DNA of 61,321 nt, counting the filler. It is 5 parts of 5 records of this genome, joined end to end, with 100 filler letters (N's around TTAATTAATTAA, not from the genome) between each part and the next. Parts side by side here need not be neighbours in the genome. Positions count along the whole stretch, not along the records: positions 38,293 to 61,321 come from DRR723986_17768; 4 more parts are not named here. The stretch is one strand, 5' to 3'. Within the stretch, counting starts at the first letter, position 1. The number at the start of each line of letters is the position of its first letter. The notes beneath the pieces are model-generated. The model did not search any database. It worked only from the letters and a program-made list of their open reading frames with translations, and was not told where the DNA came from. A program made the position numbers and the translations under genes. Shown piece by piece: positions 1-61,321 of this stretch.

Positions 1-372
1 GGTCGAGCGCAGCAGCGTCGCGTAGTGGCCCGACATGGGCGCGACCAGCAGAACCTTGCGACCTGTCGGTGCCCGGCCCTGAACCTTGAAACGGATCAGG
101 TCGCCAAAGGCCCGTGGCATCACGGTCTGGATTTCCACCAGGTGGTCGCGGCCATCGGTGCCGGGGATGGAATGGATGTTCCAGTCCGGCTTGGCGATCA
201 TTCGCTCGAAGCTGCGTTCCATGACCTCGCCCCATGCGGCGGTCAGTTTGATCATCGGATTCGGGATCAACCCAAGCTGGGGATATCCGCACATCGCGCG
301 TGCGGTGGATCCGAGCCACTGGTTGGTCACACGGATCGATTCCATCATGTCGTAGGTAAGAAGATGTTTCAT
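1..372 (-). CDS. phaZ: Intracellular PHA depolymerase, 5' part (runs off the window start)
   Basis: Not in the ORF track. Read by hand from ATG at 372: MKHLLTYDMMESIRVTNQWLGSTARAM..., resembling Rhodobacteraceae PhaZ N-termini; divergent from phaC as in the usual phaZ-phaC-phaP-phaR cluster. Confidence 0.85.
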   Translation of the reverse strand, partial: MKHLLTYDMMESIRVTNQWLGSTARAMCGYPQLGLIPNPMIKLTAAWGEVMERSFERMIAKPDWNIHSIPGTDGRDHLVEIQTVMPRAFGDLIRFKVQGRAPTGRKVLLVAPMSGHYATLLRST

Positions 373-499
373 CGCGCTGTGACTCCTGCAAAACTGGACA
401 ATGACCGGTTCAATCAGACCCGGATCATTTCGTCGCTTTGCCCCCTCACCCTGGCAAGGCTTATATGCACATGCAGCATTGAGAGGGCAAAATCAAGTC

Positions 500-2314
500 A
501 TGGCACAGCACACGGACGGAGGAGACGGCGACATGGGGGAAAATCTTGATCGCCTCAACGCGAACTTCGCGAAGATGGAGGAGCTGTCGAAACGGATGGT
601 GGCCGCCCTCGGACAGAAAGACCTGACGACCGATGCCGGAATGTCCGGGCCCGGGCAGGAGCTTTACGTGAAGGCCGGTTCGGCCCTGTTCAACGAGATG
701 CTGTCCAACCCGACCAAGCTGATGGGCCAGCAGGTGGCCTATTGGTCGAAGGCGGTGGAAAACTTCATCGAGACGCAGCAGGCGCTTGCAGCGGGTCAGT
801 TCGAGATGTCCGAAGAGGACGGGGATGCGCCGAAGGACAAACGCTTTGCCAACCCGATGTGGCGCACCCACCCCTATTTCCGATTCGTCCGCAAGCAATA
901 CGAGCTGAACTCGGATGCCATCGCCCAATCCATGGCAGAGCTGGAGGGGCTGTCGCCCCAGGAAAAGAGCCGGGTGGAGTTCTTCTCTCGCCAGATCATC
1001 GACCTGTTTGCCCCCACCAACTACCTCGCCACCAATCCCGACGCGCTGCAAAAGGCCATCGACACGGACGGGCAGAGCCTGGTGGACGGGCTGGAAAACC
1101 TTGTGCGTGACATCGAGGCTAACAAGGGCGAGTTGCTGCCGACCCTGTCTGACCCAAATGCCTTCAAGGTGGGTGAGAACATCGGTACCGCCGAGGGCAA
1201 GGTCGTCTTCCGCAACCGGATGATGGAACTGATCCAATACGCGCCCAAAACCGAGACGGTCCACCGTACCCCGCTGGTGATCTTCCCGCCCTGGATCAAC
1301 AAATTCTACATCATGGACCTGAAGCCGCAGAATTCCCTGATCCGCTGGATCGTGGAACAAGGCTATACCCTGTTCGTGGTCAGCTGGATCAACCCTGATG
1401 CCAGCTATGCCGAGGTCGGGCTGGAGGACTATATCGAGGAGGGGTATCTGCAAGCCGTCGAAGTCGCCAAGGACATCACCGGCGAAAAGCAGGTCAATGC
1501 CGTGGGCTATTGCATCGCGGGCACCACCCTGTCGGCCACTTTGGCGCTGCTGCAAAAACGCGGCGACAAATCGATCAAATCGGCAACCTTCTTTACCACG
1601 CTCACCGATTTCAGCGATCAGGGTGAATTCACGGTCTTTCTTCAGGATGATTTTGTCGAAGCCATTGAGCGTCAGGTTACCGAAAAGGGTATTCTGGACA
1701 GCTTCTTCATGTCCAAGACCATGAGTTTCCTGCGCTCGAATGATCTGGTCTACGGTCCTGCTGTTCGCAGCTACATGATGGGGGAAGCGCCGCCCGCCTT
1801 CGACCTGCTCTACTGGAACGGTGACAGCACCAACCTGCCGGGGCGGATGGTCAAACAATATCTGCGCCACCTGTGTCAGGCCAACGAACTGGCGGATGGT
1901 GGCTTCAAGATTCTCGGTGAGACGGTCAGCATTCGCGACATCAAGCTGCCGGTCTGTTCGATCGGCACAAAGACCGACCATATCGCGCCGTGGAAGAATT
2001 GTTATGCCGGGTTCGAACAGTTCGGCAGCCGGGACAAGACCTTCATCATGTCCGAATCGGGCCATATCGCAGGGATCATCAACCCGCCCTCCAAGAAGAA
2101 GTACGGCCACTTCCTGAACCCGAAGGTCAAAGGCACCGCCGATGAATGGCTGGAAGGCGCCGAGTTCCACGAAGGATCGTGGTGGCCTGTCTGGGAAGAA
2201 TGGCTTGGACGCCGGTCCGGCGCGCAGGTTTCGGCCCGCGAACCGGGTGAGTCGGGCTTTGAAATCCTGGGGGATGCGCCCGGAACCTATGTTTTGATCT
2301 CGACAAAGGGCTGA
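500..2314 (+). CDS. phaC: Class I poly(3-hydroxyalkanoate) synthase
   Basis: Motifs PPWINKFYIMDL, lipase-like box GYCIAG, DHIAPW and SGHIAG (Cys-Asp-His triad). ATG 500, downstream of GAGAGG, preferred over the ORF-track start at 401. Confidence 0.97.
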   Translation: MAQHTDGGDGDMGENLDRLNANFAKMEELSKRMVAALGQKDLTTDAGMSGPGQELYVKAGSALFNEMLSNPTKLMGQQVAYWSKAVENFIETQQALAAGQFEMSEEDGDAPKDKRFANPMWRTHPYFRFVRKQYELNSDAIAQSMAELEGLSPQEKSRVEFFSRQIIDLFAPTNYLATNPDALQKAIDTDGQSLVDGLENLVRDIEANKGELLPTLSDPNAFKVGENIGTAEGKVVFRNRMMELIQYAPKTETVHRTPLVIFPPWINKFYIMDLKPQNSLIRWIVEQGYTLFVVSWINPDASYAEVGLEDYIEEGYLQAVEVAKDITGEKQVNAVGYCIAGTTLSATLALLQKRGDKSIKSATFFTTLTDFSDQGEFTVFLQDDFVEAIERQVTEKGILDSFFMSKTMSFLRSNDLVYGPAVRSYMMGEAPPAFDLLYWNGDSTNLPGRMVKQYLRHLCQANELADGGFKILGETVSIRDIKLPVCSIGTKTDHIAPWKNCYAGFEQFGSRDKTFIMSESGHIAGIINPPSKKKYGHFLNPKVKGTADEWLEGAEFHEGSWWPVWEEWLGRRSGAQVSAREPGESGFEILGDAPGTYVLISTKG

Positions 2315-2336
2315 TTTTCAAGGGGTTTGTGAATTT

Positions 2337-2380
2337 TTTGCTGCACCGCAGAAAAAGACTTGATTTGCTGCACCGCAGCA
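2337..2380. promoter_or_regulatory. Two tandem PhaR-type operators upstream of phaP
   Basis: Direct repeat TTTGCTGCACCGCAG at 2337-2351 and 2364-2378; each contains the dyad CTGC-N3-GCAG known for Rhodobacteraceae PhaR sites. Confidence 0.75.
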
Positions 2381-2450
2381 TGCATATTCTTTCGCAGACG
2401 CAGAATTCAAACCCTAACGTCCCAATGAGGGACAAACAGGAGATAGACAG

Positions 2451-2894
2451 ATGGCCAAGACCAACGATTTCACCAAGTACATCAACGAAGCAATGGCTGC
2501 TTTCCCCGTTGACATGTCCGCCTACAACGACGCCTTCAAGACCTCTGCCGCAATGGGCGAGAAGTTCTCCAAGGTTGCTCTGGAAGCCGCTGAAAAGTCG
2601 ACCGAGATCTCGACCCAGTGGACCAAGGACACCCTGACCAAGCTGGGCGACGTGACCGCAGTCAAAGACGAGCCGACCGCCTACACCAAAGCCATGACCG
2701 ACTTCGCGTCCGCTCAGGCCGAAATGACCGCCGAGACCCTGGCCGCTTTCGCCGAGATCGCGAAGAAAGTTCAGATGGAAACCGTCGAGCTGATGATGGC
2801 CGCCGGCAAGGAAGCTTCCGAAGAAGCAACCGCAGCCGTCAAGAAAGCCACCGCCGAGGTGACCACTGCTGCCAAGAAAGCTGCTGCTGCCTAA
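2451..2894 (+). CDS. phaP: Phasin (PHA granule-associated protein)
   Basis: 147 aa, Ala/Lys/Thr-rich, strong RBS (CAGGAG), located between phaC and phaR. Confidence 0.92.
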   Translation: MAKTNDFTKYINEAMAAFPVDMSAYNDAFKTSAAMGEKFSKVALEAAEKSTEISTQWTKDTLTKLGDVTAVKDEPTAYTKAMTDFASAQAEMTAETLAAFAEIAKKVQMETVELMMAAGKEASEEATAAVKKATAEVTTAAKKAAAA

Positions 2895-2950
2895 AGCGCC
2901 AGACAGCCCGATCTTCGCCCGGATTTCCTCCCACTCCGCGCGAAAATCAG

Positions 2951-2987
2951 AGGACGGACCCGCGCACCGGGCCCGTCCTTTTCTTTT
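2951..2987 (+). terminator. Rho-independent terminator after phaP
   Basis: AGGACGGACCCG-cgcac-CGGGCCCGTCCT hairpin followed by TTTCTTTT. Confidence 0.8.
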
Positions 2988-3036
2988 GTGTCGTCAGGTG
3001 ATTGCTTTTTGTGCGCAAAGGTCTAGGCTCTCCATG

Positions 3037-3047
3037 CTGCGATGCAG
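3037..3047. promoter_or_regulatory. PhaR-type operator upstream of phaR (autoregulation)
   Basis: CTGC-GAT-GCAG about 23 nt before the phaR ATG. Confidence 0.65.
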
Positions 3048-3070
3048 TGTAAGAGATAAGGGAGGTGGCT

Positions 3071-3625
3071 ATGGCTGAGACCAATGCACCGTTGCTGATC
3101 AAGCGCTATGCCAGCCGCAGGCTCTACAATACCGAGACGTCGGATTATGTGACGCTTGAAGATATTGCGGGTTTCATTCGTGAAGGCCGCGAGGTGAAGA
3201 TCGTAGATCTGAAATCGGGGGACGATCTGACCCGGCAGTATCTGCTTCAGATCATTGCCGAACATGAAAGCCGCGGGGAAAGCGTACTGCCGATAGGGGT
3301 GCTGACAGATCTGGTGCGCAGCTACACCACGCAGGCGCACAGCGTAGTGCCGGAGTTTCTGGCAATGTCGTTCGATATGCTGCGGGACGGTCAGTCGAAG
3401 ATGGTCGAGAACATGACGGTGCTGAACCCGCTGGCCAGCATGCCGGGGTTCGAGGCAATGCGTGCGCAGCAAGAGGCCTTCATGAAGGCGATGACTGGTG
3501 GCATTTCGGGGCAGTGGTCCGGGCCATCAGCCTCGGATGATGCGGGCAGCGACGATGCGGGTGACGAACTGTCCGAGATCAAGAAACAACTGGCAGAGCT
3601 TCAGTCGAAACTGTCCAGGCTATAG
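3071..3625 (+). CDS. phaR: PHA synthesis repressor PhaR
   Basis: N-terminal signature LIKRYASRRLYNTETSDYVTLEDI; GGAGG RBS at 3061-3065 favours ATG 3071. Confidence 0.95.
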   Translation: MAETNAPLLIKRYASRRLYNTETSDYVTLEDIAGFIREGREVKIVDLKSGDDLTRQYLLQIIAEHESRGESVLPIGVLTDLVRSYTTQAHSVVPEFLAMSFDMLRDGQSKMVENMTVLNPLASMPGFEAMRAQQEAFMKAMTGGISGQWSGPSASDDAGSDDAGDELSEIKKQLAELQSKLSRL

Positions 3626-3633
3626 GTGCGCTT

Positions 3634-3728
3634 TCCAAGGATTTTGAAACAAAATCCTTGGAGCGTGTGCAATATTATTGTCCCAATAATATTGAAGTGC
3701 AGCCAAAACTCTTGATCAAGAGTTTTGG
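3634..3728. repeat. Three consecutive inverted repeats built from a CAA-N5-TTG unit (REP-like)
   Basis: TCCAAGGATTTTG-aaa-CAAAATCCTTGGA (3634-3662), CAATATTATTG-tcc-CAATAATATTG (3670-3694) and the perfect palindrome CCAAAACTCTTGATCAAGAGTTTTGG (3703-3728), between convergent genes. Confidence 0.8.
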
Positions 3729-4952
3729 TTACGTGCCATATGCCCGGGTCTGTGCCTTTACGTTCTCTGAGGCGGCCAAAAGGGCAGATGCTATGAAATC
3801 CAGATCTTCTGTTTGCAACCGCGCGGGCAGACGAACATCGCAGGCGCGCATCAGCATGGCCCGGGTCCGGGGCAGATCGGGCTGATCGCCGGGAATGAAC
3901 TGCCAGTTCCAGAAAGCGCGGGCATTGTCGGTAGACAGGCCGAAGATCTGTACCTTGACCCCACGGGCGGCCGCCGCATCGGCAAATGCGCGTGCTTCGG
4001 CGTCATCAGTGAACGCGACAAGGTTGAACTGGATCGAGTCCGGTGCCCGCTCTTCAGCAGCGAGGGCAGGCGGCACGTACAGAAATGGCGAGCGATTCAG
4101 CAACCCGGCCACGTAGTCGTGATTGCGTCGTCCATCACGGACGCGGCGGGCCACTTCCGGCAGTTGCGCGCGGACGATGGCGGCCGACAGGTTAGACAGG
4201 CGCAGATTGTAAAGCGGCAGTCTGTTCTGCCAGCGCGAGAAGGCCTCTGCGAGTTCCCCGGTGTTGTCGCCCTCAGGCGTCTTGTGCTTGGCCCAATTGT
4301 GTTCATATGCGCCAGACATGATTACCGCGCGGGCCACGAGATCAGCATCGTCGGTGATCAGGATGCCGCCTTCACCGGAATTGACCAGCTTGTAGGACTG
4401 GAAGCTGAAACAGCCGACCCGACCTATGGTGCCGATCTTGCGCCCGTGCCAGGTGGTGCCGAGCGAATGGGCCGCATCCTCGATCACCGGCACGCCCGCC
4501 GCATCGCACAGCGCCATGATCGCGTCCATATCAGAGGTGTGGCCGCGCATGTGGCTGATGATGACCGCGCCAATATCGTCGGTCAGCTTGGCTTTGAAAT
4601 CCTCGATATCCACGCGGTAGTTTTCGCCCACCTCCACCAGCACCGGCTGACAATTGGCATGAACCACAGCAGAGGGGACAGCGGCGAAGGTGAATGCCGG
4701 GATCAGCACGCTGGTGCCGGGTTTCAGCCCCAGCCCCAACAGCGACAGGAACAGCGCGGCGGAGCAGGACGATACCGCCAGTGCGTATTTCACGCCCATC
4801 ATGTCCGCGAATTCGCGCTCCAGCAGACTGACCGGCGCATCCTCGGGCGCGGTGTAGCGGAACAGATCGCCAGAGCTGAGAAGCCGCTCAACTTCTGCGC
4901 GTGCGCTTTCGGGGATCGGTTCGGCGTCATAGACATTGGGGGCGAGCGCCAT
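3729..4952 (-). CDS. DegT/DnrJ/EryC1/StrS-family PLP-dependent aminotransferase
   Basis: IEDAAHSLG and FSFQSYKLVNSGEGG (PLP lysine) motifs. Confidence 0.88.
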   Translation of the reverse strand: MALAPNVYDAEPIPESARAEVERLLSSGDLFRYTAPEDAPVSLLEREFADMMGVKYALAVSSCSAALFLSLLGLGLKPGTSVLIPAFTFAAVPSAVVHANCQPVLVEVGENYRVDIEDFKAKLTDDIGAVIISHMRGHTSDMDAIMALCDAAGVPVIEDAAHSLGTTWHGRKIGTIGRVGCFSFQSYKLVNSGEGGILITDDADLVARAVIMSGAYEHNWAKHKTPEGDNTGELAEAFSRWQNRLPLYNLRLSNLSAAIVRAQLPEVARRVRDGRRNHDYVAGLLNRSPFLYVPPALAAEERAPDSIQFNLVAFTDDAEARAFADAAAARGVKVQIFGLSTDNARAFWNWQFIPGDQPDLPRTRAMLMRACDVRLPARLQTEDLDFIASALLAASENVKAQTRAYGT

Positions 4953-5061
4953 GATTTCACCTTTTCGAAAATCTATATTTCGATTTTCTTTACATCGGAA
5001 ACGTAACGGATCAAAGACAGAAGCCGCATCGGGGGCGGAATTTCGCGATTAATTGTGTCAG

Positions 5062-5742
5062 TCAGCCCCGATTGCGCAGGAAATGCTCAGCGATTTGCCG
5101 GCCTATCACCGTGCCATCCGTGGGCAGGTGCAGCGCCGCCTCTGCCTGATCCAGCAAAGTGTCGGGCACTTTTCCATTCTTCAGCGTGCGCGCAAAATAC
5201 CCGGTAGTGACCGTGTCGAATTCCGGGTGGGGTTGGAAGGTCAGCACGGTTTCACCATAGGCGAGCACCGCGTTCTCGCAAAAGGAGGAGTGCCCCAATC
5301 GGCGCGCCTCGGGGGGCAGGGCGGTCACATGGTCCTGATGCCATGCATTGAGCGGCACGTCGCGGCCCTCGATCTGATAGACATGGCGACCGACGCACCA
5401 GCCGCCCGCGAACTTCTCGACCTTCCCGCCAAGTGCCTGGGCGATGATCTGGTGACCAAAGCAGATGCCGACAAGTGGCTTGCCGCTGGCATGAATTGCC
5501 CGGATTGTGGTCTCCAGCGGCGGGATCCACGGGTGATCTTCGTAGGCCCCGGCGGTCGAGCCGGTAACCAGCCAGCCATCGGCATCTTCGGGGCTGTCGG
5601 GAAACGCCATTTCTTCGACAGTCCAGGCCCGGTAGCTGAACCCATGACCGTCCAGCAAGCGTTCGAACAGCCCCTGATAGGGGCCGAGTGCGGCCTGCGT
5701 CGGGACGTCGAATTCCTCGGCCAGCAGAATGCCGATCCGCAT
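5062..5742 (-). CDS. Type 1 glutamine amidotransferase-like protein
   Basis: GICFGHQ nucleophile elbow and QPHPEF His-Glu motif. Confidence 0.88.
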   Translation of the reverse strand: MRIGILLAEEFDVPTQAALGPYQGLFERLLDGHGFSYRAWTVEEMAFPDSPEDADGWLVTGSTAGAYEDHPWIPPLETTIRAIHASGKPLVGICFGHQIIAQALGGKVEKFAGGWCVGRHVYQIEGRDVPLNAWHQDHVTALPPEARRLGHSSFCENAVLAYGETVLTFQPHPEFDTVTTGYFARTLKNGKVPDTLLDQAEAALHLPTDGTVIGRQIAEHFLRNRG

Positions 5743-5747
5743 CGTGT

Positions 5748-5942
5748 CTACCGGATCAGGTTGGGCCGATACCGCACACGGGCGCGGCCTTCGGCCGGCA
5801 GGTGACGGTTCAGGCGGCGGTTGATCAGGCCGAACACGGTGATCACGATCAGGGTCAGTATGATGAAGAAGATGGCCACGATCGGATAGGGGATGAAGGG
5901 ATTGAAGGTCCGGTCCGCAAAATAGCTGGCATAATAGAGCGC
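5748..5942 (-). CDS. Amino-acid ABC transporter permease, 3' end only
   Basis: Read by hand: ALYYASYFADRTFNPFIPYPIVAIFFIILTLIVITVFGLINRRLNRHL...RPNLIR*; hydrophobic helix plus basic tail, cut by the spacer. Confidence 0.7.
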   Translation of the reverse strand, partial: ALYYASYFADRTFNPFIPYPIVAIFFIILTLIVITVFGLINRRLNRHLPAEGRARVRYRPNLIR

Positions 5943-6042
5943 NNNNNNNNNNNNNNNNNNNNNNNNNNNNNNNNNNNNNNNNNNNNTTAATTAATTAANN
6001 NNNNNNNNNNNNNNNNNNNNNNNNNNNNNNNNNNNNNNNNNN
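5943..6042. other. Artificial contig spacer
   Basis: 100 nt: N-run, TTAATTAATTAA (stops in all six frames), N-run. Confidence 0.98.
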
Positions 6043-6093
6043 CCCCGTCCTGCGGACTCCCCCGGAGTATTTGATTGCCAAAAAGGTAGGGGG

Positions 6094-6915
6094 TTAGCGG
6101 CGCGTGCGGGCCATGTCGGGCAGGGCGATATTGGCGACCTGTTCTGCGATGGGGTCCGTGCTGAGCGGGTGTTGTTCTGGCATGAAGGTGTCGGGATCAC
6201 GCATCTTTTGCCAGCGTCCGCCGATGTAGACCTCCAAGCCGGAGAACTTGGCCTTATAGCCCATCTTGGGGCTGCCCGGCACCCAATAGCCCAGGTAGAC
6301 GTAGGGCAGGCCTGCGGTGCGGGCGATCTCGATATGGTCAAGGATGATGTGGTTGCCCAGCCCGTCGCGGGGGCGGTCGGGGGTGTAGAAGGAATAGACC
6401 ATGCTGACCCCGTCGCCCAACACGTCGGTCAGGCAGACGCCGACCAGATCGCCAGTGTCTTGATCCACATATTCAATCACCCGGCTGCGGATCGGGGTTT
6501 CCTCGATCATGGCGGCAAATTCGAAGACATCCATATCTGCCATTCCGCCATCCGCATGGCGGCTGTCGAGGTAGCGGCGGAAGAGGTCGTATTGGTCTTC
6601 GGTGGCCCAGGGCGAGGTGGCCCGGCGCATCAGGCCTTTGTTGCGTTTGGTGATGCGTCTTTGGCTTTTGCTGGGTGTGAAGGCGGAGACGTCGATCCGT
6701 GCGGACAGGCAAGAGGCGCAATCGGCGCAGGATGGTCGATAAAGCACATTCTGTGACCGGCGAAACCCTTGCGCAGACAGGCTATCGTTCAGCTCGGTTG
6801 CTGCCTCGCCTTGCAGGGCGGTGAACAGCTTACGCTCCATCCGGTCTTCAAGATAGGGACAGGGCTGCGGCGCAGTTACATAGAACTGCGGAGTGAGCGG
6901 CAGAGAGTGGCGCAT
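6094..6915 (-). CDS. bpt: Arginyl-tRNA-protein transferase-like aminoacyltransferase (Bpt/ATE family, N-degron pathway)
   Basis: [27 protein letters not shown] and [20 protein letters not shown] motifs. Confidence 0.9.
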
Positions 6916-6994
6916 GAGACATCCGATTGTTGCGAAGGGATGATAACAACCGGTCTCCCATGCGCCAAGACACGTTTTAATAAAATGCGATCAA

Positions 6995-7420
6995 TCAGCG
7001 GCGGCGGTTCATCGGCACGGTGCCCAGCACCATATCGGTGAGGCCCTGCGCGCGGGCTGTGGTGCAGATCAGAACAATCGAGATCAGCTGCACCACCGCA
7101 AAGGCGATCGAGATGCTGTAGCCCAGCGTATGCAGGAAAGCGGTGCCCAGATCGAGCGCCTCATCATCGCGGGTGCGGATTTCCATCGACATCAGCCGCA
7201 TCCCCCAGGTGGCAGAGCCATTGGCCAGTGTGATCACCCGATAAGCAAAGCCCGTGACCAGCATCAGCAGCGGAAAGAAAAACAGGCCGGTAAAGGCGGT
7301 GAACGGCACGATCACCAGGCACAGGACAAAGATCAGGGCTGCGTCAATGAGCCATGCAAACAACCGCTTGGCCGGGATGCCTTCGTAGAATTGGGGATGC
7401 AGATCTGGGTCTGGGGTCAT
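6995..7420 (-). CDS. RDD family membrane protein
   Basis: KRLFAWLID, ATWGMRLM and QGLTDMVLGT motifs; several hydrophobic segments. Confidence 0.85.
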   Translation of the reverse strand: MTPDPDLHPQFYEGIPAKRLFAWLIDAALIFVLCLVIVPFTAFTGLFFFPLLMLVTGFAYRVITLANGSATWGMRLMSMEIRTRDDEALDLGTAFLHTLGYSISIAFAVVQLISIVLICTTARAQGLTDMVLGTVPMNRRR

Positions 7421-7483
7421 CTGTTTGGTTCCTTGGGAAAATGCCCCCCGGCAGGACCGGGAGGCGGGGGAGGCATGTGCGGA

Positions 7484-7897
7484 TCAGGCGTCTGCCGTGT
7501 CGTCCTTGGATTTTGCGCGGTCGTCCATAAACTGGTCGAACTCGGCCTTGTCCTTTGCTTCGCGCAGACGTTCCAGGAAGGCTTCGAAGTTGTTCTGCTC
7601 TTCTTCGAGGCGGCGCAGGGTATCGGCCTTGTAGGCGTCAAAGGCGCTGTTGCCGGTGCTGCGGGTGGACATCATGTGGCGGCTGCCACGGCGGGCGCAG
7701 GATTTTCCAGAAAACATGCGTTTACTCCAGATCATGTACATCAAAAGGGCAAGGCCAACGGGCCAGAAGAAGATAAAACCAAGGACCATGGCGGCGATCC
7801 AGGCGCCTTTGCCTTTGTCATCCAGCCAGGCTTCGGAGCGGGCGAACCAGCTTTGCCGCGGGGCGTAGGTTTGTTCGGAAGTGATCGTGGTCATCAA
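7484..7897 (-). CDS. DUF2852 family protein
   Basis: AWIAAMVLGFIFFWPVGL membrane segment and TGNSAFDAYKADTLRRLEEEQ...KDKAEFDQFM. Confidence 0.85.
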   Translation of the reverse strand: MMTTITSEQTYAPRQSWFARSEAWLDDKGKGAWIAAMVLGFIFFWPVGLALLMYMIWSKRMFSGKSCARRGSRHMMSTRSTGNSAFDAYKADTLRRLEEEQNNFEAFLERLREAKDKAEFDQFMDDRAKSKDDTADA

Positions 7898-7953
7898 ATA
7901 TGCCTTTCAGTTCGGGGTGAAGGCCGCCGGTGCGGCCCGTCTGCGAAAGGTCT

Positions 7954-8030
7954 ATGTGAATGCCTTTCACATTACATAGATTGGGGTTTATCCCGGCCGT
8001 TGCAAGGGTTTATGTGAAGGCTTTTTACAT
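7954..8030. promoter_or_regulatory. Two palindromic operator-like sites upstream of the DUF2852 gene
   Basis: ATGTGAA-N5-TTCACAT (7954-7972) and ATGTGAA-N5-TTTACAT (8012-8030). Confidence 0.6.
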
Positions 8031-8314
8031 TTATTTGGAAAATGGTGTAATTTCAGGTGGTTGCAATGCGCGAAAAACTGGTCCGTGGTTGCGGATGACA
8101 TGCATGATCCGGTCCCATCGCCGTCTGTAAGGTACCTTATGTACCCTTCGAGAGCCGCTCGAAGTTCATTTCTTTGGACGGGCAGGGATCTGGGCCTGAC
8201 AATATGCAGTTAATGTCTACTATGCGCATTTTGCTGCCGTTTCTGATGAACTGGTCTTGGACAGAGCAATCGCCTATTCTTGCCCTTAGATAATTTTGCA
8301 AATCGGACAAGAAG

Positions 8315-8815
8315 ATGAGCAACCGTGAATTTCGCAATGCTTCGCTCTTGGATGCACAACGCTGTTTTGATGTAGAGACATTGGCCTATGATGGCGATGA
8401 AGCGGCAACGCTGGAAAAGATAACCAAACGGATTGCGGAGTATCCAAAGGGGTTCTTGATCCTCGAAATCGAAAAAGAAATCGTTGGTTTCATAAACAGT
8501 GGGTGCGCCTATGACGTTGAAATGTCTGACGAAGACTTTAAGGAACTCATCGGACATGACCCAGAAGCCCCCAACGTAGTGATCATGTCAGTCGTGGTTG
8601 ATCCGGCATATCAAGGGCGCGGTTTGTCCACTGCACTGATGTCCGAATTCGTTCGGCGCATGGCGGAAGCCAAAAAGGAAACTATTCATCTCATGTGTAA
8701 AGAACACCATGTTTCCCTCTATGAGAAGTTTGGCTATCGCTACATCCAACCTTCAGCATCGGAGCACGGCGGAGTTCAGTGGCACGAAATGGTAATGGAG
8801 TTACCAAAAACCTGA
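8315..8815 (+). CDS. GNAT family N-acetyltransferase
   Basis: Acetyl-CoA motif A VVVDPAYQGRGL and LYEKFGY; visibly lower GC than the flanking genes. Confidence 0.9.
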   Translation: MSNREFRNASLLDAQRCFDVETLAYDGDEAATLEKITKRIAEYPKGFLILEIEKEIVGFINSGCAYDVEMSDEDFKELIGHDPEAPNVVIMSVVVDPAYQGRGLSTALMSEFVRRMAEAKKETIHLMCKEHHVSLYEKFGYRYIQPSASEHGGVQWHEMVMELPKT

Positions 8816-8818
8816 TGC

Positions 8819-8846
8819 GGCAGATTGGGCTCACGGCCGCCATCTG
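8819..8846 (+). repeat. ~29-bp imperfect palindromic repeat, copy after the GNAT gene
   Basis: GGCAGATT-GGGCTCACGGCCGCCATCTG matches 10440-10468 at 22 of 29 aligned positions (hand alignment). Confidence 0.6.
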
Positions 8847-9025
8847 ACCGAACTTGTCGGGCATTTGTGCGTAAACGCCTCCTGAAGTCGGCTATGCAAA
8901 CCTAGCCGCCATTGAAATAAGTGCGGCCAAAGGGGTTTGCCGTTCCCAAATATGGGCCATACATTGTACACTTGCTGCGCGGCCCTCCAATCGAGAGGGT
9001 ATTTGAAAAAGATATCGAGGGCTTT

Positions 9026-10423
9026 GTGGCCAAAATTCAAGGTCAGAGAAAACTAGCGGCCATTCTGGCAGCGGATGTTGTCGAATACTCACGGTTGATG
9101 GCTCTCGATGAATTAGGAACACATTCACGTCTCAAAAACGTTTTGACAGAGGTGTTCAGACCAACTGTGAAACGTCACGCTGGTCGAATTTTTAAAATGA
9201 TGGGAGATGGTGCGCTCGTTGAATTTGCGAGTGTAAATAACGCCGTTGATTGCGCCGTTGAGCTTCAAACGCTGCTCGAAAAGGAGGAGATGCAGGACAG
9301 CAAGGATGTCGCAATCAAAATGCGCATCGGGATTAGTCTGGGTGATGTCATCGTTGCCGGTACGGATCTGTTCGGGAACGGGGTGAATGTTGCTGCTCGA
9401 ATGGAGAGCCTCGCCGAACCGGGTTCGATATGCATCTCTGGAAATGTCCGTGAGCACCTAAATAACAGTGATACTTTTGAACTCGTCGATTTGGGCCCGT
9501 GTCTGGTTAAAAACATTCCCCAATCTGTGCAAGTTTTCCGAGTACGCCGCAAACAAGAACCACTCAAAACAAAGGCCAAAACAACTTATTTTGAACAAGA
9601 CATCCAGTTCTGTGAGACGCCCGATGGCGTTCAAATAGCATACGCGTCAATCGGCAAAGGCCCTCCTGTTGTGTCAGTTTCCAATTGGCTCACTCATCTT
9701 GAATTGGACTTCGAAATACCCATGCGGCGTGAGCTGGTAAGGGTGCTCTCCCCAAACAGGCAAATCGTCAGATATGATGCGCGCGGCAGCGGTTTGTCGG
9801 ACAGAGACATTGAGGACTTTTCACTAGATGCGTCCGTTCTGGATTTGACGACCGTCATTGACGCGCTTGGTTTGGAACAGGTTTCTCTAGTCGGGCAGTC
9901 GCAAGGTGCGGCTATTGCAGCAGCATTTGCTGCGCGGAACCCTGATAGAGTAAACAGATTGGTGTTGTGCGGAGGATATGCGCGTGGTCGCCGGATGAGA
10001 GGCTCCCAGGGCCAGATTGCAGAAAGCGATGCATTCATAACCATGATTAAAGAGGGTTGGGGAAAAGAGCTCGACGCATACGTTCGTATGTTCGGCGCAT
10101 TTTTCATGCCAGACGCGAACGCGGACCAGTTGTCAGGTTTCACAAACCTACAGCGGAAAGCCACGCCACCCGAAAACGCGGCGAGTATCCAACTTGCAAT
10201 TGACAGCATCGATATTTCTACCGAGCTATCCAACGTGCAAGCATCGACGCTTGTATTTCACGTGCGTGAAGATGCCAGAGCCCCATTTGAAGAGGGAAGG
10301 CGGATGGCAGCAGGTATTCCCAACGCCCGATTTATCCCGCTCGAAGGGCGCAATCACGTAATGCTCGCCGACGATCCAAGTCTTGAACGTTTCTTGAGCG
10401 AAGTATGTGAATTCCTGGAATAA
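9026..10423 (+). CDS. Class III adenylate/guanylate cyclase fused to an alpha/beta hydrolase
   Basis: RKLAAILAAD, KMMGDG and DLFGNGVNVAARME cyclase motifs; C-terminal GQSQG...EDAR...GRNH hydrolase triad. GTG 9026 follows GAGGG. Confidence 0.88.
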   Translation: MAKIQGQRKLAAILAADVVEYSRLMALDELGTHSRLKNVLTEVFRPTVKRHAGRIFKMMGDGALVEFASVNNAVDCAVELQTLLEKEEMQDSKDVAIKMRIGISLGDVIVAGTDLFGNGVNVAARMESLAEPGSICISGNVREHLNNSDTFELVDLGPCLVKNIPQSVQVFRVRRKQEPLKTKAKTTYFEQDIQFCETPDGVQIAYASIGKGPPVVSVSNWLTHLELDFEIPMRRELVRVLSPNRQIVRYDARGSGLSDRDIEDFSLDASVLDLTTVIDALGLEQVSLVGQSQGAAIAAAFAARNPDRVNRLVLCGGYARGRRMRGSQGQIAESDAFITMIKEGWGKELDAYVRMFGAFFMPDANADQLSGFTNLQRKATPPENAASIQLAIDSIDISTELSNVQASTLVFHVREDARAPFEEGRRMAAGIPNARFIPLEGRNHVMLADDPSLERFLSEVCEFLE

Positions 10424-10439
10424 TGGACGAAAGGCGTTT

Positions 10440-10468
10440 GGCCGCTTCGGGCTCGTAGCCGACATCTG
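10440..10468 (+). repeat. ~29-bp imperfect palindromic repeat, copy after the cyclase gene
   Basis: GGCCGCTTCGGGCTCGTAGCCGACATCTG with internal dyad symmetry; similar to 8819-8846. Confidence 0.6.
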
Positions 10469-10539
10469 CGGGCATCGCTTGGCCATCCACCCAGATAATC
10501 CACTGGTGTTGCTTTCCTCTGCCGAAAAGGAATGCACCT

Positions 10540-11010
10540 CTAGACCACCTTAAAATCAGCCAGTTGCGCACCCGAAATGCGCAGCATCTCCTGTGGCGCC
10601 AAGCCGAATACATGATGCGGGGTGCCGGCGGCGGCCCAGATCATGTCAAACTCCAGCAAAGTCCGGTCAAACCACGCCCGCGCGGGATTGACGTGACCGA
10701 CCGGAGACACGCCGCCAATGGCAAAGCCGGTTTGCGCGCGGATCAGGGCGGCGTCTGCTTTGCCCAGCGGCTCTCCGGCGAGGGCGGCAGCGGCGGTCAG
10801 ATCCACCTGTTGCCCGCCTGCGGTGACAAACAGCACAGCCTCGCCGCTGGTCTCGCCGCGCAACACGATGGATTTGGCGATTTGATCAACGGTGCAGCCA
10901 AGTGCCGCAGCGGCGTCGGCCGCGGTCCGTGCCAGCGCGGTTTCGCGGACATCGGCGGTGACATTTGCCGCGTCTAATGCGGCGCGTACGCGTTTCAGGC
11001 TCTTGCTCAT
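10540..11010 (-). CDS. YbaK/EbsC family aminoacyl-tRNA editing-domain protein
   Basis: QIAKS, TGFAIGGVSP and WAAAGTP motifs; ATG 11010 (MSKSLKRV) chosen as start. Confidence 0.9.
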   Translation of the reverse strand: MSKSLKRVRAALDAANVTADVRETALARTAADAAAALGCTVDQIAKSIVLRGETSGEAVLFVTAGGQQVDLTAAAALAGEPLGKADAALIRAQTGFAIGGVSPVGHVNPARAWFDRTLLEFDMIWAAAGTPHHVFGLAPQEMLRISGAQLADFKVV

Positions 11011-11038
11011 GGCGCGACACTGCCGCAAAGCTAGGGGC

Positions 11039-13864
11039 ATGACAACATCCCATCTTTCAAGCCAGATCACCCGCACGCCCCGCATCTTTGACAGCAGCCG
11101 CGCCGCCGATGCCGCGCCGTTGATTGACGGGTTTGATCCGTCTGTTTCCGGTTTGATCCAAGGCGCGGTTTCGGCCGCGCCCTACCTGATGGGCCTGCTG
11201 GAACGGGAGGCCGATTGGCTGCGCGGGGCGGTAGAAGATCCCGACACGGCGGTGGATGCGGTGATCGCTGGCGCGGCAGGGCTTGCGGGGTCTGATCTGG
11301 CCGATGGGCTGCGCCGGGGCAAACGTCGGGTGGCCCTGATGGCAGCGCTAGCGGATCTGGGCGGCGCTTGGTCGCTCGAACAGGTGACGGGGGCCTTGAC
11401 CGATTATGCCGATGCGGCCTGCGGGGCGGCCCTGCGCGGCGGATTGGCGGCACAGATCCGGCGCGGCAAGATACCGGGGCTGACGGAGGACGATCTGCCT
11501 GACGCGGGCGGCATGGTGGTGCTGGCCATGGGCAAAATGGGCGCGCATGAGCTGAATTATTCCTCTGACATCGACCTGATCTGCCTCTTTGATGAGACCC
11601 GCTTTGATCCGGGTGATTTCCATGACGCCCGCACCGGATTTGTCCGCGCTACCCGCGCAATGAGCGGCACGTTGAATGACCTGACGGCTGAAGGATATGT
11701 CTTTCGCACCGACCTGCGCCTGCGCCCCGATCCGGCAGTCACTCCGGTCTGTATGGCGATGGAAGCGGCGGAGCGGTATTACGAATCGCTGGGCCGGACA
11801 TGGGAACGCGCGGCCTATATCAAGGCGCGGCCAGCGGCGGGGGATCTGGCGGCGGGGGACAGGTTCCTCAAGGCATTGCGGCCCTTTGTCTGGCGCAGGC
11901 ATTTGGATTTTGCGGCCATTCAGGACGCCCATGACATGCGCCTGGCGATCCGCGAACACAAAGGGCTGGGCGGGCCGATCACCTTGCCGGGGCACAATAT
12001 GAAGCTGGGGCGCGGCGGCATTCGCGAGATCGAGTTCTTCACCCAGACCCGCCAGTTGATCGCAGGTGGGCGCGACCCGGATCTGCGGCTGCGCGGCACC
12101 TGTGAGAGCTTGTCTGTGTTGGCGCAGAAGGGCTGGGTGCCGCCCGATGTCGCGCAGGTTCTGGCCGATCACTACCGATATCACCGGACAGTGGAACACC
12201 GGGTGCAGATGGTGCGCGATGCCCAGACCCACAATCTGCCCCAATCCCCCGAAGGTTTCGCACGGCTTGCTGCGATGATGGACAAAGACGTGCCGGACCT
12301 TGAGGCAGACCTGCATGAGCGGCTCAGTGCGGTGCATGAGTTGACCGAAGGGTTCTTTGCCGCCTCCCGCGCACCTGCGCCTGATGCCGCCAAAGAGGCC
12401 GCCGCTGATCATGTGTTTGATCATCAGGTGGTGGACCGCTGGCAAAGCTATCCGGCGCTCCGCTCTGAACGCGGGCTTGAGATCTTTGAGCGTCTGAAAC
12501 CGGATCTTCTGGCGCGGTTGGCACGGGCGGCAAAACCGGACGAGGCGTTGCTGGCCTTTGATGGCTTTCTCGCCGGATTGCCCGCTGGGGTGCAATTGTT
12601 CTCACTGCTCAAGGCAAACCCGCAATTGGCCGATCTGTTGATTGACATCGTCAGCACCTCACCGGCGCTGGCGGTGCATCTGTCGCGCAATGCAGCTGTG
12701 TTTGATGCGGTCATCGGCGGCGATTTCTTTAGCGATTGGCCGGGGCAGGCGGCCCTGACCGAGATGCTGGCTGAAACACTGGCGGCAGAACCTGACTATG
12801 AGGCGCAGTTGGACGGCACCCGCCGCTGGGCCCGTGAGTGGCATTTCCGCATCGGGGTGCATCTGCTGCGTGGATTGAGCGATGCGGCAACCGCAGGGCG
12901 CCAATATGCCGAACTGGCCCGCGCGGTTCTGACCGCGCTTTGGCCTGTGGTCACGGCACAATTTGCCCTGCGCCACGGCCCGCCACCGGGGCGCGGAGCG
13001 GTGTTGCTCGGCATGGGCTCGCTTGGGGCGGGGCGCCTGACCGCGACCTCTGATCTGGATATGCTGGTGATCTATGACCCCGATGGGCAGGACAGCTCGG
13101 AGGGGAAGCGCCCGTTGGCCTCAAGAGTCTATTATGCGCGGCTCACCCAGGCGATGATCACCGCCATGACTGCCCCGATGGCGCAGGGGCGCTTGTACGA
13201 GGTTGATATGCGGCTGCGCCCCTCTGGCAATCAGGGGCCGGTGGCCACCAGCCTGTCGAGCTTTGAGAGCTATCAAAAGGATGAGGCATGGGTCTGGGAA
13301 CATCTGGCACTGACGCGGGCCGATGTGGTGGCCGGACCGCCGGGATTGGGCGCAGATGTTGCTGCCCTCTGCGCTGACATTCTCAAGACCGGACATCCAA
13401 GCGATCAGATCTTGCCCGAGGTCGCCCAGATGCGCCTGCGCATTGCCGCTGCCAAAGCCCCCGATGGACCCTTCGACGCCAAGATCGGGGCAGGGCGCTT
13501 GCAGGACATCGAATTGTTTGCCCAAGCCGGTGCCTTGATGGCCGGCCGTGCCGCCCATGACATTGCCGACGGTCTTTGCGCGGCAGAGGCCGCAAAGGTG
13601 ATCACGGCAGACCAGCGGGCCGCGCTGCAACAGGCCTATGACCAATGCTGGACCTTGCAATGCGCCGGGCGATTGTTATCCGCACATCCGGTGCAAACCG
13701 ACAAATTGGGGCAGGCGGGGGAAAAATTCCTTGCCAGAACGTTGGGATGCGACACTTTCGCGGATCTGGAGACGCAAATGACCCAGACCTACGCCCAAGC
13801 TGCCGAAATGATCGACACGGCCCTGCCAGTGCCGCCCACAAACCAAGCCAATGAGGCGACATGA
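11039..13864 (+). CDS. glnE: Glutamine synthetase adenylyltransferase/adenylyl-removing enzyme
   Basis: Two nucleotidyltransferase domains: MGKMGAHELNYSSDIDL...RTDLRLRP and MGSLGAGRLTATSDLD...EVDMRLRPSG. Confidence 0.95.
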   Translation: MTTSHLSSQITRTPRIFDSSRAADAAPLIDGFDPSVSGLIQGAVSAAPYLMGLLEREADWLRGAVEDPDTAVDAVIAGAAGLAGSDLADGLRRGKRRVALMAALADLGGAWSLEQVTGALTDYADAACGAALRGGLAAQIRRGKIPGLTEDDLPDAGGMVVLAMGKMGAHELNYSSDIDLICLFDETRFDPGDFHDARTGFVRATRAMSGTLNDLTAEGYVFRTDLRLRPDPAVTPVCMAMEAAERYYESLGRTWERAAYIKARPAAGDLAAGDRFLKALRPFVWRRHLDFAAIQDAHDMRLAIREHKGLGGPITLPGHNMKLGRGGIREIEFFTQTRQLIAGGRDPDLRLRGTCESLSVLAQKGWVPPDVAQVLADHYRYHRTVEHRVQMVRDAQTHNLPQSPEGFARLAAMMDKDVPDLEADLHERLSAVHELTEGFFAASRAPAPDAAKEAAADHVFDHQVVDRWQSYPALRSERGLEIFERLKPDLLARLARAAKPDEALLAFDGFLAGLPAGVQLFSLLKANPQLADLLIDIVSTSPALAVHLSRNAAVFDAVIGGDFFSDWPGQAALTEMLAETLAAEPDYEAQLDGTRRWAREWHFRIGVHLLRGLSDAATAGRQYAELARAVLTALWPVVTAQFALRHGPPPGRGAVLLGMGSLGAGRLTATSDLDMLVIYDPDGQDSSEGKRPLASRVYYARLTQAMITAMTAPMAQGRLYEVDMRLRPSGNQGPVATSLSSFESYQKDEAWVWEHLALTRADVVAGPPGLGADVAALCADILKTGHPSDQILPEVAQMRLRIAAAKAPDGPFDAKIGAGRLQDIELFAQAGALMAGRAAHDIADGLCAAEAAKVITADQRAALQQAYDQCWTLQCAGRLLSAHPVQTDKLGQAGEKFLARTLGCDTFADLETQMTQTYAQAAEMIDTALPVPPTNQANEAT

Positions 13865-14133
13865 AAAAAGGTGATGAAATGGACCCCAAAGGCCTGATAT
13901 TCGAAGCGTACCGCATGGATGGAATTTCAGCAGCGGAATGCCGGACGATCTTTCTCGATTGGGCGCTGTCTCTGCCGACAGGGCAAGATACGATCACCAG
14001 CCTTGGGGTTCTGCTCGGTCGCTACGGGGACGACTTTCCCGATCACCCGATGACCCAGATCCTGACCGATGGGCGCACCTCGATGAATGCCCCGCGCCGC
14101 CGCGGCGGGTGGCGCAGCCGCACGCGCAACTGA
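13861..14133 (+). CDS. Conserved hypothetical protein coupled to glnE
   Basis: ATGA overlap with the glnE stop; DPKGLIFEAYRMDGI...CRTIFLDWALS...PDHPM. Confidence 0.75.
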   Translation: MKKGDEMDPKGLIFEAYRMDGISAAECRTIFLDWALSLPTGQDTITSLGVLLGRYGDDFPDHPMTQILTDGRTSMNAPRRRGGWRSRTRN

Positions 14134-14314
14134 TCCTGCAAGGCCGATCTGACGGGCAGGCCCGCGCCGCAGTCATTGCGGCACCGGGCGCCGCATAAGC
14201 CTTGGGAACGCCCCGCTCTTTCACAGATTACGCCCAATTCTCGCCCTCATTGCCCGGCATTTGTTTCAATGTGAAGTGAAACAGCCTGCGGCGATACGCC
14301 CAAGCGAGGATGAC

Positions 14315-14947
14315 ATGAAAACTTTGAAATTGATCGGGGCATTGGCCTTGGGCGCGATGACCGCCGCCTGCGCCCAACTGCCGGATGTAACCAGCCGGAA
14401 CGCGCCGTTTGAGGCAACCGAACCTTTGCTTGGCTCGTCGCCTTTGGTGACAGAATCGGTGGCGCAAAAGCAGTTGCCCTATTCGATGAATGTGACAGAG
14501 ATCAACGTCCGCGCCCCGCGCAGCCTCAAAGTCTCCGAGGCCAATGTCTATTATCCACGCGGTGACATCGTTTGGCGCGGTGATCCGATTGGCGACCGCT
14601 ATGAGCAGATCGAAGCCATCTTTGAAGAGGCTTTTGCCAGAGGCACGGCAAACATGAACGGCGCTGTTCCGGTGGTGCTGGACGTGGAAATCGCACGGTT
14701 CCATTCCGTCAGCGAGAAGACCCGCTATTTCGCCAGCGGCGTGCACAATATGGAGTTTATCCTCACTGTGCGCAGCGCCGATACCGGCATCGCACTGGCG
14801 CCGCCGCGCAAGGTGTCAGCCAACCTGCATGCATTCGGTGGGCAGGCCGCGATTGAGGCGGACCGGGCAGGGCACACTCAAAAGGTTCGGATCACCGGCT
14901 ATCTTGCCCAGGTGATCCAGGAGGAACTGGCCAAACCAAGCGTCTGA
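14315..14947 (+). CDS. Putative lipoprotein (DUF6778-like)
   Basis: GAGGA RBS, signal peptide ending MTAAC (lipobox-like), SEANVYYPRGDIVWRGDP motif. Confidence 0.7.
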   Translation: MKTLKLIGALALGAMTAACAQLPDVTSRNAPFEATEPLLGSSPLVTESVAQKQLPYSMNVTEINVRAPRSLKVSEANVYYPRGDIVWRGDPIGDRYEQIEAIFEEAFARGTANMNGAVPVVLDVEIARFHSVSEKTRYFASGVHNMEFILTVRSADTGIALAPPRKVSANLHAFGGQAAIEADRAGHTQKVRITGYLAQVIQEELAKPSV

Positions 14948-15029
14948 TTGGCTGCGCATTGGGGGCAATGCGGGACCACAACAAAATCGGCGCTTTCGTT
15001 AAAGGCCAGAACCCACTAGAGGGGGCGCT

Positions 15030-16241
15030 ATGACAGCGCCCCTTTCTTCATCCGCCTCACTGCCGGTCGTCCGCCTTTTGCCAAAGGCCAACGCCCGTGC
15101 CATCCGCCACGGCTTCCCTTGGGTCTATGCCAATGAAATGGTGTTGGACCGCCGGACCAAGAAACTTGACCCCGGCACACTGGCCCGTCTCGAAGATGAC
15201 GCCCGCCAGCCTATGGGGCTGGTTTCGGTCAATCCGACGTCAAAGATCATTGCGCGGATGCTGGACCAAAACCCGGATGCGGTGATTGATCAGCCATGGT
15301 TTGAGGCGCATATCGCCCGTGCGCTGGCCCTGCGTTCGCAACTCTTTGATGCCCCGTATTATCGCTTGATCCATGCCGAGGCTGACGGGTTGCCCGGTGT
15401 GATCATCGACCGCTTTGGCGACACATGTGTGGTGCAGCCCAATGCCGCATGGGCCGATGCCTTGCTGGAACCGCTTTGTGCGGCGCTGACGGCGGTGACG
15501 GGCATAACCAACATCCTCAAGAACGCAGGTGGGCGTACCCGCACGCTTGAAGGGCTTGATGATGTCTCTGCGGTTCTGCGCGGCGCGGCACCCGAGGCGG
15601 CGCTGCCGGTGCCGATGAACGGTGCGACCTATATGGCGGACCTGACCGGCGGGCAGAAAACCGGCCTGTTTTACGACCAGCGGCCCAACCACGCCTTTGC
15701 CGCCAACCTCAGCAAAGACGCGCGAGTTCTGGACGTTTTTTCCCATGTTGGAGGATTTTCTCTGGCCGCTTTGGCCAATGGTGCGGCTTCTGCACTGGCG
15801 GTAGATGGATCCGCGCCCGCGCTTGCGCTGGCCGAGGCTGGTGCCAAAGCGATGGGCGTGCAGGACAAATTCAGCATCCGCCAGGGCGATGCCTTTGACA
15901 CCCTGGCCGCCCTGCGCAGCGAAGGGGCACAGTTTGATGTGGTGATCTGTGATCCGCCCGCCTTTGCCCCCTCGCGCAATGCGCTTGAGGCCGGATTGCG
16001 GGCCTATGAAAAGATCGCGCGTCTGGCTGCGCCATTGGTCGCGGAAAATGGTATTCTGGCACTGTGTTCCTGTTCGCATGCGGCAGATCTGGCGCAATTC
16101 CGCAACGCCTCTGTGCGGGGCATTGGGCGGGCCGGACGGCGGGCCATCATGTTGCACACCGGCTTTGCCGGACCGGATCATCCGCAGCTTCCGCAACTGG
16201 CCGAAAGCGGCTATCTGAAATCGCTGTTCTTCCGCCTGTGA
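15030..16241 (+). CDS. RlmI-like class I SAM-dependent RNA methyltransferase (RSP_2647 family)
   Basis: HGFPWVY PUA-like N-terminus, GQKTGLFYDQR, VLDVFSHVGGF, DPPAF. Confidence 0.88.
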   Translation: MTAPLSSSASLPVVRLLPKANARAIRHGFPWVYANEMVLDRRTKKLDPGTLARLEDDARQPMGLVSVNPTSKIIARMLDQNPDAVIDQPWFEAHIARALALRSQLFDAPYYRLIHAEADGLPGVIIDRFGDTCVVQPNAAWADALLEPLCAALTAVTGITNILKNAGGRTRTLEGLDDVSAVLRGAAPEAALPVPMNGATYMADLTGGQKTGLFYDQRPNHAFAANLSKDARVLDVFSHVGGFSLAALANGAASALAVDGSAPALALAEAGAKAMGVQDKFSIRQGDAFDTLAALRSEGAQFDVVICDPPAFAPSRNALEAGLRAYEKIARLAAPLVAENGILALCSCSHAADLAQFRNASVRGIGRAGRRAIMLHTGFAGPDHPQLPQLAESGYLKSLFFRL

Positions 16242-16795
16242 GCGGCCCACGCATCCTGATCGACACCTGCGTGCTTTACCCCACGGTGATGCGCGAAGTG
16301 GTGCTTGGGGTGGCGGCAACGGGCGCGTTTGAGCCGATCTGGTCGGCGCGAATCCTGGAAGAATGGGCCCGCGCCGCGATCAAACTTGGCCCCGAAGGCG
16401 AGGCGCAGGCCCGCGCGGAAATTGCGCTGCTGCGCGCCCATTGGCCAAAGGCCGAGCGCCCCGCAGCACCCGGTCTTGCCGCCCGGCTCTGGTTGCCGGA
16501 TGCGGACGACATTCATGTTCTGGCTGTCGCGGTGGATGCGGGCGCCGATATGATCATGACCCTGAACGCAAAGGATTTTCCGCGCGGTACATTGGCCGAA
16601 GAGGGCCTCGAACGGGTCGATCCCGACAGTTATCTCATGCAGCTTTGGCCGGGGCATGACATCGCGATCCGCAGAGTGTCAGAACGGGTTCTGAACACCG
16701 CGCGACAGATGCCTGGCCGCGACTGGGACATGCGCGGGCTGATGAAAAAGGCCCGCCTGCCGCGTTTGGGTAAAGTGCTTGCTCAAATGGCCTAG
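16238..16795 (+). CDS. PIN-domain protein (RSP_2648 family)
   Basis: ILIDTCVL, LPDADDIHVL and TLNAKDFP motifs; GTGA overlap with the methyltransferase stop. Confidence 0.82.
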   Translation: MSGPRILIDTCVLYPTVMREVVLGVAATGAFEPIWSARILEEWARAAIKLGPEGEAQARAEIALLRAHWPKAERPAAPGLAARLWLPDADDIHVLAVAVDAGADMIMTLNAKDFPRGTLAEEGLERVDPDSYLMQLWPGHDIAIRRVSERVLNTARQMPGRDWDMRGLMKKARLPRLGKVLAQMA

Positions 16796-16828
16796 CAATC
16801 ACAGATCCGGTTGACAGGCTTTGTGATC

Positions 16829-17119
16829 CTAAGCCGCGGCAACGGGCTCAATTCCTGACAAATCGATTTTTCGAGATACGGCGGCCATATCGAAATTGGT
16901 TTGCATATTCATCCAATAGGTCGGTGTGGTCCCAAAGGCACGGGCCAGCCGAAGTGCTGTGTCGGGGGTCATGCCGGTGACGCCTTTTACAAGCCGCTCT
17001 ATCCGGGTCCGCGGCACCCCCAAACGGCGGGCAAGCGCAATCGCGCCCAAATCCAAAGGATCAAGGTAAAGCTCCTTAAGGACTTCGCCCGGGTGCATCG
17101 GGTTTTCAAGCCTGCTCAT
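16829..17119 (-). CDS. higA: HigA family antitoxin (HTH-XRE)
   Basis: HPGEVL, TPDTALRLARAFGTTPTYWMNMQ; lies downstream of the toxin gene. Confidence 0.92.
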   Translation of the reverse strand: MSRLENPMHPGEVLKELYLDPLDLGAIALARRLGVPRTRIERLVKGVTGMTPDTALRLARAFGTTPTYWMNMQTNFDMAAVSRKIDLSGIEPVAAA

Positions 17120-17130
17120 CGCTGTTCCTT

Positions 17131-17412
17131 TCAATGGTAGTCTATAATTTCAACATCGGCCGGACCGCTCGGTGTCCAAACAAAACAAATCCGCCATTGC
17201 TGGTTGATCCGTATCGAATGTTGACCCGCCCTGTCGCCTTTCAACTCTTCCAAGTGATTGCCCGGCGGAAAGCGCAAATCCTCGATCTGTGTTGCAGCTT
17301 CAAGCGCGGTGAGCATGGCGCGCGTACGTTTGGTCAAGTCACTGGGAAAACCTTTGCCAAATTTACCTGTCACAGCAAGCGCGGCCAATTTGTCCCGTGT
17401 GCTTTTGATCAT
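17131..17412 (-). CDS. higB: HigB (RelE/ParE superfamily) toxin
   Basis: PPGNHLEELKGDRAGQHSIRINQQWRICF...IIDYH. Confidence 0.92.
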   Translation of the reverse strand: MIKSTRDKLAALAVTGKFGKGFPSDLTKRTRAMLTALEAATQIEDLRFPPGNHLEELKGDRAGQHSIRINQQWRICFVWTPSGPADVEIIDYH

Positions 17413-17419
17413 GCAGGAT

Positions 17420-17447
17420 ATGTATCACAATATGATACATGTGTCAA
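17420..17447 (-). promoter_or_regulatory. higBA promoter/operator
   Basis: ATGTATCA-N5-TGATACAT dyad (17420-17440) just downstream of a minus-strand TTGACA (17447-17442); no RBS before the higB ATG. Confidence 0.7.
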
Positions 17448-17541
17448 TGTATGACAGGTCTTTCGCGGCATGTGTTTGCCTGGTTCTTTCGAAAACACAC
17501 AGCAAAATTTACCGGTCCGCCTTGTCCCAACGCGCCTCCAG

Positions 17542-17641
17542 NNNNNNNNNNNNNNNNNNNNNNNNNNNNNNNNNNNNNNNNNNNNTTAATTAATTAANNN
17601 NNNNNNNNNNNNNNNNNNNNNNNNNNNNNNNNNNNNNNNNN
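17542..17641. other. Artificial contig spacer
   Basis: N-run/TTAATTAATTAA/N-run. Confidence 0.98.
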
Positions 17642-18706
17642 TCAGAATCCGGCCTTGATCAACTCGAACTCGGCAATCATGCGTTCGCGCAGTTCCGCCG
17701 GGACAGGCCCCTGCCAAAGCGTACCCGCCCGCAGGTTTTCGCTGGTTTCCAACCCGACCGCAGCCAGATCCGCTTCGCTCATCCCGGCCATGGCGACGGC
17801 GTTGGAATGTCCGTAACCCCAGTTGTTGACGATGTATTCTGCGGTTTCGGGCTCCAGCCAGGCGTTGATGAAATCGTAGAACCGATCTTCATCGCCTGTG
17901 GAGTTGGCCACGCGCGCATAACCGCAAACCCAGCTGGACGCGCCTTCCACCGTGTCGCGGCGCATCGCAATCGGGTAGCCTTCGTAGCTCATGGTCGAGA
18001 AAGTCTCGTTCCAGGCCCAGGCAAGATACACTTCTCCGCTTTGCATCAGCTGCGCCAGCGACGCACCGTCAGACCAATAGGATCGCACATTCTGGTGCAC
18101 CTGACGCAGGAAGGCAGAGGCTGCCTCGAAGTCCTCGTCGGTTGCATTGGCCCAGTCACGCACCCCAACGGCAAGGAAACCGAGCGCATAGGCGTCATCC
18201 ACGTTGTCAGGCAGCGAGACACGGCCAGCGTGGGCGGGATCCGCGAAGGCCTGCAATGAGGCCACGTCGTCTTCGCTGAGGAGTTCCGTGTTGTAGGTCA
18301 GGCCGGTATTGCCCCAGTCCATCGGCACGAAATAGTACTGACCTTCGTGCATGAAGGCCGGGATGTCGCGGAAGGATGTGTCGATCTCGTCCCAACGGGT
18401 GATCCGAGAGGTGTCGAGCGGTGCCAGCAGGCCCGCCTCGATCCATTTCGGAACCGACTGGGAACAGGGGTGAACGGCGTCCGCCGCAAACCCTGTGCGC
18501 AGTTTCTGAAACGCTTCCTCCTCGTCGCCGAAATAGGTGAAGGTCGGGCTGTCGCCGTGTTGCTCGACATAGGCCGCGAAGAAATTGGGGTCTTCGTATC
18601 CGGCCCAGTCAAGGACGACAAAGTTCGGGTCGTCGGCATAAGCGGGCCATAGGGACGCCATCAACGCCATGGTCACCACGCTGGCCCCAGTCTTGATCTT
18701 GAACAT
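17642..18706 (-). CDS. PotD/PotF-like (polyamine-type) ABC substrate-binding protein
   Basis: Signal peptide; DWAGYED, VPMDWGNTGLTYN, WAWNE and EGASSWVCG motifs. Confidence 0.8.
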   Translation of the reverse strand: MFKIKTGASVVTMALMASLWPAYADDPNFVVLDWAGYEDPNFFAAYVEQHGDSPTFTYFGDEEEAFQKLRTGFAADAVHPCSQSVPKWIEAGLLAPLDTSRITRWDEIDTSFRDIPAFMHEGQYYFVPMDWGNTGLTYNTELLSEDDVASLQAFADPAHAGRVSLPDNVDDAYALGFLAVGVRDWANATDEDFEAASAFLRQVHQNVRSYWSDGASLAQLMQSGEVYLAWAWNETFSTMSYEGYPIAMRRDTVEGASSWVCGYARVANSTGDEDRFYDFINAWLEPETAEYIVNNWGYGHSNAVAMAGMSEADLAAVGLETSENLRAGTLWQGPVPAELRERMIAEFELIKAGF

Positions 18707-18813
18707 GAGTTCTCTCCCGTTTGTTGGTGCTAGTTCGTTCGTATTGTCTTTCCTTTTTGGTCCGGGTCGGGCGGCCCTGTGCCGCCCGCCGGGTGGGTAT
18801 CGGTCTCAAGGCG

Positions 18814-20211
18814 TCAGGCGAGCACCTCGGGGTTGTGCGCCAGCTTTTGGCCAACCTCTTCAAGCGCCGCTTCGAGAATATCGAACATCTCGTCGATCTG
18901 CGCGCGGGTGATGATCAGCGGCGGAGAAAAAACCGCCATGTTGATCAACGGACGAACCAACAGCCCGCGATCTTCACAGGCCGTGTCGATCATTGCGCCA
19001 AGCTGGGTATCGCCGGCCAGGCTCTCGGCCTTGCCCTCGATGCAGCCAAGCAGGCCCATGCCGCGCGCGTCGCCGATAAAGTCGAACCGGGTCAGCGCCC
19101 TCAGCCGTGCCTGGAAATGCGGTGAAATATCCCGGACATGTTCGAGGATCTTTTCGCGTTTCAGGATTTCGATATTCGTCAACGCAGCGACGCAGCTGAC
19201 GGGATGGGCCGAATAGGTATAGCCGTTGGTGTAGGTCACTGGCTCATCGGGGGTGCTGATACGTTCCATCACCCGGTCCGAGATAATGCAGGCCCCAAGC
19301 GGCAAGTAGCCAGAGGTCAGGCCTTTGGCGCAGGTGATCATGTCGGGCTGGATGCCGAATACCTCTTCTGAACAAAACCAGTGCCCGAGACGCCCGAAGC
19401 CGGTCACGACCTCGTCCGAGATATACAGGATGTCATGTGCCCGGCAGATATCGAAGGTGCGCTTGTGATAGCCCGGCGGCGGCACGATCACCCCGCCCGA
19501 ACTGAGGATCGGTTCCGCGATGAAAGCGCCGATGTTTTCCGGCCCGACCTCGGCAATCGCGCGTTCCAGATCGGCCACCTTGGCGTCGCACCACGCCTCA
19601 ACGCTCATGCCTTCGGGGCGGCGATAGGGGTTCACGTCCGGCAGGAAATGGACCAGGCGGCTTTCCACATCAAACCGGTTCTTCGTGCGCTCCTTGCCCG
19701 TGACGCTGTGCGCCAGATAGGTCGACCCGTGATAGCCCTTTTCGCGTGCCAGAACGATTTTCTTGTCGGGGCGGCCCATGCGGTTATTCATGAAATGCAT
19801 TGTGCGAAGGGCAGTATCGACAGCCGTCGAGCCACCGGTGGTAAAGAAGACGTTGTTCAGATCCCCCGGCGCCATTTCCGCAAGCTCTTTGGCCAGAATC
19901 GCTGACGGTTCGGTGGTGTTGCTGAACGGTGAGGTGTAGGGCAGTTTGCGCACCTGAGCGGCGATCGCATCGGCCATTTCCTCGCGGCCATAGCCGATCT
20001 GCACGCACCACATCCCACCCGGCCCGTCCATGAACCGCTTGCCGTTGCCATCCCACAGGTAGATACCAGAGGCGGAATCGACCAGCATGTTGTTGTAGCC
20101 CTGCCAGTCGCCCACAGCCGCCCAAGGGTGCAGCTGGTGCAGCCTGTCCCATTCCTGCAGGGTATCGACGTCGGGGCCGTTATCCAGGGTGTTGACGGGT
20201 GTCAGTGCCAT
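18814..20211 (-). CDS. Class III (omega-amine) PLP aminotransferase
   Basis: GGSTAVD, YHGS, FIAEPI and [11 protein letters not shown]...[17 protein letters not shown] 20211 after GAAAGAGG. Confidence 0.9.
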
Positions 20212-20236
20212 TGGTCTGCCTCTTTCATTATGTGCA

Positions 20237-21430
20237 TCAGAACGCACCCGGCGGCACGGCGCGCGCACGGGGGTTCTGAAAGAAGGGACGGGTTTCAACC
20301 GTCACCGGCACCATGCGCCGGTCCCACTGGCCTTCTTCGTTGATGTAGATTTCCGCCCACAAGTCCTCGGTTCGACGACCACCGAAGGGCGCCTTGAGCT
20401 CTGCCAGGGCGATGTTGCGCTTGGTCGTGGGCGACCAGACGCCCGAGGTGACATGGCCGACCTCGGTCTTCTTGCGATGATAGATCAGCGCACCGTCAGC
20501 CGGCTTGAACCCCCCGATATCCAGCTTCACCAAATGATAGCGCAGCCCCGCCTCTCGCTGCCGCAGCAGCGCCCGGCGACCGTTGAAATGGCCCTTGTCG
20601 AAATCGACCATCCAGCCGAAGCCAAGCTCCAGCGGGCTGCGTCCCCGCCCGAGGCGCATCGCAGTATGAACCGGCTGGAAATCGACCCGCGCGGCCACAA
20701 AGCCCGCCTCGATCCGGGCCAGGTTCAGCGCCTCGTAACCGATCGGGCGCAACCCGTGCCATTGCCCTGCCGCCCACAGCCGATCCCACAAGCCAAGCGC
20801 CTCGGACCAGTCGACCCACAGTTCATAGCCAAGATCGCCGGTAAAGCCGGTGCGGGATATCCACAATCCGGGCTCGATTTCGCGCCAGTCGAATGGCCTG
20901 AGGCTTGCCGCCTCACCCAACCCCGCACGGTCGAGGACGGAAAAGGCCGTGGGTCCCTGTAGCGACAACCCGGCGACGATGTCGGATTCGTCAGTTATCA
21001 TAACATCGTAGCCCCAGGCCGCATCACGCAGCCAGCTGAACATCGGTTCCTGACAGCACAGCCTGAAGTCGTCGCTATCGAAGCGGAACAGAGTGCCGTC
21101 GTCGATCACCATTCCCTCTTCATCGCACCACATGACATAGCCCACACGACCGTCACCCAGCTTGGCGACATCGCGCGTGACAAGGCGGTTGAGCATGTCC
21201 AGCGCGTCGGGACCGCTGATGCGATACTTATGCATCGGAGAGATGTCGAACAGCGTCGCCTGATTGCGGATCGCGAAGTACTCGAACTCGACCGTGTCCA
21301 TAACCGCGGGCGACAGATACCCGGCCCAGTTGACCCAGCTGTGAACCCGGCTGAGCGAGTGAAGCCGCTGGTGAAACGGGGTCGGCAGCAGGCAGTCGGG
21401 CACCGCAGGGGGGCGCAGGCGTTCTGTCAT
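20237..21430 (-). CDS. GcvT-like folate-binding aminomethyltransferase family protein
   Basis: [39 protein letters not shown] and RIEAG motifs; real start is ATG 21430 (ATGA overlap), not 22231. Confidence 0.9.
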
Positions 21431-23007
21431 GACAGACCTCCATCCTTGAGTGCCTGCACGGCGGCATTGCGTCCCGGTGCGCCGGTGACGTCGCCCCCGG
21501 GATGGGCCGAAGCCCCGCAAAGGTAGAGACCGGCCACGGGGCAGCGATAGTGTGACAATCCATGTGCCGGTCGCAGCGTCAGAACCTGATCGAGGCCCAT
21601 CTCGGCATGATGCCAGTGCCCGCCCGGGGCGCCGGTGCGCGTCTCGATATCTGCGGGGGTAAGCAGGCTTTGGTGATCGATCAGGGCGGACAGGCCTGGT
21701 GCATATTCCTCCAACGTTGCGACGGCTCTGCGGATCATCTCGTCCCGCGTCTCGTCGCTCCATCCGCCGCTTGGGGCATGCGGCACATGGGACAGAACGG
21801 CAGAAAGAACGTGCTGCCCGGTCGTGCTCAGACCCTGGTCGGACAGGGTCGGCAAAACGAACTCGATCGTCGGGCTTTTCGGCAGTTCCCCGTATTTCGC
21901 CGGGTTGAACGCGCGTTCCACCGACGCAACGGATGGCGCGATCAACAGCCGCGCCCGCATCAGGTCTGGTCCAAGGCCGGCAATCACAGGCGCGGCCTTC
22001 AAGACGAGGTTCAGCTTGGCCGCGCTGCCCTTGCAGCGCAGGTTCCGCAAGCGGCGCACCGCCTCGATATCGAAATGGGCTGGCCCGGCCATGGCCATTG
22101 TCTGCGCCGGTCCCGCACTCGACAGGACAACGCGGCAGGTGATGATTTCGCCCGAGGCAAGCTCTACGCCCTGCACACGATCCTCCTGCACCACAATCCG
22201 GGCCACGCCATCGCCCGTTCGGATCGTGCAACCCGCAGCCTGCGCCGCCTTGGCAAGTCTGGACGACAGCGCCCCCATCCCCCCGATCGGCAGGCGCACA
22301 TGTCCACCTTCATTTCCCAGACGATACATCAGCGAAAACACGGTGCCGGGCGAGCGCGGCCCCGCAAAGGCACCGCGCACCGCGTCAGCAGCCAATGCAC
22401 CCGGCAATGGCCCGTCCGCGAGCTCGTCAAGCAGCAAATCGGAAACATTGGACAGCAGGATGCGCAGGAATTCCCGCATCTCGGTCTTGCCCATCCGCTT
22501 CAGCCCAAGCCCCAACTTGCCAAGCCGGGCCAATTCACCCAAGCCCGCGATGCCGCCCGGCAATTCCGGCGGCGCATGGTTGGACAACTGTGCCAGCAAT
22601 GCCGAAAATCTGCGCAAGCGGCGGATCAGAAGGGCATAGGCCTGCGCCTCGGGATGTGCCGAACCATCGGCGAAATGTACGGTTTCATCGGTCAGAACCA
22701 CGTGCCGCCCGCCCGGGCAGAGCGCTACGGTCGGCAGGTCCACGCAGGCTTGTTCAATTTCGGCGGCAAGGCCAAGTTCCCGTATGACAGCGGGGTTGAG
22801 ATTGTAGAGGAGATGCGCCAGTTCGGGGCCCTCGACCCCCGCAGCCAAGTCCACGTTGCGGGCCATGCCGCCGAGAGACTCGGCGCGTTCAACAACGCAT
22901 ACCGATTTACCCTTGCGCGCAAGCGTGGCGGCGGCGGCCAAGCCGTTATGCCCCGCCCCGATGACCACCACATCGACCTGCTGTGTCATCCCCGCGCCCG
23001 CCATCAT
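21427..23007 (-). CDS. Phytoene-dehydrogenase-like (PYROXD2-like) FAD oxidoreductase, copy B
   Basis: IGAGHNGL dinucleotide fold, PIGGMGAL, LYLCGASAHPGGDVTGAPG. Confidence 0.85.
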   Translation of the reverse strand: MMAGAGMTQQVDVVVIGAGHNGLAAAATLARKGKSVCVVERAESLGGMARNVDLAAGVEGPELAHLLYNLNPAVIRELGLAAEIEQACVDLPTVALCPGGRHVVLTDETVHFADGSAHPEAQAYALLIRRLRRFSALLAQLSNHAPPELPGGIAGLGELARLGKLGLGLKRMGKTEMREFLRILLSNVSDLLLDELADGPLPGALAADAVRGAFAGPRSPGTVFSLMYRLGNEGGHVRLPIGGMGALSSRLAKAAQAAGCTIRTGDGVARIVVQEDRVQGVELASGEIITCRVVLSSAGPAQTMAMAGPAHFDIEAVRRLRNLRCKGSAAKLNLVLKAAPVIAGLGPDLMRARLLIAPSVASVERAFNPAKYGELPKSPTIEFVLPTLSDQGLSTTGQHVLSAVLSHVPHAPSGGWSDETRDEMIRRAVATLEEYAPGLSALIDHQSLLTPADIETRTGAPGGHWHHAEMGLDQVLTLRPAHGLSHYRCPVAGLYLCGASAHPGGDVTGAPGRNAAVQALKDGGLS

Positions 23008-24641
23008 GCCGCATATCCCGGCAGGGTCTTGCCCTTGCCCAGTCGGCGCAAAATCTCGCGCGCGGCATTCGCACCCGGAGCCGCCATCACCCCGCCACCG
23101 GGATGTGCTGACGAGCCGACGATATACAAACCCTCGATAGGGCTGTCATATTGCGCGTATCCAGGCACCGGGCGATTGAACAGAAGCTGATCGAAGGTCA
23201 GTTCGCCCTGAAAGATATTGCCCTCGGTCAAACCAACCTCGCGTTCGATATCAAGCGGCGTGCGAATTTCGGCATGAACCACGCGCGATCTGATATCCGG
23301 GCACACCTGTTCGATCTTGTCGAACACGCAGTCGGCAAAGGCGGCGCGGGTGCTGTCGGTCCAGTTCTCGCCGCTGCGCACGCCATCAACGTTCAGATCA
23401 TAGGGGGCATATTGAACGAAGACGGTCATCATGTGCTTGCCCGGCGGGGCCATGGTCGGGTCAATCTGCGAGGGGATCAGCATGTCGAAATAGGGCTCGG
23501 ACGACCACAGACCCTCTTTCCAGTCGTCATAGGCGCGTTCCAGCTCTTGCAGCGAGGTCGAGGCATGAAGATCGCCGCGCAGGAATGAGGCCCCTTCGGG
23601 CGCGGCGGGGAAACTGGGCAGCGCATCCAGCGCGATGTTCAGTTTGCCGCTGGACCCGCGGATCTTGAACCGCTCGACCGCCCTTCGGTAGTCTGATGGC
23701 AGATCGGCGGCGTCGGTGTGGGTCAGGAAGGTGCGCTTGACGTCCATGTTCGAGGCGACGACCGGCGCGTGATATGTGTCGCCATTGTCCAGCGCCACAC
23801 CGGTCACACGCCCGTTCTGCACCAAGAAACGATCAATGCCCGAACCGGTGACAATGGTGCCGCCCGCCTCTTCCAGGCTGGCCCCGAGTGCTGCCGAGAT
23901 CGCCCCCATTCCGCCGCGCGCGAAGCCCCATGATCCGATCGCGCCATCGACATCACCCATATAGTGATGCAGCAACACATATGCAGTGCCCGGCGAATAG
24001 ACCCCAAGCCCCGTGCCGATGATGCCCGAACCCGCGAGATGCGCCTTGATCAGGTCTGACTCGAAATGTTCGTCAAGGAAGTCGCCAATCGACATCGTCC
24101 AGAAACGCAGGGTTTCAGCCAGTTCGCGCGCGCCCAGATCATGGGCCTTGCGAACGAGGAACATGAGCTCGCCGATATCACGCGGTTTCAGCGATGTGGG
24201 GTCCGGTGCATTGCGCAGCAGGAAGGGCCGGATAAAGCGACACTGCCGGATGACGGTCTGACTGAACCGGTCGTAGGCGTCGACATCATTGGGGTTGTGG
24301 CGACCGATTTCGCGGCGCAGCGTGTCATGGTCCGAATGATAGGCGAAATAGTCCCCGTCCGGCGTGAACGTTGCCCCGCCCTCATAGGGGATCACCTGAA
24401 GCCCGTATTTTGTCAGCTCCAGATCGCGCACGATTTCCCGGCGCAGAAGAGAACAGACATACGAGCAGTTGGAATAGGTCCAGCCCTCGTGCAGCGACCG
24501 GCTGACAGCAGCCCCACCGATCCAGTCGTTCTTCTCGACCACCATCACCTTGAGGCCGGCCCGAGCAAGATAACAGGCGGCGGTCAGCCCATTGTGCCCT
24601 GCCCCCACAACGATTGCGTCAAATCGGTCCTGTCGTCCCAT
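23004..24641 (-). CDS. Phytoene-dehydrogenase-like (PYROXD2-like) FAD oxidoreductase, copy A
   Basis: VGAGHNGL, GGMGAIS, GLTEGNIFQGEL, GSSAHPGGGVMAAPG; ATG 24641 after GGAGGG. Confidence 0.88.
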   Translation of the reverse strand: MGRQDRFDAIVVGAGHNGLTAACYLARAGLKVMVVEKNDWIGGAAVSRSLHEGWTYSNCSYVCSLLRREIVRDLELTKYGLQVIPYEGGATFTPDGDYFAYHSDHDTLRREIGRHNPNDVDAYDRFSQTVIRQCRFIRPFLLRNAPDPTSLKPRDIGELMFLVRKAHDLGARELAETLRFWTMSIGDFLDEHFESDLIKAHLAGSGIIGTGLGVYSPGTAYVLLHHYMGDVDGAIGSWGFARGGMGAISAALGASLEEAGGTIVTGSGIDRFLVQNGRVTGVALDNGDTYHAPVVASNMDVKRTFLTHTDAADLPSDYRRAVERFKIRGSSGKLNIALDALPSFPAAPEGASFLRGDLHASTSLQELERAYDDWKEGLWSSEPYFDMLIPSQIDPTMAPPGKHMMTVFVQYAPYDLNVDGVRSGENWTDSTRAAFADCVFDKIEQVCPDIRSRVVHAEIRTPLDIEREVGLTEGNIFQGELTFDQLLFNRPVPGYAQYDSPIEGLYIVGSSAHPGGGVMAAPGANAAREILRRLGKGKTLPGYAA

Positions 24642-24696
24642 ATACCCTCCGAGAGTCGCAGTCAGGGTAAGCGAGCATCTCATCATGGTAAAGTTT

Positions 24697-24710
24697 TTTG
24701 AGCGCTCAAA
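24697..24710. promoter_or_regulatory. Palindromic operator between the operon and the TetR gene
   Basis: Perfect 14-bp palindrome TTTGAGCGCTCAAA in the AT-rich divergent intergenic region. Confidence 0.7.
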
Positions 24711-24793
24711 CAAAAATATTATACTGACAGCCCTCGACTGTTGTGAAAAGACTCGGGTAATCGTCATCCTAGACGCCGGAGGAGCACTGCCCA

Positions 24794-25438
24794 GTGGCCG
24801 AAGCCAGACCCAGGAAAGAACGCAAAGGCAATGCCGACAAGCGCCGACGGCAGATTCTGGACGCGGTGTACAGATCGGTCGTCACCCACGGGCTCGCCCG
24901 TACCACTCTGGCTACGATCGCCGATGAAGCGGGTCTGTCGCAGGGCGTCGCAGTCTTTTACTTCAAGACCAAGAACGGCGTTCTCAGCGAAGCCTTGCGT
25001 GATCTGTACGAGACCTACACCGCCCATTGGCAGACGGCACTGGCCGATTCAGATCCTGACCCGGTGTGCCAATTGGTTGCGGTCATCTCGGCGGATTTCG
25101 CCCCAAATGTCTGCAATTCCTCGACATTGTCTGTCTGGTTCGCGTTCTGGGGCGAGCAGAAATTCATCCCCCAATATGCCGACATCACATCAGAATACAG
25201 CACCGGGCGCACCAAGGCGCTGCTGGATATATTCAGCCAGCTGGTTCCCGGCGACGAGGCCCGCGCCCGCGATCTCGCCCAATGGGTCGATACGCTGACG
25301 GATGGCTATTGGCAGCACCAGCATCTGATGCCCGAGGACTTCGACGCCGACCGGGCCTTGCAGGCCACCATGCGGTTCCTGTGTGCCGCCCTGCCCGACT
25401 ATGCGCCAAAGCTCGAAGCCTGTTTTGCAGCGCGATGA
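24794..25438 (+). CDS. TetR family regulator, BetI-like
   Basis: RRRQILDA...TLATIADEAGLSQGVAVFYFKTK HTH; WFAFWGE in the C-terminal domain. Confidence 0.85.
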   Translation: MAEARPRKERKGNADKRRRQILDAVYRSVVTHGLARTTLATIADEAGLSQGVAVFYFKTKNGVLSEALRDLYETYTAHWQTALADSDPDPVCQLVAVISADFAPNVCNSSTLSVWFAFWGEQKFIPQYADITSEYSTGRTKALLDIFSQLVPGDEARARDLAQWVDTLTDGYWQHQHLMPEDFDADRALQATMRFLCAALPDYAPKLEACFAAR

Positions 25439-25527
25439 CTGTCAGAAACGGGCGGCAAAATGATACGGCCAGCAAACGGGCAGGATAACAGTGCTGAACA
25501 CCGTCTTTCCCGCAGCTTGGGAAGTGA

Positions 25528-25911
25528 TCAGGGCGCGGGACAAAGCGGCGTGAAGTCGAACATCACGATCTGGTCGTCGATCAGTTCGAATTCCACCGCG
25601 CTGCTGCACTCACTGGCGGTGGTGGCCGAACCCGATAGCTCCGCCTGACTGCCACTGACGCTGATCGAGGAGAACGAGACGTCCACGTAAGGTTCTGATC
25701 CCTCGAACATCTGTTCCAGATCCGCCTCGGTCAATTGCTGCTGCAATTGCGGATGCAAGCGGGCGCGCGCGGCGGAGAACTCGCCGGCGGACACATCCTC
25801 GACAAATCCCCGCGCATGATCGCGCGCACCCGAGCTTACGAGCATCACAACCCCGAAAATCAGGCCGCCGACAACCACAATCCCAAGAATGACCCGTACA
25901 ATAGTTTTCAT
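25528..25911 (-). CDS. Small membrane-anchored hypothetical protein
   Basis: ATG 25911 after AAAGGA; one N-terminal hydrophobic helix; Cys pair near the C-terminus. Confidence 0.65.
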   Translation of the reverse strand: MKTIVRVILGIVVVGGLIFGVVMLVSSGARDHARGFVEDVSAGEFSAARARLHPQLQQQLTEADLEQMFEGSEPYVDVSFSSISVSGSQAELSGSATTASECSSAVEFELIDDQIVMFDFTPLCPAP

Positions 25912-25997
25912 GGCAAATGTCCTTTCACCCTGCGGCAACCCGAATCCGTGCCGCATGGCAAAAGCATAGCGCGTCAGGGGCGTTTCTCGCCATACCG

Positions 25998-26690
25998 TCA
26001 AGTACGGGCTTTCTCGAACGCCTCCCAAGCCGCTTCGAACGCGGCAAAGTCGAACCCTTCTGCGCGCGCCGGATCCAGCACAAGCCTTTCGGTGATCTGC
26101 ATCTTGGAAATGGCCGCCGCCAGCTGATCCACCACTTCGGGCGGGATCACAACCGCGCCATGACGATCCGCATGGATCAGATCTCCGGGGTGCACATCCA
26201 TCCCCATGATCTGCACGGGTTGATTGATGCTGCGTACATGCACGAACCCGTGGCTAGGGCCGATGCTGCCGGCCACGACGGGAAAGTCCGGCGCCATATC
26301 GCCAAGGTCGCGCATGACGCCGTTGGTCAGCGCGCCCGACATGCCGAAGCCCTTGTGGATCGTGGTGTTGACCTCGCCCCAGTAGGCACCGATGGCGTTC
26401 GGGTAATCCAGATCCTCGACCACCGCGACCGAGGGCTTCGGTCCCTCCGCCATCGCCTTGTAATAGGCCATCCGGCGGGCGCGGATGGTGGCGGGATCTT
26501 CGGTCGGCGGTTCGACCGCTGCGATCTGCGCGGTCACGGCGTATCCCACCATCACGCCCTGCGGATCATTTATCTGCATGGTGCCGCGGGTGAAGGCGTT
26601 GAAGCCGCGCTTTCCTTGGGCCACTTCGATGGCGTTGCAGACGGTGGGGGTATCGACGCTGCGCAGCAGGTCCAGAAGCGTGTTGTCCAT
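25998..26690 (-). CDS. RraA/HMG-aldolase-like family protein
   Basis: DTPTVCNA, GAYWGEV and TNGVMRD...PGDLIHADRHGAVVIP. Confidence 0.85.
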   Translation of the reverse strand: MDNTLLDLLRSVDTPTVCNAIEVAQGKRGFNAFTRGTMQINDPQGVMVGYAVTAQIAAVEPPTEDPATIRARRMAYYKAMAEGPKPSVAVVEDLDYPNAIGAYWGEVNTTIHKGFGMSGALTNGVMRDLGDMAPDFPVVAGSIGPSHGFVHVRSINQPVQIMGMDVHPGDLIHADRHGAVVIPPEVVDQLAAAISKMQITERLVLDPARAEGFDFAAFEAAWEAFEKART

Positions 26691-27382
26691 CAGTCCTCCA
26701 GCCAGCGGATCAGGGCCGCCGTGGTGATTTCGGGTTGTTCCAGCGTGGGCAGATGGCCCGCGTTTTCGATGATTTCGAGCTGGCTGTTGTGCAGCAGATC
26801 ATGCATCAATTCGTGGCGTTCCACCGGGCAAAGCGCATCGTGCCGCCCGCACAGGACCAGCGCCTTTCCCCGATAGCCACGCAGGGTATCCTGCTGATCG
26901 GGGCGGTCGCGCAAAGCTATGGATTGGTTGAGAAAAACCTGCGGTCCGAGGGTCAGCGCCATGTCCATGCAAAGATCAAGGATGGCTGATTTCCCGGGGC
27001 TGTCGACGAGGTAGTTGGGCTTCATCTCATCGCGCATGACCTCTCGCAAACGGCCCACCTTCACCGCGGCCATCTGCGGATCACGGCGGGCTTTCACCTC
27101 ATCGAGTTCCGCGCGTGGATTGGTGTCGAGCAACGCCAGCTTTTCCACACGGTGAGGGGCTTGCCGCAGAACCTCCATCGCCAGAATGCCGCCCATGGAC
27201 AGCCCAGCGAGGGCAAAGCGCGGGGGGGCGTCTCCCAACACCTGCCGCGCCAGTTCGGCCATGCCATCGGACCCTGTCATAGGCGCGGTCATGATCGCGC
27301 GCGACCCTGAAAGCGCTGATATCTGGGGGAAAAACAGCCGGGCATCGCACATCATGCCCGGCAGGAGCACAAGCGGAAGCAT
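26690..27382 (-). CDS. Alpha/beta fold hydrolase
   Basis: GLSMGG nucleophile elbow, GRHD, AGHLPTLE. Confidence 0.88.
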   Translation of the reverse strand: MLPLVLLPGMMCDARLFFPQISALSGSRAIMTAPMTGSDGMAELARQVLGDAPPRFALAGLSMGGILAMEVLRQAPHRVEKLALLDTNPRAELDEVKARRDPQMAAVKVGRLREVMRDEMKPNYLVDSPGKSAILDLCMDMALTLGPQVFLNQSIALRDRPDQQDTLRGYRGKALVLCGRHDALCPVERHELMHDLLHNSQLEIIENAGHLPTLEQPEITTAALIRWLED

Positions 27383-27384
27383 CG

Positions 27385-28119
27385 CTAGCCAGCCAGCGCC
27401 GCGCCGTCGGAGAGCGCCCGGAGTTTCGCATAGGCAATCGACGGATCAACCGCGCCGAACCCCGCGAAAGTGCCAAAGCCACAATCGCTGCCGGCGATGA
27501 CACGATCTGCACCGACAATGTCGGTAAATCTCTGAATTCGTTGCGAAACAAGCTCCGGATGCTCCACAAAATTCGTTGTCGTATCGACAACGCCGGGGAC
27601 CAGGATCTTGTCCTCGGGGATATCCGCCTTGCGGTCGCGGAAAACGGTCCATTCATGGCCATGGCGCGGGTTCGACGTTTCGAACAGAACATAGCGCGAT
27701 TTCGTCGACATCAGCGTGTCGAACATCTTGGCCATGGGAATGTCGCAGCAATGGGGGCCTTCGTAATTTCCCCAGCAAATATGGACCCTTACGCGATCTT
27801 GCGGCACGTTCTGAAGCGCGTGGTTCAGCGCCTCTACATGCATATTGGCGATCTTCAGGAACTCAGCATCCGACAAATCGGTAAACAACATATGTCTGGA
27901 CAGCGCCAGATCGGGGCAATCGAGTTGCAAATCGAGACCCGACGCGACGATCGTCTCGTATTCCGCCTTCATCGCGTCAGCCAAAGCAGCCAGGTAGGCC
28001 TCTCGCGATTTGTAGAAATCATTCTGCAAAAACAGAGAGATAACGCCGGGGCTGGCAGCATTCATAAAACCACGTTCGACCCCATGTTCCGCCATCGCCG
28101 CCTTGAGATTGGCGATGTC
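27385..28119 (-). CDS. Cobalamin-independent methionine synthase II / epoxyalkane:CoM transferase-like Zn enzyme, 5'-truncated
   Basis: LQLDCP, HICWGNY (HxC Zn ligands) and SDCGF; frame is open to the spacer. Confidence 0.82.
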   Translation of the reverse strand, partial: DIANLKAAMAEHGVERGFMNAASPGVISLFLQNDFYKSREAYLAALADAMKAEYETIVASGLDLQLDCPDLALSRHMLFTDLSDAEFLKIANMHVEALNHALQNVPQDRVRVHICWGNYEGPHCCDIPMAKMFDTLMSTKSRYVLFETSNPRHGHEWTVFRDRKADIPEDKILVPGVVDTTTNFVEHPELVSQRIQRFTDIVGADRVIAGSDCGFGTFAGFGAVDPSIAYAKLRALSDGAALAG

Positions 28120-28120
28120 T

Positions 28121-28220
28121 NNNNNNNNNNNNNNNNNNNNNNNNNNNNNNNNNNNNNNNNNNNNTTAATTAATTAANNNNNNNNNNNNNNNNNNNNNNNN
28201 NNNNNNNNNNNNNNNNNNNN
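28121..28220. other. Artificial contig spacer
   Basis: N-run/TTAATTAATTAA/N-run. Confidence 0.98.
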
Positions 28221-28221
28221 C

Positions 28222-31200
28222 ACGATTGGTCGCCAAGAAGACCCAACTATTACTAATCTATTCACCACGATCACCACACCTTTTCCCGGTGCAAGCCCGG
28301 CGCGTGTCGAAAGCCTTGTTACCGAAAAGATTGAGGAAGAGCTGAATAAAATCGCCGAAATTGAGCAGATTACATCTGTATCGCGCGAGGGCTTTTCTCT
28401 TGTGGTGGTTGAGTTGTCGCAGTTTCTCGATGATGACCAATTGGAGGCATCTTGGTCTGAAATTCGGGATGCGCTTTCTGATGCAGGGCGGAATTTTCCT
28501 GAAGGTGTACCTGATCCGGATTTTGATAATGACAAGTTTGGCGCCTATACCGCGATTAGTGTTCTGAAGCCTCGTGATGCAGGATATGTGGAGCTGTCTC
28601 AATTGCAGCGGTATTCCGAGCTTTTGCGTGACAAACTTCGGCAAATGCCAGGTACCCGACTGGTGCGTTTGTTTGGAGAACAAGCAGAGGAAGTTCTGGT
28701 AACTGTTGATGCACGGCGCTTGTCAGATTTGGGCCTTACTCCTGTAATGGTGGTTAATGCCATTCAACGTGCTGACGCTAAAGTGCGTGCTGGCCAATTG
28801 CGCGGCGACGAAAACAACTATCTTCTGGAAGTTGCAGGCGAGATCAAATCGGTTGAGCGTATTCGGCGCATACCGCTAGTAACGGAGCAAACCGGCACTG
28901 TAGTGCGGGTGGGCGATATTGCGACAATTGAGCGTGCAATTGCGCAGCCTGTTAGCAGCGTTGGTTATTCAGACGGTAAGCCAGCGATACTTGTGGGTGC
29001 TGCAATGGAGGAGGGCCTTCAGGTTGACGCATGGGTCAATGCTTTACGGGCTGAAACACAGAAGTTTGAGCAAACATTGCCGACGGATATTGAGCACAGC
29101 GTTTTGTTTGATCAAAGCCAATATACGGTCGATCGTTTAAGCGGCTTGGCTGTGAATATACTTATTGGTTCCAGCCTAGTAATTATTGTTTTATTTTTCA
29201 CGCTTGGATGGCGTGGCGCTTTCATTGTTGCTTGTATCTTGCCGTTAACAACATTGCTCTCTGTAACCGTGCTTCAATACGCCGGTGTGCCAATTCATCA
29301 AATGTCAGTTACAGGGCTTATTGTTGCGCTTGGCTTATTGGTTGATGCTGCGATTGTTATGACAGACGACATCAGGCGCCGTTTGATTAACGCGGTGCCA
29401 AGGTTGCAGTCCGTTGAACAGGCGGTTAAACGGCTTTCCGGGCCTTTGTTAGCCTCCACCGTTACCACTGTTTTGGCTTTTATGCCTATGGCCCTATTGC
29501 CAGGCCCTGCCGGCGACTTCGTTGGTTCAATCGCTATTGCGGTTATCGTGATGTTGATAGCCTCTTTCTTTTTGGCGCTAACCATAACGCCTGCGCTTGC
29601 TGGTTGGCTGTTGCCTGCCAAAGGCGAAGGCAAATCTCACGCTTGGTATGCGCGGGGTATTAAATCTGGTAAATTAGGCGATCTATTCAGCCGGTCTGTT
29701 GGTTGGGCGCTGCGCAACCGGTTGGTGGCAATGTTTGCAGCTCTTGCCTTGCCCGTTATTGGGCTTTTGTCTTTCCCAACGCTTACTTCACAATTCTTCC
29801 CGGGAGTAGAGCGTGATCAGTTCCATATTCAAATGAAGTTAGACGGTAATGCGGCAATAACTGAGACGCAGTCTATCGCGCGGCGGGCAGATGCTTTAAT
29901 TAAATCGCGGCCGGAAATTACTTCTGTAACTTGGCTAATAGGCGAGAGTGCACCGAGCTTTTATTACAACATGCTTAGCAATCAAGACAGGGTTGCCAGT
30001 TTTGCTGAAGCGCTTATTACGACAACCTCAGAAAAAGCAACACGCGATGTTATCCCAATACTGCAGGTTATGCTGGACCGTGAAATACCCGAAGCGCAAA
30101 CTTTGGTGAAGGGACTGATTCAGGGGCCACCGGTTAATGCGCCAGTTGAAATTCTGGTGGTAGGGCCAGATGTTAATATTTTGCGTGATATTGGTGAGCA
30201 AGTGCGCGCGCGGATGAGCAGAATCCCATATATTGAACATACGCGTGCAACTTTCATGGGTGGTAGCCCCAAGCTGGTATTTACTGCAAACGAAGACCAA
30301 GTGAATATGGCCGGCTTAACGCTTACGGCGGTATCTCAGCACCTTGAAGCGTCACTGGAAGGCGTGTCTGGTGGTTCGTTGCTTGAAGATACCGAAGAGC
30401 TACCCGTTCGTGTGCGCTACGATGATGATTGGCGGGAGTCTCTTGATCGGTTGCGATCAATTGATATTCCGATTGGGATGCCTGGCTCCGATCGGTATCA
30501 GGCGGTACCTCTCACATCCCTCGGCACCATTACGGTGGAGCCATCCGAGAGCCAAATTAACCGTGAGGACGGTGAACGGACCAATACCATTCAGGCTTTC
30601 ACGCCAAATGATATATTGCCGGCAGTTGCGTTAGAGGCTGTTTTGGCTGAGCTGGAGCGGGATCCTGTTCAAGTGCCAGACGGTTATACATTTGGTGTTG
30701 GTGGCGATTCTGATGAGCGTGATAGCACAGTTAACAACCTTATGGCTCCAATTGGCCTCATCATTGTGCTCACCATTGCGACCATTGTCCTAACATTTAA
30801 CAGATTTAAGCTGTCAATGATAACGGGTGTGGTGGCGATTTTGTCCATGTGTATGAGCTTGCTTGCGTTAGAAATTTTTGACTATCCCTTTGGTATCAAC
30901 GCTTTGATTGGAGTTATTGGATCAATAGGCGTTTCAATCAATGCGGCAATTATTATATTGACGGCACTGCAACAAGACGCGCGTGCAATGGCGGGCGACC
31001 TGAATCGCATTCAGGAAATTGTCATGGAGTCGAGCCGACATATTATTTCAACAACCACCACAACTTTTGGCGGCTTTCTCCCCTTGATTATTGAGGGTGG
31101 TGGTTTTTGGCCGCCCTTTGCTATGTCAATTGCAGGCGGTGTTTTGTTATCGACATCTATTTCGCTTTATTTCACGCCAGTGGTATTTACCATGATGGTT

Positions 31201-31254
31201 GCCGGTAAAGATGCAATGAAAACACCGCAGTTGACTCAGGCAAACAGTGCGTAA
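28222..31254 (+). CDS. AcrB/AcrD/AcrF-family RND efflux permease, 5'-truncated
   Basis: Frame open from the spacer (TIGRQEDP...FPGASPARVE); ALGLLVDAAIV, STVTTVLAFMP and TTFGGFLPL motifs. Confidence 0.92.
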   Translation, partial: TIGRQEDPTITNLFTTITTPFPGASPARVESLVTEKIEEELNKIAEIEQITSVSREGFSLVVVELSQFLDDDQLEASWSEIRDALSDAGRNFPEGVPDPDFDNDKFGAYTAISVLKPRDAGYVELSQLQRYSELLRDKLRQMPGTRLVRLFGEQAEEVLVTVDARRLSDLGLTPVMVVNAIQRADAKVRAGQLRGDENNYLLEVAGEIKSVERIRRIPLVTEQTGTVVRVGDIATIERAIAQPVSSVGYSDGKPAILVGAAMEEGLQVDAWVNALRAETQKFEQTLPTDIEHSVLFDQSQYTVDRLSGLAVNILIGSSLVIIVLFFTLGWRGAFIVACILPLTTLLSVTVLQYAGVPIHQMSVTGLIVALGLLVDAAIVMTDDIRRRLINAVPRLQSVEQAVKRLSGPLLASTVTTVLAFMPMALLPGPAGDFVGSIAIAVIVMLIASFFLALTITPALAGWLLPAKGEGKSHAWYARGIKSGKLGDLFSRSVGWALRNRLVAMFAALALPVIGLLSFPTLTSQFFPGVERDQFHIQMKLDGNAAITETQSIARRADALIKSRPEITSVTWLIGESAPSFYYNMLSNQDRVASFAEALITTTSEKATRDVIPILQVMLDREIPEAQTLVKGLIQGPPVNAPVEILVVGPDVNILRDIGEQVRARMSRIPYIEHTRATFMGGSPKLVFTANEDQVNMAGLTLTAVSQHLEASLEGVSGGSLLEDTEELPVRVRYDDDWRESLDRLRSIDIPIGMPGSDRYQAVPLTSLGTITVEPSESQINREDGERTNTIQAFTPNDILPAVALEAVLAELERDPVQVPDGYTFGVGGDSDERDSTVNNLMAPIGLIIVLTIATIVLTFNRFKLSMITGVVAILSMCMSLLALEIFDYPFGINALIGVIGSIGVSINAAIIILTALQQDARAMAGDLNRIQEIVMESSRHIISTTTTTFGGFLPLIIEGGGFWPPFAMSIAGGVLLSTSISLYFTPVVFTMMVAGKDAMKTPQLTQANSA

Positions 31255-31496
31255 ACCCACTTGGTAATAGCCGACTATACATGAAGTCGATGTGCTATAG
31301 CCGTTTGTTTGTTAATTTGGGTACTCTACAGGCTTTTGAAGCTAAATTTGGCCGAATAGAGTGCTTATTTCTTGCATTGAACACAAATAAAGTGTTGTTT
31401 GAGCGCCAGCCAGCTTTATAGCGCTTTTTCACCTCGTTTTGACGAGGTTTATCACTTTGGCGAATATGGAAGCCAACTAACAGCATTGAGGGAAAA

Positions 31497-32264
31497 ATGA
31501 CGACAAATATTGTAACTGTTTCAGCGGAAGAACATAAAAATCTTAAGATTAAAAATGATGCTGGAATTTCATTTTCTGAGACCATTCACATCATTCCGAT
31601 CGTTGTTTCTGAATTTGCTGATGTTGCCGCGAATTTCCCCATTGTTTTCATTAAAGATGAAAATTCAGATCGCCTGAGAGTGGCCGCTATGCTTGGCATG
31701 GAAGTCGGAAAAAATTTGTTTTTCGAAGATGGTGCCTGGCAGGCGACACACGTTCCAATGAATATTGGTCGTGTTCCTTTTTCTTTCGCTCCGCTGGGAG
31801 ACACCAAAACACTTGGTGCCGCCATTGACCTTAACCATCCTTTGGTGAGCGAAGAAGAGGGCACACCGCTTTTTGACGAGAAAGGCGAGCCAACCGATTA
31901 TTATAAGTGGGTAAACAACTTCTTGAACAATGTGTTTCAGGGCGAGATGGTTACGCAAAAATTTGCTGAAGCGATGTCAAAGCACGATTTGCTGCGCGAA
32001 TTCCATTTGCAGATTGAAGACGAATCTGGGGCAAAAAGTGAGCTTGTTGGCCTTTTCACGCCGACAGCTAACTTGCTGCAGAAGTTGAGTGATGAAGCAA
32101 TACTTGAATTGAATAAGGAAGGCTTTTTAGCCGCTATCCATATTGCCATTCAATCCTTGTCGCAGATTAAGCGTTTGGTGCAATTGAACAACAAACGCGA
32201 AGGCACCAACATTCGGGGTGTTAACATCAAAATGATCGGCGACGAACAACCAATCGTTAAGTAG
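31497..32264 (+). CDS. SapC family protein
   Basis: SEFADVAANFPIVFIK, LGMEVGKNLF, W.ATHVP...PF, LQKLSDE...GFLAAIH pattern. Confidence 0.8.
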   Translation: MTTNIVTVSAEEHKNLKIKNDAGISFSETIHIIPIVVSEFADVAANFPIVFIKDENSDRLRVAAMLGMEVGKNLFFEDGAWQATHVPMNIGRVPFSFAPLGDTKTLGAAIDLNHPLVSEEEGTPLFDEKGEPTDYYKWVNNFLNNVFQGEMVTQKFAEAMSKHDLLREFHLQIEDESGAKSELVGLFTPTANLLQKLSDEAILELNKEGFLAAIHIAIQSLSQIKRLVQLNNKREGTNIRGVNIKMIGDEQPIVK

Positions 32265-32273
32265 AAAGCGATT

Positions 32274-33764
32274 ATGGCAGAAAACTGCTGCATTCTAGCG
32301 ATTGACCAAGGCACGACCAGTAGTCGTGCCATCGCTTTTGACAAACACGGTGCAATCCTCGCGACTAGCCAATATGAATTCACCCAATTTTTCCCGAAAG
32401 ATGGCTGGGTAGAGCATGACCCGGAAGAAATTTGGGAAACCACACTCCGGGCTGTGAAAGATGTATTGAACTCGCCGCAGCTAAAAGCCAGACCAGTACT
32501 TGGTATTGGCATAACAAATCAGCGTGAAACCAGCGTGGTGTGGGACCGGCAAACCGGAAAACCTATTTACAATGCTATTGTTTGGCAGGATAGGCGCACC
32601 GCGAAAGCCTGCCGTGCCCTTGATGCAGCAGGTAACTTGGAGCTTGTTCAATCAAAAACAGGTTTGCTGCTAGACCCGTATTTTTCTGCCACCAAGGTTT
32701 CCTGGATACTTGATAATGTTGTAGGCGCAAGGGCTGCAGCTGAAGCAGGTGACCTTGCCTTCGGCACCATTGATAGCTTTTTAATTTGGCGTTTGACCGG
32801 CGGGGCAGTGCATGCAACAGATGCAACCAATGCCAGCCGTACAAGTTTGTTTAATATTGAGCAGCAAAATTGGGACGACGAGCTTTTGTCGCTGTTCAAT
32901 GTTCCGCAAACGGTTCTGCCGAAAGTGCTGGATTGTGCCGATGATTACGGTGTCACCGACCCAAAAATTTTTGGTTGCTCCATTCCAATATTAGGCGTAG
33001 CCGGAGACCAACAAGCGGCGGCCATAGGTCAATGCTGTTTCAAGCGTGGCTCTATTAAAAGCACCTATGGCACCGGATGCTTTGTACTGGTGAACACCGG
33101 CTCAGAAATTGTTTCATCAAAACACCGACTTTTAAGCACCGTAGCCTACAGACTTAAGGGTGAGACTACATATGCCCTTGAAGGGTCAATTTTTGTCGCG
33201 GGGGCAGCAGTACAATGGTTACGAGATGGCATCAGCATAATTGATGACGTTAAGCAAACTGTTCAGCAGGCAGGGGCATCAAACCCCGATGACGGTGTTG
33301 TTATGGTGCCAGCTTTTACAGGCTTTGGTGCACCATACTGGGACCCGGAGGCGAGAGCGGCTGTGCTTGGTATGACACGCGGAACGGGCAGAGAAGAGTT
33401 GGTGCGAGCAACGCTCGAATCTGTTTGTTTCCAGACGCATGACTTGCTTGATGCCATGCGCCAAGACGGTGTGGAGATTAAGCAGTTGAAGGTCGATGGC
33501 GGTATGGTTGCCAATGATTGGATGGGGCAGTTTTTGGCAGACTTGCTTGATTTGGCGGTCGAGCGTCCAACGGTTATGGAAACTACGGCGCTGGGCGTTG
33601 CCTATTTGGCAGGCTTGAAGGCTGGTTTATATTCATCTTTAGGGCAGCTAGAAGAAAACTGGAAATTGGACAAAAGCTTCACACCGGGTGTTATTGACCG
33701 TGAGAAGAAGTTGATGCGCTGGCACAGGGCAGTGGAAAGTGTGCGTTTATTTGCGCAGATATAA
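32274..33764 (+). CDS. glpK: Glycerol kinase
   Basis: [42 protein letters not shown]. Confidence 0.96.
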
Positions 33765-33789
33765 GCCTAACAATAACGAATACGGATAT

Positions 33790-34746
33790 TTACAAGCGAC
33801 CGCTTTCGTACTCTGTGCCTTGCATATCCAGTGTGATGTGGTCTGATAAGTCTTTTTGACAGACAGCCCGCATAATTTGTGCAACTTGCTTGTAAAGCTC
33901 TGCGCGGCGTGATCCCGGCCTCCAGGCTAGTGCGACACCCCTTGCGAACACAGGGCCAACAAAGTTTTTTGATTTAACATCTTGTCGAGGGGTAATTTCA
34001 GACTTTACATAGAGTGCTGGCAGAAATGCGATACCAAGGCCTGTGCCAATCATATGGCGCAGCGTGTCGAGGCTGGTGCCTTCATAGTCTCTAAGCAGGC
34101 GCGCACTGAACTGCGAAGCAATTGTTTGCATCAAGTCAAACAGTCTATGTTTTTCCTCAATTGCCAACAAGCTTTCGCCTTGTAAGTCTTTTGGCTCAAT
34201 TTCAGTTTTCTCTGCAAAGCTGTGATCTGGTGCACACACAAGAACCAACGGTTCGTTAAACAAGGGTTCAACGCTTAAATTAGGAATTTCCATTGGCAGG
34301 GTTGTAATGATGAAATCATACTCGCCGTGTAACAGGCCTACTTCAAGGTCTCTGGGTGCATTTTCCCGAATGAATATTTTAAGGTCCGGAAAAGACCGGT
34401 GAATTGTTGGTATCACTTCTGGGAGAAAGTAGGGGCCCAATGTTGGTGGTACGCCGAGCCTGTATGTTCCGATTAAACTGCCTTCCGCTTCACTGGCTAA
34501 ACGCCCAATTGAGGCAACCTGATCTAATATTGTTTCAATGTATGGTACGAACGACCGGCCAGCTGGCGTTAGCTGAGCGCCTTGGCGTGACCGTTCTAGT
34601 AGGGTTACACCCAGTTTGGTTTCCAATGTATTGATTTGTGCCGTTAATGTGGGTTGGGCAATGTCCAGCCGCTCTGCTGCGCCGCGGAAACTGCCCGCTT
34701 GGCTAACAGACAACAAGTAGCGGAGCTGTTTGATTGTTGGTTCCAT
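33790..34746 (-). CDS. LysR family regulator, OxyR-like but lacking the redox cysteines
   Basis: LysR HTH (SFRGAAERLDIAQPTLT); OxyR-like PTLGPYFLP and TSLDTLRHM; EEKHRL where OxyR has EDGHCL. Confidence 0.85.
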   Translation of the reverse strand: MEPTIKQLRYLLSVSQAGSFRGAAERLDIAQPTLTAQINTLETKLGVTLLERSRQGAQLTPAGRSFVPYIETILDQVASIGRLASEAEGSLIGTYRLGVPPTLGPYFLPEVIPTIHRSFPDLKIFIRENAPRDLEVGLLHGEYDFIITTLPMEIPNLSVEPLFNEPLVLVCAPDHSFAEKTEIEPKDLQGESLLAIEEKHRLFDLMQTIASQFSARLLRDYEGTSLDTLRHMIGTGLGIAFLPALYVKSEITPRQDVKSKNFVGPVFARGVALAWRPGSRRAELYKQVAQIMRAVCQKDLSDHITLDMQGTEYESGRL

Positions 34747-34770
34747 TAGGCATTACCTTTTACAAGCGGC

Positions 34771-34785
34771 ATAGGTAAATACTAT
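34771..34785. promoter_or_regulatory. LysR/OxyR-type binding site
   Basis: ATAG-N7-CTAT dyad (ATAGGTAAATACTAT) in the divergent LysR/SulP intergenic region. Confidence 0.65.
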
Positions 34786-34945
34786 CACAAAAATTAATAA
34801 ACAATAGATTTATTTTTTCATGAAAATCGTTAACTATCGAAGGGCGGTAGCACTTATGGCAAATGCCACAATGTCGCCGTAGGGGAAAATTTCAAAGCAG
34901 GAATAACACTCCCAATCGTTTCAATTTCTTACACAGGAGCCTTAA

Positions 34946-36592
34946 ATGGCCTTTTTTGATAAGAGTAATCTACGCGGCGATATTATGGGCGGTGTTACCG
35001 CTGGTGTCGTTGCTCTTCCACTAGCACTTGCATTCGGTGAAGCGTCTGGCGCAGGCCCAATCGCAGGTTTGTATGGCGCGATAATCGTCGGTTTTTTTGC
35101 TTCACTATTTGGCGGCACAGGCGCACAAATTTCAGGCCCAACAGGCCCCATGATCGTTGTATTTGCTGGTGTTTTCGCTGGCTTATCCGGTGATCCAAAG
35201 CTTGTTTTCCTCGCAGTTATTTTGGCGGGTGTTATCCAGATTCTATTAGGTGTCCTTAAGTTTGGGCAATATATCAAGCTTGTCCCATACCCTGTTGTAT
35301 CCGGGTTTATGAGTGGCATTGGCTGCATTATTATTGCGTTGCAAACGGCCAGACTGTTTGGTCATGAACCTGAGGGCAGTGGCACTATTCCCGCCTTAAT
35401 TTCTATCCCTGATGCGGTTGCAGACCCTAATTTCTTTGCTCTCGGATTAGGGGTTTTGACGCTGGTTATTGTGTTTTTCTGGCCGAAGTCGCTTGGTAAA
35501 TATGTGCCCGGTGCATTGGCAGCCCTTATTATTGGTACAATTATAAGCGTTATGCTTCCGGGCGCGCCGATTCTTGGCGACATTCCAACCGGCTTGCCGT
35601 CTTTAATCATTCCAACATTCACTTCCAGCGCAATGTTTATAGTACTGGAAGCTGCAATATTGCTCGCCCTGTTGGGCGCAATTGATAGCCTGCTCACGTC
35701 ACTCGTTGCGGATAACATGACGCGGACACAGCATGACTCAGACAAAGAATTGATCGGGCAGGGTATTGGTAATTCTCTCGCGGGCTTCTTTGGCGCCATC
35801 CCGGGCGCTGGTGCAACCATGCGGACAGTCATCAACATTCGCTCAGGCGGCGGTACCAAGATATCCGGCATGATTCACGGTGCTCTGTTATTCGCGGTTG
35901 TAGTAGTACTAGCCCCACTTGCGGAACAAATTCCGCATGCCGTGCTGGCGGGTATCCTGGTAAAAGTTGGCTACGACATCATTGACGTTGCCTACCTGAA
36001 ACGCGCTCACAAAGGGCCTCGCTGGGACCTCGTTCTGATGACGTTGGTTTTGGTGCTAACTGTGTTTGTAGACCTTATTACAGCGGTTGCAGTGGGTGTG
36101 GTACTTGCCGCACTCGCATTTGTTAAACAAACCGCTGACCTGCAGCTGCAAGCCATGGGCAGTATCGAGCCGCGCACTGACCACCCTGAAGAGCTTGCCT
36201 TGCTGCGCCAAACTAAAGGTCGTGTAACAATATTTGATTTTGGTGGCCCATTAAGCTTTGGCGCTGCGGCAGACCTTGGCCACCAGGTAAGAGATAAATG
36301 GAAAGACGGCCAAGCCGCATTAATTATGGACTTCTCACGTGTCCCAGACATTGATTTGTCCGCGATTAAAGCAATTGAGACAATAGCTGAAGACGCGACA
36401 GCGGCAGGCAAGCAGCTTTTGATCTCTGGCGCGTCTAAAAAAATTGATGACCTGCTCCATGGTTTGGACGTTGGTCAAAAAATCCCCGAAGCACACTGGT
36501 TTGATGAACCTAGGTCAGCCCTCCAGTATGCCCTTGAGCACCTCAAAGCTCATGATCTCGGGGACACGAGCCCCTCCGGTAAACCTGCCTAA
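34946..36592 (+). CDS. SulP/SLC26 anion transporter, BicA-like, with C-terminal STAS domain
   Basis: NLRGDIMGGVTAGVVALPLALAFG, ISGPTGPM, LGAIDSLLTS, GAGATMRT; STAS motif GPLSFG...DFSRVPDID. Confidence 0.9.
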   Translation: MAFFDKSNLRGDIMGGVTAGVVALPLALAFGEASGAGPIAGLYGAIIVGFFASLFGGTGAQISGPTGPMIVVFAGVFAGLSGDPKLVFLAVILAGVIQILLGVLKFGQYIKLVPYPVVSGFMSGIGCIIIALQTARLFGHEPEGSGTIPALISIPDAVADPNFFALGLGVLTLVIVFFWPKSLGKYVPGALAALIIGTIISVMLPGAPILGDIPTGLPSLIIPTFTSSAMFIVLEAAILLALLGAIDSLLTSLVADNMTRTQHDSDKELIGQGIGNSLAGFFGAIPGAGATMRTVINIRSGGGTKISGMIHGALLFAVVVVLAPLAEQIPHAVLAGILVKVGYDIIDVAYLKRAHKGPRWDLVLMTLVLVLTVFVDLITAVAVGVVLAALAFVKQTADLQLQAMGSIEPRTDHPEELALLRQTKGRVTIFDFGGPLSFGAAADLGHQVRDKWKDGQAALIMDFSRVPDIDLSAIKAIETIAEDATAAGKQLLISGASKKIDDLLHGLDVGQKIPEAHWFDEPRSALQYALEHLKAHDLGDTSPSGKPA

Positions 36593-36621
36593 CAACCTGC
36601 TGATTAGGTAAGGAACCGGAC

Positions 36622-36656
36622 GCCGGTCGGACGAAAGTCCGGCCGGCATTTTATTT
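36622..36656 (+). terminator. Terminator after SulP
   Basis: GCCGGTCGGAC-gaaa-GTCCGGCCGGC followed by ATTTTATTT. Confidence 0.75.
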
Positions 36657-36691
36657 GGAAAAAGGGAACCGTTGAGCGTAAACCCTTTGTC

Positions 36692-36726
36692 AAAAATAAA
36701 AGCCCCGCAAAACAATTGCAGGGCTT
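36692..36726 (-). terminator. Terminator after chrR
   Basis: Minus-strand hairpin AAGCCCTGCAA...TTGCGGGGCTT followed by TTATTTTT. Confidence 0.65.
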
Positions 36727-36758
36727 AATAATTTTAGAGATTGATATTTAAACGTTGC

Positions 36759-37451
36759 CTAGAGGCCTATGAAGGGTTGAAACAACCTTGCTTGAAAGCT
36801 TTTGAGGTTGATAGGTGCCTCCGTGACGACCAAACAAATACAATCTTCGCCTTCAGATATAAGAGGGCGGTGATCGTCTATATCATCGGCGGCCAATTCC
36901 AAATCACCCACGCCGTATTTCTGGCCTTCAACTGAATAACTACCCTGTAAAACAAGAGTGAATTCGTTTCCATTGTGGCCATGAGCAGGAATTTCAGTGC
37001 CCCCTTTTGCTTTCAACAACCAGAGTTTTTCACCGTTTTTGCTGTTGTGCAGTTTAACTTGGCGCATGCTAGGGCCCATGAAACGCCAATTCAGTTCGTC
37101 AAGCTCGCAATCAAGATAATCAGCCAATGGCTTTGGCAAAGAGCTTTGTTTTTTTGACGCTGTTTCTTTTACCAGCTTACTATCATCATCAAGCTCAGCG
37201 TCAATCCTAGCTATCAACCGGTCGTAAAAGCCTTCGCTAAACTCTGCTACATCGCTGGACTCCATCAAGGCACCGCCCATAGCCTCTGCAGAGTGAATTT
37301 TTTGCTGCAGAACCGGGTGATAACTTGCATGTGTTGCCACAAGTGCTGATTTGGCTTCACTCAAGTTGCCTGCTGCATAAGCAACAATCCATTCATCGGG
37401 TATCAAATGGCCGTCTCCGGCGTGTGAAGAATGATTTTCAGCATTCATCAA
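36759..37451 (-). CDS. chrR: ChrR family anti-sigma factor (anti-sigma domain plus cupin)
   Basis: AYAAGNLSEA...VATH anti-sigma helix; cupin PAHGHNGNEFTLVLQG...HRP...CICL; ATGA overlap with the sigma gene. Confidence 0.88.
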   Translation of the reverse strand: MMNAENHSSHAGDGHLIPDEWIVAYAAGNLSEAKSALVATHASYHPVLQQKIHSAEAMGGALMESSDVAEFSEGFYDRLIARIDAELDDDSKLVKETASKKQSSLPKPLADYLDCELDELNWRFMGPSMRQVKLHNSKNGEKLWLLKAKGGTEIPAHGHNGNEFTLVLQGSYSVEGQKYGVGDLELAADDIDDHRPLISEGEDCICLVVTEAPINLKSFQARLFQPFIGL

Positions 37452-38143
37452 AAGTCTCCTAACTCAGTACGTAGCCGTTGAAACGCAACTCGCATTCTAG
37501 ATTTGACAGTCCCAAGTGGCAGATCAAGTTGAGCTGAAATTTGGGAATGTGACAAATCTTGATAGAATGAAAGTTCTATAACGCGCCGAAGTTCCGGCTT
37601 TAAAGTATCCATCGCGGACATGATACGACTGCGATCTTGGTTTTGGATCACCTCAGTGTCAGTTTTTTCAGGGGCTTCCATCATTTGAATATGGTCGTCA
37701 ACGTCAACCTCGACATACTTCTGACGCCGAACTTTGTCGATAAACTTGTTTCTGGCAATTCGGAAAATCCATGTTGAAAGCCTGGCCTTGGCCGGGTCAA
37801 ACATATGAGCCTTTTGCCAAACAGTAACCATAACTTCCTGTGTCAGGTCCTCAGCAAGTTCATCTGCAATCTTTTGTTTCAAAAGAAATGATTTTATCCG
37901 GGGTGCAAAATGAGCAAAAATCAGGCGATACGCCTGTTTGTCACGGTTTTCTGCAACTTTTGAAACTAAAGTTTCAGGGGTGTCTGAGTTTAGGGGTGAA
38001 ATAGACGAACCCTTTTCGGATTTGCGATGGGTATTAAGTGATTGTGAAGAAAACCACTGTAGCGGATTCGAAGTCAAGGCTTCTGTTCGCATTTTCCGAA
38101 TTGTCGACTGATTATTTTTCATGAGTGTTCCGCTTGCATGCAT
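37448..38143 (-). CDS. rpoE: ECF sigma factor of the RpoE/ChrR (ECF11) type; start codon uncertain (38143, 38122 or 38092)
   Basis: DLTQEVMVTVWQKAHMFDP...STWIFRIARNKFID and LSHSQIS..LDLPLGTVKSRMR; immediately upstream of chrR. Confidence 0.9.
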   Translation of the reverse strand: MHASGTLMKNNQSTIRKMRTEALTSNPLQWFSSQSLNTHRKSEKGSSISPLNSDTPETLVSKVAENRDKQAYRLIFAHFAPRIKSFLLKQKIADELAEDLTQEVMVTVWQKAHMFDPAKARLSTWIFRIARNKFIDKVRRQKYVEVDVDDHIQMMEAPEKTDTEVIQNQDRSRIMSAMDTLKPELRRVIELSFYQDLSHSQISAQLDLPLGTVKSRMRVAFQRLRTELGDF

Positions 38144-38151
38144 GTATTTTG

Positions 38152-38176
38152 TACGCGCGCGGTATGATTTGGATCA
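38152..38176 (-). promoter_or_regulatory. RpoE(ECF11)-type autoregulatory promoter
   Basis: Minus strand TGATCC (38176-38171), 15-nt spacer, CGTA (38155-38152), fitting the known sigmaE/ChrR-group consensus. Confidence 0.8.
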
Positions 38177-38192
38177 TTTGCGTATTTTATTA

Positions 38193-38292
38193 NNNNNNNN
38201 NNNNNNNNNNNNNNNNNNNNNNNNNNNNNNNNNNNNTTAATTAATTAANNNNNNNNNNNNNNNNNNNNNNNNNNNNNNNNNNNNNNNNNNNN
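38193..38292. other. Artificial contig spacer
   Basis: N-run/TTAATTAATTAA/N-run. Confidence 0.98.
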
Positions 38293-38294
38293 CC

Positions 38295-38969
38295 CGCCGT
38301 TGCCCCTTCTGCGATGTGGGCCACGGTCGCCCCGATCCGCTCGATGAAAACGAACCCCTGAATTTGGCAAAAACAATCGCAGCCCTGCGCTTGAACTACG
38401 TGGTGATTACCAGCGTAGACCGCGATGACCTGCGTGATGGTGGCGCCGGTCACTTTGTGGCCTGTATTGAAAAAACCCGTGAATTATCACCCAACACCAA
38501 AATCGAAATTCTGGTGCCCGACTTCCGAGGCCGCCTGGACCGTGCGCTGGGAATTTTGAATGCTGCCCCGCCCGATGTCATGAACCACAACCTGGAAACC
38601 ACCGAGCGCCTGTACAAGGAAGCCCGTCCGGGGTCAGACTACAAACACTCGCTGAAGCTGCTGCAAGAATTCAAAAAAGCGCACCCCAACACGCCCACCA
38701 AAAGCGGAATCATGGTGGGCTTGGGCGAAACCGACGAGGAAATTTTGCAAGTGATGCGCGACATGCGCGAGCACCAAGTGGACATGATCACGATTGGCCA
38801 ATACCTGGCACCCTCAGGCCACCACTTGCCAGTGCGCCGCTATGTGCACCCCGATGTATTCAAAATGTTTGAAGAGAAAGCCTATGAAATGGGCTTTACG
38901 CACGCAGCTGTTGGGGCAATGGTTCGCAGTTCATACCATGCGGATGAGCAGGCACACGGTTTGGTGTAA
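38295..38969 (+). CDS. lipA: Lipoyl synthase, 5'-truncated
   Basis: RRCPFCDV (radical SAM motif remnant), [28 protein letters not shown]. Confidence 0.95.
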
Positions 38970-39440
38970 CTAATTGCGAAACTGCCCGGCGCTAATAAAC
39001 TCGCCAAAGCGTTCACACCACACCACAGCAGCGCTGTATTGTTGCAAATCAGTGTTGGGTGGAAGGTCGAGAATGAATCCGCCAAAGGTTTTTACCGACC
39101 CCACTTGCAGGGACTGGCTTTTAATCTCCAAAAAGCCCGCCTCGTCCTCTACAAATTTTGGCACCAGGTACAAGTAATAATCGGGCCCTGGTGAGAGCTC
39201 GCCCTCGAACACAGCTTGGCTGGCCGACAAGGTCAAACGGCCTTCTCCCCAATGCAAAAAGTCGCTGCCTTTCAGGTCGCGTTTGAATTCTGTCGAGAAC
39301 AGTGCCCCGCTTTGCGATGCGGTAATCGCTTCAGCAGCTGGGCCTTCAGGTTCTACAAGAATGGGCAGCAAATAAATGCCCAAGGCAACACCAACAATCA
39401 GCGCGCCGGCATGGGTAATCAACAGGAGAATTTTTTTCAT
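38970..39440 (-). CDS. DM13 domain-containing protein
   Basis: N-terminal membrane anchor; HWGEG, PGPDYYLYL and VVWCERFGEFI motifs. Confidence 0.82.
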   Translation of the reverse strand: MKKILLLITHAGALIVGVALGIYLLPILVEPEGPAAEAITASQSGALFSTEFKRDLKGSDFLHWGEGRLTLSASQAVFEGELSPGPDYYLYLVPKFVEDEAGFLEIKSQSLQVGSVKTFGGFILDLPPNTDLQQYSAAVVWCERFGEFISAGQFRN

Positions 39441-39517
39441 GGTGTTTCAAGCCCTCAGGGAGTGAACTTGTCAATTCGCTCCCTGGGCTCAAAACGTTTC
39501 ACATGCAGATGAATAAT

Positions 39518-40525
39518 TTACAGTTCACGCTTGTCGGCGCACTCGCCCAGGCTTGCGTCTAGCCGGCAACGAATACGCTTCAAAATTTTCATCATCTCGG
39601 GATCGTAGAAACCGTCTGCAGTCATTTGAATTCGGGATTCACGCATCAGCACATCGTACTTTTCGCGATCACCAGCGGGAATATCCAGCCACGCAGCAGC
39701 AGGCACGGCTTTCTCAGACGTATCGACCAAGGCAATGGCGCGGTCAAATTGTTGCTGAATCCAAACCCGCGACTTTTGCCCAAAGCCCTCGGGAAATTTG
39801 TCTTTGCGGATCAAAATATTTGCGGTTAGCTGCACCAAGGGAAAGCGGTAAATACCCCCCTTGCTGCCAATGCCTTTGTACAACTCAAGCGGCTGGTAAG
39901 CAATGGCTGGTGCAGCAATAATATCTACCTGCCCGTTGTTGAATTTGGTGCCAAAGTTGATCACCTCGCTGGCCACGGGTTGCGCGCCCAACTGTTGCAC
40001 CATTTTGGCTTGCGATTTGTCGTAGTCCAGCACCGCAATTTTTTTGCCCGCCGCTTTTTCAACTGAATTAATGGCCCTGTCGTTCACCATCACATACGCA
40101 GCGCCAATCGGCAAAATACCCGCCACCTCAAACAGGCCCGAGGTCATTTTGTCATTCAGCTTTGGGCTGCTCATCAGGTCGATGACCGTGCGCAAGTGCT
40201 TGTAGGTGGGCACCGCGCCAATGGAGTCGATGCTGCCCACAAACTTGTTGAACTGCCTGCCACGCAAAGTAGAAATGGCTGCCGCATCGCATTTGCCGGT
40301 TTTGAAATCTTCGGCGGCCAGGCGTTCGTCGACATACGCTTCCAGTTCAATATTGGCACCCCAGCCCTTGGCCGCCACCGCATAATCGCGCGCTTGCGCA
40401 AAGGCGGGCCCACTGCGCCCTGCAATGTCGAAAATACACATTTTGATTGTGGAGGCTTGGGCTTGTGCCGGGAAAGCGAGGCTGGCGCCCAGCAATACGA
40501 GTGCTGCAGCTTTGGTGGTGTTCAT
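39518..40525 (-). CDS. Putative periplasmic solute-binding protein (DctP-fold, AdeT/DUF6091-like)
   Basis: Signal peptide; CIFDIAGRSG, AAEDFKTGKCD, KFNNGQVD, YQPLELYKG; C-terminal Cys pair. Confidence 0.75.
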   Translation of the reverse strand: MNTTKAAALVLLGASLAFPAQAQASTIKMCIFDIAGRSGPAFAQARDYAVAAKGWGANIELEAYVDERLAAEDFKTGKCDAAAISTLRGRQFNKFVGSIDSIGAVPTYKHLRTVIDLMSSPKLNDKMTSGLFEVAGILPIGAAYVMVNDRAINSVEKAAGKKIAVLDYDKSQAKMVQQLGAQPVASEVINFGTKFNNGQVDIIAAPAIAYQPLELYKGIGSKGGIYRFPLVQLTANILIRKDKFPEGFGQKSRVWIQQQFDRAIALVDTSEKAVPAAAWLDIPAGDREKYDVLMRESRIQMTADGFYDPEMMKILKRIRCRLDASLGECADKREL

Positions 40526-40595
40526 GTCGTCTCCGGTAATTTTGGGCTTTTTTTGTAATGTTTAGCCCTTGAGGAAATTTCATTCTACAGAAGAA

Positions 40596-42269
40596 TTAAT
40601 CCACTTCATTCACTGAGAACCAGGCTGCTGCCAGTCTGTCATTGCAACTGGTGTTGGCGCAGGGGCTGATTCCCTCGAGCGCTTGAACCAGTGGGCCGCT
40701 GTGCGGCGGGTCCGCAGGAATCAAGCCGAATCCGTAGTGGTCCTGAAAGTTCAGGTGCCCGTAGTCTCTTGGCTGTTCTGTCACCACCACCAGGAACTGG
40801 TTTTCTCCGGCAGGGCCTGCGGCTTGAATGGGTTCATTGGCCGGAGGCAATCGCATAGGCTTGTTGGCTTGAATGGCCAAGGCTGGAACGCGAACATTTG
40901 GCAACAACTGAATCAGCGAGTTGTCACTGGCACGAACATACACCGCCACAAAACCCGAAACAGGGGACTCAATCTGAAAGCGCAATAGATCTTGACCAAT
41001 TTTCAGTGTTGTTTGCTCCATTTGAATCGTGAGTGAAGTGTCAGCCTTGTCAATCACGGCTTGAAACGATGGGTCCAAATTGTTGGTCAGCGCCGGGCTG
41101 ATTTGTATGGTGTCTGATGAAAGTACCGTTGCTGGAACAACAGCAGTCTTTTCGGTTTCAGCATTTTCCGCCAAGGGCGGAGCATTTAGATCAAAAATGA
41201 ATACTGCAAGCAGCGCGGTAAAGGCAACCGCAGCTGCAATCACGCTGCCTCCACGCTTCATCGACTTCGTTGAATGAAGTCGTTTGGGTGGTGCTTCCGG
41301 TTGGGGGTGGGCTACCTGATCATACAGGCTCAGAATGTCTTGTGTTTCGGTTTGCAAAGCCTGCCGAAACAGCGACATGCTGGCGGTGCGGTCTTGTGGC
41401 TGCACTGCCAGTGCATCGTCAATGGCCTTTTTTACATGCGGGCTGTAGGGCAATTCCGGTCGTTCATGCAAGGGCAGGTAGCTGTCATTCACCAGTCGTC
41501 CGACTGAAGAAGGCGGTGTTTTTCCGGTCATCAAGAAGTGAGCAACTGCTGCCAGTGCGTACACATCTGTCCAGGCACCTTGGGTCATGGAAGGCACTTC
41601 GGCATACTGCTCAATCGGTGCGTAACTCGCTTTGAGAATCACGGTGAATGGTTGCGACACACTGCCAATGGCTCGGCGCGCTGCACCAAAGTCCAGCAAG
41701 ATGGGCAGGTCAGTGTTGTCTTGAATAATGATGTTCTCTGGCGAAATATCCCGGTGATAGCATTGCTGCGAATGCATTACCTCCAGTGCCTCGGTCAATA
41801 CAAGCAGCCAATTCACCAGTTGTTCCTGCGCCAGCGGGGCAGCGTGGTTCTCGGCATACTGTTTCAGGTTCATGCCTTGGTACAGTGGCATCACCATGTA
41901 AGCCGTTCCGGCCATTTCCCAAAACCGGTACACCTTCACCAGCGCAGCATGGTCAAATTGTGCCAGCAGGCGAGCTTCATTGATAAAACTTCGCATGCCA
42001 GCATCAAAGGTGCTTTTATGGCGTGCCTCACGCACTTTCACAGCGCCACCCGGAATGCGTTGGGCCAATGAAGCCGGCAAATACTCTTTCAAGGCCACTT
42101 GTCGTTCAAGCATTGGATCAAGTGCTTTGTACACAATCCCGAATCCACCCACGCCAATCACATCCTGAATCTCAAATCCTTCAATCCGTGTGCCAACAGG
42201 CAGCGGTTGCTGGCCTGAATCATTGGGTATCACAGGCGCAGCCTGAATAACGGTGTTCTCGTTCATCAT
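40596..42269 (-). CDS. ppkA: T6SS-associated membrane Ser/Thr kinase (PpkA-like) with C-terminal DUF4384-like domain
   Basis: IGVGGFGIVY, VALKEY, HRDISPEN, DFG and YAPIEQ; one TM helix; ATGA overlap with tagF sets the start at 42269. Confidence 0.85.
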   Translation of the reverse strand: MMNENTVIQAAPVIPNDSGQQPLPVGTRIEGFEIQDVIGVGGFGIVYKALDPMLERQVALKEYLPASLAQRIPGGAVKVREARHKSTFDAGMRSFINEARLLAQFDHAALVKVYRFWEMAGTAYMVMPLYQGMNLKQYAENHAAPLAQEQLVNWLLVLTEALEVMHSQQCYHRDISPENIIIQDNTDLPILLDFGAARRAIGSVSQPFTVILKASYAPIEQYAEVPSMTQGAWTDVYALAAVAHFLMTGKTPPSSVGRLVNDSYLPLHERPELPYSPHVKKAIDDALAVQPQDRTASMSLFRQALQTETQDILSLYDQVAHPQPEAPPKRLHSTKSMKRGGSVIAAAVAFTALLAVFIFDLNAPPLAENAETEKTAVVPATVLSSDTIQISPALTNNLDPSFQAVIDKADTSLTIQMEQTTLKIGQDLLRFQIESPVSGFVAVYVRASDNSLIQLLPNVRVPALAIQANKPMRLPPANEPIQAAGPAGENQFLVVVTEQPRDYGHLNFQDHYGFGLIPADPPHSGPLVQALEGISPCANTSCNDRLAAAWFSVNEVD

Positions 42270-42874
42270 GGTGCGGTGCCAAGTCCAAGCAAGGTATTGA
42301 AATCGTGGCTTGCAGGCAAGCCGTCGCATTGAAGTACTGCCTTGATTGCACCGCCGTAGTCAATTTCGAACCAATGGCTTTGTGCGTCTCCGACCTGCAT
42401 GGAATCTTTGCTTGCCGACTCATCCATACATAGCGCAAGAGATGCTGACTTCAATTCAAACTTGTTCAGGCACCAGTCCTCGTTCAAGGCGTCCGCGCAC
42501 AAAGTGTGGGCTTGTTGAAACCACAGTGCGAGTGATTCAAAAACAAGTTTATCCAGGCTGCATGAAGGCAGTTCTTGAAGTAAAACAAATGGAAATGCCC
42601 GCCCGGCTTTGTCGACCGAGGGCATCAAGACGCCGATCGCCGCATTGTTGTGAAACTCGGGTGTCACTCGTGGGCCCCACACAAATCCGTGTACAGGCAT
42701 TTGGAAATACGCGTTTGCCCACGCGTCTCCGTGTACCGCCTGGCCCTCTTGAATGGTGCTGCTCAGCCAAAGGTCAAGTGTTTCAAGTAGTCCGGCAGGC
42801 ATGTTGTGGCTGCAAAAATCGCCCACACAGGGCAGTTTGCCAAACCAGCAAAGTTTTTCAGCATGGGTGTTCAT
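42266..42874 (-). CDS. tagF: T6SS-associated protein TagF
   Basis: WFGKLPCVGDF and LMPSVDKAGRAFPF signatures. Confidence 0.92.
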   Translation of the reverse strand: MNTHAEKLCWFGKLPCVGDFCSHNMPAGLLETLDLWLSSTIQEGQAVHGDAWANAYFQMPVHGFVWGPRVTPEFHNNAAIGVLMPSVDKAGRAFPFVLLQELPSCSLDKLVFESLALWFQQAHTLCADALNEDWCLNKFELKSASLALCMDESASKDSMQVGDAQSHWFEIDYGGAIKAVLQCDGLPASHDFNTLLGLGTAP

Positions 42875-45800
42875 AAATTGCCTGGGCAGCGGAATTGTTT
42901 TAGCTCGGTGAGCCGCAGCGGGTTGAAGGCAGAATTGGCCAGTACTTCAAACTCAAATTGTTTTCCATCCAGATTGAAAGTCGCCCTGAATTTCTCTGGT
43001 CGCTCTGTGTTCTGAATTTGAGCTGCATCGAAAAGACGGAACAGCGCCCAAGGTCCGTTGTATGTTTTGTAGTTTCCCTCTGAGGCCCGAACACGCAATG
43101 TGGTTGAAGGCGATTGCCCGCCCCATTGAATTCGGTGCGTGGGCTGAAACTGTTTCGAGAACATTTTCAAGTCGCCATTTGTTTCAAGGTAAAAGACATC
43201 GCCAGGGTTGCTGGCGTTGATCAAACGCATTTCTACATCGAAGCTTGCAGTCGGTTTGCTGCCTGGAAAAAACACATCGCGAATACGCGCTGCGCGCTGA
43301 AACTGCACCAGAGAAGGATTGGCCTGTGGTGCAGAACCGTCACTCAAGGGTTTCAGCGTCCAGTTCGCGCCACCTGTGTCGACCACGCTCGCCAAGCGGC
43401 TTGCAAAGAACTGATCCATCAGGCCTCCGGGCCCAAAGAACCGGGCGAAGTCGTCTGTCAACACGTCCAGACCTGAGCCGGGGTGAATTGGATAACGGTT
43501 TGTCACGGTGCGTCTGCACACCTCTTGCAGTGGGCGCAGGTCTGCTGTCAAATTCGCCCGTTCTGCGGCACGTCCTTGAGCGCTGCCTTGCCCCGCCAAT
43601 TGACCAACAATCGCACGCACGGGCTCAGGCAGCACGCCAGCACCCACCAGCAGCGAGTCCAACGCAGAAGCAGGTGGGGGTGGAACCTTGCTTTTCTTTG
43701 CGCTGGAAACAGCTGCCAATTGTGCATACAAATCGTTCAACAAGGTTGCCACCTGGGCGTAGGCAGGCGGGTTGCCCTCAAACAGATTGTTGATGTCGCT
43801 GAAGTGGTCGTCCACTTGCTGTTCGAGCGGAACCTCGAAGTCGACAGGTTTGAAGTCTGACCCAGCCAGTAGAGCCACATTGGGTGACAGTGCCTGATTG
43901 GCTTTTTGGTTGGCAAGTGCTTCGGCTTTTTCGCCGGCCTTGCTCATGCCAGAAGCCAGTCGAGTATGTGTTGAAACTCCCTCGAGAAACTTTTTCAGGG
44001 GTGATTGCGGCGAGGCCAGTACGCGGGCCAAATCGACGGCCTGGTCAAATTGTGCAGGTTTTAGAATTTGTACATCTTTCAGGTAGGTGTCCCAGGTGCG
44101 AATATAGTCCCGAACATAAAGCTGACGGGCCTGTTGAAGCAGTGCTTTGGAATTCAGCTCACTGGCCCGGTTGTCTGTGGAAGTGTCCCCCATCACCCAG
44201 CTTGATTCCTGACGCAGGCGGTCCGCTTCAACGGGCAATTTCGCCAGAAAATAGCTGACATAGCCTTGGCGCGTATACAGGGCGTCCACCCCCTGGTTCA
44301 GTGATTGCCCACTGGGTCGATTGAAAATTCCAGCGGCACTGATACCAACAGTTTTGATCAAATTGAAATCTGCACCCGGTTGCGGCTTGAAGAACCGCTG
44401 CATGCGTTTGTACAAGCGTTCATCCAGCGCCTGGGCACCGATGATTTGGCGAGCGGTATCGATCAGCTCTTGATCTTTGGGTGGAAGGCTATTGGGTGCT
44501 CCCAGGTGAATTGCTGCCTCCAGGTGTAAACCAGCCGAATCCCGCAGTTCGGGCTCATAAGCCACAAAAACATTTTGCTGCCAGTCATACACCACCCAAG
44601 TCGACAAGGCTTCTGCATCATAGTGCTTGGGTGTGTGAATCATCACATAGGCTTTCAGAGATTCATATGCCAGTTCCATGTCCTGATTCAAGGCATTCCG
44701 CAACCGGTCTTCAAGGCGCTTGGCCACCCGGGGTATTAGCGCATTCGCCAGGGAATTCCGATAGGCAATTTGTTCGGCCTGTTGAAGCTTTTCATCCTGA
44801 TTCAGGCCCAAGGTGTGGTTCACTGCGTCGGGGTTTGCCTGGGCTACCGCGCGCAAATCATTCAGCGCCTTGAACAATTCCTGCAGCGGTGCCTGTGCTT
44901 CTGTTGGCAAGTTGGCGGTTTGCGCAGCCAGTGCAGTGCTCCGTTCTAGTGTCTGTGCTATGGCTTCACTGTTGTTGCCGTGGCTAATCCACCACCCCAA
45001 AGACAACAATGAAAACCCAATCACTGCCACTGCGATCGTGCTGAAATAAACCAACTGCTCGAGAAGGGCTTTCTTTTTCACATAGGCAGCCAGGTGCTGT
45101 TCTGCAAACACCACTTGCGACAACACATCACGAATGAAAAAACTTTTGCCGGGACCTTTGGCCGTTGTGCCTTCAGCTGGATTGTTGGCCATCGCTGATG
45201 CAATTCGATCGAACACATTGCCGTCTTGTGTGCCGCTGGTTAAATAAACACCGCGCAGTGTCACCTGTTTTTCAAAAGGACTGTCCGACTGAAAGGCCAC
45301 TCTCAACAGGTCTTCGATGGCGGGCTTCAATTGGGCCACAGCCAAGGGAAACTCAAACAGCTTTGTACATTTGTAGGCTTGTTCTTCCCGTTCCAGTCGA
45401 GCGTTTAACTGAGCGCTCAGTTTCTCCACCATCTGGCCCAGAGCCTGTGGCAAATCCTTGCTTAGCGTGATGCTCAAATTGTTGGGGTGCTCGAAGTTCA
45501 CGCCCCATGCCTTTGCGCGTTCCGTTTCACTCAGGCGACCAAAGGTTTCCTTGAAACCACAGAGCAAATCCAGCTTGGTTACAAGCACGTAAACCGGCGG
45601 GCACATGCCCAGGGTGCGAATCATCTCCTGCAAACGCAAGGCAATTTTTGCAGCGGTTTCCTTTCGCTTTGCTTCAACGTCCAGTAACTCTTGAATACTC
45701 AAGGTCAGAAGCACACCATTGACTGGCTGCTTCGGTCTGTGTTTTTTCAGCAGACCCAAAAAAGAATTCCAGCCCGCAGCATCGGTGTTCTGATCGGAAT

Positions 45801-46344
45801 CTTGCGTGGTGAAACGGCCTGCTGTGTCTATCAACACCGCTTTGTCTGTAAACCACCAGTCGCAGTTTCGCGTGCCGCCCACACCCTTGACGGATTCCTT
45901 GCCCAAGGGGTCTTGTAATGGAAAACGAAGCCCGGCGTTTTTCAGTGCCGTGGTTTTTCCACTGCCGGGTGGGCCCACAATCACATACCATGGCAACTCG
46001 TACAAGCCGGGTTTGCTAAGGTACCAAGCCTTGCGGGATTGATGCTGCCTCAGCGTTTCCACGGCCTGTTTGAATATGTCATGCAGTTTGGCGGCTTGCA
46101 TCTGAGATTGCTCATCCTGACGAGTCAGCCCTGCTTTCAATGCATGTTCAGCTTTGTGAACTCTCCACCATCGCCAGGCCAGGGGGCCAAATACCAGTGC
46201 GAAAATCAGCAGGCTTAGTGTGCTTCGAATCCAGATGCCGGCAAAAGGCTGCGAATCGCCAATAGAAACAATTGGACCCACAAGCCAAATCAAGGCCAGA
46301 AAACCAATGAATGCCAATAGGCTGAGTACAAATTTCAAAAGCAT
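42871..46344 (-). CDS. tssM: T6SS membrane subunit TssM (IcmF)
   Basis: LYELPWYVIVGPPGSGKTT Walker A, GTRNCDWWF, IDTAGRF, RGVYLTSGTQ, GPWALFRLFD. Confidence 0.95.
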   Translation of the reverse strand: MLLKFVLSLLAFIGFLALIWLVGPIVSIGDSQPFAGIWIRSTLSLLIFALVFGPLAWRWWRVHKAEHALKAGLTRQDEQSQMQAAKLHDIFKQAVETLRQHQSRKAWYLSKPGLYELPWYVIVGPPGSGKTTALKNAGLRFPLQDPLGKESVKGVGGTRNCDWWFTDKAVLIDTAGRFTTQDSDQNTDAAGWNSFLGLLKKHRPKQPVNGVLLTLSIQELLDVEAKRKETAAKIALRLQEMIRTLGMCPPVYVLVTKLDLLCGFKETFGRLSETERAKAWGVNFEHPNNLSITLSKDLPQALGQMVEKLSAQLNARLEREEQAYKCTKLFEFPLAVAQLKPAIEDLLRVAFQSDSPFEKQVTLRGVYLTSGTQDGNVFDRIASAMANNPAEGTTAKGPGKSFFIRDVLSQVVFAEQHLAAYVKKKALLEQLVYFSTIAVAVIGFSLLSLGWWISHGNNSEAIAQTLERSTALAAQTANLPTEAQAPLQELFKALNDLRAVAQANPDAVNHTLGLNQDEKLQQAEQIAYRNSLANALIPRVAKRLEDRLRNALNQDMELAYESLKAYVMIHTPKHYDAEALSTWVVYDWQQNVFVAYEPELRDSAGLHLEAAIHLGAPNSLPPKDQELIDTARQIIGAQALDERLYKRMQRFFKPQPGADFNLIKTVGISAAGIFNRPSGQSLNQGVDALYTRQGYVSYFLAKLPVEADRLRQESSWVMGDTSTDNRASELNSKALLQQARQLYVRDYIRTWDTYLKDVQILKPAQFDQAVDLARVLASPQSPLKKFLEGVSTHTRLASGMSKAGEKAEALANQKANQALSPNVALLAGSDFKPVDFEVPLEQQVDDHFSDINNLFEGNPPAYAQVATLLNDLYAQLAAVSSAKKSKVPPPPASALDSLLVGAGVLPEPVRAIVGQLAGQGSAQGRAAERANLTADLRPLQEVCRRTVTNRYPIHPGSGLDVLTDDFARFFGPGGLMDQFFASRLASVVDTGGANWTLKPLSDGSAPQANPSLVQFQRAARIRDVFFPGSKPTASFDVEMRLINASNPGDVFYLETNGDLKMFSKQFQPTHRIQWGGQSPSTTLRVRASEGNYKTYNGPWALFRLFDAAQIQNTERPEKFRATFNLDGKQFEFEVLANSAFNPLRLTELKQFRCPGNL

Positions 46345-46387
46345 GTTGAATACCTGGTGATGTGGAGTTCGAGATTCAGCGCAGCCT

Positions 46388-47752
46388 TCATTGGTTGTGA
46401 ATCAGCATGATCTCGACACGACGATTTCTTGCTCGGCCTTGCGCGCTGTCATTGGGTGCGATCGGGTTGGCAGCCCCCGCGCCTTCAGTGGCAATTGCAG
46501 TGTTGGGAAGAAATGTGGCGATGCGTTGGCCCACATGTTCCGCGCGTTCCGCGGACAGCTGCCAGTTCGATGGAAAGCGAATGGATCGAATAGGTTGGTT
46601 GTCGGTGTAGCCTGTCACCGTGATCTGCCCCGGGTGTAGCGCAAGTTCTCTGGCCACTTTCTCCACCAGCGGAATTGCGCTGTCATTCAATTCAGCACTG
46701 CCGGAGTTGAACAAACCGTCGCCAGTCAGAATCAGGGTTGATTTGTTGCCGATTTGTTTCAGGGTGAGCAATCCTGCAACAATTTCTTCTCGCAGTTGAA
46801 TGGGCAATTCAAGCCCCTGTGTTACTGGAACGGGCATACTCTGAGCCTGCGCGAATTGGGGTGAGGGAAATTGAATGGATACAATTTCCGCAAACGCATG
46901 ATCCGATTGGGTATTCAAGTTGAAATACAATCCGAGGAAAAACAAGGCACCCAAAGTGCTCAGGGCACTGATTGGTAACCACAATGGAATTTGGCGCATT
47001 CGCCTGTTGTTGCCGGGTGCCTTCGATTGCCAGAAGTCGGGGTGAAGACTGGTTGGCGTGTCGGTTGAATTGGGTTGAACCAATTGAAACAGACGGGTTT
47101 TCAATTGACTTAAAGCAAGGTCGCCACCCTGTTCAATCTTGTATTTGCCTTTGAATCCAAAGCTGAGAATCACAGCCATCACTTCCAGCAAATCCCGATT
47201 CTCGGAAGGGTTTTGCATCAACTTCTGAATCAGCGCGAAAATCTTTTCCCCGCCCCAGGTTTCACTGAAAAACTGCAACAGCAAACTGTGATTGGCCCAT
47301 TGGCCCGAGCCACCCCATGGGGTACTGGCGGCACGTTCATCCATGAAGGTACACAGCGCATAACGAATGGACAAACGCTCAGCCTGTACACGCCCAATTT
47401 GTTCCAGTTTCTGATCAAGTTCAGTCAATCCTTTTGACAGGGTGGCCGACAAAGCCTTGTGCGATGGAATATCGCTGAGCGCTCCCATGGTACAGATCAA
47501 GCGCAGCAACGGGCTGGCATGGGCCAGCAGTTTGTTCTGGCTTGCTGTCGGGTTTGCCTGAAGTTGATGCAGCATTTGATCAAAACTGGTTTGCGCTTGC
47601 GTGTCGGGCATCCCCATGCCGGAACCTGAGGTGGTCGATGGCCCCAAAATATTGTCGAGCGACTGAATGGCTGGCGATGCAGGTTTACCCAACCGCGGCT
47701 TGATGATGGTGCGTTCACCACCCAGTGCGAAAAACGGATCATTGGGATTCAT
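46388..47752 (-). CDS. tssL: T6SS TssL (DotU), long form with C-terminal OmpA/MotB peptidoglycan-binding domain
   Basis: RYALCTFMDE, ETWGGEKIF, LSFGFKGKY; TM helix; GYTDN...NWQLSAERA...NRRVEI. Confidence 0.94.
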   Translation of the reverse strand: MNPNDPFFALGGERTIIKPRLGKPASPAIQSLDNILGPSTTSGSGMGMPDTQAQTSFDQMLHQLQANPTASQNKLLAHASPLLRLICTMGALSDIPSHKALSATLSKGLTELDQKLEQIGRVQAERLSIRYALCTFMDERAASTPWGGSGQWANHSLLLQFFSETWGGEKIFALIQKLMQNPSENRDLLEVMAVILSFGFKGKYKIEQGGDLALSQLKTRLFQLVQPNSTDTPTSLHPDFWQSKAPGNNRRMRQIPLWLPISALSTLGALFFLGLYFNLNTQSDHAFAEIVSIQFPSPQFAQAQSMPVPVTQGLELPIQLREEIVAGLLTLKQIGNKSTLILTGDGLFNSGSAELNDSAIPLVEKVARELALHPGQITVTGYTDNQPIRSIRFPSNWQLSAERAEHVGQRIATFLPNTAIATEGAGAANPIAPNDSAQGRARNRRVEIMLIHNQ

Positions 47753-49113
47753 AGCAAACGCTCCTGTTCACGGCGAACAGCCCACAACTCCAGGCGTAGT
47801 TCAGGCAAGTCGCCGGCGTAATGAATCGCAATGTGCCCTGTTTGATCCAGCATTTTCCACAAAGGATCTGTGCGCGTTTCCAGCTGAAAATACAAATGGT
47901 CTGCGTAATAGGGCAAAGCGGCGTGCGCCTGCTGAACATGCTTTAGTCGAACACCCGGAAGGTTCAGATTGACGAGGTCGCGCAATTTCTCAACCGGACC
48001 AATTTTGACAGTGCTTGGAAATTGTCTTTGTACCAACTCCTCGGGTGCCGCAGCATGCACAGTCAGGTAAAAGTGAGCGTTGACCAGCAGGGTTCTGTCG
48101 GTAATTTGACCCAGATGAACACCCGCCTGTTTTTGTATCAAAGGAATTTGTACGGCGTGCTGGTCGTGAAGGCCTGCAAGTGCATTGCGAAGGGCTGTAA
48201 AAACTGCGTCAAAAGCCAAACGCAAATTGTCATGATCGTAGTTGGGCAAGAAGTCGGCTGCGGTGTCGTCACCATACAATGTGACAGCACCCAAACAAGC
48301 CAGAAGTCGCAGGTAGGCAGCCTCAGGATGTACCTGTTTGCTGCGAAGCAGGTGTGCAACAATCAACCGGTGTTGTACGCAAGCTTGCAATAACAAGAAG
48401 TCCCCTATTTCCGAACTGTTGTGGCTTCCCTTGCGCACACGTCGTTGCCGAAGCTGGTTGATTTTACTTTCCAGCAACGCCAGTACAGCTTCCAGTATTC
48501 GGCGAATGTTGGCGTTTTGAAGGCTGCACAAGCAAGGTTCAATGAAAGCATCAACAAGCTGGATTTCTGAACTTCTTGATTCACGAAATTCACAGATCGC
48601 CAGTTGAACATGCCCTTCCTGATGAAGGTGTTCTGCACTTAAAAAAAGATTCAAGCGCGCCAGGTCAACCGCAGAGGGTTCAAGCTCAGGGTCGTAAACA
48701 CTGGAAATTTCAGTGGTTTCGGCCAGGTACTTTAGCGGCGAACGGTTGTTTGTTGGTGCCTCTTCCAGTGTCCAGCCCAAATGCCTCCCCGCCCAGTGGG
48801 GTTTGGCCAGCGAAAGGTAGACCTTTCCGCTTTTCACAGCATTGGCGAAATCAAGACAGGGAGGTGCCGGGTCCTTGTCAGGAATCGAGAAGTGTGTTCC
48901 GTCCGGAAAATACCCTGATGCCTTGAGAATACCCACCTTGCCGGCCAGCAACAGATCAGGGTCCAGCTGTAGCTGATGAAAGCCGTGGTAATGCCCATGA
49001 AAGTGCGCTGTTCGAATATGAATTTCATGGTCGAAATAGCGTTCTTGCTGCTGAAAATGTTGGGGTTGGAGAAAGAGACCTTCACTCCAGATTACACGGC
49101 TGTTTTTAGTCAT
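47749..49113 (-). CDS. tssK: T6SS baseplate subunit TssK
   Basis: VIWSEGLFLQPQHFQQQERY, FPDGT, YDHDNL, LVNLNLPGV, LELWAVR. Confidence 0.94.
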   Translation of the reverse strand: MTKNSRVIWSEGLFLQPQHFQQQERYFDHEIHIRTAHFHGHYHGFHQLQLDPDLLLAGKVGILKASGYFPDGTHFSIPDKDPAPPCLDFANAVKSGKVYLSLAKPHWAGRHLGWTLEEAPTNNRSPLKYLAETTEISSVYDPELEPSAVDLARLNLFLSAEHLHQEGHVQLAICEFRESRSSEIQLVDAFIEPCLCSLQNANIRRILEAVLALLESKINQLRQRRVRKGSHNSSEIGDFLLLQACVQHRLIVAHLLRSKQVHPEAAYLRLLACLGAVTLYGDDTAADFLPNYDHDNLRLAFDAVFTALRNALAGLHDQHAVQIPLIQKQAGVHLGQITDRTLLVNAHFYLTVHAAAPEELVQRQFPSTVKIGPVEKLRDLVNLNLPGVRLKHVQQAHAALPYYADHLYFQLETRTDPLWKMLDQTGHIAIHYAGDLPELRLELWAVRREQERLL

Positions 49114-49272
49114 TTAGGGGGATGAGTTTCACTCTCTGTTGGCTGTGATGTATCACTCGTTGGGCGAATTTTTTCAAAAGGAATAGACTCGTGGCCCAAG
49201 TCGCGAAAAATCCTATCACGAGATTTTTTAAGGTGATTTTTTTACCGATGCCCTACCTATTCCGGAGTAGCT

Positions 49273-49812
49273 ATGTTTGAAAAACATATTCTGAAGTTCG
49301 CTTTGTTGGCGCCCGTGCTCATCGGCTTGCACGCACCGTCCCATGCAGAATCGTTGGTGGTTGATTTGGCCGACACAGTTCCAGCTGTCGAGCAGGTTAA
49401 AGAGGGTTTGTTCCCCGAAGAGGCATGTGAAGAGCTTCGTAAAAACGGTTTCAAATGCATGGGGTTCAAGCCCGCAGTGCGTTTTTCAATTCCGAATGCG
49501 CATTTCCAGTTGGGATCTGCCGAGCTTCCCGCTGAACTGAAAAAGCAGTTGGATGTTTTCGCACAGGTGCTGAGTAATCGTCCATCCGATTCCCCGCCAA
49601 TTGTGGTTACGGGTCATGCCGATGCCAGCGGTGACGCTTCCTTGAACCAGGTGCTTTCTTCAGAGCGCGCCAAAGCTGTTAAAACTTACCTGACTCAGAA
49701 GGGTGTATCGCCAAGCTTGTTGCGTGTGGAGGGCAAGGGTGCTGACAAGCTGGCTGACGTGAACAATCCTTTTGCTCCCGCCAATCGCCGAGTTGAAATC
49801 AGCCGCCAATGA
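49273..49812 (+). CDS. Exported OmpA_C-like peptidoglycan-binding protein
   Basis: Signal peptide; FQLGSAEL, GHADASG..LNQVLSSERA, NRRVEI; Cys pair in CEELRKNGFKC. Confidence 0.85.
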   Translation: MFEKHILKFALLAPVLIGLHAPSHAESLVVDLADTVPAVEQVKEGLFPEEACEELRKNGFKCMGFKPAVRFSIPNAHFQLGSAELPAELKKQLDVFAQVLSNRPSDSPPIVVTGHADASGDASLNQVLSSERAKAVKTYLTQKGVSPSLLRVEGKGADKLADVNNPFAPANRRVEISRQ

Positions 49813-51866
49813 ACAGATTGATCAGCCTGAGCGGTTCAGCTCCTCTGGACGAAGTTGATTTCAGATCTGCGCGCTTGCAGGAATCACTTTCCGAGAACAG
49901 TACAGGTTCTGTGTTTCTGGAATCCGATTCTGCGCTGTTGAATGCAGACGATTTTCTGGGAAAGAATTGTTGTCTGGCCTATGAAACCCGTGAGAAAACC
50001 AAGCGTTATTTTGACGGTGTAATTGTGGAAATGGAGCAGGTTTCCATGTCCAGCGCAGGGCGCTGCGCCTATCGCCTGGAATTGAAATCATGGACGTGGT
50101 TGCTGGGCAAGAACCAGGAGTTTCGCGTTTACCAGAACAAGACCGTACCGGGCATTGTTTCAGAAGTAATTGGTCGCCACGGACATTCCTCGGTGCGGTT
50201 CTCCGATCGCACAATGGGCGCCAAGCGTGTTTGGGAATATGTGGTTCAGTATGGTGAAAGTGACCTGAATTTTATTCGCCGTATACTTGAACAGGAAGGC
50301 GTTTATTTTTACTTTGAACATGGTGACGGCCAGCATACGCTGGTACTCGCAGACTCCAGAAGTACACATCAAGTTTTTCCCGGTTACGCCAATCTGGCTT
50401 ATGACCCAGCTTCGCAGAGTGGCAGGCTGACCCCGGAAGAAACGATCACCAGCATGTCATTGAAGAAGTCTATTGAACCGCCAAGGCATGCACACACGGA
50501 CTACAACTTCAAAACACCATCGAATTCCTTGCTGGTGAACTCACAGGGCAAGACAGAAAGTTACAACTCGGCCTACGAGGTGTTCGAGTATCCTGGTGAG
50601 TTTGAAAATGAAGGTGAGGGTACTCACTACAGCAAACTGCGTCACGAAGAATCTCAGGCGCGCCAGCAAACGTTCAATGCAAGCACGTCGGCAAGGGGAG
50701 TTGCAACAGGCCATTTGTTGAACACGGTTTGCAAGGACAACCCCGCGTTGTCCAAAACTTTGCTCGTGATTGGTACCCTGATCACCGTTCACGAGTCAGA
50801 GCCAGAAGCCAGTGGCGGTGCGCAATCTGATTTTGATTGTCAGTTTGAAGCCATTGAGTCCAGCCAGCCTTTCAGGCCCGAACGGAAATCCAGAAAACCC
50901 CAGGTCAAAGGACCCCTGCCTGCCTTGGTTGTTGGCCCGGAGGGGCGAGAAATACACACCGATGAATTTGGTCGAATCAAGATTCAGTTTTACTGGGATC
51001 GCTACGGCAAACACAATCAGGACAGTTCTTGCTGGGTGCGTGTAGCTTCTCCTGTTGCTGGCAAGGGCTGGGGTTTTGTGGCCATTCCGCGTATTGGCCA
51101 GGAAGTGGTGGTGTCATTCGAAGATGGCGATCCCGACCGGCCCTTGGTTACCGGGGTTGCCTACAATGCTGAGCAAACAGTTCCCTATCCATTGCCTGAA
51201 CACAAAACAGTGTCTGGCTGGCGTTCTCAATCCAGCGAAAAAGGCTCACCCTCCAATTTCAACGAACTTCGTTTCGAAGACAAAATTGGCAGCGAGTATG
51301 TGTGGTTTCAGGCCGAGAAAGATTATTTAAGTCTGATCAAGAACAACAGCAATACAGAAATTCGCGGGCATTCCCACAGCTTGATTCACGGCAACCTGAT
51401 TGAAGAAATCAAGGCCGATGTGTCGCGCACGGTGCTTGGTCAACTCAGTCAGCAGATCGACAAAGCCTTGCATTTGACGGTGAACGATGATGTGTTGGCC
51501 AAGGTTCAAGGTTTACTCGGTTTGACCAACAACGGGCAAATTGCAATGAGTACCACTGGCCAGTGCTCATTGAAATCCCAGGGCAGCACTGACCTGGATG
51601 CAGCAGGCAATTTGAACCTGAGTACCTCGGCCCAAGGCAACTTGAAAGCGGGCTCAAGCCTGAAGCTGACCGCGGGCTCTAGCTTGTCGCTGAACGTGGG
51701 TGGCTCTTCGATTGTTATTTCCGCATCAGGCATCAAATTCAGTGGCCCGGCAGTTTCAGTCAACGGAAGTGCCATGGGTGGTGACGCCTCAGCAGCTTCC
51801 CCAAGTCCGCCCGAAGCCGCACTGGCGCCCGATTTGGTAGAGCCACCCATCGATCCAATTCCTTGA
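49809..51866 (+). CDS. vgrG: T6SS spike protein VgrG (TssI), no evolved effector domain
   Basis: VQYGESDLNFIRRILEQEGVYFYF, TDEFGRIKIQFYWDR, IPRIGQEVVVSFEDGDPDRP, NELRFED; gp5-like 8-aa repeats and a Pro-rich tail. Confidence 0.96.
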   Translation: MNRLISLSGSAPLDEVDFRSARLQESLSENSTGSVFLESDSALLNADDFLGKNCCLAYETREKTKRYFDGVIVEMEQVSMSSAGRCAYRLELKSWTWLLGKNQEFRVYQNKTVPGIVSEVIGRHGHSSVRFSDRTMGAKRVWEYVVQYGESDLNFIRRILEQEGVYFYFEHGDGQHTLVLADSRSTHQVFPGYANLAYDPASQSGRLTPEETITSMSLKKSIEPPRHAHTDYNFKTPSNSLLVNSQGKTESYNSAYEVFEYPGEFENEGEGTHYSKLRHEESQARQQTFNASTSARGVATGHLLNTVCKDNPALSKTLLVIGTLITVHESEPEASGGAQSDFDCQFEAIESSQPFRPERKSRKPQVKGPLPALVVGPEGREIHTDEFGRIKIQFYWDRYGKHNQDSSCWVRVASPVAGKGWGFVAIPRIGQEVVVSFEDGDPDRPLVTGVAYNAEQTVPYPLPEHKTVSGWRSQSSEKGSPSNFNELRFEDKIGSEYVWFQAEKDYLSLIKNNSNTEIRGHSHSLIHGNLIEEIKADVSRTVLGQLSQQIDKALHLTVNDDVLAKVQGLLGLTNNGQIAMSTTGQCSLKSQGSTDLDAAGNLNLSTSAQGNLKAGSSLKLTAGSSLSLNVGGSSIVISASGIKFSGPAVSVNGSAMGGDASAASPSPPEAALAPDLVEPPIDPIP

Positions 51867-52339
51867 GGAATTTTGCCCAGATGTTGACCGTTTACGGTGT
51901 GGTCCCTTCTGAAATTGTGTCTGGCGGATCGACGCTAGTGCAGTTTCCTCCCTTGTCGGGGCGGGCTGTGGGCGGAGTTATTCCCGTGGATTGCCAAGTC
52001 AGTGTGCTGAAACTTGCAGACTCTGCCTTGGGCTCCACTGCGTTCTGGCCCTGGAAGCCCGTGGATCGAGGCTACGTAATTTCCAGCAGAAATGTGCAGT
52101 CCAGTTTGCTTAAGAATCACCTGCGACAGATTCGTCATCTTCAAGATTCCTCTGGCTGTAATCGAATTTGGCCCTGGTTTGATCCGCGTTACCTGAAGCT
52201 TGCCTTGAACACCCTGGCAGGACAAGAGTTGGTCAAACTGTTTGGTCCAGTGGAGTCGTTTGGTTTTGCCGATGAATCCGGTGTGGAGGTGTTTCAACTA
52301 AGGTCTGGGCTTGTTCATGTTACACAGGTGCGCCGTTGA
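51863..52339 (+). CDS. DUF4123-like T6SS adaptor/chaperone (divergent)
   Basis: LKNHLRQ...WFDPRYL...LFGPV pattern; overlaps the vgrG stop. Confidence 0.7.
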   Translation: MRNFAQMLTVYGVVPSEIVSGGSTLVQFPPLSGRAVGGVIPVDCQVSVLKLADSALGSTAFWPWKPVDRGYVISSRNVQSSLLKNHLRQIRHLQDSSGCNRIWPWFDPRYLKLALNTLAGQELVKLFGPVESFGFADESGVEVFQLRSGLVHVTQVRR

Positions 52340-53697
52340 TCACGATTGATCTTCAAGCCCGTTTCAATTTGCAGGCACGCGCTGATCACTTGCGGCGCAT
52401 GCATGTGCTGTTGAGCTCGCTCGATCTGGATCAAAGCTACAGCTTAAAACCAGATTTCACCGAGTCACTTTCAGCCGCAATTGATTTGCTGGAAGCTCAT
52501 GATGTAACCCAGGCGTATTCGCAAGCCTGTGTCTTGCTCAGCTTGTTTGCAGGTCAGGTGAGCATTCAGGGTATATCGAGTGAAGCCGACCCTCAAACCA
52601 ATATTTTGCGTAGCATGCAACAGGCTTTGAGTGCCGGAGTGTCCCCAAGCGCCTTTCATTGTCTGTATGAATCATTGGCCGGTCTCGGGCGATTCGACCA
52701 GCCGTGGCCAAGCGGGCAATTGCAGATCAATTTGATCGATCTGCTGGCCGTCGTTCAAATGGACAATCAGCCAACGAAAATTCCGTGCAATCAAACAGGT
52801 TCTTTGGCCACTGGCGTGAGCACCATCGCGGGTGAGCTGGTGAACTGGTTCAGAACAGACTCTGGTTTTGTACATCAGGTCTTCGGACAATTCACTCCCC
52901 ATTATCTGATTGCACAGATCTGTAAAAATTTATTGCCAGCAAATGATTTGGTCATTCATGTAGACCCCGTATTTGAGCGCTGTGAAATTGGTCGGCAAAA
53001 CACGTCTGGATTCTTTTCACTTCAGCGTATGGAGCTGATTGACACGCGGCTTGCACAGCTGGATTTTAAACAGCTCAGTTTGTCCTGCTCACCCGAAGAA
53101 AAACAGGGCTTGCAATCAAGATGGTCTGATTCAGGCGTATTGATTGAGCCGGTGGTGCAACAGTCCAACTCCTGGCTTAGCACGGATTTGAACTTTCGTG
53201 CCCAATGGACGATTCATGAAGGCTTGATTGAATTTGTTACCACAGCGGACATGCAGCTTCGTGCATCCGCAGATGATTTCAAATGGCAGGCCCAACTGAT
53301 TCACAACCATGTGCCGGTGAATTTGTGCATACAAGCCGAACGCGATATCCACGTTCACTGGCAACACAGCGAGAAGCAATTGCCGGGATTGTTACCGCTG
53401 GGCGAGCCCTTGTGGCTGGCGCAATACAGAGTGCCTTTGCATGTTCAGGTGTGCAGCGTTGTTGGTGTGGGTAAACCGCTCATTCGCGCTGCCAGCCCTT
53501 TAGCGGGTGAACTTGTTTTCAGTGTGTCAGCTGTGGTTAATCCTGAAGATAGGGCACTGGGGATGGTACTGACTGTTGATCATTCCGAATTGGTCTGCGA
53601 CTGGCAAAGTGTTGATCCAGTCAAGGGCTGGGCCTTGGGCTGCTGGCACTTGGCAGCGCCTGCGCGAATCATGCAACGGGGCCTTCAGCATGGATAA
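52336..53697 (+). CDS. Hypothetical protein, 453 aa, downstream of the DUF4123 gene
   Basis: Long ORF overlapping both neighbours; no motif recognised. Confidence 0.7.
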   Translation: MITIDLQARFNLQARADHLRRMHVLLSSLDLDQSYSLKPDFTESLSAAIDLLEAHDVTQAYSQACVLLSLFAGQVSIQGISSEADPQTNILRSMQQALSAGVSPSAFHCLYESLAGLGRFDQPWPSGQLQINLIDLLAVVQMDNQPTKIPCNQTGSLATGVSTIAGELVNWFRTDSGFVHQVFGQFTPHYLIAQICKNLLPANDLVIHVDPVFERCEIGRQNTSGFFSLQRMELIDTRLAQLDFKQLSLSCSPEEKQGLQSRWSDSGVLIEPVVQQSNSWLSTDLNFRAQWTIHEGLIEFVTTADMQLRASADDFKWQAQLIHNHVPVNLCIQAERDIHVHWQHSEKQLPGLLPLGEPLWLAQYRVPLHVQVCSVVGVGKPLIRAASPLAGELVFSVSAVVNPEDRALGMVLTVDHSELVCDWQSVDPVKGWALGCWHLAAPARIMQRGLQHG

Positions 53698-54490
53698 AAC
53701 CTTGTTGTTGCGCGCCAGTGTACAGGGTCAGAATGCTTTGCTGACTCTGAACGGCATGGTGCTTGGCAAGTTACAAAATGGGCGAGAACTGGTGTTGCCC
53801 ATCCATGAGTATGTTCAGTCGGGCGAAAACAGAATTCAGGTGATTCTGTTACCGGGTGCTTCAATGCGAGGCGCATCCTTGAATCCTGATCATGCCCTGC
53901 TCACGCAAAACTGCAGCACAACTGTGTGGGTTGAACTTCAAAAAGACCGTGGGCCTGATGTGCTGGTGCAGCCACGGGTGTTATTTGAATTGAAAACTGC
54001 TTTTCAACCTGGGCAGCGTTTGAGAAAAAACCGTTTGCTGGATTCGACAGTTGACTTGCCGGTTTCCTTTCCCCGTTGGCGCTATCTCGATGTATTGCCT
54101 TCCACACACGGTGCAAATGATTCGGCATTGATTGAAGATTTTCTGCTGAATATGTTTGCCCAATTCAAGTCAGGCAAGGCATCTGCCTTGCTGCCGTTTT
54201 TTACCGTTCGCAATCGCGAATTGGCTGCGGCTTATGGCCTCGACCCACAAAATGTAGTCAGCGATTTCGCAGCACATCTGATACATCTTTGCACACAATC
54301 CGAGTTGCTTGAATCCGCGCTGGATCCCCAATGCTGGCAGTTTCAATGCGTTCGCCAATCTCCGGTTCACGCATTGCTGGATATCAATCACGCGCCGCTG
54401 CTGCAATGGAAATGCAAGCTGAGCGGAGCCACCCTTCAACTGCCCATGCATGTGGGTGTGTTGGGTGGTGAAGTTTTTGTATTGCGTTAA
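53690..54490 (+). CDS. Hypothetical protein, 266 aa
   Basis: ATG 53690 overlaps the upstream stop; LNGMVL...LPIHEYVQSGENRI, LPVSFPRWRYLD; no motif recognised. Confidence 0.75.
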   Translation: MDKTLLLRASVQGQNALLTLNGMVLGKLQNGRELVLPIHEYVQSGENRIQVILLPGASMRGASLNPDHALLTQNCSTTVWVELQKDRGPDVLVQPRVLFELKTAFQPGQRLRKNRLLDSTVDLPVSFPRWRYLDVLPSTHGANDSALIEDFLLNMFAQFKSGKASALLPFFTVRNRELAAAYGLDPQNVVSDFAAHLIHLCTQSELLESALDPQCWQFQCVRQSPVHALLDINHAPLLQWKCKLSGATLQLPMHVGVLGGEVFVLR

Positions 54491-54501
54491 GGGTGGGTTG
54501 A

Positions 54502-55515
54502 ATGTATTCCAACTTTGAATTCCAGATTACCCGCGATGGTCAGGCGGACAAGGCAATCGAACAGTGGCCTGTGCCCTTGCAGGGGGGATCGATTGGCCGC
54601 TCGCCCGATTGCACCTGGGTGTTGAAAGATCCCCAACGGGTGGTGTCGCGTTTGCACGCACAGGTACTTGTTGAGAATTCCCAATGCCACTGGACAGACC
54701 TTGGCACCAACAGTACCTTGGTTAACGGCAAACCCATGCCCCAGAATCAATCTGTGCCCTTGAGTCCCGGCGATGTGCTGCGAATTGGTGATTACTCAAT
54801 CATTCTTGCGAAGGTTGCCGCGAATTGGAACGGATTCGAGGACCTGATGCCGAGGCCCGAAATTGATCCACTGGAATCCTGGTTGCCACAACCAGCTTCT
54901 AACGTCGGGATCGACGATCTTTTAGCAGCTTTCGATATGCCTTTGCCGTCTGTCGAAAGCGACATCGAAGAGAACATTTCGCCGTTGGCCCAGCGTATGT
55001 ATGTGGGTTCCCAACAAGCTGATTCAGCGGTTCGAGGTGTGGTGGCTGAACAACCGACAACACCCTCCACAATTCAGGATGTAGAGAAGTTGCGCCACTT
55101 GTTGGGTATCTGCGTTCAAGGTTGCATGCAATTGCTTTCAGCGCGCCGAATTTTCCAGGAAGAAACGGGCAGCAAGCTGACCAGTATTTCCGCGAATGGC
55201 AATAATCCACTGAAGTTTTCTGCATCACCGGCGCAAGCCATGGGCAAACTGCTTGGTGATAATTCACTGGCTTATCTGGATGCAGAGCAGGCCTTTGAGC
55301 AGGCGTTTCAGGATATTCAGGCGCACATGCAACTGAGTGTTGCGCGAATTCAAGTATTGATTGAGCAGGTTCAGGGTGGTCTGGATCCAGCTGTGATCGA
55401 ACAAGAAATTAATCGGCAAGGTGGATTGAGTTTGAGTCTCGAACTCGCCAGAAAAGCACGCATGTGGGACCTTTATTGCGATCGCTACCGGCATCTGGCG
55501 GGCACATGGAGTTGA
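54502..55515 (+). CDS. tagH: T6SS FHA domain protein (TagH/Fha)
   Basis: FHA motifs IGR...VSRLHA...TNSTLVNG and the C-terminal NNPLKFS TagH motif. Confidence 0.9.
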   Translation: MYSNFEFQITRDGQADKAIEQWPVPLQGGSIGRSPDCTWVLKDPQRVVSRLHAQVLVENSQCHWTDLGTNSTLVNGKPMPQNQSVPLSPGDVLRIGDYSIILAKVAANWNGFEDLMPRPEIDPLESWLPQPASNVGIDDLLAAFDMPLPSVESDIEENISPLAQRMYVGSQQADSAVRGVVAEQPTTPSTIQDVEKLRHLLGICVQGCMQLLSARRIFQEETGSKLTSISANGNNPLKFSASPAQAMGKLLGDNSLAYLDAEQAFEQAFQDIQAHMQLSVARIQVLIEQVQGGLDPAVIEQEINRQGGLSLSLELARKARMWDLYCDRYRHLAGTWS

Positions 55516-56291
55516 CCATTCAACTGGGTGGCGCACACGAAGGGCGATTGTTGCAAGTACGGGTTACACAGCGTACCGACATTGGTAACCGCCCGGAAAA
55601 TCAGGACGCCGTTGGGCATAAATTATTTGGAGACTGGCTGGTGTGCGTATTGGCAGACGGTGCTGGTGGTCATCGCGGCGGGCAGCTTGCTGCTGCCTTG
55701 GCTGTTGAAATGTCTTTGAGTGCATTTGAACAATCACCCACGCTGGAAAGATCACGCTTGCTGGAACTGATGCAACAGGTGAATCAAAATATTATGCATC
55801 AACAGACCACACACCCTGATTGCTCAGACATGCACACCACCGTTTGTCTTCTGGTGATCAATCAACGATCTGCACAGGCAGTTTGGTTGCATGTTGGCGA
55901 TTCGCGTGTGTATCACTTTCAGCAAGCTGTGCTGCGCTCAAAAACCAGGGACCACAGTGTGTTGCAGTGGATGATTGATCATCAACAATCCGATGGTCAA
56001 GCCAGTCGAAACGCGCTGTATACCGCATTGGGTGAGCAAAATGAACATCTTCACATGGATGTGACCGGGCCTTGCTGCTTGTGTGCTGGGGACTGGTTCT
56101 TGATGTGCAGCGATGGTTTGTGGGAACACCTCAATGATGACGAGCTCGCATTGCTGGGCACCAACTTGTGGTGTGCAGAGGATTGCAACGCCCACATCCA
56201 TCAACTGGCGTTTAATCGCGCCTTGGGGCGGGCAGACAACCTCAGTAGCATTTTGGTCTTTGTGGATGAGGGGGGTGCTCAATTCGGTTGA
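55506..56291 (+). CDS. pppA: PP2C-family Ser/Thr phosphatase (PppA-like)
   Basis: RPENQD, LADGAGGH, HVGDSRVY, CSDGLW, DNLS. Confidence 0.88.
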   Translation: MELTIQLGGAHEGRLLQVRVTQRTDIGNRPENQDAVGHKLFGDWLVCVLADGAGGHRGGQLAAALAVEMSLSAFEQSPTLERSRLLELMQQVNQNIMHQQTTHPDCSDMHTTVCLLVINQRSAQAVWLHVGDSRVYHFQQAVLRSKTRDHSVLQWMIDHQQSDGQASRNALYTALGEQNEHLHMDVTGPCCLCAGDWFLMCSDGLWEHLNDDELALLGTNLWCAEDCNAHIHQLAFNRALGRADNLSSILVFVDEGGAQFG

Positions 56292-56371
56292 CACCATACC
56301 AATGACCCAATTTCCTGATTTCCGGTTTTGATGTTTCACTCCGGTTCGCTCTCATTCCAAGTACCTATTCC

Positions 56372-58072
56372 ATGTTGACCAACCGATACACAATTGCCCT
56401 GTTGCTGTACACACTTGCCTGGCCAGTACAGGCCCAGGTGTCTACGCCCGCCCCCTTTCTCAATCCCGAGTCTGCTGCGTCTGCTGCGGAAAAAGAAGCA
56501 GAGCCTGTCATTGACAATCAGGCTGAAAGAAAGGCGGCCCCTGAGTTGGGCAAGCCGTTGAACGATGTGTCTCTGAATGTCAGCGCTTATCGAATTGAAG
56601 GTGTCGAAGCCAAGCATCTGAACGATATTCAGAAATTGCTGGTGCCGTATGTGGGCGAAAAGCGTTCGTTTGAAGACCTCAGCAGTGCAGCACAGGTGGT
56701 GACCGCATTCTTGCAGCGTGAATTGGGCTATTACCTGGCGTATGCCTATTTGCCCGCGCAAGACATTAAAAACGGTGTGGTGACCATTGCCGTGTTGCCC
56801 GGTGTGCTGGAGTCAGTCGAAGTGGCTTGGCCTGCAGAAGAACTGCGCGTGAATCGGGATATTGTTGAATCGCACTTGAAGCGTTTAAAGCCCGGTACGG
56901 TGATTCGTGTGGAAGAGGTAGAGCGGGTGGTGTTCCTGCTCAATGACTTGCGTGGCATTCGAATGTCATTTGCCATCAAGCCTGGCACACAGGCAGGCAA
57001 AGCGATTCTGGTTGCAACACCCAGCAACGACAAGGCACTGACCGGCAGTGTGGGCCTGGATGCAAACGGCTCGCGGTACGCAGGCACGTACCGTGGCATT
57101 GGCACCTTTTCCTGGGAAAGTCCGTTTGGCTTGGGTGACTCGTTTTCGGTCAGTCATCTTCAATCTGAAACAGGTGGTTTGGACTTCACGCTGCTGGGTT
57201 ACACCCTGCCGGTTGGTGCGGATGGATTGAAGTTGGGTGTCAACGTGTCTACCGTGAATTATTCACTTGAGGAAAACGATTTTCCCTTGGGCTTGAATGG
57301 CGATGCAGAATCGCTAGGTGTATTCGCGCTGTATCCCCTGGTGCGTTCACGCAACCTGAATGTGTTTGCACTGACTGGGTATGACAAAAAGGAGTTCACT
57401 GACAGGCAGAGCCTGTCTGGTTTGGAAACCGTGAAGGAAGTGGATTCATTTCGCCTCGGTCTCAGTGGCGACTCCCGCGATAGCCTGGTGGGCGGCGGTC
57501 TTAACTTCTTCAACTTCAACGTAGAGGAAAGCAAAACGAATTATCCGGGTGGTGTGCCGTTTGGTCTGGACGATGAACTTAACACCATGCGTGTGAACTA
57601 CTCGTTTGGTAGGTTGCAATCTGTTGTGCCCGGCAAGTTGATGCTGTGGAGCTTCTTGCGTGGTCAATATGCACTCGACAATCTTGACAGCAGTGAACAA
57701 TGTTCGCTGGGTGGTGCTACGGCTGTGCGCGCATTTGCACAAGGTGAAACTTCTGGCGACAGCTGCGATTTGTTCACGCTGGAAGCGCGCTATTTGCCCT
57801 CTGTCAACTGGTTTGGCAGTGCGGCGCGTGAATTGTCTTTCAATGTGTTTTTTGATCAAGGCCGTGTTCGTTTTCGCGAAGACACCAGCAATCAGCCCGC
57901 AGGATTCAACAACCATGCCGAACTGGCTGGTTACGGCCTGGGTTTGGCGTGGGACAGGCAAGACATTTTCACATTCAACTTGAGTTTGGCCTGGGAGCTG
58001 GCGGGTGTTCGGCAGTCTGATCCGAAACGCCAAAGCCCAAGAATCTTTGCATCTTATATCTACTATTTCTAA
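56372..58072 (+). CDS. ShlB/FhaC/HecB family two-partner secretion outer-membrane transporter (TpsB)
   Basis: Signal peptide, POTRA-like GYYLAYAYLPAQDI, LGGATAVRAF (VRGY-like motif), C-terminal YIYYF barrel signal. Confidence 0.92.
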   Translation: MLTNRYTIALLLYTLAWPVQAQVSTPAPFLNPESAASAAEKEAEPVIDNQAERKAAPELGKPLNDVSLNVSAYRIEGVEAKHLNDIQKLLVPYVGEKRSFEDLSSAAQVVTAFLQRELGYYLAYAYLPAQDIKNGVVTIAVLPGVLESVEVAWPAEELRVNRDIVESHLKRLKPGTVIRVEEVERVVFLLNDLRGIRMSFAIKPGTQAGKAILVATPSNDKALTGSVGLDANGSRYAGTYRGIGTFSWESPFGLGDSFSVSHLQSETGGLDFTLLGYTLPVGADGLKLGVNVSTVNYSLEENDFPLGLNGDAESLGVFALYPLVRSRNLNVFALTGYDKKEFTDRQSLSGLETVKEVDSFRLGLSGDSRDSLVGGGLNFFNFNVEESKTNYPGGVPFGLDDELNTMRVNYSFGRLQSVVPGKLMLWSFLRGQYALDNLDSSEQCSLGGATAVRAFAQGETSGDSCDLFTLEARYLPSVNWFGSAARELSFNVFFDQGRVRFREDTSNQPAGFNNHAELAGYGLGLAWDRQDIFTFNLSLAWELAGVRQSDPKRQSPRIFASYIYYF

Positions 58073-58082
58073 GAGAATTTTT

Positions 58083-61000
58083 ATGACTTCCGCAACTTAC
58101 AAGCTGAATTCGTCTTTCCCACTCAAGCCACTGGCAGCTGCCGTGTTGCTGGTGTTCAGTGCCAAAGTGCAGACTGCGCCGATTCTTGATGGTGTCTTGG
58201 GCAATAACCTTGATCTGGACGTGTCATTGCCCGGCACCACTGTGATCACTCAGACAGTCAATCAACGTGATGTGATCAGGTGGCAGGAGTTTTCCATCGG
58301 CAGCGGCGAAACAGTTCGATTTGTTCAGCCCGGTGCCGATTCTGTTATTTTGAATCGGGTTGTCGGGGGTAATTCATCTGAAATTTTCGGCAGCCTGGTG
58401 GCCAATGGTCGAATTTTCCTGATCAACCCAAGTGGTATTGTGTTTGGTGCGGGTTCTCAGGTGAATGTGGGTAGTCTTGTAGCGTCTACATTGAATCTCA
58501 AGGGCAATGGTAACGGCAATGGCCAAATGCCCGGTCAAACAATTGAGTTTGAAACAGGTGCAAATGCCGGAGGTATTCTCAATGCTGGCAGCATCACTGC
58601 CAAAGACATCGTATTCCTGGCGCCTTCCATTAAAAACTCGGGAAATCTGACAGCAGGATTGCAACCACAACACCAGGCTGGGTCTGGCGTGTCGGTGAAT
58701 CTTATTGCAGCCAGGGAGGTCACCGTAAATACCTCGGGCAGTGACCTGGTTGTTCAGGCAGTTGAAGGTCACAACAACGCCTTGATTCAACAGCTTGGCC
58801 AGGTGCTGGCCGAGGGCGGACGGATTATTTTGTTGGCCAATGCATCGAACAGCGGCGATCCCAGTGTCATCAACACGGCCGGTGTAAACCAGGCTTCACG
58901 AATCTCAATTGAAGGTGATTTGATTCAATTAACAGGTAGCCTCAACGTGGGTAACCCACAGGGTACTGTAGACGTTATTGCGGGTGAAGTTGGCCAGATG
59001 CACAACGGCCAAAGTGCGGCTTTGCTGTCTGACGGTGGCTTGAATATCAATTCAAGAGGTGGCTTGAGCTTAAACAACGCTGGCAATGACTTCACTGGCT
59101 CGGTCGATTTGACAGCGACAGGGTCAGTTGCAGTTCATGATTCCAACAATTTGCAAGTTTCGGTCGATTCAGGCGGTGAAGCCACACTCAGTGCTCAGAA
59201 CCTTGCCATCAGAAGCCTTGCTTCTGATGGCCTCACAGTCAATGCCAGTGGCAGGATCGAGCAGACTGGCCCGGTGCAGGTGAATGGAAGCACAGTATTG
59301 AATGCAAATGAAATCAACCTGGGGAATCAGGCAAACCAGTTTGATGGCGAGGTATTGATTAACAGCACTGCGGGTACTACTTTACACACCAATGGTGAGT
59401 TGAACATTTCAGGTTCTGCCGCGCAACTGAATTTGACAGCAGCCGAAATTACACAGAGCGCTGCGCTGTCCGTTGCTGGTTTATCCGCCCTGAATGCCAA
59501 TCAGGTCAATCTGCTTGAGTCCGACAATGATTTCGCAGGCAATGTCGAACTTGCGGTGACTGGTGCAGCCACTTTAATTGACATGAATGATCTGGCCGTG
59601 TCGGGGTCTGCCGGTGCAGCCACTTTGTCAGCAGTCAATCAAGTGCAGTTAAACGAACTGACAGTTGAAAGTTTGAATGTTACTGCGGCCAGCATTGCAC
59701 AGAACGGAACACTGACTGTGCAGCAAGGTACAAGCTTGAATGCAAGCGCGGTTCAGTTGGCGGACATATCCAATGATTTCGGCAGCAATGTCGAGCTTGG
59801 CAATGTGGGCACCGCCGAGCTTGCTGATGAGGGCGAGTTGTCTTTGTCAGGGCAGGTCAACAACCTGACCGCAACCGCCCGCAATACCACCCAGTCGGCG
59901 CAGGCAGGGCCGTTGACAGTTAACAACACGGCAACTTTCAATGGCGAGAACGTTGAATTAATTCAGCTTGGCAATACATTTCGCGGCCAGGTCGTTCTCA
60001 ATCTGGATGGTCAGGTTCAATTGGGCAGCGCCGAGGGTATTGCGGTCTCAGGGCGGGCTGCAAGCGCAGTTTTCAACGTAGATTCGATTCGTCAAGGCAC
60101 CACTGAAGCCGATGCGCTGAATGTGCTTGGGCAAACGCACATTAACAACAGCAATTCTGTTCAGCTAAACAACGCGGCAAACCGTTTCGGTTCAACTGTG
60201 GTTCTGCACAATGCAGGCGCAGTAAATTTGAATGGCAACGATACTCTGACTGTTCAGGGTTCTGCCGATGATGTCACTTTGACCACCGGCTCCAATGGGC
60301 AGATTGTTGTAAACGGCTTGAATGCAAACAGCCTGAGTGCAACAGCAACACGAATTGATCAAACTGATTTTTTGAATGTGACAGGCACCAGCGCACTGAG
60401 TGCACAACATATTGATTTGACTGAGTCAGGCAATAATCAATTCGGCTCTTCGGTCACACTCGCTTCCAGTGAAATCGCAGCAATAAAAGCCAACGGTACA
60501 TTGACTGTGGCAGGCAATGTTGCCAGCGGTAGTGTTGAAGCCGATTCCTTGGTGTTCAACGGTTTGACCGCAAGCAATGGCCTGGCAATGAGCGCAGACA
60601 GCATCACGCAAAGCATGGATGTTGATCGTGCCCTGCAGGTGCAAGGTGAAACCCGGATCAACAACTCGGGTGCCGTTGCGTTGAACAATGCAATGAACGA
60701 TTTTAATGGCGATGTGGTTTTGAATACCCAAGGTTCTGTGCGTTTGCGTGACAGCAATACCTTGACGATTGAGGGGCAGGCCGGTTCGCTTGACCTGACA
60801 GCGCTATCCATCGCACAAAGTGACTCACTGGTTGTGGAAACCAGCACTGCCTTGAATGCCGCCGCAGTCAGCCTGAATAACCCTGCGAATGATTTTCAGG
60901 GGCAGGTTAACTTGCTTGGCAATGCACGTGTCAGTTTGCGCGACGAAAACACACTGAACGTGGCAGGCAATGCACAGGAACTTGAGTTGAATGCAAACAC

Positions 61001-61321
61001 TGTTGAAATCGATAATGCGCTGACAGTGAATGAAAGCTTGACCTTGACTTCAGATGTTGTGACACAGGCTTCCTCGGGTGCGGCGGCCTTGATGGTTGGG
61101 GGTGATGCGCGCATTGAGCACCGCGACAACAGCAGCAATACCTTGGTACGGTTGAACAACGCCAACAACGATTTTGTTGGCCTGGTTACTTTAAACAATC
61201 AAGTCAATGTTGAACTGGCTGACCGAAATATGCTGACTGTCCAAGGTGATGTGGGTACCTTGAATGTGAGGGCTTCGCAGCTGGTACAGGTCGGTTCACT
61301 GACTGTTCGAAACAATGCGAC
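58083..61321 (+). CDS. Filamentous-haemagglutinin-like TpsA exoprotein, 3'-truncated (over 1070 aa visible)
   Basis: Not in the ORF track (no stop before the window ends). Read by hand: signal peptide, then WQEFSIGSGETVRFVQP...ILNRVVGG...NGRIFLINPSGIVFG TPS domain; same frame confirmed near 59040 and 61140. Confidence 0.93.
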   Translation, partial: MTSATYKLNSSFPLKPLAAAVLLVFSAKVQTAPILDGVLGNNLDLDVSLPGTTVITQTVNQRDVIRWQEFSIGSGETVRFVQPGADSVILNRVVGGNSSEIFGSLVANGRIFLINPSGIVFGAGSQVNVGSLVASTLNLKGNGNGNGQMPGQTIEFETGANAGGILNAGSITAKDIVFLAPSIKNSGNLTAGLQPQHQAGSGVSVNLIAAREVTVNTSGSDLVVQAVEGHNNALIQQLGQVLAEGGRIILLANASNSGDPSVINTAGVNQASRISIEGDLIQLTGSLNVGNPQGTVDVIAGEVGQMHNGQSAALLSDGGLNINSRGGLSLNNAGNDFTGSVDLTATGSVAVHDSNNLQVSVDSGGEATLSAQNLAIRSLASDGLTVNASGRIEQTGPVQVNGSTVLNANEINLGNQANQFDGEVLINSTAGTTLHTNGELNISGSAAQLNLTAAEITQSAALSVAGLSALNANQVNLLESDNDFAGNVELAVTGAATLIDMNDLAVSGSAGAATLSAVNQVQLNELTVESLNVTAASIAQNGTLTVQQGTSLNASAVQLADISNDFGSNVELGNVGTAELADEGELSLSGQVNNLTATARNTTQSAQAGPLTVNNTATFNGENVELIQLGNTFRGQVVLNLDGQVQLGSAEGIAVSGRAASAVFNVDSIRQGTTEADALNVLGQTHINNSNSVQLNNAANRFGSTVVLHNAGAVNLNGNDTLTVQGSADDVTLTTGSNGQIVVNGLNANSLSATATRIDQTDFLNVTGTSALSAQHIDLTESGNNQFGSSVTLASSEIAAIKANGTLTVAGNVASGSVEADSLVFNGLTASNGLAMSADSITQSMDVDRALQVQGETRINNSGAVALNNAMNDFNGDVVLNTQGSVRLRDSNTLTIEGQAGSLDLTALSIAQSDSLVVETSTALNAAAVSLNNPANDFQGQVNLLGNARVSLRDENTLNVAGNAQELELNANTVEIDNALTVNESLTLTSDVVTQASSGAAALMVGGDARIEHRDNSSNTLVRLNNANNDFVGLVTLNNQVNVELADRNMLTVQGDVGTLNVRASQLVQVGSLTVRNNA
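59070..61250 (+). repeat. About 10 degenerate protein-level repeats in TpsA (L.N..NDF.G.V.L......L.D...L.V.G)
   Basis: LNNAGNDFTGSV, LGNQANQFDGEV, LLESDNDFAGNV, LADISNDFGSNV, LIQLGNTFRGQV, LNNAANRFGSTV, LTESGNNQFGSSV, LNNAMNDFNGDV, LNNPANDFQGQV, LNNANNDFVGLV, spaced about 60-95 aa apart. Confidence 0.8.

Follow-up and report, generated by a model that had tools for sequence, protein, structure and literature searches.

A type VI secretion locus of Limnobacter that lacks sheath and tube genes is very probably one half of a contractile system split between two loci

The window, that is, the whole 61,321-nt stretch of DNA that was analyzed, consists of five contigs with N spacers between them; the T6SS (type VI secretion system) locus occupies a single 23-kb piece (38293-61321). 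This piece shares ~95% DNA identity with Limnobacter sp. MED105, the homology to MED105 beginning at 38295, and the window TssK is 98% identical to the TssKs of MED105 and L. olei; judged by these similarities, the host of the locus is a Limnobacter (Burkholderiales). The piece may have been mis-binned with unrelated contigs. The features are as follows.

38193..38292, no strand: contig-join spacer (N44 + TTAATTAATTAA + N44); the DNA on its left is from other pieces
38316..38969, + strand: radical-SAM gene (lipA-like), 5'-truncated, with which the piece opens (Pfam Radical_SAM; residues 3-149 of the protein align with profile positions 22-165)
38970..39440, - strand: DM13-domain protein, flank
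39518..40525, - strand: AdeT-type solute-binding protein, flank; as the neighbor of ppkA it is conserved in Limnobacter
40596..42329, - strand: PpkA (TagE), Hanks-type Ser/Thr kinase (Pkinase, 1.1e-27, with a C-terminal DUF4384)
42266..42874, - strand: TagF, post-translational T6SS repressor (PF09867, 4e-33; TIGR03373, 97.5 bits)
42871..46344, - strand: TssM (IcmF), membrane complex (three IcmF domains)
46388..47752, - strand: TssL, long form with a C-terminal OmpA-type peptidoglycan-binding domain (DotU, 1.5e-50, plus OmpA; TIGR03350, 149 bits)
47749..49113, - strand: TssK, connector of baseplate and membrane complex (PF05936, 3.1e-113)
49114..49272, no strand: divergent tssK/ompA-like intergenic region, with promoters presumed
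49273..49812, + strand: OmpA-like periplasmic peptidoglycan-binding protein, 179 aa (Pfam, NCBIfam)
49809..51866, + strand: VgrG (TssI) spike (TIGR03361, 522 bits; PF05954, 1.4e-76)
51863/51881-52339, + strand: 152/158-aa protein with no family match of its own
52336..53697, + strand: 453-aa fast-evolving protein (AF2 pLDDT 86)
53690..54490 (alternative start 53576), + strand: 266-aa conserved accessory protein (beta-sandwich and NTF2-like domain)
54502..55515, + strand: TagH/Fha, FHA domain and T6SS_FHA_C (TIGR03354, 189 bits)
55464..56291, + strand: PppA (TagG), PP2C phosphatase
56372..58072, + strand: TpsB outer-membrane transporter (POTRA_2 and ShlB)
58005..61319, + strand: TpsA, N-terminal 1105 aa (TPS domain and DUF5649 repeats), open at the window end

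A preliminary description of this DNA had recognized two divergent operons, ppkA-tagF-tssM-tssL-tssK and ompA-like-vgrG-three unnamed genes-tagH-pppA-tpsB-tpsA, and Pfam and NCBIfam confirm both, with the named genes scoring well above the curated cut-offs. As it had also stated, the genes are intact (all 14 ORFs) and no gap could hide another core gene (intergenic gaps reach 159 nt at most); no promoters were called in 49114..49272. Its ‘closed left edge’ is a flank 2.3 kb long that stops within the 5'-truncated lipA. The right edge of the window is open, that is, tpsA runs off the end.

The cluster contains a threonine phosphorylation set, that is, a Hanks kinase, a PP2C phosphatase, an FHA/T6SS_FHA_C protein, and a TagF_N protein (Pfam, NCBIfam); no ORF resembling the TagQRST sensor module was found by Pfam within the window (the roles of TagE, TagH, TagF, and TagQRST are treated in review PMC13584744). 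PpkA spans the membrane once (at about residues 359-380), and its DUF4384 domain is periplasmic. The OmpA-like protein has a signal peptide without a lipobox Cys, and its gene adjoins tssK in outgroup genera as well. No toxin extension was recognized on VgrG. The reported lack of tssA, tssB, tssC, hcp, tssE, tssF, tssG, and clpV at the locus holds beyond the window: tblastn located no homologue within 10 kb of tssK in any of 12 full-size Limnobacter loci. The dN/dS check that had been proposed (Nei-Gojobori) reveals purifying selection on the locus genes; the values against L003 are 0.07 (tssK), 0.07 (tssL), 0.05 (tssM), 0.04 (vgrG), and 0.06 (tpsB), and those against the closest pair (L001/L002, 95%-identical relatives) are 0.09-0.15 for tssK, tssL, tssM, and vgrG.

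Three ORFs separate vgrG from tagH, and none of them matches a known family. One had been described as a DUF4123 gene; the 158-aa protein of the window does not match PF13503 (DUF4123) even at E<=5, but 4 of its 11 aligned homologues do (best 1.7e-34), and it probably represents the N-lobe, in diverged form, of a DUF4123 (Tap/Tec) adaptor. The N-terminal helices of the 453-aa protein superpose on the C-lobe of Tap3 (9r8g_B; Z 8.5, rmsd 2.2 Å, 95 residues), a similarity that is only suggestive for a helical domain; its C-terminal domain is beta-rich with no recognized fold, and the protein has no match in Pfam, Atlas, PDB sequences, or Foldseek. This protein could extend the adaptor or be cargo, and the vgrG-adjacent adaptor may be split into two overlapping genes. 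As in DUF4123 (Tap/Tec) modules (e.g., Tap3-Tke5 of Pseudomonas putida), the candidate adaptor is directly 3' of vgrG; unlike Tap3, which is described as a bilobed protein of 307 aa (PMC12909789), it is apparently divided over two genes, and neither a MIX-type effector nor an immunity gene was recognized here. Homologous ORFs for the 266-aa protein occur in 33 of 80 related loci, including those of Aquincola and Roseateles.

The last two genes form a two-partner secretion (TPS; T5bSS) pair, with TpsB adjoining a TpsA that has an N-terminal TPS domain. In MED105, the TpsA orthologue is 2406 aa long, and the genes downstream of it encode HbpS-like, NlpC/P60, M48, and LysR proteins, with no T6SS genes among them. 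The pair does not have the recognizable composition of a CdiBAI system, in which a C-terminal toxin domain comes after a pretoxin motif and an immunity gene lies downstream, and a toxin of an unrecognized type may be present: the gene 3' of MED105 tpsA is the HbpS-like gene and not a recognized immunity gene, and no CDI-type toxin end was recognized in the last 399 aa of MED105 TpsA, which contain a weak DUF5649 repeat only (E<=0.1). The product is most likely a large repetitive surface adhesin. It resembles the FhaB/FhaC-type adhesins (T5bSS) in its adjacent genes, its POTRA_2 plus ShlB TpsB, and its TPS-domain TpsA; it differs from them in its passenger, which in the MED105 orthologue is made of 22 DUF5649 repeats.

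The genes that are missing from the locus are found elsewhere in related genomes. In MED105, a second locus has the order tssA-tssB-tssC-hcp-hcp-tssE-tssF-tssG-clpV (Pfam; TssB match 3.4e-57; TssE, TIGR03357 59.2 bits vs a cut-off of 53.2), and L. alexandrii has the same order with the same flanks; of the two explanations that had been offered, these operons bear out the first, a T6SS split across loci. In all five Limnobacter genomes searched, TssC is single-copy and outside the tssK locus, TssK is single-copy and within it, and Hcp is present in 3-4 copies per genome; PAAR (PF05488) exceeds the cut-off in 5/5 Limnobacter relatives, at other loci. TssJ, a small and divergent protein, was detected in none of five Limnobacter genomes by PF12790, and in none over the TIGR03352 cut-off. 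Persson et al. (2009; PMC2702493), whose marker set includes PF05591 and PF05943 for the sheath, scored MED105 as a one-T6SS genome. In the five genomes that have both loci on one contig, the distance between the tssK and tssC loci ranges from 327 kb to 3.1 Mb. Across the genus, TssC and TssK are each present in 22 of 26 genomes; both halves occur in 21, neither in three, and one only in two (G023 with TssK only, G017 with TssC only), where the sole match is in each case on a contig numbered >200. In four of five outgroup genomes (Aquincola, Roseateles, Niveibacterium, Rubrivivax), TssC is 12-31 kb from the orthologous TssK on the same contig, and one Rubrivivax locus (L032) is wholly contiguous.

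From these comparisons of gene content, we consider it very probable that a single canonical contractile T6SS is encoded jointly by 38293-61321 and by a second chromosomal locus, the one seen in relatives. The second explanation that had been offered was a sheath-less, tube-less, non-contractile derivative, in which the membrane complex, TssK, VgrG, and the phosphorylation switch join the TPS protein for adhesion, for the sensing of contact, or for non-injective export. The locus by itself invites that reading, with no sheath, tube, or baseplate-wedge gene, with tpsBA directly after pppA in 12/12 full-size Limnobacter loci, and with its genes under purifying selection; however, all five related genomes contain a complete sheath/tube/baseplate/ClpV operon with a single TssC to match the single TssK, 24 of 26 genomes have either both halves or neither, and the outgroups have the same gene set contiguous with tssBC. 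The presence of the sheath operon elsewhere was named beforehand as the finding that speaks against such a machine, and it is what the closest relatives contain. The T6SS of these relatives is a split-locus T6SS and, therefore, not a new sheath-less machine; we reject that reading, to which we assign almost no probability. The coherence that had been noted for the retained set follows simply from the ordinary operon layout of this type of T6SS. Very slightly less improbable is the loss of the sheath locus in the window's own organism, with the present locus a decaying or idle remnant. The sheath locus is known from relatives and not from the source genome, and one of the 26 genus genomes (G023) has TssK without TssC; however, its missing half counts for little (its single TssK is found on contig 249, in an assembly of 2.5 Mb), the 14 ORFs of the window are all intact, and dN/dS remains low even against the 95%-identical relatives.

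In the split T6SS, the locus described here would supply the membrane complex (TssM and the peptidoglycan-binding, long-form TssL), the TssK connector, the OmpA-like helper in the periplasm, a single VgrG spike with its DUF4123-like adaptor and associated proteins, and the threonine-phosphorylation switch (PpkA with its periplasmic DUF4384, Fha/TagH as its target, PppA as phosphatase, and TagF as repressor). From a distance of hundreds of kb, the second locus would supply TssA, the TssB/TssC sheath, two Hcps, the TssE/F/G wedge, and ClpV, with further Hcp and PAAR genes in auxiliary islands. From homology to characterized systems (review PMC13584744), we infer both the regulator roles and the firing mechanism: phosphorylation of Fha by PpkA would license assembly on a TssJLM-type complex (here TssLM, because no TssJ was detected); TssK would dock the TssEFG-VgrG baseplate; TssA would prime polymerization of Hcp/TssBC; contraction would fire VgrG and cargo; and ClpV would recycle the sheath, with PppA and TagF switching the system off. 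The split itself probably arose when the tssA-clpV block moved out of a once contiguous cluster in the Limnobacter lineage.

The H1-T6SS of Pseudomonas aeruginosa has a separate tssA-tssB-tssC-hcp-...-tssE-F-G-clpV operon that is adjacent and divergent to the regulator operon. The Limnobacter system shares with it such a separate operon and the association of PpkA, PppA, Fha, and TagF with tagF-tssM-tssL-tssK; it differs in that the halves are 0.33-3.1 Mb apart and not adjacent and divergent, no TssJ was detected in Limnobacter, PpkA has a periplasmic DUF4384, and a TPS pair follows pppA. The T6SS of Agrobacterium tumefaciens is a single locus. That system is described as functional, with Fha/TagF-type post-translational control and without a TssJ homologue (PMC3702570; PMC13584744); Limnobacter resembles it in its Fha/TagF-type regulators and in the lack of a detected TssJ, and differs in lineage and in its TPS genes, none of which are reported for A. 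tumefaciens. Core T6SS genes are also divided between two genome locations in Blastopirellula marina DSM3645 (PMC2702493); that organism belongs to another lineage and has another split point, the Limnobacter cut lying between ompA-like and tssA so that vgrG-tagH-pppA stays with tssKLM. In Acinetobacter, a non-canonical, TssJ-less membrane complex is reportedly compensated by TsmK and a TssM GS-linker, and the same source gives 27.5% of 1096 non-Acinetobacter tssM+tssB genomes as having no TssJ, TsmK, or GS-linker (PMC10564176). TssJ was likewise not detected in our searches; unlike Acinetobacter, Limnobacter has the OmpA-like protein of the periplasm and a TssL of the long form.

The TPS pair could also be a functional accessory of the T6SS, that is, an adhesin co-expressed with Fha-PppA that holds targets or signals contact to PpkA; we regard this as improbable. 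It is compatible with the split-T6SS explanation. The gap from pppA to tpsB is 80 nt, with no terminator called in it; tpsB adjoins pppA in every one of the 12 full-size Limnobacter loci, the most distant of which has 57% TssK identity, and likewise at L015 (38% TssK identity); TPS pairs occur at other positions within the T6SS clusters of L036, L040, and L060; and the dN/dS of tpsB is as low as that of the core genes. However, the adjacency can be explained as inherited linkage in one genus, a TPS gene is nearby in only three of ~66 loci other than those of the named Limnobacter records, and MED105 has three TPS systems in any case (PMC2702493, Table 1). A stronger form, in which TpsB-TpsA would be an integral, co-transcribed accessory whose giant DUF5649-repeat filament tethers neighbors or reports contact to the DUF4384 of PpkA, is a little less probable still; if it were true, a type Vb secretion system would be the targeting/contact module of an apparently TssJ-less type VI machine. 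A 2026 review names no TPS system among T6SS accessory factors (PMC13584744), and full-text searches of the literature returned no title or abstract opening that describes a TPS-T6SS cluster.

The value of the analysis is mainly corrective: when a T6SS locus seen on a single 23-kb contig in a stitched bin has no sheath and tube genes, this gives no grounds for proposing a reduced machine. Limnobacter has the other half as a second operon at a different site, and the two are passed on, or lost, as a pair. The system is also a clear case of a threonine-phosphorylation-regulated T6SS that has been split in one lineage. For T6SS specialists there are three further leads, all modest: a TPS adhesin operon tied genus-wide to the fha-pppA switch, an apparently TssJ-less membrane complex that has an additional OmpA-like protein in the periplasm, and a DUF4123 adaptor that is seemingly shared out over two genes.

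Four spacers (N44-TTAATTAATTAA-N44 at 5943-6042, 17542-17641, 28121-28220 and 38193-38292) divide the window into five joined pieces, so the T6SS locus sits on a 23-kb contig, 38293-61321, whose left end lies inside a 5′-truncated lipA and whose right end lies inside the repeat region of tpsA; in all four sequencing runs compared with the locus piece, the contig breaks at 61245/61246. Contig ends truncate both the lipA-like gene at 38316 and an AcrB-family gene (28402-31254) that begins at profile position 92 right after a spacer. The G+C content of the locus piece is 0.52, compared with about 0.58-0.63 and 0.47-0.49 for the other pieces, and no close counterpart of 8300-28200 or 28400-38290 turned up in five Limnobacter genomes; of the five pieces, the last alone matches genomes of this genus. 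The 23-kb piece may be mis-binned, or the bin mixed; if so, a search of the source bin might leave unanswered the question of a sheath. Using TssK to scan species-representative genomes, we found matches in Limnobacter sp. MED105 and L. olei (98% protein identity) and in about a dozen further Limnobacter-type loci (57-85%); nucleotide identity to a MED105 contig over 38971-59113 is 95.5%.

ORF listing together with Pfam and NCBIfam searches bore out the gene list of the preliminary description.

Genes of the T6SS locus
40596-42329, minus strand: ppkA, with a periplasmic DUF4384 domain and one membrane span at about residues 359-380
42266-42874, minus strand: tagF
42871-46344, minus strand: tssM
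46388-47752, minus strand: tssL, DotU plus OmpA domain (TIGR03350 'long form', 149 bits)
47749-49113, minus strand: tssK (PF05936, 3e-113)
49273-49812, plus strand: OmpA-like protein, 179 aa
49809-51866, plus strand: vgrG
51863-52339 (alternative start 51881), plus strand: ORF of 158 aa (152 aa from the alternative start) without a family match
52336-53697, plus strand: 453-aa ORF without a family match
53690-54490, plus strand: 266-aa ORF without a family match
54502-55515, plus strand: tagH/fha
55464-56291, plus strand: pppA, PP2C phosphatase
56372-58072, plus strand: tpsB
58005-61319, plus strand: tpsA, initial 1105 aa only
Flanks: genes for an AdeT-type binding protein and a DM13 protein, and a radical-SAM gene

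The minus-strand genes are transcribed in the order tssK, tssL, tssM, tagF, ppkA, and the intergenic gaps at the locus are all at most 159 nt. Promoter and terminator scans of 49000-58200 gave counts no higher than shuffle level. Two metatranscriptome runs (X1 and X2) and two ambiguous runs over 41322-61321 yielded contigs of even depth across all 30 bins, and a single 9.2-kb contig spans the divergent promoter; this makes DNA carry-over likely, so these runs are uninformative on transcription or on the pppA-tpsB junction.

The locus had been read as a sheath-less, tube-less T6SS derivative working with the TPS protein, with a T6SS split across loci as the alternative. We searched for the sheath half in five Limnobacter genomes reached via the TssK-matched loci. 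Each contains a single TssC above the Pfam cut-off (E about 1e-133) and a single TssK, the latter in the counterpart of the window's locus, as well as three or four Hcps and PAAR. In MED105, TssC is on a different contig from the window-type locus, in a second locus with the order tssA (ImpA_N), tssB (VipA, 3e-57), tssC, hcp, hcp, tssE (TIGR03357, 59.2 bits versus a cut-off of 53.2), tssF (2e-178), tssG (2e-79), clpV; L. alexandrii has a matching tssA-clpV operon between matching flanking genes. This operon in relatives is the outcome named beforehand as refuting a sheath-less machine, and that reading is not supported; the pairing of a single TssC with a single TssK, at separate loci in all five relatives, upholds the split T6SS. 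Among 26 species-level Limnobacter genomes, TssC is present in 22 and TssK in 22 (both in 21, neither in three); in the two discordant genomes, G017 and G023, the sole match is on a contig numbered >200. Five genomes have both genes on a single contig, at distances of 327 kb, 430 kb, 1.41 Mb, 2.87 Mb and 3.13 Mb; for the last two, the shorter path round a circular chromosome would be about 0.4 Mb. The available part of Persson et al. 2009 (PMC2702493) scores one T6SS and three TPS systems in MED105, using markers that include the sheath families PF05591 and PF05943, and describes a T6SS in Blastopirellula marina that is likewise divided between two genome locations; the T6SS passages of PMC4557100, as far as available, concern genera other than Limnobacter.

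The second locus has further features. In L092, the MED105 second locus, clpV overlaps at its end with a caspase-like (Peptidase_C14) gene of 472 aa (5573-6991), which is 79% identical in the L. alexandrii counterpart (L093); it is possibly an unrecognised T6SS accessory gene. A 348-aa ORF (L092:7687-8733) was judged from composition to be a spurious antisense frame. Elsewhere in MED105 (G001:C39:62557-75864), the third Hcp and a PAAR gene are about 13 kb apart and probably belong to an auxiliary island of effectors serving this T6SS. The halves of the Limnobacter T6SS differ in evolutionary rate: TssB, TssC and Hcp of MED105 share 98-99% identity with those of L. alexandrii, compared with 67-73% for TssK, TssL and TssM.

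To place the split, the window proteins and the MED105 second-locus proteins were compared with 80 related loci by tblastn. No sheath-half gene was found within 10 kb in any of the 12 full-size Limnobacter loci. In several Acidobacteriota and Rubrivivax loci, tssA-tssB-tssC-hcp directly adjoins tssK, and one Rubrivivax locus (L032) is fully contiguous, with tssK next to ompA-tssA-tssB-tssC-hcp-tssE-F-G-clpV; among five outgroup genomes, four carry the orthologous TssK and its nearest TssC on one contig, at a distance of 11.5-31 kb, and the fifth has them on different contigs. The most parsimonious account is that the Limnobacter lineage relocated a tssA-clpV block that previously separated the ompA-like gene from vgrG. 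The genes of the window's locus gave no sign of decay when compared with their orthologues (Nei-Gojobori dN/dS): the values proposed as a check on tssK, tssL, tssM and vgrG, 0.09-0.15 against the two closest genomes and 0.04-0.07 against the related locus L003 (tpsB included; dS 1.1-1.8, near saturation), suggest no relaxation. The fastest-evolving is the 453-aa ORF (dN/dS 0.20), which is 29-37% identical where TssK is 71-80% identical.

The 158-aa and 453-aa ORFs (51881-53697) share 4-7 nt, both in the window and in the relatives checked. The 158-aa protein has no Pfam match of its own, and a PDB profile search with its alignment returned a chance match only (E 0.54); four of its 11 aligned homologues match DUF4123 (best 1.7e-34). 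The 453-aa protein, with a predicted fold at pLDDT 86, has no match in Pfam, Atlas, PDB sequences or Foldseek. By structure comparison (VIA), its N-terminal helices (residues 3-100) align with residues 199-302 of 9r8g chain B (Z 8.5, rmsd 2.2 Å, 95 residues), the only match with Z≥8 among 48,161 chains; its beta-rich C-terminal part has no match in VIA, Foldseek or PDB sequences. According to the available part of PMC12909789, 9r8g chain B is the DUF4123 adaptor Tap3, a bilobed protein of 307 aa modelled at residues 13-302. For a helical domain this score is suggestive only; taken together with the DUF4123 homologues of the 158-aa protein, it indicates that an adaptor may span the two overlapping genes, one product resembling the N-lobe of a Tap adaptor and the other its C-lobe plus an added beta-rich domain; the adaptor may thus be split or extended. 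The 266-aa protein is predicted to contain a beta-sandwich and an NTF2-like domain (pLDDT 90); it has no Pfam match, only unnamed Atlas clusters, nothing in Foldseek at E≤1e-3, and generic folds in VIA (NTF2-like, Z 7.7; CBM-like, Z 6.0). Of the 80 related loci, 33 yielded homologous ORFs, among them loci of Aquincola and Roseateles, a spread that suggests a conserved accessory function and not an immunity gene peculiar to one strain.

The gap from pppA to tpsB is 80 nt, and no terminator-like site was called in it (same scan of 49000-58200, counts overall at shuffle level). The two genes are adjacent in 12/12 full-size Limnobacter loci and also in L015, a related locus with a TssK just 38% identical; two Rubrivivax MAGs (L036:7276-9611 and L040:7297-9575) carry tpsB-tpsA between tssK and ompA-tssA, and tpsB is near tagH in a gammaproteobacterial MAG (L060:33-1304). 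The MED105 TpsA (2406 aa) has a TPS domain and 22 DUF5649 repeats, with no toxin end recognised, and is followed by an HbpS-like gene; these features suit an adhesin better than a CDI toxin. Judged from gene order, a functional tie between the TPS pair and the T6SS is possible. The term 'two-partner' is absent from the available part of a 2026 review of T6SS accessory factors (PMC13584744), and, among the titles and abstract openings returned by a full-text literature search, none describes a TPS pair in such a T6SS cluster.

No TssJ was matched by PF12790 or TIGR03352 in the five Limnobacter genomes. A 214-aa lipoprotein (L092:7073-7717, lipobox LLMAC) follows clpV and the caspase-like gene in the second locus; its identity between MED105 and L. 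alexandrii, 97%, is at the level of the housekeeping flanks, and it was not called as TssJ. Functional T6SSs without TssJ are described in the available parts of PMC3702570 (Agrobacterium) and PMC10564176 (Acinetobacter), the latter also reporting no TssJ, TsmK or GS-linker in 27.5% of 1096 non-Acinetobacter genomes with tssM and tssB; the missing match in Limnobacter is thus not remarkable.

What the genomes provide directly is the parts list alone; from characterised homologues, as reviewed in the available part of PMC13584744, the machine most likely works as follows. The membrane kinase PpkA would phosphorylate Fha/TagH and so license assembly, PppA would undo this phosphorylation, and TagF would act as repressor. 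Peptidoglycan-anchored TssL together with TssM would form the envelope channel, on which TssK would dock the TssEFG-VgrG baseplate made from the second locus; TssA would prime Hcp/TssBC polymerisation, contraction would expel VgrG, and ClpV would recycle the sheath. Minor leads that remain are the adjacent TPS pair, the undetected TssJ and the possibly split adaptor; the locus is the ordinary TPP-regulated T6SSi of Limnobacter viewed through one contig, with its sheath locus seen in relatives.
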